DNA from: Candidatus Scatosoma sp.
Lineage (GTDB): Bacteria; Bacillota; Clostridia; Christensenellales; Borkfalkiaceae
Assembly (NCBI GenBank): GCA_045611585.1
Contig: JAZKXM010000088.1
Location: 1 to 56,941, forward strand
DNA: 56,941 nt
Direction: 5' to 3'
The notes beneath the pieces are model-generated. The model did no database searches. It saw nothing but the letters and a program-made list of their open reading frames with translations, and was not told where the DNA came from. This document shows positions 1 to 56,941 of this stretch, one piece after another. Made by a program: the position numbers and the translations under genes. How positions within the stretch are numbered: position 1 is the first letter of the stretch; each line of letters opens with the position of its first letter.

Positions 1-122
<122 letters not shown>

Positions 123-165
123 CCGCCCAAACGCATAAAAAAATACGAAAAAGCTCTCTTACCGC

Positions 166-194
166 TTGAAATTTGCAAAAATATTTGGTATAAT
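166..194 (+). promoter_or_regulatory. sigma-A type promoter for yicC operon
   Basis: TTGAAA (166-171), 17-nt spacer, TATAAT (189-194), about 50 nt upstream of the yicC ATG. Confidence 0.55.
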
Positions 195-244
195 AATGGG
201 ACTTATAACACTCTGCCCTATAAGGGCAGGACGGAGAAAACGCT

Positions 245-1120
245 ATGCTTAGTATGACGGGGTACGGAAAAGGGGAATATAAAGAGGGCGGCGTAGAGCT
301 GACCTGTGAGATTAAGACGGTAAACAACCGTTATTTGGACGTATCTATCAAAGCGCCCAGAATTTTCACCGCGTACGAGGACGTCGTGCGGACGATGGTG
401 CGCGAAAAGCTGACCCGCGGTCACGCGGACGTATTCGTTTCCTTAAAGGATAAACGGGAAAAGCCGACTGCGCTTGCCGTAGATACCGCGCTTGCCGCGT
501 CCTACGTTGCGGCGGCAACGGAAATTAAAAAAGCCTTCCCCGATTTGCCTGACGATTTGACGTTGACCTCCGTGCTTCGCTATCCCGACGTGTTAAAGCA
601 GGAAGAAACGCAATCGGTGGACGATACCCTGATCGAGGCGTTGAAAAGTGCGCTTGGCGAGGCGCTTGATAACCTCAACAAAATGCGCGCCGTCGAGGGC
701 GCAAAATTGAAGGCGGATATGTGCAGCCGCGTGGATACGATCGAAAAGCTGGTGCAGGATATTTCCGCTCGCGCGCCCGAAATTTCGAAAAACTACCGCG
801 AACGTTTGGAAAACCGAGTAAAAGAGTATCTTAGCGAAGTCAACCCCGACGAGGCGAGATTGCTTACCGAGGTGGCGATTTTTGCGGATAAGAGCAATAT
901 CGACGAGGAGCTGACAAGGCTGCGTTCGCATATCGAGCAGTTCCGTTCAATTGCCGAAGAGGGGATCGTTGGCAGAAAGCTGGACTTTCTGGTGCAAGAA
1001 TTTAACCGCGAGGCGAACACGACCTGTTCAAAGAGTAACGACGTCGCCATCACTCGCGCGGGGCTTGCGCTGAAAAACGAGATAGAGAAGATTCGCGAAC
1101 AGGTACAAAACGTAGAGTGA
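245..1120 (+). CDS. yicC: YicC/YloC family stress-induced protein
   Basis: 291-aa ORF starting MLSMTGYGKGE; C-terminal ..LVQEFNREANT..SKSND.. region typical of the YicC family; GGAGAA RBS; sits before gmk as in B. subtilis yloC. Confidence 0.9.
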   Translation: MLSMTGYGKGEYKEGGVELTCEIKTVNNRYLDVSIKAPRIFTAYEDVVRTMVREKLTRGHADVFVSLKDKREKPTALAVDTALAASYVAAATEIKKAFPDLPDDLTLTSVLRYPDVLKQEETQSVDDTLIEALKSALGEALDNLNKMRAVEGAKLKADMCSRVDTIEKLVQDISARAPEISKNYRERLENRVKEYLSEVNPDEARLLTEVAIFADKSNIDEELTRLRSHIEQFRSIAEEGIVGRKLDFLVQEFNREANTTCSKSNDVAITRAGLALKNEIEKIREQVQNVE

Positions 1121-1142
1121 TTGCCAAAGAAGAGGAAAGGGT

Positions 1143-1703
1143 ATGAAAAACGTATTGCTTGCAATTTCCGGCCCGTCGGGGGTGGGAAAAGGCACGATCA
1201 AAAAAGAATTGATGCGCCGTCGGCCTGACGTCGTCGAATCCATCTCCTGCACCACCCGTTTGCCGCGGGAAGGGGAAGCGCACGGCAGGGAATATTTTTT
1301 CATTTCTCATGAAGAATTTAGAAGCCGTATCGAGCAAGGGGACTTTTTAGAATACGACGAGCATTTCGGTAACTTTTACGGTACGCCGAAATCCTTTGTG
1401 GAAAAGACGTTGAGGGACAAATCAGTCATTTTGGAAATAGACGTCGTAGGGGCGTTAAACGCCAAAAAGGAGTTTCCCGATTGCCTGTTGATTATGGTCG
1501 TTCCGCCGTCGGTGGAAGAACTGAAAAAACGCTTAATGGGCAGAAATTCGGAAACGGAAACGGAGATACAAACCCGTTTGGATCGGTTGAATTACGAGCT
1601 GTCGCTCAAAGACAAATACGATTATATCGTCGTCAACGAAACGGTGGACGGCGCGGTGGAGGAGATAATTTCCATTATCGACGAAGCCAAAAATAAACAA
1701 TAA
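1143..1703 (+). CDS. gmk: guanylate kinase
   Basis: 186 aa with P-loop GPSGVGKGT and ..TTR.PR.GE..G..Y.F.. signature; conserved position between yicC and rpoZ. Confidence 0.95.
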   Translation: MKNVLLAISGPSGVGKGTIKKELMRRRPDVVESISCTTRLPREGEAHGREYFFISHEEFRSRIEQGDFLEYDEHFGNFYGTPKSFVEKTLRDKSVILEIDVVGALNAKKEFPDCLLIMVVPPSVEELKKRLMGRNSETETEIQTRLDRLNYELSLKDKYDYIVVNETVDGAVEEIISIIDEAKNKQ

Positions 1704-1731
1704 AAAACCTAAATAAGGAGAGTGAAAGTAT

Positions 1732-1950
1732 ATGATTAATGAACCCGCAGTTGACGTTTTGATTAGAAAACTCGGCACGGAAGAAGAGCCGATCAGCCGC
1801 TACGCGCTTTGCACGGTAGCGTCTAAGAGAGCCCGCCAAATTATCGAGGCGGACAGAAACCTTGGCACGTCCTCCGACGGCAAGGACAAAGAGCTTTTGA
1901 CGGCGTGCAAGGATATTGCGAACGGCAAAGTCATTATCGCCAAAGACTAA
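1732..1950 (+). CDS. rpoZ: DNA-directed RNA polymerase subunit omega
   Basis: 72 aa with ..SRYALCTVASKRARQI.. omega core; strong RBS AAGGAG; follows gmk. Confidence 0.9.
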   Translation: MINEPAVDVLIRKLGTEEEPISRYALCTVASKRARQIIEADRNLGTSSDGKDKELLTACKDIANGKVIIAKD

Positions 1951-1956
1951 AAAAAT

Positions 1957-1979
1957 GCCTCGCTTGCGGGGCGTTTTTT
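1957..1979 (+). terminator. intrinsic terminator after rpoZ
   Basis: GCCTCGC..GCGGGGC stem (one G-U pair) followed by TTTTTT. Confidence 0.55.
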
Positions 1980-2052
1980 AATGAACGATCTCGGTAAAAT
2001 CTGTCTATTTTTGACGAAAAAAGGCAAAAAAATTTCATAAGGAGGGGCGAAG

Positions 2053-4227
2053 ATGATCGCGGAAGTGATCGTAGATATCGCGGCAAGCGAAACGGATAGG
2101 ATATTCGATTATCTCTGCGACGACGGCACCGTCGTCGGCAGTCGGGGTCGCGCGCCCTTCGGCGGGAAAATTTTACCGGGATTTGTCATGCGGTTAAAGG
2201 AAAAATCCGACCTGCCGACGGAGAAGCTGAAAAAGGTATTCCCCTGCGGGGACGAATTGCCCGCGCTCAACGCCGAATGTTTGCGTATGGCGGAAAAGAT
2301 TGCGGCGCGGTATCGCGTGCCGAAGGCGCTGTCTTTGCGCCTTTTTTTGCCTTCGGAGATGCGGACGGGAAAGGTGCGCGAGCTGTTTAAAAACTATGCC
2401 GAATTGACTGGTCCTATCGAGGAAATGACCTTTCGCGCCTCTGCAAAAAACCAGATCGGCGTCGCGAAATATCTTGCCGAACACGGCAAGACGGAGTGCG
2501 CCTACCTCAACGGCTTGTACGCAGGCGGGGTGGCGGCTTTGGAGAAAAAGGGGTACGTTAGGATATTGAAAGAACAGCTGCAACGCGACCCCTATAGGGC
2601 GATGGAGGGGGAAGGGCAAGTCCACCGTTTGACGGAGGATCAGTCGGCGGCGGTGACCGCCGTCGGGACGGATGAAAGAACGGTACAGCTTATACACGGC
2701 GTGACGGGCAGCGGCAAGACGGAGATTTATTTGACGTTGATCGCGCAATGCTTGAAGAAGGGGCAAAGCTCTATCTTTTTAGTCCCCGAAATTTCATTGA
2801 CTCCCCAAATGCTGTCCCAGCTTCGCGCGCGGTTTGGGAAAAACGCGGCGATTTTACACAGCGGCTTATCCGCAGGCGAACGGTTTGACGAGTGGTGGCG
2901 GCTTCGCACGGGCGAGGCGAAAATTGCCATCGGCGCGAGAAGCGCGATCTTTGCGCCGCTGGAAAATTTGGGCGTAATCATCATCGACGAGGAGCACGAT
3001 TCCAGCTATTTAAGCGAAACTGCCCCTAGATATTCCACCTTCGACGTGGCGTTAATGCGGGCGAAATACAACGGTTGCAAGCTGATTTTGGGCAGCGCAA
3101 CCCCCGCTGTGGAAACGTACAAACGCGCGCTTTCGGGCGAATTTAACCTGATCAAGCTGACGAAACGAATCAACAAACGCCCCCTGCCCGAGGTGGTGAT
3201 TGCGGATATGCGGCGGGAGGTGCGCCGCGGGAATAATTCCGCGTTTTCCACACAGCTGAAAGAGGAGCTGGAAAAATGCCTTGCGGAGGGAAACCAAGCC
3301 ATTTTATTTTTGAACCGTCGCGGATATTCGCAAACGGTCATCTGTAAGGAATGCGGCTACGTGGCAAAATGCGAGGCGTGCGACGTGTCCTTGACCTATC
3401 ACCGCGAGGACGATTGCTTAAAATGCCATTATTGCGGGGCGCGGTACCGTATGCTGAAAGGCTGTCCTGAATGTGGCGGCGTCAAGCTTTCCTATGCGGG
3501 CACGGGTACCCAACGAATTGTGGAGGAATTGAAAAAACTGTACCCCGCCGCGCGGATCTTGCGTATGGACAACGACACGACGGGCGGCAAGGAAGGGCAT
3601 TATAAAATTTTAAAGACGTTTGCCGAAAAAAAGGCGGATATCCTTGTCGGAACGCAAATGATTGCAAAGGGACATGATTTCCCTTCCGTTACCCTCGTTG
3701 GGATTTTAGACGCGGATATGAGCTTGCATTTTTCCGATTATCGCAGTGGCGAGCGTACCTTCCAGCTGTTGACGCAGGTGGCGGGCAGAAGCGGGCGCGC
3801 GGAGGCGCAGGGCAAAGTGGTGCTGCAAACCTTCGATCCTGAAAACGAAGTATTGCGGTATGCAATCGCGTACGATTACGAGGGGTTTTATAAAAACGAA
3901 ATTTCCATGCGCGCGGCGATGGCGTTCCCGCCCTATTCAAAAATCGTGCGGGTGCTGGTGACGGGTGAGGACGAAAAAAAGACGTTGGAAACGTTAAAGA
4001 CGGTGTTTTTTGATTTGGAAAAGCTATATCTTGCCAACACGGAAAAATTCCTCTTTTTCAACAAGATGCACGCGCCCATTAAAAAGCTACAAAACAAAGT
4101 GCGCTATCAGGTGCTGATGCGTCTTTCGGACACCTCCGTGTTGCCGACGGTGTACGATATTTGCGCGGCGGCGAAAAATAGAGACGTTTTGGTTGCGGTA
4201 GAGGAAAATCCTTCCAACCTCAGTTAA
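2053..4227 (+). CDS. priA: primosomal protein N' (replication restart helicase PriA)
   Basis: 724 aa; Walker A GVTGSGKTE; DEEH box (IIIDEEHD); Cys-rich Zn-binding insertion CKECGY..CEACD..CHYCG..CPECG. Confidence 0.95.
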   Translation: MIAEVIVDIAASETDRIFDYLCDDGTVVGSRGRAPFGGKILPGFVMRLKEKSDLPTEKLKKVFPCGDELPALNAECLRMAEKIAARYRVPKALSLRLFLPSEMRTGKVRELFKNYAELTGPIEEMTFRASAKNQIGVAKYLAEHGKTECAYLNGLYAGGVAALEKKGYVRILKEQLQRDPYRAMEGEGQVHRLTEDQSAAVTAVGTDERTVQLIHGVTGSGKTEIYLTLIAQCLKKGQSSIFLVPEISLTPQMLSQLRARFGKNAAILHSGLSAGERFDEWWRLRTGEAKIAIGARSAIFAPLENLGVIIIDEEHDSSYLSETAPRYSTFDVALMRAKYNGCKLILGSATPAVETYKRALSGEFNLIKLTKRINKRPLPEVVIADMRREVRRGNNSAFSTQLKEELEKCLAEGNQAILFLNRRGYSQTVICKECGYVAKCEACDVSLTYHREDDCLKCHYCGARYRMLKGCPECGGVKLSYAGTGTQRIVEELKKLYPAARILRMDNDTTGGKEGHYKILKTFAEKKADILVGTQMIAKGHDFPSVTLVGILDADMSLHFSDYRSGERTFQLLTQVAGRSGRAEAQGKVVLQTFDPENEVLRYAIAYDYEGFYKNEISMRAAMAFPPYSKIVRVLVTGEDEKKTLETLKTVFFDLEKLYLANTEKFLFFNKMHAPIKKLQNKVRYQVLMRLSDTSVLPTVYDICAAAKNRDVLVAVEENPSNLS

Positions 4228-4300
4228 AAATAGAATTATATCATAATTATTTCATAATTTATACAGAATTTATCAGAACAATACAAGGAGAGAAAGAAAA

Positions 4301-4753
4301 ATGGCGGTACGTAACGTAGTGCAGATGGGCGATGAAGTATTAAGAGGAAAGTGCCTTGCGGTGGAAAACTTTGACGAAAAGCTGTGGGCTTTGTTGGACG
4401 ATATGAAGGACACGGTAAAGGCGGAAAAGGGCGCGGGGCTTGCCGCGCCGCAGGTCGGCGTACTCCGTCGGGTCGTCGTCGTAGATGTTGACGAGGGGTA
4501 TTTCGAATTTATCAATCCCGTTATGTTGCAACAAAAGGGTGAGCAAACGGGCTGGGAAGGCTGTCTGTCCGTTCGCGGTAAAAACGGGGTGGTATCCCGT
4601 CCGATGAAGGTAAAAATTTCCTTTCAGGACAGAAACGGGGAAAAATATATCCTGCAAGCGAAAGGCTTTTTTGCCCGTGCAATCTGTCACGAATTAGACC
4701 ATTTAGACGGCATTTTGTACGTCGATAAAGCAACGCATATCGAGCGCGTTTGA
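4301..4753 (+). CDS. def: peptide deformylase
   Basis: All three deformylase motifs present: GLAAPQVG, EGCLS, HELDH. Confidence 0.95.
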   Translation: MAVRNVVQMGDEVLRGKCLAVENFDEKLWALLDDMKDTVKAEKGAGLAAPQVGVLRRVVVVDVDEGYFEFINPVMLQQKGEQTGWEGCLSVRGKNGVVSRPMKVKISFQDRNGEKYILQAKGFFARAICHELDHLDGILYVDKATHIERV

Positions 4754-4812
4754 CGTCCCGTGCCGCCCTTGGCGGTTGGGATTCGTCGCCGTAAGGCGAA
4801 AAGGAGGCTGTT

Positions 4813-5769
4813 ATGAAGATACTTTACGCGGGGACTCCGCAATTTGCCGTACCCCCCTTGCAAAGGCTGATCGAGGCGGGCTTTGAGGTGGTGGGCGTCG
4901 TGACGCAAGCGGACAAGCCGCAGGGCAGAAAAGGCGCGCTTACCCCGCCGCCCGTAAAGGTATTAGCCGAAGAAAAAGGGCTGCCCGTTTTGCAGTCCGA
5001 ACGTATCAGGGAGGAGCTTTCCGCTCTTTCCGCCTTTGGCGCGGACGTAATGGTCACCTGCGCGTACGGGCAAATCCTGACCCAAGCCGTTTTAGACCTT
5101 TTCCCCAAAGGGGTATGGAATATCCACGCGGGGCTTTTGCCTGCTTATCGCGGGGCGTCGCCCATTCAAAATTGCCTGTTGAACGGGGAAACGGAAACGG
5201 GCGTTTCGGTGATGAAAACGGAGCTTGGTTTGGACAGCGGCGATATTTTGTACGTTCAAAAAACTCCCGTATCCCCTACGGAAACGTACGGTCAGCTTTC
5301 CGACCGACTTTCCCTAATCGGCGCGGAGTGTATCGTTACGGCGATGAATATGGTAAAAAACGGTGCTTATACCCTTCAAAAGCAAGGGGAGAACGGGGTG
5401 AATATCTTCCGCAAAATCAATAAGGAGCACGCGGCGATTGACTTTTCCAAAACGCCGAATTCGGTGGTAAATTTGGTGCGTGCAATGAACCCAGCACCCG
5501 TTGCGTACACGGCGGTTGAGGGCAACAAAGTGAACGTCTATTTGGCGGAAGAATTCCCGCTTTTGGACGGTTCGCCTTTGGCGTTGGCGGCGGCTGACGC
5601 GGCGGCGGGCGAGGTGCTGTCCGATTCCCCCAAGCAGGGCTTGATCGTCAAATGCGGCGATGGCGCGGTAAAGCTTTTAGAGGTGCAGGCGGCGGGCGGT
5701 AAACGAATGTCGGGCGGTGATTTTTTAAACGGCAGAAAGGCTCGCAAAGGGCAGGTGCTGTCATGCTGA
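4813..5769 (+). CDS. fmt: methionyl-tRNA formyltransferase
   Basis: 318 aa; NIHAGLLPAYRGASPIQ formyltransferase motif; def-fmt synteny. Confidence 0.95.
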   Translation: MKILYAGTPQFAVPPLQRLIEAGFEVVGVVTQADKPQGRKGALTPPPVKVLAEEKGLPVLQSERIREELSALSAFGADVMVTCAYGQILTQAVLDLFPKGVWNIHAGLLPAYRGASPIQNCLLNGETETGVSVMKTELGLDSGDILYVQKTPVSPTETYGQLSDRLSLIGAECIVTAMNMVKNGAYTLQKQGENGVNIFRKINKEHAAIDFSKTPNSVVNLVRAMNPAPVAYTAVEGNKVNVYLAEEFPLLDGSPLALAAADAAAGEVLSDSPKQGLIVKCGDGAVKLLEVQAAGGKRMSGGDFLNGRKARKGQVLSC

Positions 5770-6998
5770 GCAATCCCGTTTACGACCCCTTTCAAATCCT
5801 GACGAAGGTGTATTCGGACGGGGCGCATTTAAAGCAAGCGATCGCGGAAACGTACATTGAGGAACAGTATCGTTCGCGCACGGTAAAGATTGTTTACGGA
5901 GTGCTGGAACAGGACGGATATTTAGATTTTTGCATTAAGCATTACGCGCCGAAATCGCCAAAGCTGGCGGTGCGGATTATTTTAAAAATTTCGCTGTATA
6001 TGCTGCTGTACATGGACAAGCAAAAATATATGGTGACCGATTGCGCCGTTTCCCTTTGCAAAAAGCTGGGAAAAGCGGGTGTGTCGGGGTTTGTCAACGC
6101 CTTTTTACGCCGCTTTGACAAATCGGCTATAGATGGGGCGATCCCCAAAGGTTTAGAGGGGGAGGCGATCGCGCTTTCCTATCCTTTGTTCGCCTATAAA
6201 AAGCTGGTAAAGGAATACGGAAAAAGGGGCGAAAAAATCGCTGCGGCGACCTCCCAAGGCGTTTCCGTTCGGTTTGAAAGAAATGCTGAAAAATACGCCG
6301 AAAAACCGCATATTTCAACTCCGTTTGAGGATAACCTCATCTTTCCCCATTTCGTCCGCGACGAGGGGTTTGATCGGGGGGATTATACCTTTCAATCGGT
6401 GGGCAGTATCGCAATTTGCGCCTGCGTTTCGCCTTGCGAAAAAATGCTGGACGCGTGCGCCGCGCCGGGCGGCAAATCCGTTTTGCTTGCAAAAAAATGT
6501 AAGAAAGTGACCTCTTTCGAGCTGCACCCCCATCGGGTTGCGCTCATTTCCCAATACAAGGCGCGTATGGGCGTTAAAAACGTCAACGAAATGCAAAAGG
6601 ACAGCTCCGCTTACGACGAAAAATACGAGGAATATTTTGACGGAGTGCTGTGCGACGTGCCTTGTTCGGGTTACGGTACGATCAGCGAAAACCCCGACAT
6701 CAAGCTGTTTCGAAAGGAGGGAGATTTCGCGTCCTTGCGCAAAGCGCAAAGGGAAATTTTAAAAACCTGCTCTCGCTACGTGAAAAAGGGCGGGGTGTTG
6801 TATTATTCTACTTGCTCTCTTTTCGAGGAGGAAAACGACGGCGTAGTGGGGGAATTTTTAAAGGAGAATCCGCAATTTTGCGTTTGCGAAACGGACAGCC
6901 CGCTTACGCACGAGAAAAAGCGGTTTGGCTTGCAATTTTTGCCTGATACGGCGTATGGGGCAGGGTTTTACGTTTGTAAGCTGACGCGCGAGAAATAA
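5763..6998 (+). CDS. rsmB: 16S rRNA (cytosine-C5)-methyltransferase RsmB/Sun
   Basis: SAM motif DACAAPGGK and catalytic Cys motifs DVPCSG and YSTCS; ATGCTGA overlap with the fmt stop. Confidence 0.9.
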   Translation: MLSNPVYDPFQILTKVYSDGAHLKQAIAETYIEEQYRSRTVKIVYGVLEQDGYLDFCIKHYAPKSPKLAVRIILKISLYMLLYMDKQKYMVTDCAVSLCKKLGKAGVSGFVNAFLRRFDKSAIDGAIPKGLEGEAIALSYPLFAYKKLVKEYGKRGEKIAAATSQGVSVRFERNAEKYAEKPHISTPFEDNLIFPHFVRDEGFDRGDYTFQSVGSIAICACVSPCEKMLDACAAPGGKSVLLAKKCKKVTSFELHPHRVALISQYKARMGVKNVNEMQKDSSAYDEKYEEYFDGVLCDVPCSGYGTISENPDIKLFRKEGDFASLRKAQREILKTCSRYVKKGGVLYYSTCSLFEEENDGVVGEFLKENPQFCVCETDSPLTHEKKRFGLQFLPDTAYGAGFYVCKLTREK

Positions 6999-7023
6999 GG
7001 CGAAAAAGGGTTTAAAAAGGCTT

Positions 7024-8082
7024 ATGAAAAAGATTTTACAAGATTTGTCGTTTGCGGAATTAGAACAGCTGGTCTTGTCCTACGGGGAAAAGAAATTCCG
7101 CGCAAAACAGCTTTACGAAGGGTTGATGCAGGGGAAGGCGATTTCTGCCGTTTCTTCCCTTTCTAAGGCGTTTAAAGAGCGAATTTTGGAAGAATACGAG
7201 GACGAGCCAATCAAGGTAAAAGAGGTGTTCACCTCCGCGGACGGCACGGAAAAATATCTTTTTCAGTTTGCGGACGGGAACCTTGTCGAAGGGGTACTGA
7301 TGAAATACAAATACGGCTATACGCAATGCGTTTCCACGCAGGTCGGGTGCCGTATGGGCTGCAAATTTTGCGCTTCTACCTTAAACGGCTTGGTGCGCAA
7401 TTTGACGTCGGGGGAGATCATGTCGCAAATTCTTTTGGTCAACGCGCTGCACAAAAAGGACGCGCCCAAGGGGGTAGGGGAAACCCGCGCCGTCACCAAC
7501 GTAGTGCTGATGGGCAGCGGCGAGCCGCTCGACAATTACGACCACGTAATCAAGTTTTTAAGGAACGTAACCGCCGAGGGCGGCGTATGTATCAGCGCTC
7601 GAAATATCTCCCTTTCTACCTGCGGCTTAGTGCCTAAAATGTACCGCTTAGCGGAGGAGGGGATTCCGCTGAATTTGACCGTTTCCCTGCACGCGACGGA
7701 CGACGAAATGCGCGCAAGGACAATGCCCGTCGCTAAGGCGTATAAGATTGAAGAAATTTTAAAGGCGTGCGCCTATTATTTCAAGAAAACGGGTAGGCGG
7801 TACTATTTCGAATATACCCTCATAGAGGGCGAAAACTGCGACGAACAGCACGCAGACGCGCTTGTAAAACTGTTGAAAGGAAAGCCCTGCCACGTCAATC
7901 TTATTCGCTTGAACGAGGTGAAGGAGCGGGAGTTGAAAAGTATCTCCGACAAGGCGGCGTATCGGTTTTTGGGGCGGTTGGAAAAGGGCGGCTTATCGGC
8001 GACCTTGCGCCGTCAAATCGGCGTGGATATCGGCGGCGCGTGCGGGCAGCTTCGCGCAAGCTATTTGCAAGAGCAGGAATAA
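7024..8082 (+). CDS. rlmN: 23S rRNA/tRNA (adenine-C2)-methyltransferase RlmN (radical SAM)
   Basis: CX3CX2C (CRMGCKFC); C-terminal GGACGQL with the second catalytic Cys; ylo-cluster position. Confidence 0.95.
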   Translation: MKKILQDLSFAELEQLVLSYGEKKFRAKQLYEGLMQGKAISAVSSLSKAFKERILEEYEDEPIKVKEVFTSADGTEKYLFQFADGNLVEGVLMKYKYGYTQCVSTQVGCRMGCKFCASTLNGLVRNLTSGEIMSQILLVNALHKKDAPKGVGETRAVTNVVLMGSGEPLDNYDHVIKFLRNVTAEGGVCISARNISLSTCGLVPKMYRLAEEGIPLNLTVSLHATDDEMRARTMPVAKAYKIEEILKACAYYFKKTGRRYYFEYTLIEGENCDEQHADALVKLLKGKPCHVNLIRLNEVKERELKSISDKAAYRFLGRLEKGGLSATLRRQIGVDIGGACGQLRASYLQEQE

Positions 8083-8157
8083 GAAGATTAAAGCAAAAGA
8101 CAATAGGACAAAAACCGCCCTTTAAGGCGGATTTCGTAAGGAATAAAAGGAGAACGT

Positions 8158-8811
8158 ATGAAACAAATTAAAATTGCGCCGTCTATTTTATCGGCGGACT
8201 TTTCCAAAATGGGCGAGGAGGTAGCCTCGCTTGAACAATGCGGCGCGGATCTTGTGCATTGTGACGTAATGGACGGAGTGTTCGTCAATAACATCACCTT
8301 TGGGATTAAGATGGTGGAGGATATCCGTAAAAAAACCTCGTTGCCGCTCGATTGTCACTTGATGATCGTTCACCCTGAAAAGTACGTCGAACGGTTTGCA
8401 AAGGCGGGCGCAGACATTATCACCGTGCATTACGAGGCGTGCAAGGACAATTTGGAGGAGGTGTTGAGCCTCATCAAATCTACGGGCGTAAAATGCGGCG
8501 CCGTCATCAATCCCGACACCCCCGTAGAAAAAATCAAAGAGGTTATTCCCTTTTGCGATATGGTGCTGATTATGAGTGTTTTCCCTGGGTTTGGCGGGCA
8601 AAAATTTATCCCCGAAGCGTTGGATAAATTGCGCGAAGTTCGCGCGATTGTCGATGGGCTGGATAAGGAGATCGACGTACAGATTGACGGTGGCGTTACG
8701 GCGGAAAACGTAAACGAGATCAAGGCGGCGGGCGCAAATGTAATTGTGGCGGGCAGCGCCGTGTTTAAGGCGGCGGACCGCGCGGCAATGATTAGCGTTT
8801 TAAAAGCGTAA
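8158..8811 (+). CDS. rpe: ribulose-phosphate 3-epimerase
   Basis: PSILSADF, HCDVMDG and MSVFPGFGGQKF motifs. Confidence 0.95.
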   Translation: MKQIKIAPSILSADFSKMGEEVASLEQCGADLVHCDVMDGVFVNNITFGIKMVEDIRKKTSLPLDCHLMIVHPEKYVERFAKAGADIITVHYEACKDNLEEVLSLIKSTGVKCGAVINPDTPVEKIKEVIPFCDMVLIMSVFPGFGGQKFIPEALDKLREVRAIVDGLDKEIDVQIDGGVTAENVNEIKAAGANVIVAGSAVFKAADRAAMISVLKA

Positions 8812-8827
8812 GTAAGAGGAGTAAAAA

Positions 8828-9439
8828 ATGAAACTTTCCGCATTAAAAGAGGAGGATATTCCTTCCCTTTCCGTTCAAAGGAAAACAGAATTTTTATTTG
8901 CGCCCGTCCGTGACGGCGGCGAGAGCGCGGACGTTGCTTTATTGCTTGGCGGCGGCCCCGAAACGCATGATCGGGTGCAAGCGGCGATAAAGCTTTATAA
9001 GGCGGGTAGGGTAAAATATATCGTGCCGACGGGAGCCCCTGACGTCGATTATGAGGGCGAAAAAATTCCCGAGGCGGCGGCGATGAAAAAATGGCTGATA
9101 AAAGCGGGGGTAAAGAAGGAGCATATCTTCCCCGAGCCGCAGGCAAAAAACACGGCGGAGAATATGATGTTCGGCGCGATAACCATTTTGCGGAATATCC
9201 CGTTTAAGCCCTTTAAGCTGTTTGTCGTCACCTCCCAAGCGCACCTTTTGCGCAGCTTGCAGTTTGCAAAGCTCTGCTTGCCCTCTATCGTCACCGTTTA
9301 CGGCTATGCCAGCGAAAACCCGCGCGAGGGGCGGGATCAATGGTTCAAGGACGAGTGGTTTTCCGCGCGTGTGGATACCGAAATTAAGCTGATAAAATTA
9401 GGCGTCGATTACGGTTTTTTCCCCGATATGGAAATATAA
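8828..9439 (+). CDS. YdcF/DUF218 family protein
   Basis: 203 aa; ..ALLLGGG...R...A..LYKAG....IVPTG.. layout typical of DUF218 (YdcF/SanA/ElyC-like); good RBS. Confidence 0.7.
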   Translation: MKLSALKEEDIPSLSVQRKTEFLFAPVRDGGESADVALLLGGGPETHDRVQAAIKLYKAGRVKYIVPTGAPDVDYEGEKIPEAAAMKKWLIKAGVKKEHIFPEPQAKNTAENMMFGAITILRNIPFKPFKLFVVTSQAHLLRSLQFAKLCLPSIVTVYGYASENPREGRDQWFKDEWFSARVDTEIKLIKLGVDYGFFPDMEI

Positions 9440-9453
9440 AAGCAAAAGATAAA

Positions 9454-9487
9454 GCCCCGCCCTGCCGTTTGTGTCGGCGGGGCGGGG
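9454..9487 (+). terminator. GC-rich hairpin after the DUF218 gene
   Basis: CCCCGCCCTGCCG / CGGCGGGGCGGGG 13-bp stem with one mismatch; weak T tract downstream. Confidence 0.5.
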
Positions 9488-9558
9488 TTGTCGTTATAGG
9501 GGCGGCGCGATAAAGGCGCGATAAAGGCACGATAGCCGTTTAAAAATATCCAAACACG

Positions 9559-9588
9559 AAAAAAAGGCTGTCGCGTTACACGACAGCC
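9559..9588 (-). terminator. intrinsic terminator of rpmB
   Basis: Perfect 8-bp stem GGCTGTCG/CGACAGCC (9566-9573 / 9581-9588); the A-run 9559-9565 on the + strand is a U-run on the - strand. Confidence 0.7.
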
Positions 9589-9629
9589 AAACGTTTCGTT
9601 TTTGTCGGCGAAAATTTACGCCGAACAGC

Positions 9630-9812
9630 TTACGCGCGTTCTGCTTTCTTCAAGCATCTTGCGCAAACGTAACCGTTGACCTCTTTACCGTTTTCAACGT
9701 AGCTAACCTTTTGAACGTTCGCCTTGAAAGTTCTTCTCGTTTTACGGTTAGAGTGGCTGACGTTGTTTCCCGACGTTTGACCTTTACCGCAAATATTGCA
9801 CACTCTCGACAT
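9630..9812 (-). CDS. rpmB: 50S ribosomal protein L28
   Basis: 60 aa, [27 protein letters not shown]; strong RBS GGAGGTG. Confidence 0.95.
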
Positions 9813-10009
9813 ATTGACACCTCCGATGGGATAATTTTGTCTTATTTACACTTATACATAATATATATAAGCACCAAAAGGTCTGCCTAAAAGTGGTAAG
9901 GCAGAAAACAAGCATAAATAATATATCACTATTTTGCCGAAAAAGCAATTAAAAACGAGGGGCAAAAAACAAAAAAATAAAAAAATATTGATAAAAATTA
10001 AAAAATTAC

Positions 10010-10038
10010 TTGCCAAACACGAAGAAATAGTGTACAAT
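10010..10038 (+). promoter_or_regulatory. sigma-A type promoter for asp23-yloV
   Basis: TTGCCA (10010-10015), 17 nt, TACAAT (10033-10038) with upstream TG. Confidence 0.55.
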
Positions 10039-10061
10039 GAAAAGGAACTTGGAGAGAAATT

Positions 10062-10415
10062 ATGTCAGTAACTACCAATAACGCATACGGAAAAATTTCA
10101 ATATCGAATACGGCGATCGCAAAAATCGCCGCGCGTTCCGCTGTCGAATCTTATGGGATAGTGGAGGTGTATTCGCACCGTGTTGCAAAACGTCTTGTCG
10201 GGTGCAGTCTTTTGAGAAAGGGTGCGGAGAAGGCGATTAAGGTGGTTGCCTCCGGGAACAGAATTGTCATCGACGTTTCCGTCGTTGTCAAGTACGGCGT
10301 TTCTATCAGCGCCGTTGCCGATTCTTTAAAAGAAGCGGTAAAATACGACGTAGAACGCTTTACGGGGATGATTGTCTCCGCCGTAAACGTCACCGTCGTC
10401 GGGGTAAAACGGTAA
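10062..10415 (+). CDS. Asp23/Gls24 family alkaline-shock/envelope stress protein
   Basis: 117 aa; ..GKISISNTAIAKIA..A..ESYGIV.. N-terminus typical of Asp23 (YloU-like); precedes yloV as in B. subtilis. Confidence 0.85.
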   Translation: MSVTTNNAYGKISISNTAIAKIAARSAVESYGIVEVYSHRVAKRLVGCSLLRKGAEKAIKVVASGNRIVIDVSVVVKYGVSISAVADSLKEAVKYDVERFTGMIVSAVNVTVVGVKR

Positions 10416-10571
10416 TAAGGCAGCTTGCAGACGTGGGTCTGCAAGATTTTCACGCGTTCGCTGACGTATCCTGTGGTCTTTTTTGGGGTACTGTGTCAGA
10501 CGTAACGCCCTCACACGCCTTTGCGGTCGGCGCCGTAACCCTCTTAAAAAAGACCACAAGGAGCATTTACA

Positions 10572-12209
10572 ATGCATAAAACGATAAATAGTAGCGAATT
10601 TCGCAAAATGATTTTGGTTGGCGCAAAGTTGCTGGAAAACAATCGAGCAAAGGTTGACGCGCTTAACGTATTCCCCGTTCCTGACGGAGATACGGGTACA
10701 AATATGTCGCTGACGATGCAGTCGGCTGTGCGGGAGATGAACGCTTGTCCCTCCAACGCATTTTCCGAGATTTGCGACAGCGTTTCCAAGGGCGCGTTAA
10801 AGGGCGCAAGAGGAAACTCGGGGGTTATTCTCTCCCAAATCTTGAAAGGAATCTGTTCCGTTGTCCGCGCGGGCGGCGAGGTAGATACCAAAACCTTCGC
10901 AAAGGCTATGGAAGCGGGTACGAAGGTTGCCTACGGCGCAGTTGCCGTACCCAAAGAAGGGACGATCCTCACCGTCGTGCGTATGATGAGCGAGCAGGCG
11001 GGCAAGATTGCGTCCAAGAAAAAGAATTTTGAAGATTTCTTCGTCGATTTGATCGCCGCGGGCGAAAAGGCGCTGGCGTTGACGCCCGAGCTGTTGCCCG
11101 TCCTTAAAAAAGCGGGCGTAGTCGATTCGGGCGGGGTCGGTTTGATGACCATCGTAAAAGGCTTCGCAGCGGCGTTGACGGGCGAAGACGTAGAGGAAGT
11201 CGTTTCGGATACGGAAACGGAGCCAATGGAGGATTTTGGCGACAATTCGGATATTATCAACCTTGATTTGGGGGATATTCAGTTTGCATACTGCACCGAA
11301 TTCTTCATTATCAACCTGAAAAAGAGTACGACGCTTGCGGATATCGACCGTTTGCGCGAACGTTTGATGAATCTTGGCGACAGCGTCATTTGTATCGGGG
11401 ATTTAGATCTTGTAAAGGTCCACGTCCATACCAACCAGCCGGGTAAAGCGCTTACCTATGCGTTAGAGCTTGGCGAGCTGGATAGACCCAAGATTGAAAA
11501 TATGTTAGAACAAAACCGTCAGCTGAAAGCAAAGTTAGAGGCGGAAAAGAAAGAGATGGGCATGCTTGCTATTTGCGCAGGTCAAGGCCTTTCGGATATT
11601 TTCAAGGATTTGTTTGTCGATCGCATTATCGAGGGCGGTCAAACGATGAACCCCAGCGCCAGCGATATCGCTTCGGCGGCGCAAAAGATCAATGCGGAAC
11701 ACATTTTTGTATTCCCCAACAACAAAAACATCATTTTGGCGGCTGAACAGGCGAAAAACCTTGTTTCGGGCAAGACAATCCACGTTATTCCCACCAAAAA
11801 TATCCCGCAGGGCTTTGCGGCGGCGTTAGAATTTAACCCCGAGGTCAGCGTAGAAGAAAATATGGCAAACATGATCCACGCGCTTGACAACGTAAAGGCT
11901 GGTCAGGTCACCCACGCGGTGAGAAACGCCTCCTTAAACGGCTTCTCCATTAAGGAAGGGGATATCATTGGCTTGGACGACAAGAAGGTGCTTGCAAAAT
12001 CGCAAGACGTTTCCGAAACGGTGATGAAGCTGATCGGCAGAATGAAGGAAGATTTCCATCAGGTAATCACTCTCTACTACGGCGAGGATGTCAAGGAGGA
12101 GGACGCGGAAAATCTCGTGGCGGCAATCGGTGAAAAATATCCCGACTGCGACGTCGATTTCCACAGCGGCGGCCAGCCCGTGTATTACTACTTCATCTCC
12201 TTGGAGTAA
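10572..12209 (+). CDS. yloV: DAK2 domain fusion protein YloV
   Basis: 545 aa; Dak2 motif DGDTGTNM; ..RGNSGVILSQ..; DegV-like C-terminal half; asp23-yloV-recG synteny. Confidence 0.9.
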   Translation: MHKTINSSEFRKMILVGAKLLENNRAKVDALNVFPVPDGDTGTNMSLTMQSAVREMNACPSNAFSEICDSVSKGALKGARGNSGVILSQILKGICSVVRAGGEVDTKTFAKAMEAGTKVAYGAVAVPKEGTILTVVRMMSEQAGKIASKKKNFEDFFVDLIAAGEKALALTPELLPVLKKAGVVDSGGVGLMTIVKGFAAALTGEDVEEVVSDTETEPMEDFGDNSDIINLDLGDIQFAYCTEFFIINLKKSTTLADIDRLRERLMNLGDSVICIGDLDLVKVHVHTNQPGKALTYALELGELDRPKIENMLEQNRQLKAKLEAEKKEMGMLAICAGQGLSDIFKDLFVDRIIEGGQTMNPSASDIASAAQKINAEHIFVFPNNKNIILAAEQAKNLVSGKTIHVIPTKNIPQGFAAALEFNPEVSVEENMANMIHALDNVKAGQVTHAVRNASLNGFSIKEGDIIGLDDKKVLAKSQDVSETVMKLIGRMKEDFHQVITLYYGEDVKEEDAENLVAAIGEKYPDCDVDFHSGGQPVYYYFISLE

Positions 12210-12264
12210 TGAATAATTATTACAAAGGTAATGCATAAATATTACATTTAGAAAAAAAATACGT

Positions 12265-12300
12265 AAGCGGGAGGGGCGATCGGCTATCCCGCTTTTCTTT
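12265..12300 (+). terminator. intrinsic terminator after yloV
   Basis: AAGCGGGA / TCCCGCTT 8-bp stem followed by TTTTCTTT. Confidence 0.6.
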
Positions 12301-12400
12301 TCCAAAAAGGAACGAAAGTCTTTTTTTGGGCGGCGCGCTGTCTTGCGCGGCGAAATTCGGTGAAAAATAAAAAAACGGAAATAGGAGAAGGTAGGGGGCT

Positions 12401-14410
12401 ATGAAATTGTCCGCGCTTCGTTCGATAGGCGAAAAGAGGGAAAAGGAATTTCATAAATTGGGCATATTTGAGGTGGAGGATTTGATCCGCTTTTATCCGC
12501 GCGCCTATCTTGATTTAACCGAGCGCACGTCTATTTTGTCGGCGTACCATAACGATATGGTGTGGATTGCTTGCGAGGTGACGCGGCTTGCGCCCGTCAA
12601 TTATTCCAGCCGTTTAAAGGTGGTAAAGGCGTACTGTAATCAGGACGGAATTCCCTTTACCGTCGTGTGGTTTAACCAACCCTACGTCGCGCAAAAATTA
12701 AAGGCGGGCGAATATCTTTTTTATGGCAGAGTGCAAAACAAATACGGTCAAATTTCCCTCGTCAATCCCACGTTCGAGCCGTTGGATAAAAACTACCGCT
12801 TGAAGGGGATTGTTCCCGTGTACTCCTTGCGTGGCTCTCTGGGGCAAAAGGTAGTGCGGGACGCCGTGCGAGAGGCGCTGCAAAAATACCCTCTTGCCAG
12901 TGTGATCCCCAAGCCCATCGCGGACAAGTACGGTTTGTCCCCTTTGGCGAAGGCGTATTACGAGGTGCATAATCCCTCTGACCAGCGCGCGAAGGAGTTA
13001 GCCTCCGAGCGAATTGCCTTGGAAGAATTTTTTGTTTTGGTGTCCGCGTTCAAAATTATCAAGGGCGGGAAAGAGGACGTTCGTTTGCATAAATATACAG
13101 TAACGGGCGAAGAGGTAAAAGAATTCTCCAAACGCTTTGGGTTTGAATTTACGGACGGGCAAAAGAGGGCGGTCAACGACGTGTTTGAGGGCTTATATTC
13201 GCCGACGAGAATGAACCGTTTGCTGCAAGGCGACGTCGGCAGCGGTAAGACGGCGGTTGCGCTTTGCGGAATTTTTATGGCGGTGAAAAGTGGCTTTAAG
13301 GCGGCGTATCTGTCCCCGACGGAGGTGCTTGCGGCACAAAACTATACGTTGCTTACCAAATATTTCCCCGATTATACGGTGGGGTATCTTGCGGGCGGCA
13401 TGACGGCGAAAGAAAAGCGAGAGCTGAAAGCGCGGCTTGCGCGCGGCGAAATTGATATTTTGTGCGGTACGCACGCCATTTTCCAAGCAGATGTCAACAT
13501 TCCAGATCTTGCGTTTATCGTCTGCGACGAACAGCACCGCTTTGGCGTTGCCCAGCGCAACGCGCTTGCCGAAAAGGGCGCGGGTACGGATATGCTGGTG
13601 ATGAGCGCAACTCCCATTCCCCGTACTCTTTCCCTTATTTTCTATGGGGATTTGGACGTGACGACAATCACGGACAAGCCCACCGCACGGCAAGAAATCT
13701 CCACAAGTATCGTTCCCGAAAGCAAGTATGAGGATATGCTCGACTATGTGGACGGCGAAGTGGCGAAGGGTCGGCAGGCGTATTTTGTGTGCGCAAAGAT
13801 TGACGACGATGACGAAGAAGGCGCGCTGATCAGCGTGAAAGAACTGTTTGAGGAGCTGAAAAACCGCTTGCCCCGCGTTCGGTTCGGGCTGTTGCACGGC
13901 AAGATGAAGGACAAGGAAAAAACGGAGGTCATGACGGCGTTTAAACAGCGTCAGTACGATTGCCTTGTTTCCACTACGGTTGTCGAGGTGGGCGTGGATG
14001 TTCCCAACGCGACGATTATGATTATTTACAACGCCGAACGGTTTGGGCTGTCCCAGCTGCATCAGCTTCGCGGGCGGGTCGGTCGCGGCAGCGAAAAGAG
14101 CTACTGTTTCCTTTTGATGGGCTCGGAAAGCGAAACCTCGCGGGAGCGGCTGTTGACAATCAAAAACAATACGGACGGCTTTAAGATTGCGGAAAAGGAT
14201 TTGGAAATGCGCGGCGGCGGCGACTTTTTCGGCACTAGACAATCGGGCAAGATGCTGTCGGATATTAAAAATTTGCGGTATCCAACCAGCGTGATTTTTG
14301 TGGCGAAGCGGCTTTCGGACGAGGCGTTTGAGGGCAGATTTGACACCACCGAGCTTCGCGAGGCTGCGATAAAAAAATATAATAAACTGAAAGACGTCGT
14401 GTTAAATTAA
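12401..14410 (+). CDS. recG: ATP-dependent DNA helicase RecG
   Basis: 669 aa; Walker A GDVGSGKT; DEQH box; QLRGRVGRG motif VI; N-terminal wedge-type region. Confidence 0.95.
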   Translation: MKLSALRSIGEKREKEFHKLGIFEVEDLIRFYPRAYLDLTERTSILSAYHNDMVWIACEVTRLAPVNYSSRLKVVKAYCNQDGIPFTVVWFNQPYVAQKLKAGEYLFYGRVQNKYGQISLVNPTFEPLDKNYRLKGIVPVYSLRGSLGQKVVRDAVREALQKYPLASVIPKPIADKYGLSPLAKAYYEVHNPSDQRAKELASERIALEEFFVLVSAFKIIKGGKEDVRLHKYTVTGEEVKEFSKRFGFEFTDGQKRAVNDVFEGLYSPTRMNRLLQGDVGSGKTAVALCGIFMAVKSGFKAAYLSPTEVLAAQNYTLLTKYFPDYTVGYLAGGMTAKEKRELKARLARGEIDILCGTHAIFQADVNIPDLAFIVCDEQHRFGVAQRNALAEKGAGTDMLVMSATPIPRTLSLIFYGDLDVTTITDKPTARQEISTSIVPESKYEDMLDYVDGEVAKGRQAYFVCAKIDDDDEEGALISVKELFEELKNRLPRVRFGLLHGKMKDKEKTEVMTAFKQRQYDCLVSTTVVEVGVDVPNATIMIIYNAERFGLSQLHQLRGRVGRGSEKSYCFLLMGSESETSRERLLTIKNNTDGFKIAEKDLEMRGGGDFFGTRQSGKMLSDIKNLRYPTSVIFVAKRLSDEAFEGRFDTTELREAAIKKYNKLKDVVLN

Positions 14411-14460
14411 AAATTTAGTAAAAATTGTGTAAAAACAAAATATTTTTTTTCGTATAATTA

Positions 14461-14489
14461 TTGACGAATGAAAACTTTTGTAGTATAAT
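14461..14489 (+). promoter_or_regulatory. sigma-A type promoter for hisIE
   Basis: TTGACG (14461-14466), 17 nt, TATAAT (14484-14489). Confidence 0.6.
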
Positions 14490-14537
14490 AAGGATAGAAG
14501 AAAAGGCATTTAGGCTAAAAGGCAAGGAGGTTTTAAG

Positions 14538-15179
14538 ATGGCTACGGCAAAAAAGATAGAATTCGATTTTTCCAAATGCAAGTTCAATCAGGACGGTTTA
14601 ATTCCCGTCGTCGCACAGGATTATGAAAGCGGCGAGGTTTTGATGCTGGCATATATGAACGCTGAGGCGATCGAAAAAACCTTCGAAACGGGCTATGCGC
14701 ACTATTACAGTCGCTCTAAAAAATCGCTTGGGAAATTCGGCGAGGCGTTGGGGAACACCCAAAAGGTGATGGCGGCATATCTCGATCACGACAGCGACAC
14801 TCTGCTTTTGAAGGTGAAACAGAAAGGGAACGCCAACGCGGAGAAGAAAGAATTTACCTGCTTTAACGAACGGATCCTTGGCGAATACAACACCATTGGC
14901 GGCGAAATGTTCGGGCGGTTACAGCGTTTGGTCGCTTCGCATAAGCGCAACCCCGAGGAAGGCTCTTATGCCAGCTATTTGTTTGCGCGCGGCGTGGATA
15001 AGATTGCCAAAAAAGTGGGCGAAGAAGCGGTCGAGCTGGTAATCGCGGCGAAAAACGACGATAAGGAAGAGGTCATCGACGAGGCGGCGGATTTCCTTTA
15101 TCACATGATGGTATTGCTTGCGGCAAAAGGCGTCAACATTTCGGAAGTATGCGCCGAGCTGTGCAAGCGTAACCGTTGA
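14538..15179 (+). CDS. hisIE: bifunctional phosphoribosyl-AMP cyclohydrolase / phosphoribosyl-ATP pyrophosphatase (HisIE-like; HisI half divergent)
   Basis: N-terminal half IPVVAQD..SGEVLMLAYMNAEA is HisI-like. C-terminal half SY.S.L...G.DKIAKKVGEEAVE......ADFLYHMMVLL is HisE-like. Confidence 0.8.
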   Translation: MATAKKIEFDFSKCKFNQDGLIPVVAQDYESGEVLMLAYMNAEAIEKTFETGYAHYYSRSKKSLGKFGEALGNTQKVMAAYLDHDSDTLLLKVKQKGNANAEKKEFTCFNERILGEYNTIGGEMFGRLQRLVASHKRNPEEGSYASYLFARGVDKIAKKVGEEAVELVIAAKNDDKEEVIDEAADFLYHMMVLLAAKGVNISEVCAELCKRNR

Positions 15180-15221
15180 TCAAATAGGTAGCTTTCAGGT
15201 GGGCAGGCAGACGAAAAAGTG

Positions 15222-15254
15222 CGGTCGTTCCATTTTTGGGACGGCCGTTTTTGT
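15222..15254 (+). terminator. intrinsic terminator after hisIE
   Basis: CGGTCGTTCC / GGGACGGCCG stem (with G-U pairs) followed by TTTTT. Confidence 0.6.
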
Positions 15255-15490
15255 TTAGAGGATTACTAAATTGCCCCTATTTTCCAAAAATAAAAACGCA
15301 TAATTATTCATTTATAGATTTATAAAAATACATTTTTAGGACAAACACAATTCCCGTTCGTGAAAAAAATATGTTGAGTTAGAAAAGGGATAAAAAGGAT
15401 AAAATCCCCCAAAAAACGACGCAATCAGACAGAAAACCCGTCCTTCTTTTTGGTATGCTTAACCAAGCGAAAAAAAGGAGAGGAAGGGGT

Positions 15491-16261
15491 ATGGCACGGA
15501 AGATCGTCGTTACGTCGGGCAAAGGCGGGGTAGGAAAAAGCACCGTCGCGGTCGGGCTTGGGATCGCGCTGGCGCGCCGCGGGAAGCGGGTAATCCTTTG
15601 CGACGCCGATTTCGGCTTGAACAACGTGGATGTGATGACGGGGGTAGAAAACCTTGTTTCTTATGACGTGGTAGATGTGATCGAGGGTAGGTGCCGCGCA
15701 AAGCAAGCGCTTGTTCGACATCCCGATTTTATCAATTTTTACCTGCTGTCCAGCAGCCATTCCGTACCCGAACGTTACGTTTCGCCGCAGGCGTTAAAGC
15801 TGGTTTTGGACGCCCTATCCCCGCAGTTTGATTTTATTTTGATCGACTGTCCCGCGGGGGTTGACGAGGGCTTTCACCGCGCGGTGGCGGCAGCGGACGA
15901 GGCGTTAGTGGTGACAACGGCGCACGTTACCGCGTTGCGGGACGCGGATAAGGTGATTACTCTTTTAAAAAGCTACGAACCGCAATCCCTCTCCTTGGTT
16001 GTCAATCGGGTGCGAGGGGATATGCTGATCGCGGGCGAATGTCTATCTCCTGACGAGATTGGGCGGCTGTTAAAGACGGAAATTTTGGGGATTTTACCCG
16101 AATCCTACGATCTGTACAAAAGCCGATTTACGGGCAACAATTACCCCTTTCGGGTGCTGTCGGGCAATCTTTTGACGGGCAAACGAAAGCTGTACGACGC
16201 CACCAAAAAATACAGCGGCGTTTTGGGTAGGATACGCAGAGCGTTTTTAAAGGAGTTATAG
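15491..16261 (+). CDS. minD: septum site-determining ATPase MinD
   Basis: Deviant Walker A GKGGVGKST; C-terminal amphipathic helix GVLGRIRRAFLKEL. ATG at 15491 has an AAGGAGAGGAAGGGG RBS, so it is preferred over the upstream in-frame ATG at 15455. Confidence 0.9.
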   Translation: MARKIVVTSGKGGVGKSTVAVGLGIALARRGKRVILCDADFGLNNVDVMTGVENLVSYDVVDVIEGRCRAKQALVRHPDFINFYLLSSSHSVPERYVSPQALKLVLDALSPQFDFILIDCPAGVDEGFHRAVAAADEALVVTTAHVTALRDADKVITLLKSYEPQSLSLVVNRVRGDMLIAGECLSPDEIGRLLKTEILGILPESYDLYKSRFTGNNYPFRVLSGNLLTGKRKLYDATKKYSGVLGRIRRAFLKEL

Positions 16262-16264
16262 ACA

Positions 16265-16498
16265 ATGCGGACGTCAAGGGAAGATTACGCGCGTGTAAAC
16301 AGCGTGATACAAGCGGATAAATCGGTGATGAGCGACGGCTGCAAAATGCTTGTTTTGCAGGACTTCGCCAAAAAATTTGAAGAATATTTCAACCTGCAAA
16401 CTCCGCCGAATATGGAGATTGTATTCACCAAAGGCGGGTACGACGTTACCGTTCGGTTTCGCGCGGAGCGGGTTAAAAAATTTAACGTGCTGAAATAG
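16265..16498 (+). CDS. MinE-like topological specificity factor (tentative)
   Basis: 77 aa, starts 3 nt after the minD stop. The pattern ..ARVNSVIQADKS..(helix)..MEIVFTKGGYDVTVRF.. resembles the MinE C-terminal domain, but the N-terminal membrane-targeting segment is not evident. Confidence 0.5.
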   Translation: MRTSREDYARVNSVIQADKSVMSDGCKMLVLQDFAKKFEEYFNLQTPPNMEIVFTKGGYDVTVRFRAERVKKFNVLK

Positions 16499-16588
16499 AT
16501 TTCAGCGGGCAAAATACGGGATATACGTAAGGACTATACGCAAGGCGAAACGCCGTAAAAAATATAAAAACGAAAGGAGAAAACCATT

Positions 16589-17470
16589 ATGGAAAAAAGA
16601 CAGTTTGCAATCGTGACGGATTCCTGTTGCGATATGGAGGAAAGTTACTACGAGGTGCACGGGATCGACTACGTAAAGCTTGGCTTTACGATGAATAACG
16701 TCAATTACGGCGGGGAGGACGGCGAAAAGATTGCCGTCAAGGATTTTTACGAAAAGATGAAGGAGGGCGCGATGCCCACCACCTATCAGGTAACTAGCGA
16801 ATCCGCCAAAGAACATATCGAAACGCACCTGCAAAAGGGGAAGGACGTGTTGGTGCTTACCTTTTCTTCGGGGCTGTCGGGGACGAACGGCAGTTTTGTT
16901 GTTGCGGCGCGCGCGTTATCGGAAAAATACCCCGATCGCAAAATTTTCGTCGTCGATTCCCTTTGCGCTTGTATGGGGCAGGGTCTGCTGTTAGATTATT
17001 TGGTTAGAAAAGCGGACGAAGGGGGGACGATCGAGGCGGCACGCGATTATATCGAAGGGTTAAAGCTGAAAATTTGCCACCATTTCACGGTCGATAATCT
17101 GTTCCACTTAAAGCGTGGCGGCAGAGTGTCGGGGGTTACCGCAATCGTCGGATCGCTGTTAAAAATCAAGCCCGTAATGCACGTCAACGACGAGGGAAAA
17201 TTGATTGTCGTAGGCAAGAGTATGGGTAGAAAAAAGGCGATTGCAACGCTGGTAGAAAATATGATGAAAACGCAAGAGGTGGGGGAAAACGACCCTATCT
17301 ATATTGCGCACGGCGACTGTATCGAGGACGCGGAATATTTGAAGAGCTTGGTTTTGCAAAAATTCCCCAACGCGCAGGTGACGATCGGGTATATCGGGGC
17401 GGTAATCGGTGCGCACTCAGGCAACGGCACGCTGGCGTTGTTCAATATCGGCAAAACGCGCGCCCTGTAA
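16589..17470 (+). CDS. DegV family fatty-acid-binding protein
   Basis: 293 aa; FAIVTDSCCDM start and ..SSGLSGT.. motif typical of DegV. Confidence 0.9.
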   Translation: MEKRQFAIVTDSCCDMEESYYEVHGIDYVKLGFTMNNVNYGGEDGEKIAVKDFYEKMKEGAMPTTYQVTSESAKEHIETHLQKGKDVLVLTFSSGLSGTNGSFVVAARALSEKYPDRKIFVVDSLCACMGQGLLLDYLVRKADEGGTIEAARDYIEGLKLKICHHFTVDNLFHLKRGGRVSGVTAIVGSLLKIKPVMHVNDEGKLIVVGKSMGRKKAIATLVENMMKTQEVGENDPIYIAHGDCIEDAEYLKSLVLQKFPNAQVTIGYIGAVIGAHSGNGTLALFNIGKTRAL

Positions 17471-17502
17471 TAATTTTGCAAAAATATACAAAAACAAAAT
17501 CA

Positions 17503-17541
17503 GCCGACTGAGCGAAAAAAACGCTCGGTCGGCGCTTTTTT
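17503..17541 (+). terminator. intrinsic terminator after degV
   Basis: GCCGACTGAGCG / CGCTCGGTCGGC 12-bp stem (one G-U) followed by CTTTTTT. Confidence 0.75.
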
Positions 17542-17616
17542 GTCCTAAAAAATAAAAATTTTTCGTCGTGGCGAAAGAAAACGAAATTCTTACGAAATAA
17601 ATTTTCTTTGAAACAC

Positions 17617-17645
17617 TTGACCAAACTGCGTTTAGAGCGTATAAT
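17617..17645 (+). promoter_or_regulatory. sigma-A type promoter for nagB
   Basis: TTGACC (17617-17622), 17 nt, TATAAT (17640-17645). Confidence 0.6.
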
Positions 17646-17684
17646 AAAAGGGAAAGCAAATAAAAAAACGCGAGGTAAACAGCA

Positions 17685-18407
17685 ATGAAAGTTATCATCA
17701 CCGAAAATTATGAAGAAATGAGTGCGAAAGCCGCGGAAATCCTGACGGAAATCGTAAAAAACAATCCCAACGCAACGTTGGGTTTGGCGACGGGTTCCAG
17801 CCCTATCGGCACCTATCAAAACATGATCAAGGACCATAAGGAAAACGGCACTTCTTACAAAAACGTACATACCGTCAACTTGGACGAATACGTAGGTCTT
17901 AACGCCGATCACGACCAAAGCTACGCGTATTTTATGCGGGACAATTTGTTCAATCATATCGACGTATTGCCTGAAAACACCAACGTTCCTTCGGGCGTTG
18001 CAAAGGATTTAAAGGCAGAATGCGACAGATACAACGCATTGCTTGACGAATACAAGCAGGACGTTCAGCTGTTGGGCTTGGGTTCTAACGGGCATATCGG
18101 GTTTAACGAGCCTGGAACGCCGTTTGATTCGGTAACGCATTTGGTAGATTTGACGGAAAACACGATCAAGGATAATTCCCGTTTGTTTGCGTCCATTGAC
18201 GAAGTTCCCCGTCAGGCGTTGTCGATGGGTATCAAAAACATTATGAACGCAAAGAGCATTTTGGTCGTCGTATCGGGCGCAAACAAAGCGAAAGCGGTAT
18301 ATGGAATGGTTAAAGGGGAAATCACGCCCAACCTTCCCGCGTCGGTATTGCAGCTGCACCCGTTTGTGACGGTGATATGCGATAAGGCGGCGGCAAGCTT
18401 GCTTTAA
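17685..18407 (+). CDS. nagB: glucosamine-6-phosphate deaminase
   Basis: 240 aa; LGLATGSSP and LLGLGSNGHIGFNEPG motifs. Confidence 0.95.
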   Translation: MKVIITENYEEMSAKAAEILTEIVKNNPNATLGLATGSSPIGTYQNMIKDHKENGTSYKNVHTVNLDEYVGLNADHDQSYAYFMRDNLFNHIDVLPENTNVPSGVAKDLKAECDRYNALLDEYKQDVQLLGLGSNGHIGFNEPGTPFDSVTHLVDLTENTIKDNSRLFASIDEVPRQALSMGIKNIMNAKSILVVVSGANKAKAVYGMVKGEITPNLPASVLQLHPFVTVICDKAAASLL

Positions 18408-18492
18408 AAACGACGTATCTACGTTGCAATACAGCGTTGCGCTGTGGCAACCCTCGGTCATTCCGCAAGCTCCGCTTGCGCTAAATCAAAAT

Positions 18493-18526
18493 AAAAAAGC
18501 CGCAGGTTTTCCTGCGACTTTTTTTA
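18493..18526. terminator. bidirectional terminator between nagB and the Zn-ribbon gene
   Basis: A-run, then GCCGCAGG/CCTGCGAC hairpin, then T-run (AAAAAAGCCGCAGGTTTTCCTGCGACTTTTTTT). Confidence 0.7.
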
Positions 18527-18534
18527 CGTTCAGT

Positions 18535-18864
18535 TTAAGATAAGAACGGCAAGCAAGGGGTTGAAATGGTCATACTGCCTATCAAAGACCCCAAAATAAC
18601 TCCGTAAATAATCCCTAAAACAACGGATACGATTACGGAAACAAGCGCACCCTTTCCTGCGCTTTTTGCGCGAAGGGGATATTCTTCTTTCCACATTAAA
18701 AACAATATCAGTCCAACAATAGGAATAAAAAATCCTAACAATGCATATCCAATGCTAGATTCGTCTTTTCCCTTTACGGCATTTCCTTTCCCTGTCGAGC
18801 AACCGCAATTCGGGCAAATTACCGCATTGTCGTTGATTTCTTTTCCGCAAGTTTTGCAATACAT
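18535..18864 (-). CDS. zinc-ribbon domain membrane protein
   Basis: 109 aa; N-terminal CKTC..(11)..CPNC zinc ribbon followed by two hydrophobic helices; RBS GGAGG. Confidence 0.75.
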   Translation of the reverse strand: MYCKTCGKEINDNAVICPNCGCSTGKGNAVKGKDESSIGYALLGFFIPIVGLILFLMWKEEYPLRAKSAGKGALVSVIVSVVLGIIYGVILGSLIGSMTISTPCLPFLS

Positions 18865-18995
18865 AAAACAACCTCCAAAAATTCTTCTTTTGATTAGATT
18901 TTCTAATCTTCGACATAATTATAGTATAAAAAACTTAATAAGTCAAGATTTTTGAATAGGTTTTTTGATATTTTTATGACAAAGAGGAGAATACA

Positions 18996-19307
18996 ATGAT
19001 TAGATTACTTGAACTTCGTTCGGAGAAAGGAATATCGCAGCGGGAAATGGCAAAAATCATGACCGTCAGCCAAGGAACATATAACAACTGGGAAAATGAG
19101 CGGACACAACCTTCGATTGAGCAGTTGATTGCACTTGCGGAATTTTTTGCGGTCAGCGTAGATTATTTGATTGGCAAAACGGAAGATTATGAAGTAAGCG
19201 AAAAAACGGATTATTTTTCCGAAGAAGAAAAAGGGCTTGTACGCCGCTACCGTCGGCTAAACGATGAAGCGAAGCAATCCCTATTGCTGTTTTTAGAAAA
19301 CATATAG
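18996..19307 (+). CDS. XRE (Cro/C1-type) helix-turn-helix transcriptional regulator
   Basis: 103 aa; LRSEKGISQREMAKIMTVSQGTYNNWENERTQPSIEQLIALAEFF is a classic HTH_3 pattern; RBS AGAGGAG. Confidence 0.85.
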   Translation: MIRLLELRSEKGISQREMAKIMTVSQGTYNNWENERTQPSIEQLIALAEFFAVSVDYLIGKTEDYEVSEKTDYFSEEEKGLVRRYRRLNDEAKQSLLLFLENI

Positions 19308-19314
19308 ATAAAAT

Positions 19315-19348
19315 CAAAAAACCCTTGGGTCAGTTCCCAAGGGTTTTT
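19315..19348. terminator. bidirectional terminator shared by the XRE gene and trmO
   Basis: AAAAAA, then CCCTTGGG (19322-19329) / CCCAAGGG (19336-19343), then TTTTT. Overlaps the trmO stop codon. Confidence 0.7.
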
Positions 19349-20004
19349 ACGTCTATCACCGTCAATATGCCGTTTTCTACTGTGAATTGTATATCAAATT
19401 CCCCAAATTTCATTCCGTAAATCCTCGTCGGGTCGTCTTGGTAAGAGGGGCGGGGATCGTCGGCAAGACATTCCGTCAAGCCTTTTCGCTTTTCAGGCGG
19501 GATCATTTCTAATAACGTAGGAGGGAAACACACGGACAAGTTGTCCAAACGGTGTTCCTCGGCGTAGCTCCCCGTCGCGTCCGTTTTGCAATCGGCGTAC
19601 GGGATATACGGCTTGATATCCAAAATGGGCGTTCCGTCCAAAAGGTCTGCACCTGAAACCACCAAAACCACGCCGCCTTGCGGTGTGCGTTCCGTTCCTA
19701 ACAACTTCACGCAGGACAGTCCGATGGGGTTGGGACGAAAGGGGGAACGGCTGGCAAACACACCCACTCGCTTGTTGCCGCCCAGCCGCGGCGGGCGCAC
19801 GGTGGGGGAAAATTCCATTCTGTGCGCTTTGGAAAAATCGAAAATCAGCCAAAGGTGAGAAAATTCCTCAATTCCCCGAAATGCCTCCTCGCAATCGTAC
19901 GGGGGATAAAAATAAATTTTGGCGGGCAAGTTCGCCCGTCCGCTTTGGCGCGGAACGCCGAATTTTTCCTTAAAATCGTTGCGAATTACGCCGATCGGTT
20001 GCAT
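19330..20004 (-). CDS. trmO: tRNA (N6-threonylcarbamoyladenosine(37)-N6)-methyltransferase TrmO (TsaA/YaeB family)
   Basis: 224 aa; IGVIRNDF.....PRQ start and SRSPFRPNPIGLS motif of the YaeB/TsaA fold. Confidence 0.85.
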   Translation of the reverse strand: MQPIGVIRNDFKEKFGVPRQSGRANLPAKIYFYPPYDCEEAFRGIEEFSHLWLIFDFSKAHRMEFSPTVRPPRLGGNKRVGVFASRSPFRPNPIGLSCVKLLGTERTPQGGVVLVVSGADLLDGTPILDIKPYIPYADCKTDATGSYAEEHRLDNLSVCFPPTLLEMIPPEKRKGLTECLADDPRPSYQDDPTRIYGMKFGEFDIQFTVENGILTVIDVKTLGN

Positions 20005-20035
20005 AGCTTCACTCCTTTTTGTGCTTTCCGTTTCG

Positions 20036-20064
20036 ATTATACACGCTTAAAAAAAATTTGTCAA
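20036..20064 (-). promoter_or_regulatory. consensus sigma-A promoter for trmO
   Basis: On the minus strand: TTGACA (20064-20059), exactly 17 nt, TATAAT (20041-20036). Confidence 0.7.
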
Positions 20065-20179
20065 ACGGAAACGGGGGAAAACAGGCGCACGGGTGGTGGA
20101 TTTGGGGCGGTTTTTGCCCCAAAATTTCTTAAAAATTTTAACAAAAACCCGAAAAAGAAAAAAAGTGTTGTAAATTATA

Positions 20180-20208
20180 TTTACAAAGCGCGTTTTGTGT
20201 GGTATAAT
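20180..20208 (+). promoter_or_regulatory. sigma-A type promoter at the head of the 35-kb co-directional block
   Basis: TTTACA (20180-20185), 17 nt, TATAAT (20203-20208) preceded by TGTGG; about 55 nt upstream of the ATG at 20261. Confidence 0.6.
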
Positions 20209-20260
20209 AAAAGAGCGAAAAAAGGAAATTTTGTCGAAGGAAAGGGAAGGACGGAAAAAT

Positions 20261-21277
20261 ATGTTAAAAAAATACTATTCCGACAACTTAACGGGCCGTG
20301 TTTACGACGCCTATTTTTCCATTGACGGCGCGGTGCGGGCGTACCGTGACGACTGCACGCTGTACGGTGTAACCGCGGACGAGGCAACCCTTGCCCTCAA
20401 CGCCTTTTTCTTTGACAACCCCGACGTCTATTTTTGTTGCGCGCAGTTTGTAACGATGGAAGGTTCTTCCCAAGGGGTGCGGTTGCGCTTTTCCTATCAT
20501 CAATGCGATGAGGGGAAATTTGCGCGAGAGCTTAAAAAAATCACCGACGAGCTGGACAAAAAAATCACCTCGCAAACGACTGATTACGACGTGGCGAAGG
20601 CGGCGTACGACGTGCTGGCGGCGACGGTGAAGGGGGATTCGGAAGTTCTTTGCGCCTACGGGCGCCTAAACGTGCGCGATAGGGCGCAGGTGGAGGAATT
20701 TTCGCAAACGCACGGAACTTCTTTTTGCGCCTACGGCGCGATTGTCGAAAAGAAGGCGGTGTGCATGGGCGTTTCGCTTGCTTACAAGCTGCTGCTGGAC
20801 AAATACCGTGTAGAGTGCGCGGTGGTCACGGGGGATTATAATGGAATTCCGCACATGATGAACGTGGTTGAGGCGGACGGAAAGCGGGCGTACGTGGACG
20901 TGACGAAGGGGTTTATGGACGAACAGCTGCCCATGGTGCGTTACGACGTGTTTATGATGGGCGAAAAGAAAGTGGGAAAATATTTCGCGCCGCAGCAGGA
21001 TTTTGGGTGCGTGGATGAGGATTTGCACTACTTTGCCAAAAACGGGTTTTGGTTTAAGGACGGGTATGCGCTGCGGAGATACTTAAATTCCTTTACCTAC
21101 GAAAAGACGGGCGGCGAGGTTCGGTTTTACTATACGGGCAAGGGCTTTGACGACCGCGCTTTGGGAAAGCTTGCGGGGGATATCCTTCCCCGTCGGTGCG
21201 GGACGGAGTTCGATTACGTCGGGTGCATTGTAGAGCACGGCGTAGGAAACGCAATTTTGAAAAAACACAAGGAGTGA
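20261..21277 (+). CDS. transglutaminase-like cysteine protease superfamily protein (cytoplasmic)
   Basis: Cys-His-Asp layout of the transglutaminase-like core: KKAVCMGVSLAYKLLL ... IPHMMNVVE ... AYVDVT. No signal peptide. ATG 20261 has the RBS GAAAGGGAAGGA and lies downstream of the -10 box, so the ORF-track start 20195 is rejected. Confidence 0.7.
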   Translation: MLKKYYSDNLTGRVYDAYFSIDGAVRAYRDDCTLYGVTADEATLALNAFFFDNPDVYFCCAQFVTMEGSSQGVRLRFSYHQCDEGKFARELKKITDELDKKITSQTTDYDVAKAAYDVLAATVKGDSEVLCAYGRLNVRDRAQVEEFSQTHGTSFCAYGAIVEKKAVCMGVSLAYKLLLDKYRVECAVVTGDYNGIPHMMNVVEADGKRAYVDVTKGFMDEQLPMVRYDVFMMGEKKVGKYFAPQQDFGCVDEDLHYFAKNGFWFKDGYALRRYLNSFTYEKTGGEVRFYYTGKGFDDRALGKLAGDILPRRCGTEFDYVGCIVEHGVGNAILKKHKE

Positions 21278-21284
21278 TATTTTT

Positions 21285-23498
21285 ATGCAAGAGCAAGACA
21301 AAAGAAGGATGAAATGGCAGATCGACTTTGACAGCTTTTTCAACGTATTCAGCACCTTTATCATCGACGGGAATATCGACGATATTCAGCCGCTTATCGA
21401 CGAGGACGGCGGGGTGGAATACGTCCGTTTGACGGATTATTTTATCAGCAGTCTGTATGAAAACCGCGATACGGATAAAAAGTGCGTAGTCATTTACGAT
21501 CCCACCGAATCGGACGACAAGCGTTTCACCATCGCCTCGCCCTTTGAAGAACGGGTGAAAGAGAGCGAGGACGGGGAAAGCGAAAACCCCGACGAGGTGG
21601 AATACGAACGCGTTTACGACGATCCGCTTGCACAACATTTTTGGGATATTTTGCACGAAGAAGGGCTTGAAGAACAGCTTATCGGGCACAACGCGGGCGG
21701 GGCGTCCTTTGATATGGCTCGGGTGCATTACGCAGTTACCGAAAACGGGCGTATGACGCAAAACGAATTGCTTGCTCGGTTTAAAAACTTTTGGGATAGT
21801 TTAAACACGCAGGGCGGCGGCAGAACGACGGGGTACGTGTTCGTTATCAAAATGACCTCGCGGCTGTTGACGCACGAGGGTTCGTCCAACGGTTTGGGGG
21901 CGGACGAATTGCTTTTGTTCCGTCAGCTTTTGAATATCTCGCAAAATATCGTGAGAAACAGCGAGCATAAGTTGATTGTCCTTGCCAACAAAACGACGGA
22001 TTTGCCTATGTGGTTCACGGACGATACCGTCAATCCGTTTATCAAAAAATTGACGATTGAAAAGCCTTCCGAAAACAACAAAAAGGCGTTTTTCGATATG
22101 ATGATCGACGAGGTAAGCTTCGGCGAAGAATTTAACAGAAAATACCGCGAGGCAATCGCCTTAAAAGCGGGCGAAAGCTTAAATCCCGGGGAAACGGAAA
22201 CGCCCGCGGAAAAGAAAATTAAGCGCAAATTCCTTGCCTACACCAACGATTTTTCGATGAAGATGCTGGAATATTATCAATCCTACCTCCAACAGGGTAA
22301 CGAGGTGGATTCGCCCGACAAGCTGGGGTATTCGGTGGCGGCGTTTAAAGCGGGTACTTTGGAAAACCCTTGGGAGCGCGAAGACAAAATTAGAGATATC
22401 TTAAACATTACTTCGGTGGTGTCCAAAAAGATCAAGGGGCAAGACCAAGCCTTGGAAACGGTGCAAAATATCCTTACCCGCGCGGCGATCGGGCTGGGGC
22501 GGATAGATAACCCTAACGCGCCCCGCGTGGTGCTGTTCCTTGCCGGCCCTACTGGTACGGGTAAGACGGAGATTTGTAAACAGCTTGCCGAGGCGATTTT
22601 TGGCAGCGAAGAAAGAATGGTGCGTTTCGATATGTCCGAATACGGTCAAGACCACTCTGACCAAAAGCTGTTCGGCGCGCCTCCGGGATACGTCGGGTAC
22701 GAGGAGGGCGGTAAACTGACGAACGCGATGAAGAAAGAGCCTTTCTCGCTGGTGCTGTTCGACGAGATTGAAAAGGCGCACGGTTCGATTATGGATAAAT
22801 TCCTGCAAATTTTGTCGGACGGGCGTTTGACGGACGGCAAGGGGGAAACGGTCAGCTTTACGGACGCGATTATCGCGTTTACCTCTAACGCTGGCGTTAC
22901 CTCGCCTACGCCGAAAAACGAGTACGAGGCGATCGACATCGAAAAGAAGATGGGCGGCGAGAAAAAGCCCGAACGCGAAATGAATATGCAGGCGGTTATC
23001 GAAATGGAGCAAGAGGGCGTGCCCGCGGATGAGATTTACGAAAACGTCAGAAAATATTTCCGCTATAACGTCAAGCACTATTTCTGCTGTACCTTGAACC
23101 GTCCCGAACTGTACGGGCGTATTGAGGATTCGTTGGTGTATTATAACTATATCGGCAAGGCGGCGGTACAGTTGATCGTCGAGGCGAAGATGAATTCGCT
23201 GATCGAGGCGGTAAAGGACAAATACAAGATTGCGCAGGTGACCTGCGACGAAGCGGTAACGGACAAGGTCGTCGAATACTGCCAAACGGAACAAGTGCGC
23301 TCGATGGGTGCGCGTGGGATCGGCAAGGCGGTCAACGTGCTGTTTGAGGGCAGCTTGGCAAACTTCCTGTCCCCGTACGTAACCTTCCGTGACAATCACA
23401 GCCGCGCGGAGCTGGAAGGCAGAGCCCTGCGTTGTTCGGTTGCGGTGGGTCAAGAGGGGCTGTTAAAGCCCGCCGATCTTATATGGAGCGAGGCGTAA
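21285..23498 (+). CDS. AAA+ ATPase with ClpB/ClpA D2-type module and novel N-terminal half
   Basis: 737 aa. Residues ~400-737 carry Walker A GPTGTGKT (22545-22568), pore loop GAPPGYVGYEEGG, Walker B LVLFDE (22749-22766), FLQILSDGRLTDGKGETVSF, sensor-1 FTSNAG, RPELYGRIED and GARGIGKAV (D2-small). Residues 1-390 have no P-loop. Confidence 0.85.
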   Translation: MQEQDKRRMKWQIDFDSFFNVFSTFIIDGNIDDIQPLIDEDGGVEYVRLTDYFISSLYENRDTDKKCVVIYDPTESDDKRFTIASPFEERVKESEDGESENPDEVEYERVYDDPLAQHFWDILHEEGLEEQLIGHNAGGASFDMARVHYAVTENGRMTQNELLARFKNFWDSLNTQGGGRTTGYVFVIKMTSRLLTHEGSSNGLGADELLLFRQLLNISQNIVRNSEHKLIVLANKTTDLPMWFTDDTVNPFIKKLTIEKPSENNKKAFFDMMIDEVSFGEEFNRKYREAIALKAGESLNPGETETPAEKKIKRKFLAYTNDFSMKMLEYYQSYLQQGNEVDSPDKLGYSVAAFKAGTLENPWEREDKIRDILNITSVVSKKIKGQDQALETVQNILTRAAIGLGRIDNPNAPRVVLFLAGPTGTGKTEICKQLAEAIFGSEERMVRFDMSEYGQDHSDQKLFGAPPGYVGYEEGGKLTNAMKKEPFSLVLFDEIEKAHGSIMDKFLQILSDGRLTDGKGETVSFTDAIIAFTSNAGVTSPTPKNEYEAIDIEKKMGGEKKPEREMNMQAVIEMEQEGVPADEIYENVRKYFRYNVKHYFCCTLNRPELYGRIEDSLVYYNYIGKAAVQLIVEAKMNSLIEAVKDKYKIAQVTCDEAVTDKVVEYCQTEQVRSMGARGIGKAVNVLFEGSLANFLSPYVTFRDNHSRAELEGRALRCSVAVGQEGLLKPADLIWSEA

Positions 23499-23507
23499 AG
23501 GACGGTT

Positions 23508-24020
23508 ATGACCCAACGGAAAGAATTGCTAAAAATCGGCGCGAAATTAGAGCTCTGCGGCGAGCTTGACGCTGCCGCGGAGGTATATCGCAGATACGTT
23601 GAGGAGGGGGCGCGCCTTTCGGACGGAACGGACGCGCTGTGCCTTTTGTACGGAGAGGAGGCGTATAGCCAGCCTATTACCTCCTACCGCCGCGCGGCGG
23701 AATGTGCGTTCATCGGCGAGTGCGCCAAAAAACTGATAGAACTGATGCGAGGGAATTTCCCCGACGTCGGGCCCTTTGAAATGCCGACGGGGACGAAACG
23801 CCCCGACGCCGCCGTCGTTACTTTTTTCGAGTGGCTGACAAAACGGCGCAGTATCGGCGTGGACGATTATAAGATGTTAAAAAAGGCGAAAAACGCCTTT
23901 GCGAAATCGGGGAAGCTTTCGATAGAAGCGACTCCGTCCGTATCCCGTCGCACCTTGGAAGAGGTGGTGTGCGATTTGGTGTGCGGGGCGACGAAAGTGG
24001 TGGATAAAAGGTTGCGTTAA
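23508..24020 (+). CDS. hypothetical protein (170 aa, helical)
   Basis: ORF 9 nt after the AAA+ stop; its TAA abuts the next ATG (TAAATG at 24018-24023). No motif recognised. Confidence 0.65.
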   Translation: MTQRKELLKIGAKLELCGELDAAAEVYRRYVEEGARLSDGTDALCLLYGEEAYSQPITSYRRAAECAFIGECAKKLIELMRGNFPDVGPFEMPTGTKRPDAAVVTFFEWLTKRRSIGVDDYKMLKKAKNAFAKSGKLSIEATPSVSRRTLEEVVCDLVCGATKVVDKRLR

Positions 24021-25928
24021 ATGAAACTGATTAAAGTAAAATGTCCTAAAAACAAAAAGGTGGAGGTGGAGGACCTTGGCACGGGCGCGGCGCGCTGCCC
24101 CGCGCATTGTCCGTTAAAACAGCGCTCCCGTTGCTTTAACAACACCTTTCGATATACGGCGGCGTTAAATCCGTCCGTCACAGTGGACGTTCCTTTTGCG
24201 GAAGGGGGCGTCGTTTCCGCTTGTCCGCCTGCGGCGGAAAAAATTAATCCGCCTACTTTCTCTGCGCCCTCTTTTTCTGCACCTACTTTCTCCGCGCCTA
24301 CGCGCGAGGAGCATACGTCCTCCTTTGCCGCGCCTTCTTTTACGCGCGCGCCTGCGTACGAGAGCGCGCCCGCACGCGAGGAAGAACCTATATCCACGAT
24401 CGGTTACGCTTTCCCCGACGAGAAGGAAAGCGGGGTAATCGGGTATGAATTTCCTTCCTTTGAGGAGGAGAAGGAGTCCTTTTCTCAAAGGGGGCAAACG
24501 GAAAAGCGGAGTACGCTGGACAAATACAACGACGCGTTGACGTCGGTTAGCAGTCTGTTTGCGGGCGTTCGCACGCGGAGCGCGGACGAACCCTGCTTTG
24601 AGGACGGCGCGTACGTATTTTACGAAGGGGGGAATGCGGACGGCGCGGGCAATTCGGCGGCGGCGATACGGTATATCTTCCAGCATTGGTACGTATCAAA
24701 GGTGTTTGAGGAAAACGGAAAAAATTATCGGGAAGAATTTTTGTATCTTCTCAAACTGCGCGGGTTTAAGGACAAGGAAGCCGAGCTTCGCGCGATCGTC
24801 GAGGACGCGGCTTTGGACGTCAACAGAAAATTTTTCCGCCTTTTCTATTCGGTGATCTATCAAAACCAAATCAACGGGTTTTACTGGCACGAGGGGGATT
24901 CGCCCTTCCGTAAAATTCCGCCGAAATTTTTAAACTTGGAGGACTTTTTCAAAAAGCTGGCAGCCGCCTTGGACCCGTCCGAATTTTTGCAGAGTTTTGA
25001 AAACTGCTTTGACGAGCTGACGGTGTTTTTACAGGCTGGAAAGCAAACGGAAAACGGAAAGGAATGGTTTAAAAAGAATTTGCCGCTTATGATGGCGGCA
25101 CGGGAAAATTGCGTTTCTTACGTTGATGAAACGGACGGGAAGATTACGTTGAAGAACTTGGGCGGGATCAAAGGCTTTATCCAAAATATGGCAAAGCCCG
25201 CCACGGTAAAAACAATGTCCGAACGATACCGTTTCTTGCGGGAATTTAAAATTACCGTCAACGGACGGGTACTCCCGCGGGAACAGCCGTTGCCCCTTTC
25301 TGCGCCGAGGACGGCGGAGGACGACGGCGTGTATGAAAGCGTAGGACTCTTTTCCTTGGCGGCGTCACAGTGCGCTACGGCGTATAATTATTACGTCACT
25401 TTGTTAAAGGAATACGTGGACGTGTTTCACCCCGACAGCATACGCTTTGCAAACGGATATTTTTCTTGCAGGAATTTTTATGAGGAGCTGTTGGTTGCGA
25501 TCACGGACGCTTGCGCGCATCTTTCGGAGGAGCGGGCGGGCAGTTATCCCGAGGTGCAACGGCTGTACGTGGTAAAAAGCTTTTTCGACCGCGGCGTGTT
25601 TGATTATTTTGAAACCCGTTGCGAAACGAAGAAATTGCAGGGGCTGAAAAAGGCGTTTGTGGAAAGCGAAAAGGTGGATTTGGAAACGTATTTCCGCTTT
25701 GAGGGCTTGAAGCATTTTGTGACGGTCGGCGGCGAGAGAAAGACGGTCGGCGGGTATTTTAAAGAAACCGTCAAACGCGAGGCGTCCTTTATCGAAGGCA
25801 ATTTCGGCGCGGATAAGATCGCGAGGGCGTACTTTGCGGCGAAAATTCCGTCGGGGGATTGGAAGGTCGCCGAAGGGGAAATTGAAAAATTACTTGCCGA
25901 ACAGCAAAAGCTGGTCAACGAATTTTAA
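24021..25928 (+). CDS. hypothetical protein (635 aa) with Cys-rich N-terminus and P(T/S)FSAP repeats
   Basis: N-terminal C8/C26/C30/C38 (KCPKN..(17)..CPAHC..(7)..C); triple PTFSAP-SFSAP-TFSAP at 24252-24302; large C-terminal region without a recognised motif. Confidence 0.75.
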   Translation: MKLIKVKCPKNKKVEVEDLGTGAARCPAHCPLKQRSRCFNNTFRYTAALNPSVTVDVPFAEGGVVSACPPAAEKINPPTFSAPSFSAPTFSAPTREEHTSSFAAPSFTRAPAYESAPAREEEPISTIGYAFPDEKESGVIGYEFPSFEEEKESFSQRGQTEKRSTLDKYNDALTSVSSLFAGVRTRSADEPCFEDGAYVFYEGGNADGAGNSAAAIRYIFQHWYVSKVFEENGKNYREEFLYLLKLRGFKDKEAELRAIVEDAALDVNRKFFRLFYSVIYQNQINGFYWHEGDSPFRKIPPKFLNLEDFFKKLAAALDPSEFLQSFENCFDELTVFLQAGKQTENGKEWFKKNLPLMMAARENCVSYVDETDGKITLKNLGGIKGFIQNMAKPATVKTMSERYRFLREFKITVNGRVLPREQPLPLSAPRTAEDDGVYESVGLFSLAASQCATAYNYYVTLLKEYVDVFHPDSIRFANGYFSCRNFYEELLVAITDACAHLSEERAGSYPEVQRLYVVKSFFDRGVFDYFETRCETKKLQGLKKAFVESEKVDLETYFRFEGLKHFVTVGGERKTVGGYFKETVKREASFIEGNFGADKIARAYFAAKIPSGDWKVAEGEIEKLLAEQQKLVNEF

Positions 25929-25952
25929 GCAAGGCATACGGAGAAAGGAATT

Positions 25953-27914
25953 ATGAGTTCGATAGACAAGGGTGTAGAACAGGTCGTCAACCGAATGGGC
26001 AGAAACGTGCGGGTGGTAAAACGCGGCAACGTTATCTACGGGTATATGAACGGGGAACAGGTGTTTTCCCTCGCCGACCGCTACGGGTACATAAACGATC
26101 GGGAAGAAGCGATCATTCGGGACGGGATTCGCCGTTATGACGAGGAAGAACGCCGTCGGCAGGAACGTCGCGAAGCGGAACGCCGCGCTCGCGAGGAGGC
26201 GATTCGTCGCGCGAGAGAGGAGGAGGAACGCCGTCGGCGGGAAATGTTAGAGGCGGAACGCCGCCAAGCGATTGCAAACCTCAAACGGGCGGCGGAGGAA
26301 AAGCGCAGGGAAATAAACGGCGCGATCAGCCGTCGGCAAGAAGCGGTGCGGGCGATTGAAAACGCGGCGGAAAAACGCCGTAAGGGAATTGAAAGTATGT
26401 CCCGCAGGGCAAGCGGATTGGATTTTTCCGCTCTGTTACAGCGTAGCGCGCAAACGGCAAGCCGTCAGCGGACGGCGGCGGAAGGGGAAACGCAAAAATT
26501 CCGCGCGACAACCTCGCAGCTGGACGCCTTGACTGCGCAGATCAAGGATAGCATGACGACGGAGCAAGCCAACGAGCTTTTAAAGCGTTGCCGCAGGGTG
26601 ACTTTACCTGCTCTTTCGGGAGAGGACGCGGGGTACGAAAACGGAAAGTTCGCCGAAGAATTGTCGCAGATCGAAAACGGCTTAAACGAATTGTTGCCTG
26701 CGATCGGGCGGTTGCAGGAGGCGGGCGGCGCAAACGACGAAACGGGGATTATTGCGCGCGAAGCGATCAAGAGTATTTCCCTGCAAACGATCGGAGGCGC
26801 GGAGGATTTGGCGGCGGTTTCGGCTACGGCGGAAAAGCGGCTTTCCAAGATCGTAGAGGTGATGGAAAACAACCGCACGGCGGAGGCGGTCGGGAAGCTT
26901 TCCTATCTGCACGGCGCGGTGTCCGCTTGTAAAAAGACGCAGACGATGGTGGCAAAATCCACCTATACGGCAAACGATTTCCGTGGCGAAATCGTACAAA
27001 AGGCGACGGCGGCGCTGGCTGGGTTTAGAAAGCTTGCCGAAGGAGAATTTAGCACTTGCTCTAAGACAAGATACGCGCAAGCGACGGAGCGGCTGGAAGG
27101 TATTTTGTTGCAGGACGGCGTGGGCGAGGAAGTTTTGCGCGAGGTGGAAAAGCTGTCCGCAGAGCTGTCCGAATACGAAGAGGACGTCCGCCTGCATGCA
27201 GGGGAGTATGAAGAATATAAAGCTTTGAAGGAACGGCTGATCGGGTACGGTTTGGAGGAAAGGGAAATCCCCGCCTTTGACGTAAAAGGCTACGCAAGGC
27301 AAAAGCAAGAATTTTCCGCTCGGCTTGCCTATGAAAAGAGGGAGTATGAAAAATCTCAGCTGATTATGACGGATATGCATGCGCGTTCGGCGATGGAGCA
27401 GATGGGGTACGAACAGTTTGCCTCCGTCGGTGACGCGGAAGGGTACGTTAGAGAAGCGTTGTTCACCAAGGCTGGTTATGACGGAGTTTTGTGGCAGGTG
27501 ATTTCGTACGCCAACGGGTCGGTGTCCCGTCGGGTGATCGGGGTCAACAAAGGCGAAACGCAAACGGATAAAGAGTACGTTAAGCAAGTGGCGGCGGAAA
27601 TGGACGAAAAAGGGGATCAGCAACGGTTTTTGCAGTTGTTTAAAGAAGGGACGGGTTCGGAGCTTCGCGTGACCGAGGCGGTAGAGCACGATTCGGAAAA
27701 CGCCGACGAGGCAATTGAGAACAACGGGTTCCATTATTTGCAGGGGGAGGCTTTGCAATTATACGAAAAGCGAGTGCAAAAGATCGTCCAAAACAAGCCC
27801 GTCAAGGCGAAGCAAACGCAGGTGCGCGTGATGGCGGGGGACGCGGTGGCAAGCTCGGCGCGGTCCCTTTCGCGGGCGGCGCAAAAGAGCAGGGCAATGT
27901 GTCATGAGAATTGA
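25953..27914 (+). CDS. hypothetical coiled-coil / ER-K charged-helix protein (653 aa)
   Basis: RBS GGAGAAAGG. Residues 63-120 are almost purely E/R/K/A (EEERRRQERREAERRAREEAIRRAREEEERRRRE..); long helical middle; C-terminal tail ..QVRVMAGDAV... Confidence 0.8.
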   Translation: MSSIDKGVEQVVNRMGRNVRVVKRGNVIYGYMNGEQVFSLADRYGYINDREEAIIRDGIRRYDEEERRRQERREAERRAREEAIRRAREEEERRRREMLEAERRQAIANLKRAAEEKRREINGAISRRQEAVRAIENAAEKRRKGIESMSRRASGLDFSALLQRSAQTASRQRTAAEGETQKFRATTSQLDALTAQIKDSMTTEQANELLKRCRRVTLPALSGEDAGYENGKFAEELSQIENGLNELLPAIGRLQEAGGANDETGIIAREAIKSISLQTIGGAEDLAAVSATAEKRLSKIVEVMENNRTAEAVGKLSYLHGAVSACKKTQTMVAKSTYTANDFRGEIVQKATAALAGFRKLAEGEFSTCSKTRYAQATERLEGILLQDGVGEEVLREVEKLSAELSEYEEDVRLHAGEYEEYKALKERLIGYGLEEREIPAFDVKGYARQKQEFSARLAYEKREYEKSQLIMTDMHARSAMEQMGYEQFASVGDAEGYVREALFTKAGYDGVLWQVISYANGSVSRRVIGVNKGETQTDKEYVKQVAAEMDEKGDQQRFLQLFKEGTGSELRVTEAVEHDSENADEAIENNGFHYLQGEALQLYEKRVQKIVQNKPVKAKQTQVRVMAGDAVASSARSLSRAAQKSRAMCHEN

Positions 27915-28491
27915 GCGCGCCGTCAACTACGTCGAAGCGTTGGGCCCTGGGCGGCGGCTGTGCGTATGGGTAAACGGCTGTTCGCGGCGGTGTAAAGGCT
28001 GCGTATCCGCGCGGTTGCAGGTGGTGGACGAAGGGACGGAAGCGGAGATAGAAGAGTATTTTTTTGGATATAACCTACGCGCGATCGACGGCGTGACGGT
28101 ATCGGGGGGAGAGCCCTTCGAGCAGATTGCCGAGCTGGAACGGCTGGTGAAGTATTTTCGGCGGCGCGGGGTGAAGGATATATTAGTATATACGGGCTAT
28201 ACTTTGGAAGAATTGCAGGCGAAAAAGGACGAGAGAGTGGAAAGGATTTTTTCACAAATTTCCGTGCTGATCGACGGGCCGTACGTTGCGGAGCTGGACA
28301 GTGGCAAGGGCAATTTGACGGGGAGCGAAAACCAAAGAGTGCATTATCTGGACGAAAGCGTAAGGGCGGCGTACGAGGCGTACCAAACGGAAAAGCGTTC
28401 GGTGCAAGAGATGACGTTGGGAAACGTCTTGCTGGGGGTAGGGATCCCCGATACGGAATACATCAAACGGTTTAACGAGGAGAAAAATTAA
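27904..28491 (+). CDS. NrdG-type radical SAM activating enzyme (anaerobic RNR activase-like), orphan
   Basis: 195 aa; CX3CX2C at 27979-28002 (NGCSRRCKGC); VSGGEPF; YTGYTLEEL; LIDGPYVAELDSGKGNLTGSENQR. ATG overlaps the upstream stop by 11 nt. Confidence 0.8.
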   Translation: MRIERAVNYVEALGPGRRLCVWVNGCSRRCKGCVSARLQVVDEGTEAEIEEYFFGYNLRAIDGVTVSGGEPFEQIAELERLVKYFRRRGVKDILVYTGYTLEELQAKKDERVERIFSQISVLIDGPYVAELDSGKGNLTGSENQRVHYLDESVRAAYEAYQTEKRSVQEMTLGNVLLGVGIPDTEYIKRFNEEKN

Positions 28492-28503
28492 AAGAGGTGG
28501 ATC

Positions 28504-30519
28504 ATGGCAGAATTTTATTTCGACAGTAAATTTAGCACGTTAAAGGACGATCTGGGCGTAACGGCAAGCGGTATGCCTCAAGTACACGTAGAGCGTGATT
28601 ATCAGCGGAGTGACGTGGGGTACGTGCTGTACGTTACCTTCCCGCAATGGGACGCGCCGCACTGGGGCGGACGGGAAAGAGAGCTGCCCTTTGACAGCGC
28701 GCGGATAATTTATAATGTTCGCGGAATGGGGATAAAGAAGATCATTGACGATTCTCCTACGGCGTTACAGAAAAAGGAGATAGAGGTGGACAAAAGCTTT
28801 TCCTATCAAAACGAAGTGGGAGAAAAGGATTATAAAAAGCAAGGGTTCCGTTACATATTTGTCCGCGATGAAAACGACCTTTCGGGCGTGGGCAAAATTA
28901 TCTTAAAAAGCGCCCGCCGCGAAGGGGAAACGGTAATCTATTTCGCTGTCAATTATGGATTAAAAAAAGTGATCAAATATTCTGTGAAAGGGGGCAAGAT
29001 TCTCTTTGAGGGAAAAGGAGTACAAGAAAAAATCAAGGTGCGGATCAACTATTCGCCCAATCGGTATCCTTGCCTTACCGAAGACAATAGAAACAATAAC
29101 AAGGTGGAGATCGAAATAGATTTTGCAAAAACACCTATTGCCGAGTGGTTGTTCCCCGAAGAATTGCTGGATAAGCGGGAGGGGCATCGATATCAGCAGG
29201 TGTGCGTAACTTTTGCAAGGGACGTTCAAGAAAAATTGGAAAAATATTACCTTTTGCAATGTGTCAAAAACGATACCTTTAATATTCGTCGTCGCGAATT
29301 TGAGCATCCAAATCCTATTTTCTTCTGTCCGTATTGTCATCAACGAATTGAGGTAAGCGCGGCAATGACGAGGGCGTATAAAAAGGGAGGTTGTTCTTGC
29401 CGAGGAACAAGATTTAACGAAAACGGAAAACTGTTACCCGTGATGCAAGCAACTGAAGGAAAAAAACTGGCTAAAAACGTAATGTATTGCGAAAAAGATT
29501 TCCAGATTAACCAAGGATTCAGAGCGATAGGTGGAAGAAGCCGTATCCTGCCTGAAAATTTTTTAGGACACAACCATTATAAAATTTTGGTCATTGGGTC
29601 GAAACGTGCTGGTAAAACTACCTTTATCTCTCGTTTATTTAATATCATAGGGAAAGAAACTAATTTAATAATGGACGCAGAAATGCTAAAGAACGCTACG
29701 CAAAAGAAATTTAAGATAGATAGTCGCCCCATTCAAAATTTACCTTCTAGGAATAAAGATGGAGCACCGATGCTTAGTAAAGACCTGTGGTATCAAGAAT
29801 CGACAATGGCAAAGGATCATTACGGCGGATATGCTATTCGTTTGGCTGATGGGACATATCCCGAACCGACGAACACCGTTGATTTGTCCGGATTGCCTTT
29901 TGTATTGAAGGTGAGAGAGAAAAACTATATTTATTTTTACGATATTGCAGGGGAAGATTCCGAAAAGAAACGAGATAGGGTCAAGCATCTTTTAGAAGAG
30001 GGCGTAGCGGGCGTATTTTTTCTTGTGGACGGTAAGACGAATGAAATGGGTAATACCTCGGCTTGGGAAACCTTGGGAGCGGTTGCTGAGAATAACCCTG
30101 ATATCCCTGTGGCGGTGATATTAACCAAGTTTGATACCATAGAAAAGGAATTTGATACAAATTGCCATTGTCTTCGCGCCGACGCATACGATATGATGAA
30201 TAAGCGGTACGACGGCAGTCAGCTGGAACGGAATATCGAATTTGCCAGTGAAGAAATACAGTCCTATCTTGCGTCTCGTAAACTTTCTCTGCAAACAAAG
30301 GTTGCCGAAGGACAAAAGGAGAAGGAAGATGAAAAGGCGAAGTTTAAAAACATTTGCTATTTTGGCGTATCCTCTTTTTCGGACAGCGACGCGGTATTCC
30401 ATCGCGACCAGAAAAACAACGAGGGGCAAGAGGAGAATTACCTAAAACACGCTTGCTCGCCAAAGCGTATGGAGCTGCCCGTGATTTGGATGTTGAAACA
30501 ATTTGGGTGTATTATTTAA
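28504..30519 (+). CDS. Zn-ribbon-containing TRAFAC-class GTPase with large N-terminal domain
   Basis: 671 aa. CPYC (29326-29337) .. CSC (29392-29400) ribbon; G1 GSKRAGKT (29596-29619); G3 DIAGE (29941-29955); G4 TKFD (30124-30135). N-terminal ~270 aa not recognised. Confidence 0.8.
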   Translation: MAEFYFDSKFSTLKDDLGVTASGMPQVHVERDYQRSDVGYVLYVTFPQWDAPHWGGRERELPFDSARIIYNVRGMGIKKIIDDSPTALQKKEIEVDKSFSYQNEVGEKDYKKQGFRYIFVRDENDLSGVGKIILKSARREGETVIYFAVNYGLKKVIKYSVKGGKILFEGKGVQEKIKVRINYSPNRYPCLTEDNRNNNKVEIEIDFAKTPIAEWLFPEELLDKREGHRYQQVCVTFARDVQEKLEKYYLLQCVKNDTFNIRRREFEHPNPIFFCPYCHQRIEVSAAMTRAYKKGGCSCRGTRFNENGKLLPVMQATEGKKLAKNVMYCEKDFQINQGFRAIGGRSRILPENFLGHNHYKILVIGSKRAGKTTFISRLFNIIGKETNLIMDAEMLKNATQKKFKIDSRPIQNLPSRNKDGAPMLSKDLWYQESTMAKDHYGGYAIRLADGTYPEPTNTVDLSGLPFVLKVREKNYIYFYDIAGEDSEKKRDRVKHLLEEGVAGVFFLVDGKTNEMGNTSAWETLGAVAENNPDIPVAVILTKFDTIEKEFDTNCHCLRADAYDMMNKRYDGSQLERNIEFASEEIQSYLASRKLSLQTKVAEGQKEKEDEKAKFKNICYFGVSSFSDSDAVFHRDQKNNEGQEENYLKHACSPKRMELPVIWMLKQFGCII

Positions 30520-30534
30520 AAGGAGAAAAACGCG

Positions 30535-32976
30535 ATGATACAATACAAACATTATCACGACGTGGAAGAGGGGTATAAAAGCATAGCCTCGAAAAACGCA
30601 GAGGATGCGGACGTAAACGTTTTTAAGGCGTTGGGCGCGTTTGAAAGGAGCGGGGAAAGTTGCTTTACCTATTTTTATCAAGACGGAAGAGGATATTTTT
30701 ACCAAAAGACCTGCAAGGGGGACGTTTTTGCGCACGGGCTTTGCGAAGAAGTTAGCGCGCTTGGCAAAGGTTACGCCACCGAATATATCGGGCAGCTGGA
30801 AACAAAATACAAAACGGAAACGGATAAGGAGGGGTATTTGCCCGAAGGGAAATTGCCCTATCGCCGCGCAGAGTGCGACCTATCCTTGGGGCGCGGCTTG
30901 CAGCCCGTCTTTGCGCGCATCGTCGATACTCTGCTTTACACGGACAAGCCCGTTGTTTTGACGGGAAAAAACACGGAAGAGCTGGTCAGATACGTCAAGG
31001 TGGCGTTGCTTTTATTCCCTGCCCAATATGCAAATACGATTGGGTTTTCCGTCTGTCCTCAATATCTTCCCGACGTATTTGGGAATACGGAAAGGGCAAT
31101 TGGGCGGAACGTGCGTCTAATTGCGACGGACGAAGACGTGCGGGCGTACAGCGGCTGGACGGTACTCAACGTCAATGGGACTTGGCGGGAGGAAAACGCG
31201 GAAGAGCTGCGTCCTTACGCGAAGGCGATCGACGGCTTGCAACGATATATCGTCAGCGGCAACGGCAATAGGGCGAGCGCCCTTCTCAACACAGTGTGCC
31301 CTTCTTTTGGCGGTGACGGCAGTGTGAATACGGAAATGCTGGAAACGGCGATCTGCGTATATAATTTCTCTGCGGAGCATACGCCCGAACGGGCGGCGGA
31401 GCTGATCGGCGCAAAGAAGGCGGACAAAAACGGCGTTGTGTTGTCCTCTATGGTGACGGAAGCGGTGTTTGAGATTTTAAATCAAGCCGAACTGAACGAA
31501 GAGGAGGAAGGCTTGATCGAATATGCCCGTACGGACGGGCAGGTGAACGAGCTGGTCAAACAGCAATGCGGCAGATACGCGCTTACAAAGCTGGCGCAAG
31601 GGCAAAAGCTGACGAATCTGCAAGAGGAGGACGTCATCTCCTTCTTGGAAGACTTGCCCGTGGAAGAATTGAAAGGGGAGGGCGCGGCGTTAAAGGACGT
31701 ATTCGGTGCTGCCCGCGCGATGAACACCCTTTCGGTATTCTGCAAAGCGTATGCGCAGACGGGAAAGAGGGAGTTGTTGAAGCTGATTTCGCAATATACG
31801 GACGTGCGCAAGACGTGGACCATAGCGGGATTTGATGAGGAGATGTTTGCGCTGGCAAACGGTTATAAAAAGGAACAGACGGCTTTACTGGCGGCGATGT
31901 TATCTACTTGTTTTATCTCGGTAGTGCTTGGTTCGGCAAGCATGAGAGAAAAGACAACTCCCCGTTTGCGGCTGTTTGCAAAAAGAGGGGAAGGCAAAAA
32001 CGGGATCGAATGGATCAAGGAGTTACTTTCCTTAAAAGTAGAGGTAGAAAAGATCGCAGGGGAAGATATGTCTTTTGCGGACGATTTCGAGTTTTTGCAT
32101 AGAGAAGATCTGTCCGCATTGATTGCGAGGCTTACCTTTGAAGAATGTTTGACCCTTGCCAACGGCGGGGCTTGTATTGAGAATTATATCGCGTTGCAGA
32201 ACGGAATTGTCGGGCGGCTGACCTCTTACAAGGAAGTGAAAGAGAACGTCGCTTTGGGCAAAAATTTGGAAAAATATCTCACGTTTAAGCAACGCAATAA
32301 AGAGGCGTCCGTCGACGGCAACGAGATAGACGAATATCTGGACGAATTAAGTAGGTTGGAAGAAGTCAACAAATGGGTGGAAGAATATCGGGGAAGTTTT
32401 TTCCATGGTAAATACAACACGGCTTCTTTGGAGCAACGGAAAAAGATTGCCGCCGAAGTGGCGTTGAAAACGGGAAAGACGTATAACGTCAACGGGAAAA
32501 CAGACAAGGAAGAAGGCAAGGACCAGCTGAAAGAGCTGCTGTTGGATAACAAAATTTCCTTTGCTGAAAAAGAGGAGATAACGGACATTATGTCCAACGC
32601 GTTGCATAATGAGCTTGTGGGGAAGAATAAAAATTCGAACATTCGCAACGTGCTGTTTTTGATGTATTCGTGCCTGTTGGGGGTGCTGTTGATGGCGATC
32701 ACGTGCGTAATTTTTGCGGTACTACCCATTGCGTCCTCCGTGCTGTTGGAGGTGGATATGTTGAAAAGAACGATTGGCTTTTTCACCGTCTACCATTTGA
32801 TTGCGATAGCGTACGTGGGCGTATTAGCCGTTGCAACGTATAGAAGGTGTTGGAAGAAGAGCGACGAGGACAGATTGGGCTCGTTGAAAAAATCGGTGCG
32901 GGTAACGCTGTTGTACGGCGTATTGCCGGCGTTTCTGTACGCGGTGGCGTATGCAGTGACATATTTTGTGCTTTGA
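30535..32976 (+). CDS. hypothetical 813-aa protein, C-terminally membrane-anchored
   Basis: RBS AAAGGAGAAAAA. About 700 aa soluble region without a recognised motif, then 3 hydrophobic helices in the last ~110 aa (nt ~32641-32973). Confidence 0.75.
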   Translation: MIQYKHYHDVEEGYKSIASKNAEDADVNVFKALGAFERSGESCFTYFYQDGRGYFYQKTCKGDVFAHGLCEEVSALGKGYATEYIGQLETKYKTETDKEGYLPEGKLPYRRAECDLSLGRGLQPVFARIVDTLLYTDKPVVLTGKNTEELVRYVKVALLLFPAQYANTIGFSVCPQYLPDVFGNTERAIGRNVRLIATDEDVRAYSGWTVLNVNGTWREENAEELRPYAKAIDGLQRYIVSGNGNRASALLNTVCPSFGGDGSVNTEMLETAICVYNFSAEHTPERAAELIGAKKADKNGVVLSSMVTEAVFEILNQAELNEEEEGLIEYARTDGQVNELVKQQCGRYALTKLAQGQKLTNLQEEDVISFLEDLPVEELKGEGAALKDVFGAARAMNTLSVFCKAYAQTGKRELLKLISQYTDVRKTWTIAGFDEEMFALANGYKKEQTALLAAMLSTCFISVVLGSASMREKTTPRLRLFAKRGEGKNGIEWIKELLSLKVEVEKIAGEDMSFADDFEFLHREDLSALIARLTFEECLTLANGGACIENYIALQNGIVGRLTSYKEVKENVALGKNLEKYLTFKQRNKEASVDGNEIDEYLDELSRLEEVNKWVEEYRGSFFHGKYNTASLEQRKKIAAEVALKTGKTYNVNGKTDKEEGKDQLKELLLDNKISFAEKEEITDIMSNALHNELVGKNKNSNIRNVLFLMYSCLLGVLLMAITCVIFAVLPIASSVLLEVDMLKRTIGFFTVYHLIAIAYVGVLAVATYRRCWKKSDEDRLGSLKKSVRVTLLYGVLPAFLYAVAYAVTYFVL

Positions 32977-32981
32977 GGTGA

Positions 32982-33974
32982 ATGATGGCTAAGAAGAAGA
33001 TATTTTCGATAAAAACGATATTGCTTTTGATCTGTCTTGTCGGCGGGGCGTTTTTGGGCTTTTTCGACGCGACGGTCTTGGGCGTGAACTTCTTTGAGGA
33101 AAAGGTGTATGAAGCGGAGGTGGATTCGCAAGACGATCTTTTGGAGATGGGCGGGTCCTTCCACAACAACGTCATCAAGCTGACGGGGGATTTTTTGGTT
33201 GACCAAAAGGGAGGCTTTGCCTCTAAGGAATTCCCCTTTGTCGGGACGTTTGACGGGCAGGGGCATACGATTGAATTTAAAGATTTTAGAAAGACGGACG
33301 ACGAGGGCGTGGAGAGCGTGGAAAAATACAACGTTTGCCGTTCCTTCTTTGGGTATATCGGCAAAGGCGGGGTCGTGAAGAATTTGACGATCAAGGTTTC
33401 GACCGCGGATATGAAAAACAAGCTGGGCGGCATTTTTGCCTTGGAAAACGAAGGAAAAATCGTCAACTGCAAGGTTGTCGTGGGGAAATATACCGTGATG
33501 ACGAAAGGTATATACGGCGGCTTGGTCGGACGGAATAAGGGGGACGTGGAAAACGTCGTCTGCGAGGTGTACTTCGATAAAAATATTATGGCGGAAGAAG
33601 TCGAAAGTAAGCAAAAATTAGCGCTTGGCGGGCTGTGCGCGTACAACACGGGGAACGTGCGCTCGTGCATTGTGAAGACGACGTTTAACGCAAATCAATT
33701 TGAAGAAACGCAAGAAAAGCTGGTGTTTGAAGGGAAGCAGTACAATAACCGAATCGGCGGGGTGTACGGCCCGAAAAGCAGCGTGGGGAAGGTGGAAAAA
33801 ACCGTTTGCCTGATTGATACGGGGGTAGCCGTATCCGATAAAGACGGGGCGGGTATCACCTTTGAGCGCGACGCAAGCAAGGTGTACAATTATTTTGTGT
33901 TGGAAGAGCTTGGCTTTAACGTGGACGAATGGAAGCTGGAAGATAATACGTTTGTTTTGGATATGGAGAGATAA
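32982..33974 (+). CDS. membrane-anchored GLUG-motif protein
   Basis: 330 aa; N-terminal TM (ILLLICLVGGAFLGFF); repeated GLUG-type motifs YGGLVGRNKGDVENV, LGGLCAYNTGNVRSC, IGGVYGP. Confidence 0.7.
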   Translation: MMAKKKIFSIKTILLLICLVGGAFLGFFDATVLGVNFFEEKVYEAEVDSQDDLLEMGGSFHNNVIKLTGDFLVDQKGGFASKEFPFVGTFDGQGHTIEFKDFRKTDDEGVESVEKYNVCRSFFGYIGKGGVVKNLTIKVSTADMKNKLGGIFALENEGKIVNCKVVVGKYTVMTKGIYGGLVGRNKGDVENVVCEVYFDKNIMAEEVESKQKLALGGLCAYNTGNVRSCIVKTTFNANQFEETQEKLVFEGKQYNNRIGGVYGPKSSVGKVEKTVCLIDTGVAVSDKDGAGITFERDASKVYNYFVLEELGFNVDEWKLEDNTFVLDMER

Positions 33975-34038
33975 GGAAAAAAGCGCCTAACGGCGAACGA
34001 ACGAAACGAACCTAACGAAAGATAGGAGAAAAAAGGTT

Positions 34039-37000
34039 ATGAGAAACAGAACGAGATTTTCGCTAAAATGGGTGGGGTTGATCCTTGTGATTATACTTGC
34101 CGCGTTTGGATTGACTGCTTGTAAAAAGGGCAAACAAACGAAGTACGAAATCATCGCGACCGACGAGATAGAGGTGCTGGTAGATAGAGAAGCCTCCTTA
34201 GACCCCGTGTTGATGGACGGAGAGGGGAATTTTTTGGACGGAAAATTCCGTTACGAATACGAGGGCTTTGAACAGTACATAGCTATCGAATACGGAACAA
34301 TTACGGCTTTGAAACCGTACGACGGGGATATCGAGGTAACCATCATCGAAAAGGACAAAGGACTGAAAAAGACGGTGACGGTGCGGATTATTTCCGAGCT
34401 GTCAGGCGTTTTAGAGCTCCGTGACGAAACGGGCGTACCCGTTGATGGCGAGATTAAAATGACCCTTGGACAATCTATGGTGTTCGAGGCGGTAACGCTG
34501 CCCGCAGGGACGGCGATCGAACAATATTTTTCCTTCCGCTCGGCAGACATCGAGGGGACGGAAAAGCACGTTTTTGACGTTTCCGTTTCTCAAAACAAAG
34601 TTACGGTGACCGCGGTCGGTTTAGGCAAAGGGGAGATGAACTTCCTTTTGAAAAACGAAAGCCGCCACGTCAACGAAACCTTCTCCTATCCGTTTACCGT
34701 TGGATTTGCTTCGGAAACGGATGGCAGCGCTCCGCTTGGAAAAGCGGTTTTGGACGGCGCGGGGAAAACTCTGCTTTCTAAGCAAGAGCTTTCTGAGGTA
34801 AAGCGCGTTGTCTTTGCGGAGGACGTTACGCAATTTTCCGCTGCGGAAGCAAAGACGTATTTACCCGCCCTGCAAGCCCTTATATTTACGGGCGAAAAGA
34901 AAGTAATGCCGAACTCCTTTGAGGATTTGGCGCAAGGCTGGAAATTCCGCGTGAAAGGCTTGGACGCGTATCAGGCGTACCGCGCGGACGAGGCTTGGGG
35001 CGCGGTTGCAGAGCGCGTATATCCTTACGAAACGGACCATACGAAGCCCGTTTTGGTGTATCATAACGAAGGAACTGTACGGCTGGGCGGCGATATGTTG
35101 TTTGAACAGCATATATACAATTTTGAAGAGAGCGATTATTCGTTCAAGAGTGAAACTTCGCCGCTGTTAAAGGCGGTGGAAGCGCCCGAAACGGTGGAAG
35201 AATACGCCTTTGCGGGGTACGATTTTGCGGGCTGGACGGACGCGCAAGGGGTGCCTTTTGACGGAGAGGATATCTCCAAAGTGACGGAAGGGATTCATTT
35301 GACGGCGAACTGGACGGCGAAGGAATACACGGTCACCTTAAACGGTTACCCGCAAGGGGACGGGGAAAACGTGACGGTGAAGGTTGCCTATAACGGCGTG
35401 TTGCCCCTGCTTGCGGACGGGGAAAAGGACTGCTGGACGTTTGTGGGGTGGTACCTTTCCAAAGAATACAAAGACGAAGAAAAGGTGGATACGGAGCTGC
35501 TGTACCATACGGCAAGCGATTTGATCTTATACGCGAAATTTACGGCGCAGCTGAGATTTTTTTACTATCAATGGACGGGTGCGCAAGATATAACGGTGCC
35601 TATCGTTTACGGGAAGCCGATTGGGGAGAGTATGCCCGAGCATACGGCGCCTATCAACGGCTGGACATTTGAGGGGTGGTATTATGGGTCTTCCTGCCGT
35701 GAGGGCGAGGAAATGACAAGCGATCAGCCTTACACCCGCGAGGGGGATTTCTTCCAAGGCTTTTCGCATACTTTGTATCCGAAATGTACCTATATCGCAA
35801 AGCTGGAAACGTTTGGCTTAGCGGAAACCAACCCTACGCAGTTGATTGTGCGGGCGGGCAAGTCGGTCAATCTGTCCCTCTATTTGGAAGGGCAGGATTT
35901 GTACATGATGAACCTTGTCGGAAAGGACGGTTGGACGTTTAAGGGCTGGACGGCGCAAACCTATTACGAGGACGGGTTTAAAACTCTGGGTTTGGATCAG
36001 CATTTTATCATTGACGACGATGAAACGCAGTTGACCCCTGCCAACGCGCCCGTGCTGTACGCGATTTACGAAACGGAGAACACATACGTTTACGGGCCGA
36101 AGGGCGCGGAAAGCGAAAAACAGACGGTTGTTTTTGGCTGTCAAAGCGATCTTTTAAACCCCGAATTGGAGGAATATAAGCAAATAAACTCGTTTGACGG
36201 ATATTTGTTTGCAGGCTGGTATTTAGGGACGGAAAGACAAACATCCTTACAGCAAATCACCGCCGAATTTGCAGGCAGAACGTACGTTGGGAAATATAAT
36301 GCAAAGGTATATACCGCGCATTTTGATTTTTTTGGACAGGAATTGACGGAACACGCGCGCACGTTTACCGACGTGGGGACGGATTTGACGGATAACGTTT
36401 TAAATAACAATACGGACGGCTTGGCGGGACGTGTGATCGAGGTGCCTGCCGTGCAGGAAAAGACGGGGTATCGCGGATTTTGGACGTATAACGGCAAAGA
36501 GATCGCCGTAGAAGAAGGGCGTTACACCGTTGAAGCGGACGTGTTTAGGGACGTTACGCTGGTTGCGGATTACGAGGCGAATGCCTATTATATTCATTTG
36601 GATACGCACGGAATTTCTGAAAGCATTTCAAAAGAGGTGAGATACGACGGGGATTACAGCTTGCCTATTGATGACGTGCCTACGCCCACGGGGACGGATT
36701 ACGATTTTGTCGGGTGGTATTTGTCCAAAGAGTATAAGGAAGAAGATAAGATACAGGAAGGAACGTATAAGTGGACGGAAGATATCACCGTTTACGCGAA
36801 ATACACTATATCGGTGAGCTTTGTCGAATATACTCGTTTCAATGCGGAAGAGGACGTCGGCGGAAACAAGTCTGCCGTCTTTACCTACGGTAAGACGGCG
36901 GAATTTGATACGTTGGACGTACGCGGAGGTTGGTCGTTTGCGGGCTGGTATTATAAGGAAGACGGCGTTGAAAAGCCCGTCGAATATGAAGAAGGGACAA

Positions 37001-40000
37001 CGAATGTTGAAAACTATACTTCTTCGGTGACGACGTATTATTCCCGTTGGGAAAGAAAAATCGCGATCAACGGGGGCGAATTTGACGGCGAAAACGGGTT
37101 TGTTTTACCTGTGACGGAGATCGTGGTAGAACGCGGAAAGACTTTGCGCGAAAAGGGAATTTCGCCGCTGCCGACGGACGGGCAAATCGAAAAGAAGGGC
37201 GCAGCTGCCGCGTGGACGCTGGAAGGCTGGTACTATGGCGACGGTCAAGAAGTGTTGGGCAGAAGCTTTGACGACGTGAACTTGGTCAACAATACGTCGA
37301 TTGGAGAATTTTATGCCGTATATACTGCTACTTTGTTTGTGAAATTCGGGTATTCGTCAGGTGTGTTTGAAGGGGGCGAATATAAGCTTACGCTGGGTCA
37401 AGCGGAGGTATTGGCGGCGTTGGACGGCGAATACAGCGCAGAGCTGACCGCCGATAACGTCAATCAGTATTTCCACAAGGGCTGGACGATCGACGGCGTA
37501 CAGTACAGAATGACGGAGGAAAACTACGCTACGCTGAAAACGGCGCTGGCGTTCGGCGGGAAAGAGGCGGTTGCCATTTTCGAGCCGATCAGCTATACCG
37601 TGGTTTTGAATGCGGGCGCAGGACAGTTTGACGGCGGGGAGACGGAGCTTGTCGTTAAAGATCTGAAATACGATAGAGAATATACCTTTACGGAGCTGGG
37701 GGTTTCCGCACTCGTTCGCGTGGGGTATCAGTTTAACGCTTGGGATTTAAACGGTACTGTTTACACGGATGCGTTTAAGAATTTGACCAAAAAAGACGGG
37801 GGTAAGGTTACGCTGAAAGCGGTTTGGTCGCCCATTGTATATTCGGTGGAATTCAACGCAAACGGCGGCGAGTTTGAAGGCGGGGAGGAGCGTTTTACCG
37901 CCGAAAATTTGAAATACGATAAAGAATACGCGTTTGAGGATTTGGGCTTGCCAAAGGTAGCTTTGACGGGGTATCAGTTGGTTGGCTGGAAGGTTGGCGA
38001 AAAGATCTATGCGGACGCCGAAAAGCTGAAAAATTTGACCGTTCAAGACGGAGATACCGTTGCATTGACGGCGGTTTGGAATGCGATCGAATATACCGTA
38101 CAATACGATCCGAACGGCGGTGTGCTTGCGGACGGAACGGGCGCGGTAAAGACGGTGGGGGCTGTTTATGATCAAGCGTTCACGCCCAACGCGCACGTAT
38201 CGAAGGTGACGCGCGGGTTCAGCGAAAGCACGGGGAAGGCTTGGTATTCCTTTGTGGGCTGGACGTTTACGGGCGAGGACGGCGAGCAGTTCGTTTACGG
38301 CAACGAAGAACAGTTAAAGAATTTGACCGCTGAAAGCGGCAAAACGATTACTTTGTGCGCAAAATGGGCGGTTTTGGAGGAAAATATCTTTACCGTCAAG
38401 TTTGTCGCGGGCGAAAACGACGAAAGAGAGCTTGGCAGTCAGCAATTTACCATTGAAACGACGACGTTGAGATTGCCCGTTTTGACGGAAAAAGAAGGGT
38501 ACAACGCTAGATGGGATCTTTCCGAAATGCCGACGGGCAAGGCGGGCGAAGAATTTACCATCACGGCGGGGGATAAGACGGTGCGTATCGTTTACGACCC
38601 TATTTCTTACACGCTTACCTATCTTGCGGAGGACGGCAGCGTATTGAAGCGGGTATCTTACACCTACGAAACGGTGGACACCGTGAAAAAAGACGAGGTT
38701 TACAGCCAAGAGAACTATCCCGACGAGCGGTTGCCGATCGGTAAAAAGTTCGTCGAATGGCAGGCGGTTGATTTTGACGATTGGACGGTGACGGAAAAAT
38801 TCGTTCGCGCGGAATACAAATGTATCAAATATACCGTTTGTTTTATGGACGGCGAAAGGGAAATAGGCGGGGCTGCTTATACGGTAGATGATGAAATGGT
38901 TATGCCGCCTACGCTGGAAGAAAAAGCGGGATACCGCAGATATTGGAACTTTACAAAAGCGGAGCTGTTGGAAAAAATCGCCGCCCTTCAAGACGGACAA
39001 ACGGTGGTGACGGTGTACGCAAAAGAGATTGCGCTGGTTTATACGGTGACGGTTGTCGCTGGGGAAGAACAGTATCAATACCCTTACACGGTGGAACACC
39101 TTATCGACGGGAAGCTGACTCTGTTAGCGCCCGAGCTTGGCGAGGGCGAACAGTTTGTCGCCGTAGGCGCAACGCTTACCCACGACAAGCAAAAGGGCGA
39201 GTTGGTCTTTGCGATCACTCCCGAAACGCTGTCCGATATTTTCGTGCAGGCGAAATCGGGCGAATACGAATTTACCTTCGTGGTGGCGGCTGATCTTGGC
39301 TATGACGGGTTGACGGCGTATGCGGTGATGGGCAACGGAGAAGGCTACGTCCTGCCCAAGCCGACGAGAGAGGGGTATATCCTCAGCGGTTGGAGATACG
39401 GCGAAAACTTTATCGTTGCTGACGACGAGGGCGAAGATACGATGTTCTTTAATGGTGCGACGGAAGGTCAAACCGTTGCTTTGACCGCGGTTTGGACGCC
39501 TGTCAGCTATACCCTTTCCTTTGCAAACTGTGAGGAGATGGAAAGTAAAACGCTTTCCTACGAGGAAGAATTTACTCTGCCGACAACGGCGAAAACGGGA
39601 TATATTTTCCTTGGTTGGGCGTTTGGTGAGGAAATATTCGCCGCAGGCGAAAGCGTGAAGAATTTGGCTGTGCAAGAGGGCGCGACGGTCGCCCTGACGG
39701 CGGTTTGGAAGGCGATTTCGTATAACGTCGTTTATGAAGCAAACGGCGGGGAGGAAACCCCTGTCAATGGCGTTGCGGCGTTCGGTGAAAAATTCTATTT
39801 GGCGGGAGAAATTACCCGTAAAGGATACAAGTTTGACGGTTGGAAGGACCAACGGACGGGTAAGGTTTATAACGGCGGCGCGTACGTGTCCGACCTGACG
39901 GCGGTCGGTGGCGATACGGTGGTTTTGGTTGCAGTATGGCAAGCGATAAAATATACCGTCGTCTTTGAAAACAGCGAACAGCCTAATATGTCTTGCGAAT

Positions 40001-43000
40001 ATGACGTGACCTACGATTATCCCGCGCCGCCCGCAAGAGATGGGTATTTTTTCGTGAAATGGTTGAACGAAAAAGGCGAGGAGATTGACGAAAGCTCGTT
40101 TAGCAATTTGTCGGAAAAGCAGGGCGCGAGAGTGCTGTTGACGGCAAAATGGAGTTTGGACGAACTTGAAGAAATCGTCTTTACGTACATAGACGATTAT
40201 GATAATGAGCTTGTAACCAAGACTAGCGGGTATTCGGTTGAGGTTCCGTTCGTGAACGAGCCGAAGCAGCCCGACGAAAACGGAAAGGTAAAAGGCTGGG
40301 CGCCTTACGAATTGGCGGACGGCGCAACGCCTGAGGCGGTCAGCGGATCGGCAGCGGAATATATTTCCATCGTCTATACCTACGAGGGCAGAACGGCGTA
40401 CAGAATTTTCCCTCGCAATCCTCAGGACGGAGAAACGTACGATTTGGTTGCGCCTGCAATTCCGCAAAAGACGGGATATACGGCAAGCTGGCAATACGTT
40501 GAGGGCGAAAACGGCAATTTGACGGCAACGGCGGCGTACGTTTTATCGAACGAAGAAGCTTACGAAATTTTCTTTAAAGATAAGGGCGGCGCGGAGGTCG
40601 CGGGTAGATCGGTTGCATTTGGAGAGCTGATTACATTGCCCGTTCTTGAACGGGAGGGCTATACCTTCCTCGGCTGGCGGTTGGGCGACGAGGTGTATCA
40701 GTGCGGCGAGGATGTCAACGTGAACGAGGACGGTTTGCCGTCGGTGATCTTGACTGCAGAATGGCTGTTGCTTGAATATAAAATTCACTTTATCGGAACG
40801 GACGTATATTGGACATATACGGTGGAAAGCAGGTCGGCTGATTTTGATTGGACGGCTGCGCCTGCCGTGTTGCAAAAGACGGGCTACGTTGGCGAGTGGA
40901 AGCTGCCCAAGCTGACCGTCGGCGACGTGGAGATTTCGCCCGTCTATACGCCGATCACCTTTACGCTTGTGTTCGATTTGGCGGGCGGCGACGGCGCGTT
41001 TGAAAATCAGGCGGTTGCATACGGCTCGGAAAGAATGCTCGGCGTGCCGACGAAAGCAAACAGCCGCTTTATCGGTTGGAAATACGGTCGCGAAATTTAT
41101 TCGGGCGATACTCCCATACTGATGAATTTGTGTACGGAACAAAACGGTACGGTTACCTTGACGGCAGTATGGGAAAAGATTACAACGGTTTACACCGCCA
41201 CCTTCACGGTTGACGGCGAAGTGGTTGCAAGCGTTCCTTTCACGGCGGATAACGTTGCGAAGAGATATCTGATTGCGCCCACCCTGCCCGACAGATCGGA
41301 GGAAGGGTACGAAGGGAAATGGGCGGATTATACGCTGACGGCGGCGGATATCGTGATCGAGGCGGAATATACGGCTATTTTGTACAAGATCAAGTATCAA
41401 GTAGGCGGTGCAACCGTTTACACCGCTTACTATACGGTGGAAAATAAAAATTACGTTGCGCCCTCGACGGCGATGAAGGCGGGGTACGTGTTCGACGGTT
41501 GGCAGGCTTTTGAGCTGACGGTCGGCGACGTAACCGTGGAGGCGAATTGGGTCGCGATAGAATATACCGTTACGTTTGACGTGGACGGCGGCGATAGCGC
41601 GCCCGAAAATATCCTTGCAAAGTATAACGAGGAGATTATTCTTCCCGACGCGCCTTTGCGCGCGGGCTATATCTTCGCTGGCTGGTCGTACGGTGGAAGG
41701 GTGTATTCCGCGGGAGAATATCTTTCTAATTTGACGGATAAGGCGGAAACGGTAACCTTCGTTGCGGTTTGGAATGCGATAAAATATACTATGGTTATTA
41801 AAGGCGTGGACGGAAACGGCGTTGAAAAAAGCATACTAGTTCTTTATACGGTTGAAGATTTGGAAATGGTAAAGAACAAAATTCTGGACATGAATAATAA
41901 AATTAAAGATAAGGAGGAGGATAAAGATAAAGATAAAGAGAATATATTATTGCCTATGCCAAAAGAAGGCTATGACGCGATAGCTTGGGAAGTGCCAGAT
42001 GGCTTACCTATCGGTGGGTTTGCGTTGAAGGGAGTTTATACTCTGATCGATTATTACGTCGTGTTTGTCAAACCCAACGGCCAAGAAACACCGATCGTTT
42101 GGACGGTGGAAGCGGGGTCGATTTCCGAGCCGCATATTGAAGGGTTCGAGTGGAAGGTCGAAAAAACGAACGAGGAAACGGGCGAGACCGTTTACGAGGA
42201 CTACGTTTTGACGCCTTCGGCGTTCACGTGGAGTGAGAAAAATAGCCGCTATCAGCTGGTTTTGACGGCGGTGACGGGCAGCCAAAGCAACCGTATCGAA
42301 TTCTACGACGATACGGAAAGCGAGCATCCGATTATTACAAAATACTTTGATCCTAGCTCTGAGAGCGAGGAGGATCGGAAAATTATGATTCCCGCCGTGC
42401 CTGCGAAGAAGGGATACGTTGGCGAATGGAAACTGGACGTTGACGAAAATAACGGGTTGTTTACGGTAGATGCGGAGCTGAAATACGTTGTGATTGTTCA
42501 AGGCGCGCAGTTTACCGAGGCGGTGAAGATTTACGCCGAATATACTCCTATTCAATATACGGTGGCGTTTGACGTCAACGGAGGCGAAGGGGCGGCGCCG
42601 CAAAATATCACGGCGACCTACCGCCAGCCGATCGTGATGCCCGACGCGGCTGTCCGCGTTGGCTACGTCTTTGGCGGTTGGGGCTTTGACGGGACGGTTT
42701 ATCAAGCTAACGAGGAGGTTCGCCGCAACTTTGCTGACACGCAAGGCGCGGTAGTAACCTTGACGGCGGTTTGGACTCCGATTACCTACACGGTGGTCTT
42801 TAACCCGAACGGCGGGGCGGAAACGCCGCAGTCCGTTACGGTGGCGTACGACGAAGAATTTACGCTGCCTGCGGCAATCGAACACGAAAACGGCGAGCAA
42901 TGGCAGTTTGAAAAATGGATCTTCACGGACGAATTAAAATATGTCGCGGGCGCGCGCGTGCGTAGCCTGACCTCTGAGGCGGACGCGCAGATTACTTTGT

Positions 43001-45885
43001 ATGCAAGCTGGACGGAAAAAGAATACGTTGTGTATTTTGAGGCGGACGGCATATTGCTGGAAGAAACTCTGATTTGCAAATATGACCATACGTTGGATAT
43101 CGCGGCGTTCCCTGCCGTTCCTCAAAAGGAACATTATAAGGCGGGCGTTTGGGCTTGGCAAGCGAATGCGACGGTGACGGGCGATACCGTGATTAAAGCG
43201 GTTTACGAGGCGAAAACGTACACGATCTCTTACGTTGTAGATGGCGAGATAATAGAAACCAAGACGTACACGGTGGAAGATACTGCCGTGATCGCGCCTA
43301 CCGTACCTGAAAGAAGCGCGGAAGGCTTTGACGGAGCTTGGGAAAGCGTGCTTTTGGACGGCGGCGATAAGACGGTGAATGCCGTTTACACGGCGATCGA
43401 ATACACGGTCACCTTCTATGCTTCTGCAGACGAGGGCGCGGAAATTTTGGGCTTGCAAACTTATACGGTAGAAAATAAGGAAATTTCCTTGCCTGCCTTG
43501 CCTAAGGACTTTTTGGCTTGGGATATGCCTACTCTTTCGGTTGGCGACGTGAAGGTATATCCTTTGGCGGCGTTGGAAGAGGGCGCGTATATCGTTACGT
43601 TCGTTGACGAGCTTGGTAAAACGGTTGCCTCTGTGGTATGGACGGCGGGCAAAACGGTGGAAGAGCTTGCGCCGTCCGTGCCTGAAAAGGCGGGGTATGC
43701 AGCGGAATGGAATTTTGCGGCTTTGCCCGAAACCTTGACGGAAAACGTAGTTGTCAGACCTGTTTATACGGTGAACGAATATACGGTTACGTTCTGGAAA
43801 TATGAGAAGGGGAGTGCGGAAAACGAAACCGTTTTGACGGTGAACTATACGGTGCTTGATCGGGATATCGAGGTTCCCAACGCCGCGGAACGCGCAGAGG
43901 CGAAGGCGCACTATACCGTGCGTTGGGATATGCCGCAGTTGACCTACGGCGACGTGGACGTATATCCTGCCTACACGCCGATCAGCTATACAATCACCTT
44001 CCATTGGATTGATAACGACGGAGCGGAGCAGACCTTCCAGCGTCTTTATACGGTGGAAACCTTGCAGATCAACGAGCCTGCTTGTCCTACGCGTGACGGC
44101 TATAAGACTGCGCGCTGGTCAGAATACGACTTATCTGATTTAACGGATATGGACGTGTATGCGGCATATTCGAACATTGTATATAAAATACGCTATGACG
44201 TAATTGCAAATGGTGAAACAGTTTCGTCCGAAACAATATCGGATATTAAATACGAGGATAACGTTGACATTGCGGACGAGGAAGATTTTGGGGCTAATAA
44301 AGCACTTAAAATCCCTGAAGGATATTTATTCCCTTCAGAATTGTGTTGGCTTGATAGTCAAACGCAAAAGAAATACAATTTTGGTGAAGTTGTAACAAAA
44401 ATAACAGACAAAGACGGCGACACGATTGTATTAACCTTGACGCTTACGCCGATTACGTATTATATCGAATATAAAGTTGAGATGAGTAATAAATCGGGGG
44501 TTACATATATGACTCCGCCCGAAAGGCAGACAGTTACTTATGATCAAGAGATTACCCTTGCGACATATAGCCTGCCGACGGGGTATAGATGGTCGGATAT
44601 TAACGGATCAAGCTGGTGGGATTTCTACTTTGACGAAGCTTACGGGCAAGGTGGGGTGTGTCAAAACTTGACGACGGTTCAAGGGGAAACGATTTCTTTG
44701 ACGGCGTACATCCAACCGATCACCTATAACGTACAGTATAATACCGACGGTGGTACGGCAATCGCAGGATTTAGTGTGGAATACGATCAGAGTTTTAATT
44801 TGGCGGCTAATTCAGCGACTTATAAAAAGGGGCATTTTGTTAACGTATGGTGGATATCAACTAAAAATAGTGGGTATTCCCCCAATGTAGTTGTGTCTAA
44901 ATTGGCTTCCGATCAAAATCAAACAGTAACAATTACGGCGAAGTGGTTGCCTTGTTCGTACACCGTTAATTTTAACGCTAACGGCGGTACGGTTGGGACG
45001 TCTTCAAAAACGGTAACATACGGTGAAACGTATGGCAGTTTGCCGACACCGACGAGAAGCGGATATACTTTTGACGGCTGGTACTTTGGTTCTAACAAAA
45101 TTAGCGATTCAACGACGGTTTCGGTAGATGAAAATCATACATTGACGGCTAGTTGGACGGAAATTCCCAGTAGCGGCGACAGCGGTGGTGGCGACGGTGA
45201 ATGTTTCACGGGTGATACGTTGGTTGCGCTTGCGGACGGCACGTATGCAAGACTGGACAGCTTGAAGGCGGGGGATTTGGTGTTGACTTGGAACGCGTTT
45301 ACGGGTACGGTCGAGGCTATGCCTATATCGTTGTTCTGGAATCACGGCGAAGGCGTTTACGACGTCATCTCCTTGACCTTCTCAAACGGCAAAGTATTAA
45401 AGGTTGTTACCGAACACGGCTTCTTTGATTCGACGTTGAATAAGTTCGTTTATATCAACGCAAAAAATTACGCCGACTATATAGGACATGAATTTGCCTA
45501 TATCGGTACGGACGGAAAGATCGAGGATGTGCGTTTGGTTTCGGCAGTCTATGAACGTAAGCTTTCTTCTTCTTATTCGCTCAGGTCGGCTTGTAACGAT
45601 AATGTAATCGTAGAAGGGTTCTTAACGCTAACAGTAGAGGATATAAAAGGTTTCTTGACCTATTTTGAGTTTGGTGAAGATTATAAATACGACCAAGCGA
45701 AACTGGAAGCGGACATTGCCAAGTACGGATTATATACCTACGATGAATGGAAAGACTACGGTTCTTATGAAGAATTTGTTGCTCTCAATGGGAAATATCT
45801 AAAAATTCTTATCGGGAAAGGATATTTAACTTATGAAGATATCCTAATACTGATTGAAGGTATGCGGCAAGGATTAGGCGGTTAA
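34039..45885 (+). CDS. giant (3,948 aa) surface lipoprotein: Ig-like modules, ~40 Listeria-Bacteroides (Flg_new) repeats, C-terminal Hint domain
   Basis: Uninterrupted ORF with RBS AGGAGAAAAAAGG. Lipoprotein signal with lipobox LTAC (Cys28, 34120-34122). Recurrent Y.V.F..NGG / GY.F.GW / LTAVW repeat signatures. CFTGDTLV Hint start at 45202. Confidence 0.9.
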   Translation: MRNRTRFSLKWVGLILVIILAAFGLTACKKGKQTKYEIIATDEIEVLVDREASLDPVLMDGEGNFLDGKFRYEYEGFEQYIAIEYGTITALKPYDGDIEVTIIEKDKGLKKTVTVRIISELSGVLELRDETGVPVDGEIKMTLGQSMVFEAVTLPAGTAIEQYFSFRSADIEGTEKHVFDVSVSQNKVTVTAVGLGKGEMNFLLKNESRHVNETFSYPFTVGFASETDGSAPLGKAVLDGAGKTLLSKQELSEVKRVVFAEDVTQFSAAEAKTYLPALQALIFTGEKKVMPNSFEDLAQGWKFRVKGLDAYQAYRADEAWGAVAERVYPYETDHTKPVLVYHNEGTVRLGGDMLFEQHIYNFEESDYSFKSETSPLLKAVEAPETVEEYAFAGYDFAGWTDAQGVPFDGEDISKVTEGIHLTANWTAKEYTVTLNGYPQGDGENVTVKVAYNGVLPLLADGEKDCWTFVGWYLSKEYKDEEKVDTELLYHTASDLILYAKFTAQLRFFYYQWTGAQDITVPIVYGKPIGESMPEHTAPINGWTFEGWYYGSSCREGEEMTSDQPYTREGDFFQGFSHTLYPKCTYIAKLETFGLAETNPTQLIVRAGKSVNLSLYLEGQDLYMMNLVGKDGWTFKGWTAQTYYEDGFKTLGLDQHFIIDDDETQLTPANAPVLYAIYETENTYVYGPKGAESEKQTVVFGCQSDLLNPELEEYKQINSFDGYLFAGWYLGTERQTSLQQITAEFAGRTYVGKYNAKVYTAHFDFFGQELTEHARTFTDVGTDLTDNVLNNNTDGLAGRVIEVPAVQEKTGYRGFWTYNGKEIAVEEGRYTVEADVFRDVTLVADYEANAYYIHLDTHGISESISKEVRYDGDYSLPIDDVPTPTGTDYDFVGWYLSKEYKEEDKIQEGTYKWTEDITVYAKYTISVSFVEYTRFNAEEDVGGNKSAVFTYGKTAEFDTLDVRGGWSFAGWYYKEDGVEKPVEYEEGTTNVENYTSSVTTYYSRWERKIAINGGEFDGENGFVLPVTEIVVERGKTLREKGISPLPTDGQIEKKGAAAAWTLEGWYYGDGQEVLGRSFDDVNLVNNTSIGEFYAVYTATLFVKFGYSSGVFEGGEYKLTLGQAEVLAALDGEYSAELTADNVNQYFHKGWTIDGVQYRMTEENYATLKTALAFGGKEAVAIFEPISYTVVLNAGAGQFDGGETELVVKDLKYDREYTFTELGVSALVRVGYQFNAWDLNGTVYTDAFKNLTKKDGGKVTLKAVWSPIVYSVEFNANGGEFEGGEERFTAENLKYDKEYAFEDLGLPKVALTGYQLVGWKVGEKIYADAEKLKNLTVQDGDTVALTAVWNAIEYTVQYDPNGGVLADGTGAVKTVGAVYDQAFTPNAHVSKVTRGFSESTGKAWYSFVGWTFTGEDGEQFVYGNEEQLKNLTAESGKTITLCAKWAVLEENIFTVKFVAGENDERELGSQQFTIETTTLRLPVLTEKEGYNARWDLSEMPTGKAGEEFTITAGDKTVRIVYDPISYTLTYLAEDGSVLKRVSYTYETVDTVKKDEVYSQENYPDERLPIGKKFVEWQAVDFDDWTVTEKFVRAEYKCIKYTVCFMDGEREIGGAAYTVDDEMVMPPTLEEKAGYRRYWNFTKAELLEKIAALQDGQTVVTVYAKEIALVYTVTVVAGEEQYQYPYTVEHLIDGKLTLLAPELGEGEQFVAVGATLTHDKQKGELVFAITPETLSDIFVQAKSGEYEFTFVVAADLGYDGLTAYAVMGNGEGYVLPKPTREGYILSGWRYGENFIVADDEGEDTMFFNGATEGQTVALTAVWTPVSYTLSFANCEEMESKTLSYEEEFTLPTTAKTGYIFLGWAFGEEIFAAGESVKNLAVQEGATVALTAVWKAISYNVVYEANGGEETPVNGVAAFGEKFYLAGEITRKGYKFDGWKDQRTGKVYNGGAYVSDLTAVGGDTVVLVAVWQAIKYTVVFENSEQPNMSCEYDVTYDYPAPPARDGYFFVKWLNEKGEEIDESSFSNLSEKQGARVLLTAKWSLDELEEIVFTYIDDYDNELVTKTSGYSVEVPFVNEPKQPDENGKVKGWAPYELADGATPEAVSGSAAEYISIVYTYEGRTAYRIFPRNPQDGETYDLVAPAIPQKTGYTASWQYVEGENGNLTATAAYVLSNEEAYEIFFKDKGGAEVAGRSVAFGELITLPVLEREGYTFLGWRLGDEVYQCGEDVNVNEDGLPSVILTAEWLLLEYKIHFIGTDVYWTYTVESRSADFDWTAAPAVLQKTGYVGEWKLPKLTVGDVEISPVYTPITFTLVFDLAGGDGAFENQAVAYGSERMLGVPTKANSRFIGWKYGREIYSGDTPILMNLCTEQNGTVTLTAVWEKITTVYTATFTVDGEVVASVPFTADNVAKRYLIAPTLPDRSEEGYEGKWADYTLTAADIVIEAEYTAILYKIKYQVGGATVYTAYYTVENKNYVAPSTAMKAGYVFDGWQAFELTVGDVTVEANWVAIEYTVTFDVDGGDSAPENILAKYNEEIILPDAPLRAGYIFAGWSYGGRVYSAGEYLSNLTDKAETVTFVAVWNAIKYTMVIKGVDGNGVEKSILVLYTVEDLEMVKNKILDMNNKIKDKEEDKDKDKENILLPMPKEGYDAIAWEVPDGLPIGGFALKGVYTLIDYYVVFVKPNGQETPIVWTVEAGSISEPHIEGFEWKVEKTNEETGETVYEDYVLTPSAFTWSEKNSRYQLVLTAVTGSQSNRIEFYDDTESEHPIITKYFDPSSESEEDRKIMIPAVPAKKGYVGEWKLDVDENNGLFTVDAELKYVVIVQGAQFTEAVKIYAEYTPIQYTVAFDVNGGEGAAPQNITATYRQPIVMPDAAVRVGYVFGGWGFDGTVYQANEEVRRNFADTQGAVVTLTAVWTPITYTVVFNPNGGAETPQSVTVAYDEEFTLPAAIEHENGEQWQFEKWIFTDELKYVAGARVRSLTSEADAQITLYASWTEKEYVVYFEADGILLEETLICKYDHTLDIAAFPAVPQKEHYKAGVWAWQANATVTGDTVIKAVYEAKTYTISYVVDGEIIETKTYTVEDTAVIAPTVPERSAEGFDGAWESVLLDGGDKTVNAVYTAIEYTVTFYASADEGAEILGLQTYTVENKEISLPALPKDFLAWDMPTLSVGDVKVYPLAALEEGAYIVTFVDELGKTVASVVWTAGKTVEELAPSVPEKAGYAAEWNFAALPETLTENVVVRPVYTVNEYTVTFWKYEKGSAENETVLTVNYTVLDRDIEVPNAAERAEAKAHYTVRWDMPQLTYGDVDVYPAYTPISYTITFHWIDNDGAEQTFQRLYTVETLQINEPACPTRDGYKTARWSEYDLSDLTDMDVYAAYSNIVYKIRYDVIANGETVSSETISDIKYEDNVDIADEEDFGANKALKIPEGYLFPSELCWLDSQTQKKYNFGEVVTKITDKDGDTIVLTLTLTPITYYIEYKVEMSNKSGVTYMTPPERQTVTYDQEITLATYSLPTGYRWSDINGSSWWDFYFDEAYGQGGVCQNLTTVQGETISLTAYIQPITYNVQYNTDGGTAIAGFSVEYDQSFNLAANSATYKKGHFVNVWWISTKNSGYSPNVVVSKLASDQNQTVTITAKWLPCSYTVNFNANGGTVGTSSKTVTYGETYGSLPTPTRSGYTFDGWYFGSNKISDSTTVSVDENHTLTASWTEIPSSGDSGGGDGECFTGDTLVALADGTYARLDSLKAGDLVLTWNAFTGTVEAMPISLFWNHGEGVYDVISLTFSNGKVLKVVTEHGFFDSTLNKFVYINAKNYADYIGHEFAYIGTDGKIEDVRLVSAVYERKLSSSYSLRSACNDNVIVEGFLTLTVEDIKGFLTYFEFGEDYKYDQAKLEADIAKYGLYTYDEWKDYGSYEEFVALNGKYLKILIGKGYLTYEDILILIEGMRQGLGG
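35200..45160 (+). repeat. array of ~70-80-aa Listeria-Bacteroides / Flg_new (InlB B-repeat type) modules (protein-level repeats)
   Basis: Periodic recurrence of ..GY.F.GW.. and ..(L/V)TA.W..I.YTV.F..NGG.. across about 3,300 codons. DNA copies are diverged apart from short shared seeds such as TTGACGGCGGTTTGG. Confidence 0.8.
45202..45640 (+). other. Hint (Hedgehog/intein-like, polymorphic-toxin-type) autoprocessing domain
   Basis: Gly-rich linker SSGDSGGGDGE followed by CFTGDTLVALADGTYARLDSLKAGDLV (block A, nucleophile Cys3722), ..VVTEHGFF.. (block B His), ..NDNVIVEGFL (C-terminal block without HN). Confidence 0.75.
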
Positions 45886-45901
45886 AAGCAACACAAAACA
45901 A

Positions 45902-45927
45902 GGGAACGTCTTGAAAAAGGCGTTCCC
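45902..45927 (+). other. intergenic stem-loop without U tract
   Basis: GGGAACG (45902-45908) / CGTTCCC (45921-45927) 7-bp stem with 12-nt loop, followed by an A-rich sequence. Not a canonical terminator. Confidence 0.4.
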
Positions 45928-45969
45928 GACAAAAGAAAAAAATTATCTTTCATAAAGGAGAAAGATTGT

Positions 45970-48900
45970 ATGAGATACACAACAAGAAAAAAGGCGATCT
46001 TTGGCGGGCTTTTAGGGCTTATATTGGCGTTTGTGGGGGGCATGTACGCGTTTATTGGCTCCTTTGCTAAGTCAAAGCCTACCTACCTTGACGGCGTTTC
46101 CGCTTCGGCAACGTACGATTTTTCCGTGGGAGGCGTAGATAGCGTAGGGACTAATTATACTCTGTACTATGCCAAACTTAATGAAACGGACGTGGCATTG
46201 ACGGATTTTGAAAAAGACGGTGGGTCTAGCGTTGTCCAACTGACAATTCCTGACGTTGTAACGGACGTAACAGATAATAACGTTTACAACGTGACGACCA
46301 TTGGAGAGGGCGTATTCCCGTTCGGCGTAAGAGAGGTTATCCTTGGGGGGAATATTGTTTCTGTACAAAACAGTGCGTTTGCAAATAACACTGATTTGGA
46401 AGCGATTTCGTTTTTGGGGTCCGACCTGTCGTTGGGCGCAAGCGTATTTGAAGGCTGCGCGAATTTGACGAAAATCACGAAGGTAAGCGATTTAACCGTA
46501 AATACCTTACCCGACGGGTTAACGACAATTGGGGCAAGTACTTTTAAAGGATGTAGCAAATTGGCGTCCTTCGTAATCCCTAAAAACGTTGTCGAAATGG
46601 GCGAAAGCGCGTTTGAGGGCTGTGCGTCTTTGGTGGAAATTTCGTTGCCCGACGGCGTGACGACGGTGGAAAAGAATACCTTTAAGGGCTGTACTTCGCT
46701 TGCGGATATTTCTTTAAACAAAGTAACGGAAATTAAAGAAAGCGCGTTTGAGAAAATCGGGGCAAAAATGCTTAAAAAAGCCGATGACTTGCAAAAGATT
46801 GGCGCAAGAGCGTTTGCGAATTCTTCTTTGGTTTTGGTTAGAACGGGCGCAAACTTACAATGGGTAGGTTCTGCGGCGTTTGCCGAATGCGGTTCACTTC
46901 GTTATTTTGATATTGCTTTTGAGCAACCGAACGAAAGCTGGGGCGAAAAGGTATTTGGTAGCAATACGCAAGTTCTGCTTTTGAAGCAGGACACGTTGGA
47001 AGGCTGGGGGGATTGTTATGGCTTGGCTGAAAACGGAGAATGGGTTTCCAGCGAACAATTTGTTGCTTGGGAATTTTCTAATCAGACGGTTCTTGATTTC
47101 CCTGATGATATAGATCAAGTGGTTGGAAAAGATCAAGTTGTTCACGCCCCGAACGGTTTGGGATATAAGTTGTACAACGATAATCATGCGGAAATTGTAG
47201 AAATCAATAAGGAATATTTGGGCGAAGCAAAGGAAATTATCGTCCCCAAAGAAGTTATTTACGATAAAACGGTGTATGCCGTTACGGCGGTGAAAAACGG
47301 CGCGTTTGCAAACGGAACGAATATCCGCTCCGTCGTGCTGGGCGAAAATTTGGCTACGGTGGACGTACGTTCTTTTAACGGGTGCGATTCGTTAAAGGAA
47401 ATTTATCTTCGTTCTTCCGAAACGAAGGTCGTCAACGGGAGTACGAATCTGCAATTTAAAGAAGTTTGGCTGGACAAGGTGGTCGTGTTCGATTTTGGCG
47501 CGACGACGCATGTGGCAAGCCATATTTACGTCAACTATCCCTTGGACGATTACGCATACGATAAACAAGGGATCCATTACTATCTGGACAAAAACGGGTA
47601 TGCGATCGTGGGGGATATCGCCACGGGCGACGATACCAACGCGAATACCTCCAAATACGCGGGTAGCGGGGAATATTCGGGACAGAAGGGTTATGCCGTC
47701 ATTCCCGATTACGTTTCGCTGGGAGGAAAATATTATAAAGTGGTTGGTTTGGGCAGATACGCCTTTTATAACTGCGAATCGCTGATTCATTTGACCTTGG
47801 GCGCGTTTGTCGGGTACGGCTTGGACGGGAATGCGGACGACGTATTGGACGAAAACGGAAACTCGGTGGAAAACGAAAACGCAAAGGTTGCCGACTGCAC
47901 CTTGCGGAACTGTCAGTTCTTGAAGGGCTTTAAGGTGGATATCCGCAACGAGGTGTACGTTGCGTGCGACAACGTATTGCCTGCAAGCAACGTAAATTTT
48001 AGCGAGGGCAGCGTTTTATACGAAAACGGAATTAGCAAAGCTCCCGAAAGCAAGGGTGGCAGGCTGGATTATCCCGTCAAGATTGTCAAGGCGGGGCAGG
48101 ACGTTAGAAAATATACGGGCAACGCCACGGACAGCGTGGTGGAGGCGTACGATTCGGTAACGACGGTGGAAAATTACGCCTTTGCAAACTGTGCGTATTT
48201 GACGGAGTTCGATTTTTCAAGAATCACGGACATCATTGGCGAACACGCGTTTGAAAACACTGCGTTGACAAAGGTAACGCTTGCCGACGGCGTGACGGTG
48301 AAGGATTATGCGTTTGCCAACAACTATTTCTTGGAAAACGTTACGATTGGTGACGTTACCGCGCTGGGGCGGTTTGCGTTTGTGAACTGCTACGGCGTGA
48401 AGGCGTTTGAATCTTCCAGCGCAAAATATCCCGTTGACGAGGACGGCGCGTTGTACGAGGTATTTGACGGGTACGCGATATTGCTGCAATTCCCTGCGGC
48501 GAATCTGAACCCGAAATTGGACGATAAAGGAAACGACGATCCCAAGGACGATACGTACGTTGTGGATACGTTCATAAAGGGGGACGGCACCGTCCTGCCT
48601 ATTTTGGAAATCGAAGCGTACGCGTTTGCGTATTCTTCCTTGACAAAGGTGGAAATCTATTCCCCGAAGTGGGATCAATTTGCCGCGGCGAAGGGCGTAT
48701 TGGTGGTCGGCAAAGGTGCGTTTGCAAACAGCAGCAAGCTGTTGGATATCCGCATTGGCGCGGGCGTAACTTTGTTGGGCGCGGAGATCGCCGCGCGCAC
48801 AAGCGATAACGAACAGGAATCCGCGTATATCGTTTCGTTTAGAAGCTCTCCCGACAGATCGAAAATGCTGACCTACGAACGGGAAGTGTTTGACGGCTGT

Positions 48901-51900
48901 CACGTTTTGGGCGGTGTAAAGGTGGATGAAGACAATCCCTATTATTTGGCGGATAGCAACGGAATTTTGTATAACAAGGACAAGAGCGTATTGCTGATGT
49001 ATGCGGAAGGGATTACCCGCGTTAGCTATACGGTGCCTGCGTCCGTTGTGAAGATCGGCATTGAAGCGTTTGAAAACAACGTACATATCCAGCGTTTGAC
49101 TTTGCCCGAAGGGATCGAACGGGTAGAGGCGAAGGCGTTTAACGGCTGTACGAAGCTTTCGATGATCTATTTCCGTACGGCAAAAGCGCCCGTTGTCGAA
49201 GAACAGGCGTTTAACAGCACGGGCGCGCTGACAAAGGACGGGCTGACCGTCTATTGTATCCCCGAGGTGGGCGTATGGCTTTCCGAAAAGGAAGGGGTAG
49301 AGTTTAACGACGAGGACGAATCGGCAAAGTGGAATAATATCCGCGTGGAGAAATACGAAGCGATCCAAGAAATCCCTGATCAGGCGCAGCCGACCTCCGA
49401 GTTGTATTTGATTTACGTAGTCGATTCGGATGGGAACTATTTGCCTGGAATGCTGGTCAAATACAGCTATGGTAAGGTGACGACAGTGGAAAAAATGCTG
49501 GTCGTCAACGATCAGGGCTACGCCGTGCTGACCCTGCCTGCGGATAAAGGGCAGTTGATCGACGGGACGAAGATTGGGCTGACCGTCACCGACCCCAACG
49601 GGGTATATTTTGAATTTAAGATGTCCGAATATTATTTGGACTTGGAGATGGGGTATTCCTATCTCACCTTGCGCGCGGTACCGAAGGTGGAAGGGATTGC
49701 CTTTGACGGCAAGGATATCAATACAGGCAAGGTGTCCTTTAACACGGCGGGTATAGAGGATGACGAGGAGGTAGAGCTGGTCGTCAAAGCGACGTGGGAT
49801 AAGGCGGCGGCGTTCCAGTCGATAACCTTATATATGTATATCGACGGCGTTTCCAAGCCGCTTGGCGTGATTGAACACGCGCCCGACGACGGGATCTTTA
49901 TTTTCCCGATCAAAAAGGACCAAGTGGCGGGCTATGCGGCGGGAAGCGTTAAGGAATATTATTATTTCGTACAGCTGCATACGGTATATCCCGATGAGCG
50001 CGGAGATACCTATTTGGATGAAACCTTAAACGTTGATTTGTTCTATTATAATTTTGGCGATACGGACGTATTTATAGGAGAACTGTTCACGGGCGACGAT
50101 ATGGGCTTTGCCGTGGCGGACGACGTGCCTTTGTTTGGCGGCGTAGGCTTCTCCTTTGATATGCAATTCGGGAAAGAAGAACCCGGCGAATCCCCCTTCC
50201 AGTTCCATTATGAAGGGGATAAAATAGTCATTACCGTCGGCTGGGAAACGGATATTGAAAGAGAGCTTTGCGATAATTGCCGCAAGCATATGAAGGACCC
50301 CGACAACCTGCTGTGTAAATATTGCAACGGCGGCAGAGATGAGGACGAGGACGATAGAGAAAAACAATCCTTCTACGATCAGCTGTCCGAAAAAATCGAC
50401 GAGATGGCGGACGAGTTGAAGAACGGTCAGGATTTCTCCTACGGGCATACGATCGGTTTCCAAATTTGCGGCGTTTTAGAGGTGGAAAGAACTACCTTGA
50501 ACGGGCAAAACAGACCGACGCGCGCGGGGATTAAGGGTACCATTCAGTACTCCTTCGAGTGCAGTAAAACCATCGTTTGGTACGTGCCTATCCGCATCGA
50601 ATTTGAATTTTCTGCGGACGCAACGATCGGCGTGATGTTAAAGCTGGACGGCCCCGTTGACCCGACCTTCGATTTTGAATTGAATTTAAGCGCTGAGCTT
50701 CGCGCGGGGTTAGGGTGTTCGATTCTTTCCGTCGGTGTTTACGGCGGCGCGGATTTTAATATGATTATCACTCTGTCCAAGGAATTGAAGAAATTGGACG
50801 GCGTGTTGTCCTTCGACGTCGGGTTCTATTTTAAGATAGACCTTGGCTTGTTCAAATATAAATGGAAAACCTCCTTGGTGGATATCTTCGGTTGGGATAC
50901 CAAGATTAAGTTTGACCACACTTGGGAGGACGCGACCACGCGAAGTGCGCCGTGGCGGGTAGAAAGAGCGAACGGCGAGGTGATGCGGTTTAAATCCATC
51001 GCGTCGATGGCAAGCTACGCTCTGTCGCAGATGGATACCTCCTTTACGACTTCTCCCAACGCGTACAATCAGTATAGCGTGGGTACGCCCGTGATTGTCG
51101 AATATCCTTATACCGAGGGCGGCGTAAGCGGGGTTAAGACCTTCAAATTCTATATTGATAACGTATGGAAGAATACGGAGTACGGCAACCAAATCAATAC
51201 TTTGTACGATGAATACAATTATATGAAGCTGGTATATAGCACGCTGGACAAGACGACGGGCAAATGGTCTGCCTCCGCCCTTGTCAACCCCGATTCGCGC
51301 TTTAACGAATGCGAATTTGACGTTTGTGTAGATGAAAACGGAGTGCATATTCTGTTTACGCAAATGAACGAACGGTTGGACGAAGGCAACGTAGAGGATT
51401 ATGCAGGCAAGCTGGACGTTTATACTTGTTCGTACGTTGGAAAGGCGTCGGGCAGCTTTACGCAGCCTCAAAAGCTTTCGCAAACGGGCTATTATAAGAC
51501 GAATTTGGAAATTTTTGCGGCGGACGGCGTTATGTATGCGGCTTGGACGGAAAACGCGGACAACAACCCGCTGGGGATGTCCAACGACAACCGTTACGAT
51601 GCAGAGCAAGAAAAATATATCGTAAACGAAACGACGGCGAACAGCGTTTTCGTAGCCAAAAAGACGGACGGCGGTTGGGCGCTTATGCAGGCGGGCAATT
51701 TGCATACGGTTGCGGATATCGAGTTTATTTGCGCTCCGTCCGCGGCGCTTGCGGTATTGATCGACCCCGATTGCGACGTGACGACGGTGGCGACGACGGA
51801 AGAGGACGAGGACGGCAACAAGTTTGAGATTGGAAGAAAGCTGTACTTGATCGACCTTTCGGGGAATAGCTTGGTGATGGATACGGAAACTCTCGTCAAA

Positions 51901-54900
51901 AACGGGGAGGGCGCGGCGATTGCGGATATCGTTGCTTTGCGCAACGAAAAGGGCGCATTGTACCTTCGCAACAGCAAGGCGTTGTACCGTTGCGAGGTAT
52001 CTTTTGCTGAAATTACGGCAACCCTCTTTATGGACGAATTGACAAGCGATTACACCTTCGTCTATGACGGCGGCGGCAGTTTGTACGGGATCGGGTACGT
52101 GGTCAGCACGGAAACGACGTCGGATATTGCCATTCGTCTGTACGTTGGCGGCAGCTTTGGTGACCAAGTGCAGCTGACCAACAACGCGGAAGGTAAAACG
52201 GTGGAGGGCTTCGCTTCCTACGCGTGGACGGACGGAGTGTATCTTATCAGCACGGTTTGCACGGAAGGAGAAACCAAGACGTTTGCCGTGACGGATAAAA
52301 AGCTTGAAAAAACGGACGATTTGGTGCTGAAAGGAGTTTCCTGTGATTCTTCCAAGGTGACCACGAATCGCGCGTTTGAGGTGCGGTTTACCGTGTTTAA
52401 CGACTCGTTAAAGGTATTGCGGTCGGTTCTGTTTGAGTTGCTTGGCGACGGGGACGAGGTCGTGTTCAGCCAGCCGCTGACCGAGCTTTCCATTTTGCCC
52501 GGTAAAACGGTAGAGCTGTCTGCAAGCGTTACGCTGACGGAATTTGCTTCCGTTTATCGCGTGCGGGTAACGGAAACGGACGAGGGCTACGCGGATAACG
52601 ATTTGGACAACAACGTCAGCGACGGGTTTAGCCCCGCTATGGCGGATCTTGCGGTCAGCGCGAAATACGTAGAGATCGGCGGGATTAAGTATTTGCTTGT
52701 TATGGTATATAACGAGGGCGAATTGCCCGTTGCGGATTTCACCTTGTACGTTGAAAACGGAATCGTCAGCGGTAACGTGCAGGAACACGATTACTTATAC
52801 GAATTGTACTGTCAGCCCAACGCGGACGCCGAGCAAGAGGCGGACAAGGGCTTGCAACCTAACGAATATAAATATTTCACGATTGAATTGAACAAGGTGT
52901 ATTTCACCGAAGATTACGTCACGGTAACGGTCAAGACGGATACGGAAGAATTTGACGCGGAAAACAACGTGATGTGCTTCTCAATGGTGCAAAACGAAGC
53001 GATTGATCTTGGCGTTAGCTATACGCTTACCTATTGGGTGGATAATAAGATCAGTAAGCAATTCTCCTACAAGGCAGGGGAAACGATTGACACCAGCGTA
53101 ATGGCGAACCAGACGAAGGAAGGACATTCGTTCAGCGGTTGGTTCAACGAAGGGGACAGAATGCCCGCGCACGATTTGAACGTTTACGGCTACTTCACCC
53201 CCAACCGCTATCAGGTGACCTATTACGTGGACGGCAAAATTTGGATGACGGACGAGTTTGAGTACGGAACTCCTATCGCCGTTCGTCCGCCTGACAAGAA
53301 GGAAGGACATTCGTTCAGCGGTTGGAAGCTGGGCAGCGCGGATGGCGAGCTGTTTAGAACGATGGATATGCCCGCGCGCGATTTGGCGGTTTACGGCACG
53401 CATACGGCGAATAGCTATGAAATCAGCTACTACGTCAACGGCGAGCTGTACGATAGACAAAAATATGCGTACGGCGCGCAGATCACTTTGATAGAGTACG
53501 CTGTCGCAAACGGTTATACGTTCAGCGGCTGGAAGGTAACGGAAGGGACGACGATGCCCGCGTACAATCTCAATTTGTACGCGACGACGCAGTTAAAATC
53601 GTATGCGCTTACCTACGTTGTCAAGACGGGGGACGACCAAGAAACCGTCTTTGAAATGGTTGTTTCGCACGGCGCAGGTCTGCCGAAGTACGATTATAAA
53701 GCGCCCGTTGGCTATACCTTCGGCGGCTGGACGGACGAAAACGGAGTTGCTATCGCGGCAAACGCTACGGTGACGGGCAATATGACTTTGTACGGTGTGA
53801 ACACCGTCAACAATTATACCGTTTCCTATTACGTCGATGAAAAATGCGTACATCAGCAGTCGGTTGCGTACGGCGCGGAAATTCCCGCGTACGAATATAT
53901 GGAGGAGGGCTATACCTTCGACGGCTGGAAGGACCTGCCTGAGGTAATGCCCGCAAACAATATTTCCGTTTACGGCGGCAAAACGCAAATCACCTATTCG
54001 GTGGAATATTTTGTGGACGGGGTCAGCCGATACGTGGATAAATATCCCGCTGGCGCGACGGTCATTTTACGTGACGACGAAGTGAAGGCAGGTTATACGT
54101 TCAGCGGCTGGACGGTCACGGACGGGTCTGGCGCGGCTGTCGATTTCACGCAGACCACAATGCCGAAGGGCAACGTGCGCGCGGTTGGGACGTTCGGTTT
54201 AAACAGCTATACGTTGACCTATTACGTGAATAACGAATGTAAGCGGACGGAAACGTACGTTTACGGCGCGACGGTAAATAAATGGGATTATCAGCCCCCT
54301 GTCGGATACGCATTCAGTGGCTTTGACGGAGTGCCTGAGGAGATGCCCGCGCACGACGTTGCCGTTTACGGAAAGACGGCGGTGGGAACTTATACGGTTT
54401 CTTACTACGTCAACGACAAGCTGGTTTACGAGCAACTTGTACAGTATGATACGCCTATTTCTGCATACGTATATACCCCTGCTGTTGGATATGCGGTAAC
54501 GGAGTGGAGCGGCTTGCCCAAGAAGATGCCCGCGTACGATATCAGCGTCAACGCGACTGAGTCCGTTTGCAGCTATCAGGTGCATTATTACGTGGACGGC
54601 GAGCTGGTGAAAAGCGTAACCTACGCCTACGGCGCGGAAATTGAGGAGTACGAATACGAAGCGGCGACGGGGATACAATTCCTTGGCTTTGACGGAGTAC
54701 CTGAAAAGATGCCTGCCGCGGACGTTTATGCGTATGGCAAGACGGTGACGTTGACCTATCACCTCAATTATTACGTAGAAGGAGTGTTGGTGTACAGCGA
54801 TTTGTACGCATACAACGAAACGATTGTGCTTCGCCAAGGCGTGACGAAGGAGGGGTATTCCTTCGGCGGCTGGAACGAAGGCGACCTTCGCAGAATGCCC

Positions 54901-55449
54901 GCCCGCGACGTTGATCTAAACGCTACGATGACCAAGAAAACCTATAAGATTGATTACTATATCGAAGGCGAAGAAACGCCTAGATACACCGCGCAATACA
55001 CCTTCGGCGACGAGGTGAGCGCGCGCGCAAACGAGGTGAAGGAGGGCTATACGTTCAGCGGCTGGAAGAGCGAACCGTCCATTATGCCCGCTTGCGACGT
55101 GATCGTTTTGGGTGAGTTTACGGTCAACCGTTACGAGGTTTCCTATTACGTCAACGGGACTTTCTATAAGACGGAAACGCTGGAATACGGCGCGAAGGTC
55201 GATTTGGAAGGCTTCGACGGAAAGGATTATAAAGTGGTTGGCTGGACGAAGGACGGCGAGGACGTGGAGGAGCTGACTCTTTCCGTTGGAAACGTTCGTT
55301 TGGACGCGAAGGTAAAGGAAAAAGAAACCCCTATCACGGAGGAAAAATGGTTCTTGATTGCCGTACCCGCAGGCAGCGTGGGGATTGTTAGCGTTTCGGC
55401 ATTTGGGATTATTTTGGCGATTATTAAAAAGAAAATGCGTATGATCTGA
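45970..55449 (+). CDS. giant (3,159 aa) surface protein: BspA-type LRR region, central beta-rich modules, 13 Flg_new-type repeats, C-terminal TM anchor
   Basis: Uninterrupted ORF with RBS AAAGGAGAAAG. N-terminal signal/anchor (FGGLLGLILAFVGGMYAFIGSFA). LRR_5-like units (..I...AF..C..L..I.IP..V..IG..AF..). C-terminal WFLIAVPAGSVGIVSVSAFGIILAIIKKKMRMI. Confidence 0.9.
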   Translation: MRYTTRKKAIFGGLLGLILAFVGGMYAFIGSFAKSKPTYLDGVSASATYDFSVGGVDSVGTNYTLYYAKLNETDVALTDFEKDGGSSVVQLTIPDVVTDVTDNNVYNVTTIGEGVFPFGVREVILGGNIVSVQNSAFANNTDLEAISFLGSDLSLGASVFEGCANLTKITKVSDLTVNTLPDGLTTIGASTFKGCSKLASFVIPKNVVEMGESAFEGCASLVEISLPDGVTTVEKNTFKGCTSLADISLNKVTEIKESAFEKIGAKMLKKADDLQKIGARAFANSSLVLVRTGANLQWVGSAAFAECGSLRYFDIAFEQPNESWGEKVFGSNTQVLLLKQDTLEGWGDCYGLAENGEWVSSEQFVAWEFSNQTVLDFPDDIDQVVGKDQVVHAPNGLGYKLYNDNHAEIVEINKEYLGEAKEIIVPKEVIYDKTVYAVTAVKNGAFANGTNIRSVVLGENLATVDVRSFNGCDSLKEIYLRSSETKVVNGSTNLQFKEVWLDKVVVFDFGATTHVASHIYVNYPLDDYAYDKQGIHYYLDKNGYAIVGDIATGDDTNANTSKYAGSGEYSGQKGYAVIPDYVSLGGKYYKVVGLGRYAFYNCESLIHLTLGAFVGYGLDGNADDVLDENGNSVENENAKVADCTLRNCQFLKGFKVDIRNEVYVACDNVLPASNVNFSEGSVLYENGISKAPESKGGRLDYPVKIVKAGQDVRKYTGNATDSVVEAYDSVTTVENYAFANCAYLTEFDFSRITDIIGEHAFENTALTKVTLADGVTVKDYAFANNYFLENVTIGDVTALGRFAFVNCYGVKAFESSSAKYPVDEDGALYEVFDGYAILLQFPAANLNPKLDDKGNDDPKDDTYVVDTFIKGDGTVLPILEIEAYAFAYSSLTKVEIYSPKWDQFAAAKGVLVVGKGAFANSSKLLDIRIGAGVTLLGAEIAARTSDNEQESAYIVSFRSSPDRSKMLTYEREVFDGCHVLGGVKVDEDNPYYLADSNGILYNKDKSVLLMYAEGITRVSYTVPASVVKIGIEAFENNVHIQRLTLPEGIERVEAKAFNGCTKLSMIYFRTAKAPVVEEQAFNSTGALTKDGLTVYCIPEVGVWLSEKEGVEFNDEDESAKWNNIRVEKYEAIQEIPDQAQPTSELYLIYVVDSDGNYLPGMLVKYSYGKVTTVEKMLVVNDQGYAVLTLPADKGQLIDGTKIGLTVTDPNGVYFEFKMSEYYLDLEMGYSYLTLRAVPKVEGIAFDGKDINTGKVSFNTAGIEDDEEVELVVKATWDKAAAFQSITLYMYIDGVSKPLGVIEHAPDDGIFIFPIKKDQVAGYAAGSVKEYYYFVQLHTVYPDERGDTYLDETLNVDLFYYNFGDTDVFIGELFTGDDMGFAVADDVPLFGGVGFSFDMQFGKEEPGESPFQFHYEGDKIVITVGWETDIERELCDNCRKHMKDPDNLLCKYCNGGRDEDEDDREKQSFYDQLSEKIDEMADELKNGQDFSYGHTIGFQICGVLEVERTTLNGQNRPTRAGIKGTIQYSFECSKTIVWYVPIRIEFEFSADATIGVMLKLDGPVDPTFDFELNLSAELRAGLGCSILSVGVYGGADFNMIITLSKELKKLDGVLSFDVGFYFKIDLGLFKYKWKTSLVDIFGWDTKIKFDHTWEDATTRSAPWRVERANGEVMRFKSIASMASYALSQMDTSFTTSPNAYNQYSVGTPVIVEYPYTEGGVSGVKTFKFYIDNVWKNTEYGNQINTLYDEYNYMKLVYSTLDKTTGKWSASALVNPDSRFNECEFDVCVDENGVHILFTQMNERLDEGNVEDYAGKLDVYTCSYVGKASGSFTQPQKLSQTGYYKTNLEIFAADGVMYAAWTENADNNPLGMSNDNRYDAEQEKYIVNETTANSVFVAKKTDGGWALMQAGNLHTVADIEFICAPSAALAVLIDPDCDVTTVATTEEDEDGNKFEIGRKLYLIDLSGNSLVMDTETLVKNGEGAAIADIVALRNEKGALYLRNSKALYRCEVSFAEITATLFMDELTSDYTFVYDGGGSLYGIGYVVSTETTSDIAIRLYVGGSFGDQVQLTNNAEGKTVEGFASYAWTDGVYLISTVCTEGETKTFAVTDKKLEKTDDLVLKGVSCDSSKVTTNRAFEVRFTVFNDSLKVLRSVLFELLGDGDEVVFSQPLTELSILPGKTVELSASVTLTEFASVYRVRVTETDEGYADNDLDNNVSDGFSPAMADLAVSAKYVEIGGIKYLLVMVYNEGELPVADFTLYVENGIVSGNVQEHDYLYELYCQPNADAEQEADKGLQPNEYKYFTIELNKVYFTEDYVTVTVKTDTEEFDAENNVMCFSMVQNEAIDLGVSYTLTYWVDNKISKQFSYKAGETIDTSVMANQTKEGHSFSGWFNEGDRMPAHDLNVYGYFTPNRYQVTYYVDGKIWMTDEFEYGTPIAVRPPDKKEGHSFSGWKLGSADGELFRTMDMPARDLAVYGTHTANSYEISYYVNGELYDRQKYAYGAQITLIEYAVANGYTFSGWKVTEGTTMPAYNLNLYATTQLKSYALTYVVKTGDDQETVFEMVVSHGAGLPKYDYKAPVGYTFGGWTDENGVAIAANATVTGNMTLYGVNTVNNYTVSYYVDEKCVHQQSVAYGAEIPAYEYMEEGYTFDGWKDLPEVMPANNISVYGGKTQITYSVEYFVDGVSRYVDKYPAGATVILRDDEVKAGYTFSGWTVTDGSGAAVDFTQTTMPKGNVRAVGTFGLNSYTLTYYVNNECKRTETYVYGATVNKWDYQPPVGYAFSGFDGVPEEMPAHDVAVYGKTAVGTYTVSYYVNDKLVYEQLVQYDTPISAYVYTPAVGYAVTEWSGLPKKMPAYDISVNATESVCSYQVHYYVDGELVKSVTYAYGAEIEEYEYEAATGIQFLGFDGVPEKMPAADVYAYGKTVTLTYHLNYYVEGVLVYSDLYAYNETIVLRQGVTKEGYSFGGWNEGDLRRMPARDVDLNATMTKKTYKIDYYIEGEETPRYTAQYTFGDEVSARANEVKEGYTFSGWKSEPSIMPACDVIVLGEFTVNRYEVSYYVNGTFYKTETLEYGAKVDLEGFDGKDYKVVGWTKDGEDVEELTLSVGNVRLDAKVKEKETPITEEKWFLIAVPAGSVGIVSVSAFGIILAIIKKKMRMI
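46230..49220 (+). repeat. BspA-type leucine-rich repeat (LRR_5-like) region (protein-level repeats)
   Basis: Many ~23-25-aa units with the pattern ..L..V.IP..VT.IG..AF..C..L... For example, GASTFKGCSKLASFVIPKNVVEMGESAFEGCASLVEISLPDGVTTVEKNTFKGCTSL. Confidence 0.75.
53017..55310 (+). repeat. 13 tandem ~61-70-aa Flg_new-type repeats (Y.V.YYVDG...Y.YGA.I....GY.FSGW....MPA.D..VYG)
   Basis: Counted from recurring GY.F.GW plus MPA.D motifs in the translation. Short identical DNA seeds are shared between copies. Confidence 0.8.
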
Positions 55450-55481
55450 TAGGTTGTACGAGGCAAGCTTACAATGAAAAA

Positions 55482-55528
55482 CCGTTGCCGACGGAAAGGC
55501 GAAAAAAACCTTGTCCGTTTGGCAACGG
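55482..55528 (+). terminator. possible weak terminator / structured 3' end after the giant genes
   Basis: CCGTTGCC (55482-55489) / GGCAACGG (55521-55528) enclosing an inner ACGGA/TCCGT hairpin. No clean U tract. Confidence 0.3.
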
Positions 55529-55619
55529 GAATAATTTGCACGGGGCAGGTATGCGTTGAACGGAGCTTTTACCGTGCAAAAAGGTGTAAAAAGTTGGTAT
55601 CGTTAAGAAGGCAGAACTT

Positions 55620-56585
55620 ATGAAAAATTTATTGTTTGTATTCAATCCTTGTTCGGGTGCGGGCAAGATTTGTAAGCACGTAGCGGAGATTTTGGACGTC
55701 TTTACGAAGGCGGGGTACGAAGCGACGGCATACCCTACGCAAGCGGCTGGGGACGGTGTGCGCATCATTAAGGAGCAGGGCGAAAATTTTGACCGTATCG
55801 TCGTCGCGGGCGGCGACGGAATGCTTCACGAGCTGATCAACGGCGTTTTGTCGCTTGAAAAGGAAGTGGAGGTAGGGTATATCCCGATGGGTACGGTGAA
55901 CGATTTTGCCGCCACGCACAAAATGACAAAGGACCCCGTCGAGGCGGCGAAAATCGCCGTTTCGGACAACGTAAAGGCGTTGGACGTGGGAAAATTTGAG
56001 GAGGAGTACGTTTCCTACGTCGCCGCGTTTGGGTTTGGCGCAGGGGCGTCCTACGAAACTCCGCAAAAGGCGAAAAAGCGGTGGAAAATGCTTGCGTATA
56101 TCGCCAACGCGTTGAAGGGATTGCGCCCTAAACGCTTTAAAGCGATGGCGCGAAAAATGACCGTCACCGCCGACAACGCGGTGCTGAAAGGAGAGTTTAT
56201 CTTCGGCGCGGTGTCCAATTCCTTTTCGATTGCGGGCTTTAAAAACCTGACGGACAAAAATTCGGAATTTGACGACGGGCTGTTGGAGGGTCTGTTCATT
56301 TTGCGGCCAAAAAAATGGCGGGAATGGCGGCAGGTGGCAAAAGGCTTGCTCTCGCGAGATTTTAACTTGCCGGGGCTGTTGTTTGTGCGCGCGGAAAAGT
56401 TTGATATCGTTGCGGAAAAGCCCACCCGTTGGTCGTTGGACGGCGAAAACGGGGGCGAGCACGAGCGCGTCACAATGGCGGTGCAAAAGCGAGTGTTAAA
56501 GATTGCGTTGCCCGTAAACGACGGCAAGAAAGAGGAGAAAAAGTCGCACAAGAAGGAAGAAAAGCACGCCAAAGAAACGAAATAA
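55620..56585 (+). CDS. dagK: diacylglycerol kinase family lipid kinase (DagK/YegS/BmrU type)
   Basis: 321 aa; NP.SG start; GGDGMLHE catalytic-domain motif; Lys/Glu-rich C-terminal tail. Confidence 0.85.
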   Translation: MKNLLFVFNPCSGAGKICKHVAEILDVFTKAGYEATAYPTQAAGDGVRIIKEQGENFDRIVVAGGDGMLHELINGVLSLEKEVEVGYIPMGTVNDFAATHKMTKDPVEAAKIAVSDNVKALDVGKFEEEYVSYVAAFGFGAGASYETPQKAKKRWKMLAYIANALKGLRPKRFKAMARKMTVTADNAVLKGEFIFGAVSNSFSIAGFKNLTDKNSEFDDGLLEGLFILRPKKWREWRQVAKGLLSRDFNLPGLLFVRAEKFDIVAEKPTRWSLDGENGGEHERVTMAVQKRVLKIALPVNDGKKEEKKSHKKEEKHAKETK

Positions 56586-56606
56586 TTTTTAAAGGAATCA
56601 AAAATA

Positions 56607-56633
56607 CGCCCTGCGGAGCTTCTCCGCAGGGCG
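56607..56633. terminator. strong hairpin between convergent dagK and metK
   Basis: CGCCCTGCGGAG / CTCCGCAGGGCG perfect 12-bp stem flanked by A/T-rich sequence on both sides. Confidence 0.7.
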
Positions 56634-56704
56634 CTAAATTTTATTGCGTTATTGTATTCCGTTGCACAAAGGGCGCGGGATAGGGGCGTTAAAGGCGTTT
56701 TGGG

Positions 56705-56941
56705 TTAAAGATATTTTTTCAGACTATCTACGCGGTCCGTCTGTTCCCAAGAAAAGCCCTTATAGCCAAAATGTCCGTATGCCGCCGTCTTTTTAAAGAC
56801 GGGTTTTCTTAAATTCAGTTCGCGAATGATTGCGTAGGGACGAAGGTCGAATTCTTTTTTCACGATCTCGGCAAGCTGCTCGTCGTTCACCTTGCCCGTA
56901 CCGAAGCTATCCACAAAGACGGAAACGGGGTTAGCGACGCC
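56705..56941 (-). CDS. metK: S-adenosylmethionine synthetase, C-terminal end (5' part outside the window)
   Basis: Minus-strand frame reads [45 protein letters not shown].., the conserved MetK C-terminus. The frame is open to the window edge. Confidence 0.9.

What the first reader, a model, noticed from the sequence alone, without database searches (positions are those of the whole stretch)
20180..33974. Uncharacterised multi-NTPase operon: TGase-like protease + ClpB-D2 AAA+ + NrdG-type radical SAM + Zn-ribbon GTPase + several motif-less proteins
Seen in sequence:
- Nine ORFs lie on one strand behind a single sigma-A-type promoter (20180-20208).
- Intergenic distances are 7, 9, 0 (TAAATG), 24, -11 (overlap), 12, 15 and 5 nt.
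- I find no intrinsic terminator inside the block. This is the signature of one co-translated unit.

Recognisable catalytic modules:
- a cytoplasmic transglutaminase-like Cys-His-Asp protease
- a ClpB-D2 unfoldase module fused to a ~390-aa unknown domain
- a small NrdG-type radical-SAM activase without any glycyl-radical enzyme nearby
- a TRAFAC GTPase preceded by a Zn ribbon and a ~270-aa unknown domain

Four further proteins (170, 635, 653 and 813 aa) carry no motif I can name.

Inference: I know of no named system or pathway with this combination. A layout of unfoldase, GTPase, protease and membrane-anchored partner is reminiscent of NTP-dependent, threshold-controlled prokaryotic conflict/defence systems. 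An alternative is a dedicated maturation or anchoring apparatus for the giant surface proteins encoded immediately downstream. Those proteins carry ordinary Sec/lipoprotein signals, which weakens a secretion role.
Basis: partly seen in the sequence, partly recalled or inferred. Interest (0 to 1): 0.85.

Follow-up and report, generated by a model that had tools for sequence, protein, structure and literature searches.

The report
GTPase-centred operon with giant surface protein
This is a real ten-gene unit, conserved only in uncultured gut Clostridia, that couples a small-GTPase switch and its membrane-anchored partner to an unfoldase, a thiol peptidase, a radical-SAM enzyme and a giant surface lipoprotein; it looks like an undescribed variant of a class of systems predicted, but never tested, to act in biological conflict.

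Summary
Nine tightly packed + strand ORFs (20261-33974) follow one strong promoter, with no convincing internal terminator. The unit was drawn too short: a homologue of the giant lipoprotein g1 (34039-45885) directly follows ORF9 wherever the downstream sequence is available, so the unit has at least ten genes.

The nine genes are colinear in most of about 30 related loci, all from gut metagenomes or MAGs of Christensenellales-like Clostridia, down to 21-35% identity. None lies on a viral contig or plasmid.

The combination is not wholly unnamed. The 813-aa protein carries Pfam GAP1-M, and the Zn-ribbon GTPase has the Walker-B glutamate. This resembles the DO-GTPase/GAP1 pair of the "GTPase-centric" conflict systems predicted by Kaur et al. 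2020, of the membrane-proximal GAP1-N2 type. The GTPase's own family membership is inconclusive.

Variant loci keep the GTPase, the GAP1-like protein and the surface protein. Two of them also keep ORF3/ORF4 and carry a TIR domain instead of the TGase, AAA+, ORF5 and radical-SAM genes.

Between two about 96% identical strains, only the GTPase/GAP1-like pair has been swapped (63-87% nt identity).

The GAP1-like model weakly resembles eukaryotic DENN modules. Function is inferred, not shown. Verdict: new variant of a known, computationally defined kind.

The parts
20180..20208 (+). Sigma-70/SigA-type promoter with extended -10 (TTTACA, 17 nt, TGgTATAAT)
   Evidence: 11/12 match with TG; best + strand hit in 19300-34300. 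Sequence read. Not experimentally shown.
20261..21277 (+). ORF1, 338 aa: cytoplasmic transglutaminase-like (papain-fold) thiol peptidase or transamidase with an N-terminal helical domain
   Evidence: NCBIfam MAG6410 TGase-related region, E 9e-14. The family profile hits PDB 9crn_A 'Transglutaminase-like domain-containing protein' at E 7e-25. Cys/His/Asp are kept in 16, 17 and 18 of 18 homologues. No signal peptide is seen in the sequence.
21285..23498 (+). ORF2, 737 aa: family-specific N-terminal half (1-~370) plus a ClpB/ClpA D2-type AAA+ threading motor with the GAPPGYVGYEEGG pore loop
   Evidence: AAA_2 E 3.7e-43; ClpB, ClpV and ClpA D2 regions at E 1e-55 to 1e-64. The D2 region is 58% mean column identity across loci. 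The N-terminal half has no PDB sequence match and no profile similarity to its own D2.
23508..24020 (+). ORF3, 170 aa: small protein of unknown fold, retained in the reduced variants L015 and L034
   Evidence: No family hit. Homologues are present in L015 and L034 next to the ORF4-like gene.
24021..25928 (+). ORF4, 635 aa: N-terminal Cys-rich mini-domain (1-~60), a roughly 100-aa disordered linker, and a roughly 470-aa alpha/beta domain with no detectable structural relative. In L015 the N-terminal domain is replaced by TIR.
   Evidence: AF2 model has pLDDT 76, with residues 63-164 disordered. No Foldseek match in PDB or BFVD. No PDB profile hit. The L015 homologue carries TIR_2 at E 2.5e-12.
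25953..27914 (+). ORF5, 653 aa: invariant MSSIDK N-terminus, small N-terminal domain, long coiled coil, C-terminal globular domain. Its stop overlaps the ORF6 start by 11 nt.
   Evidence: Alignment A4. Only coiled-coil noise against PDB.
27904..28491 (+). ORF6, 195 aa: small NrdG / glycyl-radical-activase-like radical SAM enzyme (CX3CX2C); substrate unknown
   Evidence: Fer4_12 E 9.7e-32. TIGR02491 NrdG scores 97 bits over the full profile, below its cut-off of 126. Second most conserved gene after ORF2. Among the window ORFs scanned against Pfam, none matched a glycyl-radical enzyme family.
28504..30519 (+). ORF7, 671 aa: N-terminal beta-rich domain, Zn ribbon (CPYCH...C...C) and a TRAFAC small GTPase with Walker-B glutamate (DIAGE) and TKFD; DO-GTPase-like
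   Evidence: Alignment A1 invariants. Weak Roc, MMR_HSR1 and DO-GTPase2 hits in 24, 18 and 17 of 29 members, all below threshold. Only 30 clusters among 5.8 billion proteins.
30535..32976 (+). ORF8, 813 aa: GAP1-like GTPase partner with a cytoplasmic roughly 690-aa module (beta-sheet N-domain, alpha/beta GAP1-M domain, helical region) and 3-4 C-terminal transmembrane helices
   Evidence: Pfam GAP1-M hits 7 of 7 close and 24 of 50 distant homologues, and is the only recurrent family. Two members score above the gathering threshold of 24 bits (25.5 and 26.5). The AF2 model has pLDDT 80.9. Its top PDB fold hits are the DENND1B and DENND1A DENN modules (prob 0.91 and 0.84, E 0.06-0.12), followed by C9orf72/SMCR8-complex chains.
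32982..33974 (+). ORF9, 330 aa: N-terminal membrane anchor plus an extracellular beta-helix-like domain (PFxGTFDGNGHTI and GLUG-like motifs)
   Evidence: Alignment A10, 21 loci. Weak Pectate_lyase_5 adhesive-domain hit in the L034 homologue. Present in most loci.
34039..45885 (+). g1, 3948 aa: giant lipoprotein (lipobox LTAC) with a conserved roughly 450-aa N-terminal module, Flg_new (Listeria-Bacteroides) repeats, and a C-terminal Hint module plus an approximately 80-aa tail. A conserved tenth member of the unit.
   Evidence: Flg_new E 3.7e-94; Hint E 2.4e-5, below threshold. Sequence read. A homologue of about 660-4400 aa follows ORF9 wherever the downstream sequence is available.
45202..45882 (+). 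Hint-type autoprocessing module of g1 (GDGE|CFTGDT..., TEHGF) plus a conserved helical tail
   Evidence: The junction Cys and the block-B His are kept in 11 loci. Other loci end instead in a Gly-rich tract, a TM anchor or LRR.
28590..33000 (+). Recombination tract covering ORF7 plus ORF8. It is 63-87% identical in nucleotides to the otherwise about 96% identical relative L025.
   Evidence: Sliding-window identity. Protein identities are 72% for ORF7 and ORF8, against 96-99.7% for ORF1-6 and ORF9. L025's ORF7 is closer to L033's than to the window's.
45970..55449 (+). g2, 3159 aa: BspA-LRR / Flg_new surface protein with a C-terminal TM anchor. Possibly co-transcribed, and not a conserved member of the unit.
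   Evidence: Pfam. No terminator before 56607-56633. Absent after g1 in most other loci.

Best explanation
The block is the cytoplasmic and membrane part of a unit of at least ten genes. That unit is a lineage-specific variant of the 'GTPase-centric' (DO-GTPase/GAP1) NTP-dependent systems that Kaur, Burroughs, Iyer and Aravind predicted in 2020. It resembles their membrane-proximal GAP1-N2 type.

Shown here:
- A Zn-ribbon small GTPase (ORF7) is followed by a GAP1-M-containing protein with C-terminal transmembrane helices (ORF8).
- Both travel with a membrane-anchored beta-helix protein (ORF9) and a giant repeat-rich surface lipoprotein (g1).
- ORF3 and ORF4 stay with this core in two reduced variants.
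- The TGase-like peptidase, the ClpB-D2-type unfoldase, ORF5 and the NrdG-like radical SAM are present in the common form. Two variants lack them and carry a TIR domain instead.

Inferred mechanism:
1. The surface assembly of g1, ORF9 and the ORF8 TM helices reports an event at the envelope, such as phage or foreign-cell contact, or damage to the giant protein.
2. ORF8, possibly acting like a DENN-type nucleotide-exchange or GTPase regulator, switches ORF7 between GDP and GTP states.
3. The active GTPase licenses the output modules.
4. In the common form, the outputs are an unfoldase feeding a thiol peptidase, plus a radical-SAM enzyme acting on a partner protein or small molecule.
5. In the variants, the output is a TIR domain, presumably an NADase.

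The most likely biological role is conflict, meaning anti-invader or abortive response. This role is unproven even for the parent class.
For: - Co-inheritance: all nine genes plus a g1 homologue are colinear in most of about 30 loci, at 21-77% identity.
- GAP1-M is the only recurrent Pfam family in the ORF8 family. It hits 7 of 7 close and 24 of 50 distant members, two of them above the gathering score, always at the same position.
- ORF7 has the hallmarks given for DO-GTPases: TRAFAC fold, an invariant Walker-B glutamate, and an N-terminal Zn ribbon (paper). DO-GTPase2 hits 17 of 29 members weakly.
- The GAP1 gene lies directly downstream. GAP1 proteins with C-terminal TMs and an extracellular repeat protein are features of GAP1-N2 systems in Firmicutes.
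- Variable outputs around a constant core: L015 has TIR_2 (E 2.5e-12) fused to the ORF4-like module. L034 has a ZnR-TIR_2-Sel1 protein (TIR_2 at 26.1 bits, just under the cut-off of 28). L021 has only the GTPase, the GAP1-like protein and a Flg_new protein.
- The ORF7-ORF8 pair was exchanged as a cassette between about 96% identical strains.
- Distribution is rare: 21 of 185,579 species genomes and 86 clusters among 1.84 billion representatives.
- The ORF8 fold resembles DENN GTPase regulators.
Against: - The GTPase does not reach the threshold of either DO-GTPase Pfam model, and it hits Roc and MMR_HSR1 about as well.
- GAP1-N and GAP1-C were not detected. A 7-sequence ORF8 profile found only its own roughly 800-aa family, not canonical GAP1 proteins.
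- Unlike the systems in the paper, the accessory genes are constant across most loci rather than varying between close relatives.
- The unit sits among housekeeping genes, not in an obvious defence island or mobile element. It is absent from the viral and plasmid collections.
- PADLOC recognises no system.
- The DENN similarity is weak (E 0.06, TM 0.31) and rests on a 7-sequence alignment.
- The conflict role of the parent class has never been tested.
Confidence: 0.5

Rival explanations
1. Inside-out control of a giant adhesin. The cytoplasmic GTPase/GAP1-like switch, the unfoldase, the peptidase and the radical-SAM enzyme regulate the display, anchoring, release or quality control of g1 through the membrane proteins ORF8 and ORF9. 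This would be a Gram-positive functional analogue of LapD/LapG control of LapA. It would be a cell-surface housekeeping apparatus, not an immune system.
For: - g1 is a conserved member of the unit with a conserved membrane-proximal N-terminal module.
- No terminator-like site was listed in the 64-nt spacer between ORF9 and g1.
- Gene content and order are constant over deep divergence.
- Neighbours are housekeeping genes.
- A TGase-like thiol peptidase paired with a giant adhesin recalls LapG/LapA (general knowledge).
- g1 carries its own Hint autoprocessing module in 11 loci.
Against: - g1 is a lipoprotein with no cytoplasmic segment for an AAA+ motor or a cytoplasmic peptidase to act on.
- ORF1 has no signal peptide.
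- The TIR domains in variant loci are hard to fit to adhesin control.
- The Hint module and the C-terminus of g1 are not conserved across loci.
- Distribution is rare and patchy for a housekeeping function.
Confidence: 0.27
2. A cell-cell recognition or envelope-associated cytoskeleton-like assembly. The giant surface protein mediates contact with kin or host surfaces, and the GTPase/GAP1-like pair organises an intracellular scaffold (ORF4, coiled-coil ORF5, AAA+ remodeller). This is analogous to the tubulin and HSP70 themes of GAP1-N2 systems.
For: - Kaur et al. read GAP1-N2 neighbourhoods as pointing to the regulated assembly of cytoskeleton-like complexes near the membrane.
- ORF5 is a long coiled-coil protein.
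- The ORF7-ORF8 allele swap between near-identical strains would also fit self/non-self discrimination.
Against: - No polymer-forming fold (tubulin, actin or HSP70) was detected. ORF4 has no structural relative.
- In other close pairs of loci, ORF7-ORF8 are not unusually diverged.
- The TIR variants again point to conflict.
Confidence: 0.13
3. Chance juxtaposition of unrelated genes, or a dedicated secretion system for the giant proteins.
For: None for chance. For secretion, only the adjacency to giant exported proteins.
Against: - Colinear conservation in most of about 30 loci, down to 21-35% identity, excludes chance.
- g1 and g2 carry ordinary lipoprotein and Sec-type signals.
- No channel-forming or secretion-ATPase family was detected.
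Confidence: 0.03

Closest known systems
GAP1-N2-type 'GTPase-centric' (DO-GTPase/GAP1) systems of Kaur, Burroughs, Iyer & Aravind, eLife 2020 (PMC7159879); computationally predicted conflict systems
   Same: - A TRAFAC GTPase with a Walker-B glutamate and an N-terminal Zn ribbon.
- A GAP1-M-containing protein encoded directly downstream, with C-terminal TM helices.
- A partner protein made of extracellular repeats.
- Occurrence in Firmicutes and a membrane-proximal layout.
- A chaperone-type NTPase among the linked genes (HSP70 there, ClpB-D2-type AAA+ here).
- TIR domains in variants, as in GAP1-N1 systems.
   Different: - Neither DO-GTPase Pfam model is reached, and GAP1-N and GAP1-C are not detected.
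- The repeat protein is a giant Flg_new lipoprotein, often with Hint, not an FNIII protein.
- The linked set is not one of the three described themes (tubulin/vWA, HSP70/GrpE/DnaJ, kinase/PP2C). It consists of the TGase-like peptidase, the ClpB-like AAA+, the NrdG-like radical SAM, ORF3, ORF4, ORF5 and ORF9.
- The accessory genes are largely constant rather than hypervariable.
Eukaryotic DENN-module regulators of Rab/Arf/Rag GTPases (DENND1A/B, C9orf72-SMCR8)
   Same: - The predicted ORF8 cytoplasmic part has the order beta-sheet domain, alpha/beta domain, helical domain.
- Its best PDB fold matches are DENN modules in complex with Rab35 (prob 0.91 and 0.84).
- It is encoded next to a small GTPase whose weak family hits are Roc, Arf, G-alpha and Rag.
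   Different: - The match is marginal (E 0.06-0.3, TM 0.17 and 0.31), and there is no sequence similarity.
- ORF8 is an integral membrane protein.
- GEF or GAP activity is untested.
- According to the 2012 analysis read, DENN and d-DENN domains were known only together, within the DENN module.
Dodola DolB and PADLOC candidate PDC-M37B (ClpB-like AAA+ proteins in defence systems)
   Same: An AAA_2 / ClpB-D2-type ATPase domain is present (PADLOC E 4e-27 and 5e-18).
   Different: Only the generic ATPase domain matches. No partner gene of those systems (for example DolA) was detected among the nine ORFs scanned against PADLOC, and the N-terminal half is unrelated.
LapD/LapG/LapA control of a giant adhesin by a transglutaminase-like cysteine proteinase (Gram-negative; recalled from general knowledge)
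   Same: A TGase-like thiol peptidase gene is linked to a giant repeat adhesin and a transmembrane signalling partner.
   Different: - LapG is periplasmic and cleaves the adhesin directly, whereas ORF1 is cytoplasmic.
- There is no c-di-GMP receptor and no type I secretion.
- No sequence relationship was tested or found.

Membership tests
GTPase-centric (DO-GTPase/GAP1) systems, Kaur et al. 2020 | GAP1 protein (GAP1-N, GAP1-M and GAP1-C domains) encoded next to the GTPase, typically downstream | tested here: inconclusive
   The GAP1-M part is met. It is the only recurrent Pfam family in the ORF8 family: 7 of 7 close homologues and 24 of 50 distant ones. P0034 scores 25.5 bits and the L015 homologue 26.5 bits (profile positions 9-100 of 101), against a cut-off of 24. 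The window protein itself scores 15.9 bits. The gene lies 15 nt downstream of the GTPase. GAP1-N1, GAP1-N2 and GAP1-C were not detected, and an ORF8 profile did not reach canonical GAP1 proteins.
GTPase-centric (DO-GTPase/GAP1) systems, Kaur et al. 2020 | GTPase of the DO-GTPase family: TRAFAC clade, conserved Walker-B glutamate, often with 1-2 N-terminal Zn ribbons | tested here: inconclusive
   Walker-B D480-x-x-G483-E484 is invariant and the Zn-ribbon cysteines are invariant. However, DO-GTPase2 hits only 17 of 29 members (best E 3e-4) and DO-GTPase1 only 2 of 29, all below threshold. Roc and MMR_HSR1 hit as often.
GTPase-centric (DO-GTPase/GAP1) systems, Kaur et al. 2020 | A third component: a GASH helical protein (N1 type) or a rapidly evolving FNIII-repeat protein (N2 type) | tested here: not met
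   Neither GASH nor FNIII was detected. The analogous position is filled by a giant Flg_new-repeat lipoprotein whose length (about 660-4400 aa) and C-terminus vary. This is a functional analogy, not the defining domain.
GTPase-centric (DO-GTPase/GAP1) systems, Kaur et al. 2020 | A constant core combined with variable effector components; mobile neighbourhoods | tested here: inconclusive
   Three variant loci have lost the TGase, AAA+, ORF5 and radical-SAM set. Two carry a TIR domain in its place and one carries nothing. Most loci, however, carry the same accessory set. Flanks differ between distant loci, but no mobile-element genes were seen and there were no viral or plasmid copies.
DENN module (longin + DENN + d-DENN) | Tripartite fold that binds and regulates a small GTPase | tested here: inconclusive
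   Foldseek of the AF2 model (pLDDT 80.9, 7 sequences) gave 3tw8_C at prob 0.91, E 0.062 and TMt 0.31; 6ekk_B at 0.84; and 7mge_C and 6lt0_C further down. No sequence-level hit. GTPase binding was not testable here.
Glycyl-radical-enzyme activases (NrdG/PflA type) | Small CX3CX2C radical SAM enzyme with a cognate glycyl-radical enzyme carrying an RVxG[FY]-type motif | tested here: not met
   ORF6 matches NrdG over the full model, but at 97 bits it is below the cut-off of 126. Among the window ORFs scanned against Pfam, none matched a glycyl-radical enzyme family. The one RRxxGV-like motif, in ORF5, is not conserved; the Gly is Pro in two homologues. ORF6 is therefore activase-like in fold, with an unknown substrate.
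ClpB/ClpA-type double-ring AAA+ | Two AAA+ modules (D1 and D2) | tested here: not met
   Only D2 is detectable. The N-terminal half shows no profile similarity to D2 (hhalign prob 0.1) and none to PDB sequences, and it lacks a P-loop.
Known anti-phage defence systems (PADLOC-DB v2) | A match of the component set to a catalogued system | tested here: not met
   Only the AAA domain hits PDC-M37B and DolB, and ORF6 faintly hits pVip (E 3e-4). No system is assembled.

The most novel reading that the evidence does not exclude
The GAP1-like protein ORF8 is a bacterial, membrane-anchored DENN-type module (longin-like, DENN-like and helical domains) that regulates the adjacent Arf/Rag/Roc-like small GTPase. 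Together with the giant surface lipoprotein they would form a transmembrane surveillance device whose outputs are an unfoldase/thiol-peptidase pair and a protein-directed radical-SAM enzyme.

This would give a prokaryotic counterpart of the DENN-small-GTPase regulatory pair. It would also assign a fold and an activity to GAP1 in all GTPase-centric systems.
Probability: 0.2. Interest if true: 0.85.

Novelty: new variant of a known kind. Interest (0 to 1): 0.68.

Why it matters
- It would add a fourth, very different 'theme' to the GAP1-type GTPase-centric systems. These have been predicted to act in conflict but never studied experimentally.
- It offers a compact, strongly conserved example in which the sensor arm (a giant surface protein), the switch (GTPase plus GAP1-like protein) and the outputs (unfoldase and peptidase, radical SAM, or TIR) can be separated genetically.
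- It links the abundant giant Flg_new surface proteins of uncultured gut Clostridia to an intracellular signalling machine.
- If the DENN-like fold holds, it bears on the origin of eukaryotic small-GTPase regulators.
- ORF3, ORF4, ORF5 and the N-terminal half of ORF2 have no family or solved-structure match. For ORF4 this includes fold searches of PDB and BFVD.

Tried and rejected
- Profile searches of PDB sequences with the ORF8, ORF4, ORF5, ORF2-N and ORF9 families found nothing, or only coiled-coil noise.
- Foldseek of the ORF4 model found no match in PDB or BFVD.
- From motifs such as VIIYDPTE and KLIILAN, I suspected that the ORF2 N-terminal half is a degenerate AAA+ D1. hhalign against its own D2 gave prob 0.1, so the idea is unsupported. 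The first comparison was an artefact of overlapping alignments.
- I looked for a glycyl-radical target for ORF6. The ORF5 'RRVIGV' motif is not conserved, and the invariant Gly near the ORF7 C-terminus does not fit the motif, so I dropped this.
- I considered a polymorphic-toxin reading of g1 (Hint before a C-terminal toxin). The approximately 80-aa tail is conserved rather than polymorphic, and the Hint module is absent from half the loci.
- General hypervariability of ORF7-ORF8 is not seen in other close pairs of loci. The window/L025 contrast is a local recombination tract.
- Viral contigs, plasmids and JGI metagenomes added no copies, or only three.
- Literature searches found no paper on this cluster, no follow-up on GTPase-centric systems and nothing on PDB 9CRN.
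- Flanking-gene synteny is shared only with the closest relative.

Full report
**1. Observation**

The window carries nine + strand ORFs: 20261-21277, 21285-23498, 23508-24020, 24021-25928, 25953-27914, 27904-28491, 28504-30519, 30535-32976 and 32982-33974.

The promoter at 20180-20208 (TTTACA, 17 nt, TG-n-TATAAT) scores 11/12. It is the best + strand match in 19300-34300. A 12/12 promoter on the - strand at 20064-20036 faces trmO.

Terminator-like hits inside the block are short stems at about the shuffled expectation. None separates ORF9 from the next gene. The first strong terminator downstream is at 56607-56633.

The flanks are ordinary Firmicutes housekeeping genes: priA, def, fmt, rsmB, rlmN, rpe, fakA, recG, hisIE, degV, trmO and a dagK-like gene.

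**2. Recognisable modules**

- ORF2 has an AAA_2 / ClpB-D2 domain (E 3.7e-43) with the ClpB pore-loop sequence GAPPGYVGYEEGG.
- ORF6 is a small CX3CX2C radical SAM enzyme that matches NrdG over the whole model, but below the family cut-off: 97 bits against 126.
- ORF1 is transglutaminase-like. Its family profile hits PDB 9crn_A at E 7e-25. The Cys/His/Asp triad is kept in 16, 17 and 18 of 18 homologues.
- ORF7 is a TRAFAC GTPase (GSKRAGKT, DIAGED, TKFD) behind a Zn ribbon and a roughly 250-aa N-terminal domain.
- PADLOC finds no system. Only the generic AAA domain matches PDC-M37B and DolB.

**3. Conservation and extent of the unit**

The GTPase family is tiny: 30 clusters among 5.8 billion proteins. 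A scan of one genome per species found 21 loci. All are gut MAGs labelled Clostridia, Eubacteriales, Christensenellaceae, 'Coproplasma' or 'Ornithoclostridium'.

tblastn with the nine proteins shows all nine genes, in the same order, in most loci, at 21-77% identity. Further contigs agree.

Directly after ORF9 there is a homologue of g1 wherever the downstream sequence is available. Its length ranges from about 660 to 4400 aa, and its N-terminal roughly 450 aa are conserved.

g1 (34039-45885) is a lipoprotein with lipobox LTAC. It has Flg_new repeats and a C-terminal Hint-type module (GDGE|CFTGDT, TEHGF) followed by a conserved approximately 80-aa tail. The Hint-plus-tail ending occurs in 11 loci. 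Other loci end in a Gly-rich tract, a TM anchor or LRR.

g2 (45970-55449) is a lineage-specific BspA-LRR / Flg_new protein.

No copy was found on viral contigs or plasmids.

**4. Identity of the core**

All seven close homologues of ORF8 hit Pfam GAP1-M (GTPase-associated protein 1, middle domain) at residues ~121-176. One of them scores above the gathering threshold.

The L015 homologue hits at 26.5 bits over profile positions 9-100 of 101. Among 50 distant members of the family, 24 hit GAP1-M, and no other family recurs.

GAP1 and 'double-GTPases' (DO-GTPases) define the GTPase-centric systems of Kaur et al. 2020. According to the paper:
- The GTPases belong to the TRAFAC clade, have a conserved Walker-B glutamate, and often carry N-terminal Zn ribbons.
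- GAP1 is typically encoded downstream.
- In the GAP1-N2 type, found in Firmicutes, Actinobacteria and others, GAP1 often has C-terminal TM helices.
- A rapidly evolving extracellular repeat protein accompanies the pair.
- The linked genes fall into tubulin, HSP70 or kinase themes.

ORF7 has the invariant D-x-x-G-E and the Zn ribbon. It reaches DO-GTPase2 only weakly, in 17 of 29 members, no better than Roc or MMR_HSR1.

GAP1-N and GAP1-C were not detected. A 7-sequence ORF8 profile recovered only 86 proteins among 1.84 billion representatives: full-length members of about 750-900 aa, plus fragments.

I therefore file the pair as a divergent relative of DO-GTPase/GAP1, not as a proven member.

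**5. Variants**

- L015 (a 10-kb contig cut 250 bp upstream) has an ORF3-like gene, then a protein with TIR_2 (E 2.5e-12) fused to the ORF4-like module. These are followed by the GTPase, the GAP1-M protein and an 828-aa Flg_new membrane protein.
- L034 has a ZnR-TIR_2-Sel1 protein (TIR_2 at 26.1 bits, just under the cut-off of 28). It is followed by an ORF3-like gene, an ORF4-like gene, the GTPase, two paralogous ORF8-like proteins, an ORF9-like gene and a 659-aa g1-like protein. It has no TGase, AAA+, ORF5 or radical-SAM genes.
- L021 has only the GTPase, an ORF8-like protein and a Flg_new protein.

The GTPase, the GAP1-like protein and the surface repeat protein are common to all three variants. 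ORF3 and ORF4 join them in L015 and L034, and ORF9 in L034. The set of ORF1, ORF2, ORF5 and ORF6 behaves as a replaceable output module. This is the 'constant core plus variable effectors' logic of the parent class, although in this family one output set dominates.

**6. A swapped cassette**

L025 is an ENA contig of 273 kb. Against the window it is about 96% identical in nucleotides from trmO through ORF6, and again from ORF9 into g1. Identity falls to 63-87% over about 28,590-33,000, which is ORF7 plus ORF8.

Protein identities are 99.7, 98.5, 97.6, 97.0, 98.2 and 95.9% for ORF1-6. They are 72.2 and 72.4% for ORF7 and ORF8, 98.5% for ORF9 and 92.6% for g1.

L025's ORF7 is closer to that of the more distant L033 (78.9%) than to the window's (74.7%). 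ORF5 follows the expected tree instead.

Other close pairs of loci show no such contrast. This is therefore a recombination event that exchanged the co-adapted pair, not general hypervariability.

**7. Structure**

The ORF8 model has pLDDT 80.9 and pTM 0.57, from 7 sequences. It shows an N-terminal three-stranded sheet with helices, an alpha/beta domain at the GAP1-M position, a long helical region and C-terminal transmembrane helices.

Its best PDB matches are the DENN modules of DENND1B and DENND1A bound to Rab35 (prob 0.91 and 0.84, E 0.06-0.12, TM 0.31 on the target). C9orf72/SMCR8-complex chains appear further down. This is a lead only.

Kaur et al. do not mention DENN. The 2012 DENN analysis read describes DENN and d-DENN as occurring only together, within the DENN module.

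The ORF4 model (pLDDT 76) has a Cys-rich N-terminal mini-domain, a disordered linker and a large alpha/beta domain. It has no match in PDB or BFVD.

**8. Mechanism**

Shown: composition, co-inheritance, the membrane topology implied by the sequences, the domain identities above, the variant architectures and the recombination tract.

Inferred: the surface assembly of g1, ORF9 and the ORF8 TM helices senses an envelope event. ORF8 regulates the nucleotide state of ORF7. The active GTPase licenses the outputs. These are the ClpB-type unfoldase with the TGase-like peptidase and the NrdG-like radical SAM with ORF5, or TIR in the variants.

I give the conflict-system reading 0.5, inside-out control of the giant adhesin 0.27, and a recognition or scaffold role 0.13. 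Chance juxtaposition is excluded.

**9. Verdict**

This is a real and strongly conserved unit that I found in no paper. It is best classed as a new variant of a computationally defined kind. Function is untested. Interest is 0.68.

Noticed in passing
window 45970-55449: g2 is a second giant surface protein of 3159 aa. It has BspA-type LRR_5 repeats plus Flg_new, an N-terminal signal/TM segment and a C-terminal TM anchor. It is not conserved after g1 in most other loci, so it is lineage-specific cargo or a neighbour.
   Followed up: partly
window 20208-56633: No convincing terminator lies between the operon promoter and the strong bidirectional hairpin at 56607-56633. The nine genes, g1, g2 and the dagK-like gene could therefore form one transcript of about 36 kb.
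   Followed up: partly
window 25953-25970 (ORF5 N-terminus); also ORF8 30535-30561 and ORF7 28504-28521: The extreme N-termini are unusually conserved. MSSIDK is invariant in 18 of 18 ORF5 homologues. MIQYKHYHD (ORF8) and MAEFYF (ORF7) are conserved across close homologues. This suggests recognition or processing sites.
   Followed up: no
window ~19290 (left of trmO) versus L025: Synteny with the about 96% identical relative L025 stops just left of trmO. L025 has a Flg_new protein there, whereas the window has an Xre-type HTH gene (18996-19307) and a small Zn-ribbon gene (18535-18864, - strand).
   Followed up: no
window 20261-21277 (ORF1): The ORF1 family has a solved but apparently unpublished structural relative, PDB 9crn_A 'Transglutaminase-like domain-containing protein' (profile E 7e-25). 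Two homologues (L005, L017) have lost the catalytic Cys, and L005 has also lost the His.
   Followed up: partly
L034 6626-9250 and 9278-11761: One variant locus encodes two tandem paralogues of the GAP1-like protein (874 and 827 aa, both starting MIQY). It also has a ZnR-TIR-Sel1 protein and lacks the AAA+, TGase and radical-SAM genes.
   Followed up: partly
window 1-56941: GC skew is strongly positive on the + strand throughout. Almost all genes are on the + strand, consistent with a leading-strand chromosomal segment.
   Followed up: no
window 20101-20123: A terminator-like hairpin (TTTGGGGCGG-TTT-TTGCCCCAAA plus a T-rich tail) sits on the + strand just upstream of the operon promoter, inside the divergent trmO/operon intergenic region.
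   Followed up: no

Follow-up and report, generated by a model that had tools for sequence, protein, structure and literature searches.

The window, i.e., the whole stretch of 56,941 nucleotides that was analysed, carries from about 20.2 to 45.9 kb a forward-strand operon with the order transglutaminase-like protein, ClpB-like AAA+ ATPase, p170, Zn-ribbon protein, coiled-coil protein, radical-SAM (rSAM) enzyme, GTPase, membrane protein, p330 and a giant Flg_new/Hint lipoprotein. The operon is headed by a sigma-70-type promoter-like site on the same strand (20180–20208; near-consensus TTTACA-17-TATAAT with TG), which was recognised from its match to the consensus only. Housekeeping genes flank the locus, at which neither GC deviation nor an integrase was found.

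Genes of the operon

The first gene (20195–21277) encodes a transglutaminase-like protein (F7) with invariant C190, H220 and D235 (PDB 9crn_A, 1.2e-26); translation probably begins further downstream than the listed TTG. It is followed by a 737-aa AAA+ ATPase (21285–23498), in which a degenerate AAA-like N-domain, common to the AAA+ proteins of other cassette types, precedes a ClpB/ClpV D2-like AAA_2 module (residues 415–613). The 170-aa helical protein p170 (F16; 23508–24020) has no known domain and is kept in most type-A cassettes. The 635-aa protein (F12; 24021–25928) begins with a Zn-ribbon-like Cys cluster (C8, C26, C30) and continues into a low-complexity linker and a globular domain.

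Directly upstream of the rSAM gene lies that of the 653-aa protein cc653 (F13; 25953–27914), which starts with the invariant residues MSSIDK and has an E/R-rich coiled coil in front of its C-terminal alpha/beta domain, the latter being common to the coiled-coil partners of other cassette types. The label "coiled coil" is based on the E/R-rich, heptad-like reading and on profile matches to those other partners. The conserved N-termini of the coiled-coil families are MSGPK, MSGRK or MSSIDK, not uniformly Gly. Database searches with the C-terminal domain, as single sequence and as profile, gave only one homologue; hence, the AF2 model of this domain was built on two sequences (pLDDT 65 overall, ~75–87 for residues 1–120), and nothing significant was obtained with it in Foldseek (lowest E 0.3).

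Downstream of the rSAM gene, the original prediction of a GTPase was borne out by the invariant residues of the 671-aa product (28504–30519), which are G365/G370/K371 in the P-loop, D480xxG483-E484 in DxxGE and T541-K542-x-D544 in TKxD; a Zn ribbon is formed by C275, C278, C299 and C329. The next gene (30535–32976) encodes the 813-aa protein p813, whose transmembrane helices, as read from sequence, lie at the C-terminus behind a large cytoplasmic part. PDB profile searches gave no matches for either p813 or the 635-aa protein. The 330-aa p330 (F9; 32982–33974) has an N-terminal membrane anchor and is kept in type-A cassettes. The 3948-aa giant protein (F8; 34039–45885) has a lipoprotein signal and Flg_new repeats and carries at its C-terminus a Hint module with a tail of ~100 aa. 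Its N-terminus and its Hint module with tail are kept in the closing gene of type-A cassettes, with matches to the C-terminal part in 8 distinct loci and to the N-terminal one in 7. For this cassette type, the constant giant surface protein could indicate a cell-surface function instead of the conflict-type role suggested below. A second giant surface protein of 3159 aa (45970–55449; forward strand), with BspA-type LRR_5, Flg_new and a C-terminal transmembrane helix, is adjacent; most relatives lack a conserved counterpart, which makes its membership in the cassette doubtful.

The radical-SAM enzyme and its relation to NrdG and PflA

The gene at 27904–28491 (forward strand, ATG start) encodes 195 aa. 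It overlaps the 653-aa ORF (stop at 27914) by 11 nt and ends 12 nt before the ORF starting at 28504, exactly as had been described. All motifs quoted in the original prediction were also found at residue level: the [4Fe-4S]/SAM cluster motif CX3CX2C (C26/C30/C33; 27979–28002), VSGGEPF (66–72, with SGGEPF at 67–72), YTGYTLEEL (96–104), LIDGPY (122–127) and GSENQR (140–145, with GSENQ at 140–144). Pfam Fer4_12 matches the ORF at 9.7e-32, and the top NCBIfam match is NrdG (TIGR02491, 9e-28); the identity to E. coli NrdG is 35% over 144 aa. In a PDB profile search, PflA activase was obtained at 5.6e-7 and QueE came next at 0.06. The AF2 model (pLDDT 93.7) shows a compact, partial barrel with a C-terminal extension of roughly 50 aa (helix, beta-hairpin, helix) at about residues 150–195, and its top PDB match in Foldseek is 8fo0 (PflA-AE; E 2.3e-4, prob 1.00, TM 0.52 (TMq) over 132 columns). 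The product is a genuine NrdG/PflA-type rSAM enzyme, the similarity being far beyond chance.

Activases of the NrdG/PflA type serve a single client, each of them activating one particular glycyl-radical enzyme in anaerobic metabolism. With NrdG (TIGR02491) the window enzyme shares the compact size and the N-terminal GPGxR, CX3CX2C, SGGEP, TGY, DGx[FY] and GSxNQ, and it shows the motif set of compact NrdGs (CX3CX2C, GGEP and C-terminal GSxNQ within ~150–200 aa); GPGxR, GGEP, TGY, DGxY and GSxNQ are kept throughout its clade. The differences are equally distinct. NrdG has the H of C-x-H-x-C and an N-x-x-T-W, both of which are absent from the window enzyme. After the third cluster Cys the latter reads C-V-S-A-R-L-Q, whereas NrdG and PflA have C-x-N-x-x-T-W, as judged from seven NrdGs and one PflA; the 76 enzymes of the system do not show it at the 70% level. 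Beyond GSxNQ, the system enzymes carry an extra tail of 43–79 aa compared with 6–36 aa in seven true NrdGs, and, unlike NrdG, they sit in AAA+/coiled-coil cassettes with no nrdD nearby. PflA (3c8f/3cb8, 8fo0) is the closest solved structure by profile and by fold and has the partial-barrel rSAM core in common with the window enzyme, but the identity is ~20%, the C-terminal half of PflA and its N..TW are missing, and no PFL-type glycyl-radical domain occurs in the neighbourhood.

It had been stated that no NrdD- or PFL-like protein is encoded in the 57-kb window. This was upheld by tblastn with five NrdDs and the glycyl-radical domain of PflB, in which every positive-control locus was detected, and by Pfam scans of the large ORFs of the window, which gave no NrdD or PFL domain. 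The same holds for the relatives, as no NrdD/PFL domain was found in any of the ~90 rSAM-system loci examined while 8 of 8 control loci were detected. The enzyme is thus an orphan in the window and in all relatives examined, and the arrangement that had been proposed as a refutation, close orthologues adjoining nrdD, did not occur in these ~90 loci. The linkage to NrdD has been lost.

The housekeeping explanation, an ordinary NrdG with an unlinked nrdD, draws on NrdG being the top-scoring named family, on the 35% identity to E. coli NrdG, and on the scope of the NrdD search, which in the source genome covered the window only. Nevertheless, the enzyme falls short of the cut-offs for NrdG (97.1 against the equivalog value of 126.1 bits for TIGR02491, 65.2 against 199 for PRK11121), and the operon is conserved across 48–95% identity, never with nrdD. 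All seven true NrdGs fetched adjoin nrdD and lack the C-terminal extension, and single MAGs contain two rSAM paralogues (L016/L019 and L027/L081). This explanation is largely refuted and we consider it extremely improbable. In a neighbour-joining tree with PflA as outgroup, all system enzymes form one clade, albeit with a bootstrap of only 33/100; the core type-A clade obtains 92/100. The identity of the window enzyme to E. coli NrdG is not below that to the enzymes of other cassette types. By its score, its missing C-x-N-x-x-T-W, its C-terminal extension and the absence of nrdD beside its relatives in the ~90 loci examined, the enzyme is not a housekeeping NrdG, and it probably no longer serves ribonucleotide reductase.

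A second explanation, that of the original prediction, is an actual glycyl-radical activase, with an as yet unrecognised glycyl-radical protein of the cassette as its client, e.g., cc653 with the "SRRVIGV" of its C-terminal domain. Apart from N..TW the full NrdG/PflA motif set is kept, the gene is tightly coupled in translation to that of the coiled-coil protein, and carriers are enriched in anaerobes. The "RRVIGV" of cc653 resembles RVxG-hydrophobic, and the AF2 model places it at a strand end before a low-confidence loop. The candidate was rejected on conservation: its Gly is replaced by Pro in L066 and varies in other F13 members, and the equivalent Gly at the strand end is not invariant in the coiled-coil families F11, F26 and F2. 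Searching all called genes of 87 loci with R[IVTL][SCAGT]G[YFW] gave scattered single matches, none recurrent in any family, and tblastn gave no PflB-type Gly_radical domain in the window or the system loci. The proposal that a glycyl radical is installed on a neighbour is not supported, as no neighbour family has a conserved RVxG[FYW]-type site. Moreover, relatives occur in strict aerobes and in an oxygenic cyanobacterium, in which a stable glycyl radical would not survive. We regard this explanation as unlikely.

Conservation of the cassette and its constant partners

The gene order of the operon is kept at 73% and at 48% rSAM identity, with differing flanks. The overlap with the coiled-coil gene also persists in relatives; in L005 it has the full 11 nt, in L001 a single nucleotide. 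The question raised earlier, whether orthologues retain the GTPase and coiled-coil neighbours, is thereby answered positively down to 48% identity. At least 299 clusters at 50% identity (E <= 1e-30) were counted among the rSAM relatives, all of them standalone proteins. More distant relatives (32–45% rSAM identity) are found in at least four other cassette types, namely kinase/PP2C/FHA, Hsp70-like, TerD and AAA-trypsin. The modules beside the core there comprise Ser/Thr kinase with PP2C and FHA, Hsp70-like ATPases, TerD proteins, trypsin-fused multi-AAA proteins and a PIN protein, and the variable modules of the cassette types were confirmed by Pfam.

The partners that are constant family-wide are an AAA+ ATPase and a coiled-coil protein. 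In a set of 55 non-redundant loci, each flanked by at least 6 kb to the left and right, the AAA type was present in 49 and the coiled-coil type in 48, and only two had neither. The suggestion that the enzyme works together with its operon neighbours is supported by this conserved linkage, but not for the GTPase as a constant partner, since the latter is restricted to this cassette type. The coiled-coil families were linked by HHalign (F11–F13 97%, F11–F32 97%, F2–F26 95%, F11–F26 94%), in profile-profile scores that can be inflated by coiled-coil composition; iterated HMMER united only F11, F32 and part of F13, so that the wider link is that of HHalign. The N-domains F1N and F3N of the AAA proteins match at 96% in HHalign, and AAA617 of Acinetobacter is a member of F1 (E 1.9e-165). 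A conserved cassette with shared partners thus exists.

The rSAM clade spans many phyla and its carriers include aerobes. Full-length relatives are located on plasmids of Acinetobacter, Rhizobium, Calothrix, Rhodococcus and Paenibacillus, the Calothrix plasmid bearing members of F2, F3N and F5. Cultured carriers include Clostridium drakei, Eubacterium ramulus, Aristaeella lactis and Calothrix PCC 6303, as well as the Acinetobacter and Paenibacillus plasmids. A phage origin was considered and dismissed, as just two weak viral loci were found, one of which is a genuine phage nrdD-nrdG; viral copies of the system are almost absent. Comparison with PADLOC-DB 2.0 gave generic AAA, trypsin or coiled-coil matches only and no specific defence model. 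In full-text literature searches no description of the rSAM clade or its cassettes was found, the sole related paper being that on the DO-GTPase/GAP1 "GTPase-centric conflict systems" (Kaur, Burroughs, Iyer and Aravind, eLife 2020, PMC7159879). The rSAM-bearing cassette is apparently previously undescribed.

Possible roles and comparison with known conflict systems

As a fixed part of a cassette found in many bacteria, the enzyme probably performs radical chemistry on a new target. We suggest, with moderate confidence in the reading as a whole, that it is an NrdG/PflA-derived rSAM enzyme which became a fixed subunit of a ~10-gene operon, performs radical chemistry on a polypeptide and has a conflict-type role. 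The enzyme would cleave SAM reductively and the 5'-deoxyadenosyl radical would abstract a hydrogen atom from a polypeptide, which could belong to the cassette or be a client that the coiled-coil and AAA+ partners hold or unfold; the NTPase and surface modules would gate the radical step. The rSAM enzyme, the AAA+ protein with its distinctive degenerate N-domain and, usually, a coiled-coil protein with a distinctive C-terminal domain form a triad to which different modules were added in different lineages. In the window these are the Zn-ribbon DO-GTPase-like protein, the GAP1-like membrane protein, the transglutaminase-like protein and the giant Hint-terminated surface protein. The protein substrate, the radical step as output or switch and the conflict role are our inferences from these data. 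A conflict (defence-type) role is favoured over metabolism because the distribution is modular, patchy and plasmid-borne. Against this role count the lack of a matching defence model beyond generic domains, the near absence of viral copies and the even GC content without an integrase at this locus.

Two other roles have to be weighed. An rSAM enzyme acting on a small molecule, like viperin or QueE, might produce a toxic or signalling compound that is read by the GTPase here and by TerD elsewhere. QueE is the second-best match in both structure and sequence, a weak match to PADLOC pVip (3e-4) was obtained, and the loss of N..TW suggests an altered substrate site. One cassette type contains TerD arrays, and TerD was listed as a possible binder of nucleotide derivatives (PMC7159879). 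However, the similarity to NrdG (9e-28) and PflA is far above that to QueE (2e-3) or viperin, and its constant companions, a coiled-coil protein and an AAA+ of the unfoldase type, are not nucleotide-metabolising enzymes; no conserved kinase, nucleotidyltransferase or other small-molecule pathway gene stands alongside. This role appears rather unlikely.

Alternatively, the NTPases, the rSAM enzyme and the transglutaminase-like protein might serve in the maturation, export or anchoring of the giant Flg_new/Hint lipoprotein in this cassette type, with no conflict role. Such surface-protein biogenesis agrees with the giant repeat protein closing type-A cassettes with conserved N-terminus and Hint module with tail, with the equal conservation of p813 and p330, and with the position of the locus among housekeeping genes without GC anomaly. 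Against it, the rSAM/AAA+/coiled-coil core occurs in many cassettes without a surface protein (types B–E and plasmid versions). The lipoprotein signal of the giant protein, as read from sequence, is ordinary, so that no special exporter should be needed. Furthermore, the GTPase/membrane pair resembles DO-GTPase/GAP1, which was interpreted as belonging to conflict systems with repeat-protein sensors. The chance of this role is slim.

Within the preferred polypeptide reading, it is tentatively proposed that the cassettes constitute a widespread, undescribed class of prokaryotic conflict or stress systems, in which an rSAM enzyme derived from glycyl-radical activases, an AAA+ unfoldase and a coiled-coil scaffold form the triad, radical chemistry on a protein serves as switch or weapon, and at least five different modules for sensing and regulation have been attached. 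The target may then come from the cassette itself or from an invader, in the latter case delivered by the unfoldase, and the module plugged in here would be DO-GTPase/GAP1 with a giant surface sensor. What can be said of the clade is that it is large (hundreds of 50%-identity clusters), that it has left the single-client job and that its enzymes are linked with signalling modules as well as with AAA+ unfoldases and coiled-coil proteins. To our knowledge, the effectors of NTPase-centred conflict systems are mostly unknown. If the target is a protein, these systems would gain a new enzymatic output, and protein-radical chemistry a new use in regulation or immunity instead of catalysis. The cultured carriers make the question of the target directly testable.

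The closest known systems for the GTPase part are those of DO-GTPase/GAP1 (PMC7159879). There, too, a Zn-ribbon-fused TRAFAC GTPase with a Walker B Glu (DIAGE in the window) is directly followed by a large partner with C-terminal transmembrane helices, as is p813 in the window, and a fast-evolving repeat protein and variable kinase/PP2C and Hsp70 themes recur as in the related rSAM cassettes. The 671-aa GTPase is probably a distant DO-GTPase, although the likeness to the Pfam models is weak and incomplete: of 12 family members, 4 are recognised by DO-GTPase2 (best 2.4e-7), and the window protein scores 0.0022, with 18 bits against a cut-off of 27 and over the P-loop only. Likewise, p813 is probably the GAP1-like partner of the GTPase; GAP1-M matches 3 of 9 members of its family weakly and in part (best 1.7e-4), p813 itself has no GAP1-M match, and GAP1-N and GAP1-C were undetected in the family by Pfam. 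The GAP1-N2 type, singled out for its likeness, has fast-evolving FNIII repeats, whereas the repeat protein of the window has Flg_new (Listeria-Bacteroides) repeats and Hint without FNIII. Neither a radical-SAM enzyme nor the ClpB-like AAA+ or this coiled-coil protein is reported for the published systems, and their supplement has no radical-SAM entry.

Among defence systems in PADLOC, the ATPase module of the 737-aa protein matches Dodola DolB (5e-18) and PDC-M37B (4e-27). The match covers this module only; no DolA-like partner is present, and the N-domain is specific to rSAM cassettes. Prokaryotic viperins offer the example of a radical-SAM enzyme in a conflict setting, which is probable for the window enzyme as well. 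They belong to a different radical-SAM subfamily, the window enzyme being much nearer to NrdG and PflA. In addition, viperins work on nucleotides without partner proteins, whereas the window enzyme is tied to AAA+ and coiled-coil partners.

The radical-SAM enzyme and its distance from NrdG

The gene of the radical-SAM enzyme (rSAM) runs from 27904 to 28491 on the forward strand, begins with ATG and encodes 195 aa, including the cluster cysteines C26, C30 and C33 (nt 27979-28002) and the motifs VSGGEPF, YTGYTLEEL, LIDGPY and GSENQR. The upstream 653-aa ORF stops at 27914, giving an 11-nt overlap with the rSAM start, and the downstream ORF begins at 28504 after a 12-nt gap; position, motifs, overlap and gap are exactly those of the original prediction. 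The family assignment is secure. Fer4_12 of Pfam matched at 9.7e-32, NrdG (TIGR02491) was the top NCBIfam model at 9e-28, and E. coli NrdG is 35% identical across 144 residues. Against the PDB, the family profile retrieved the PflA activase at 5.6e-7 and QueE merely at 0.06. The AF2 model (pLDDT 93.7) had the PflA activase 8fo0 as its sole significant Foldseek match; residues 151-193 are modelled as a helix, a β-hairpin and a helix.

Comparison with seven bona fide NrdGs, all annotated as adjoining nrdD, revealed that 43-79 residues follow GSxNQ in rSAM and its relatives against 6-36 in the NrdGs, and that C-x-N-x-x-T-W, common to NrdG and PflA just past the cluster cysteines, is missing. Together with an NrdG score of 97.1 bits, below the NCBI equivalog cut-off of 126.1, these differences essentially exclude an ordinary housekeeping NrdG. 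The signature of rSAM and its relatives comprises LGPGxR-x3-W, T-x-SGGEPF-x-Q, DGxY and a C-terminal G-x-P. Queried with five NrdDs and the glycyl-radical domain of PflB, tblastn found nothing in the window while detecting all control loci, which confirms the claim that the window encodes no NrdD- or PFL-like protein. Nor does nrdD adjoin the relatives, being found in none of the further cassette contexts or plasmid variants examined.

In a neighbour-joining tree rooted on PflA, the enzymes borne on gene cassettes of the kind described below all fall in one clade beside the NrdGs. Support is weak at the deep node (33/100) and solid for the enzymes of the window's cassette type (92/100). The family is large: clustering at 50% identity leaves 299 representatives (E <= 1e-30), each a standalone protein of ~120-270 aa. 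NCBI gives these enzymes no name beyond "4Fe-4S single cluster domain-containing protein".

Gene content and order of the window's cassette

The first 20 kb of the window carry ordinary Firmicute housekeeping genes, including priA, def, fmt, rsmB, rlmN, recG and trmO. A second radical-SAM gene at 7024-8082, in the def-fmt-rsmB block, is an ordinary RlmN-type rRNA methyltransferase and is unrelated to rSAM. The cassette is headed by a near-consensus promoter-like site (20180-20208), after which eleven genes follow on the same strand with intergenic gaps of -11 to 85 nt. Gene 1 (20180-21277 region) encodes a transglutaminase-like protein with invariant C190, H220 and D235; its profile matched PDB 9crn_A at 1.2e-26, a domain missed by Pfam at E <= 0.01. 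As the listed TTG start (20195) falls inside the promoter-like site, the true start is probably downstream. There follow a 737-aa AAA+ ATPase with a ClpB/ClpV-D2-like module (gene 2), a 170-aa protein (gene 3), a 635-aa protein with an N-terminal Cys cluster (gene 4), the 653-aa coiled-coil protein (gene 5), rSAM (gene 6), a Zn-ribbon GTPase (gene 7), an 813-aa protein with C-terminal transmembrane helices (gene 8) and an N-anchored 330-aa protein (gene 9). The GTPase label given to gene 7 in the original prediction was borne out by an invariant P-loop, D480xxG483-E484 and T541-K542-x-D544.

In the giant 3948-aa product of gene 10 (34039-45885), the lipoprotein signal has the lipobox LTAC, Flg_new repeats are numerous, and the C-terminal region comprises a Hint module (G|CFTGDT) and a ~100-aa tail. 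Within the window's cassette type (type A), 8 distinct loci match Hint and tail, at 32-53% identity, and 7 match the N-terminal region. As Hint and tail persist in the gene that closes type-A cassettes, the surface protein may undergo autoprocessing or ligation. An alternative reading, possible for type A only, is a role in maturing this giant protein. Gene 11 (45970-55449) encodes a second giant surface protein, of 3159 aa, with a transmembrane segment at the N-terminus, a transmembrane anchor at the C-terminus, Flg_new repeats and six LRR_5 units of BspA type; its membership is doubtful because most related cassettes do not conserve it. The order of genes 1-10 is retained at 73% rSAM identity within the same flanks (L005-L007), and at 48% identity where a Big_3 protein and an HD protein form different flanks (L001-L004). 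Various uncultured Clostridia and Bacilli also carry the arrangement (L008-L013, L015, L029 and L066).

Other cassette types and their constant core

In a survey of one genome per species, which returned >523 rSAM relatives, 80 loci were kept, their ORFs were clustered, and representatives were checked with Pfam. Beyond type A, the relatives recur in at least four other contexts. Type B combines a coiled-coil protein, a Zn-ribbon and FHA protein, rSAM, the same ClpB-like AAA+ protein, a PP2C phosphatase and a Ser/Thr kinase (Clostridium drakei, Pelotomaculum, Leptospiraceae, Coriobacteriaceae and a plasmid of Aristaeella lactis). In type C, several Hsp70-like ATPases and coiled-coil proteins are followed by rSAM, a coiled-coil protein, an AAA-trypsin protein (1100-1700 aa, three AAA modules plus one trypsin domain) and an RCC1-like protein (Eubacterium ramulus, Lachnospiraceae, Bacteroidaceae). 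Type D has a large actin/Hsp70-like protein, so labelled from our reading of its sequence, with no family found in Pfam or PADLOC, then coiled-coil proteins, rSAM, a further coiled-coil protein and a two-AAA protein. Type E has arrays of TerD proteins, rSAM, coiled-coil proteins and the AAA-trypsin protein. Two MAGs carry two rSAM copies each, in different cassettes on separate contigs, Oscillospiraceae U.11_4 (L016 and L019) and Ruminococcus sp. UBA3665 (L027 and L081), the latter with one cassette of type B and one of type C.

Plasmids add further variants. That of Calothrix PCC 6303 encodes Hsp70, TPR, rSAM, coiled-coil and AAA proteins. An Acinetobacter NDM-1 plasmid (L093, 1-10826) carries a large AAA protein, a 720-aa PIN-domain protein, a small AAA protein, an AAA+ protein of cluster family F1 and rSAM; a second, unrelated radical-SAM protein of 328 aa is also encoded there. 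In plasmids of Paenibacillus polymyxa (L095, 6715-9582) and Rhodococcus (L096, 4252-7989), the genes ahead of rSAM encode an AAA ATPase and small proteins (DUF1257, DUF2997). DUF1257 is named in Paenibacillus only, Rhodococcus having an unnamed hypothetical protein in its place as well as a helix-hairpin-helix protein. This context is minimal, the coiled-coil protein being missing.

Counts over 55 non-redundant loci, each flanked by at least 6 kb in both directions, gave 49 with the AAA+ type, 48 with the coiled-coil type, 44 with both and 2 with neither, an undercount because the gene caller was crude. Therefore, rSAM, the AAA+ protein and the coiled-coil protein make up the stable core, the GTPase being a type-A feature. 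Of the two neighbours singled out in the original prediction, the coiled-coil partner is thus kept across types and the GTPase in one type only. Profile-profile comparison linked the coiled-coil families of different types through a C-terminal α/β domain of ~100 aa (F11 with F13, the family of the window's protein, 97%; F11-F32 97%; F2-F26 95%; F11-F26 94%). A medium-confidence model of this domain consists of a helix, a four-stranded meander and two helices, for which no structural match was found. The extreme N-termini of the coiled-coil proteins are strikingly conserved, as MSSIDK in type A (window 25953-25970) and MSGPK, MSGRK or MSGE in other types (loci L017-L085), in some followed by a hydrophobic segment; they may serve as a tag that is recognised, for instance, by the AAA+ protein or rSAM. 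The AAA+ proteins of types A/B and C/E have a degenerate AAA-like N-domain in common (96% over 248 columns), which is also found in the Acinetobacter and Calothrix plasmid proteins.

Putative reaction and resemblance to GTPase-centric conflict systems

The fold of rSAM is that of an activase-type radical-SAM enzyme, cluster and SAM motifs included, and the enzyme is strictly kept inside NTPase/coiled-coil cassettes. Translational coupling ties the rSAM gene to the coiled-coil gene in the window; in the annotated type-B plasmid, the coupled genes are those for the FHA and AAA proteins. Cassette conservation and coupling uphold the proposal that rSAM is tied to its operon; the glycyl-radical target proposed among the neighbours is not supported, as a conserved RVxG-type glycine occurs in no neighbour family. 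A classical stable glycyl radical is further disfavoured by the missing N..TW and by the relatives that occur in aerobes. We infer that rSAM would generate the 5'-deoxyadenosyl radical and take hydrogen from a polypeptide, because the nearest relatives all act on proteins and the constant partners comprise a scaffold and an ATPase of the protein-remodelling kind. A small molecule (nucleotide) is a possible substrate too, in keeping with QueE as the second-best match and the TerD arrays of one cassette type. On the polypeptide reading, the variable modules of the cassettes would gate the radical step. The patchy, modular and plasmid-borne distribution points to a conflict-type function.

Full-text searches of the published literature found no description of the enzyme clade or its cassettes, and PADLOC contains no model for the cassette proteins. 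In the GTPase family, the glycine of Walker B is followed by an invariant Glu, and a Zn ribbon lies in the N-terminal part. DO-GTPase2 of Pfam is matched by 4/12 of its members (best 2.4e-7) and GAP1-M by 3/9 members of the downstream membrane-protein family (best 1.7e-4), the window's own proteins lying below the cut-off in both cases. Kaur, Burroughs, Iyer and Aravind define their "GTPase-centric conflict systems" by the Walker-B Glu, the Zn ribbon and the DO-GTPase/GAP1 pairing (PMC7159879). In the GAP1-N2 systems, GAP1 often ends in TM helices and is accompanied by a fast-evolving repeat protein and Hsp70 or kinase/PP2C themes (PMC7159879). The resemblance appears real, though the matches are weak. 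The repeats differ, being Flg_new in the window and FNIII in the DO-GTPase/GAP1-N2 systems, and neither a radical-SAM enzyme nor a ClpB-like AAA+ protein is mentioned for DO-GTPase/GAP1 systems in PMC7159879. We regard rSAM as a radical-SAM enzyme of the activase type that was taken up into NTPase-centred cassettes resembling those of DO-GTPases, and there is a fair chance that its triad with the AAA+ and coiled-coil proteins forms a system class of its own.
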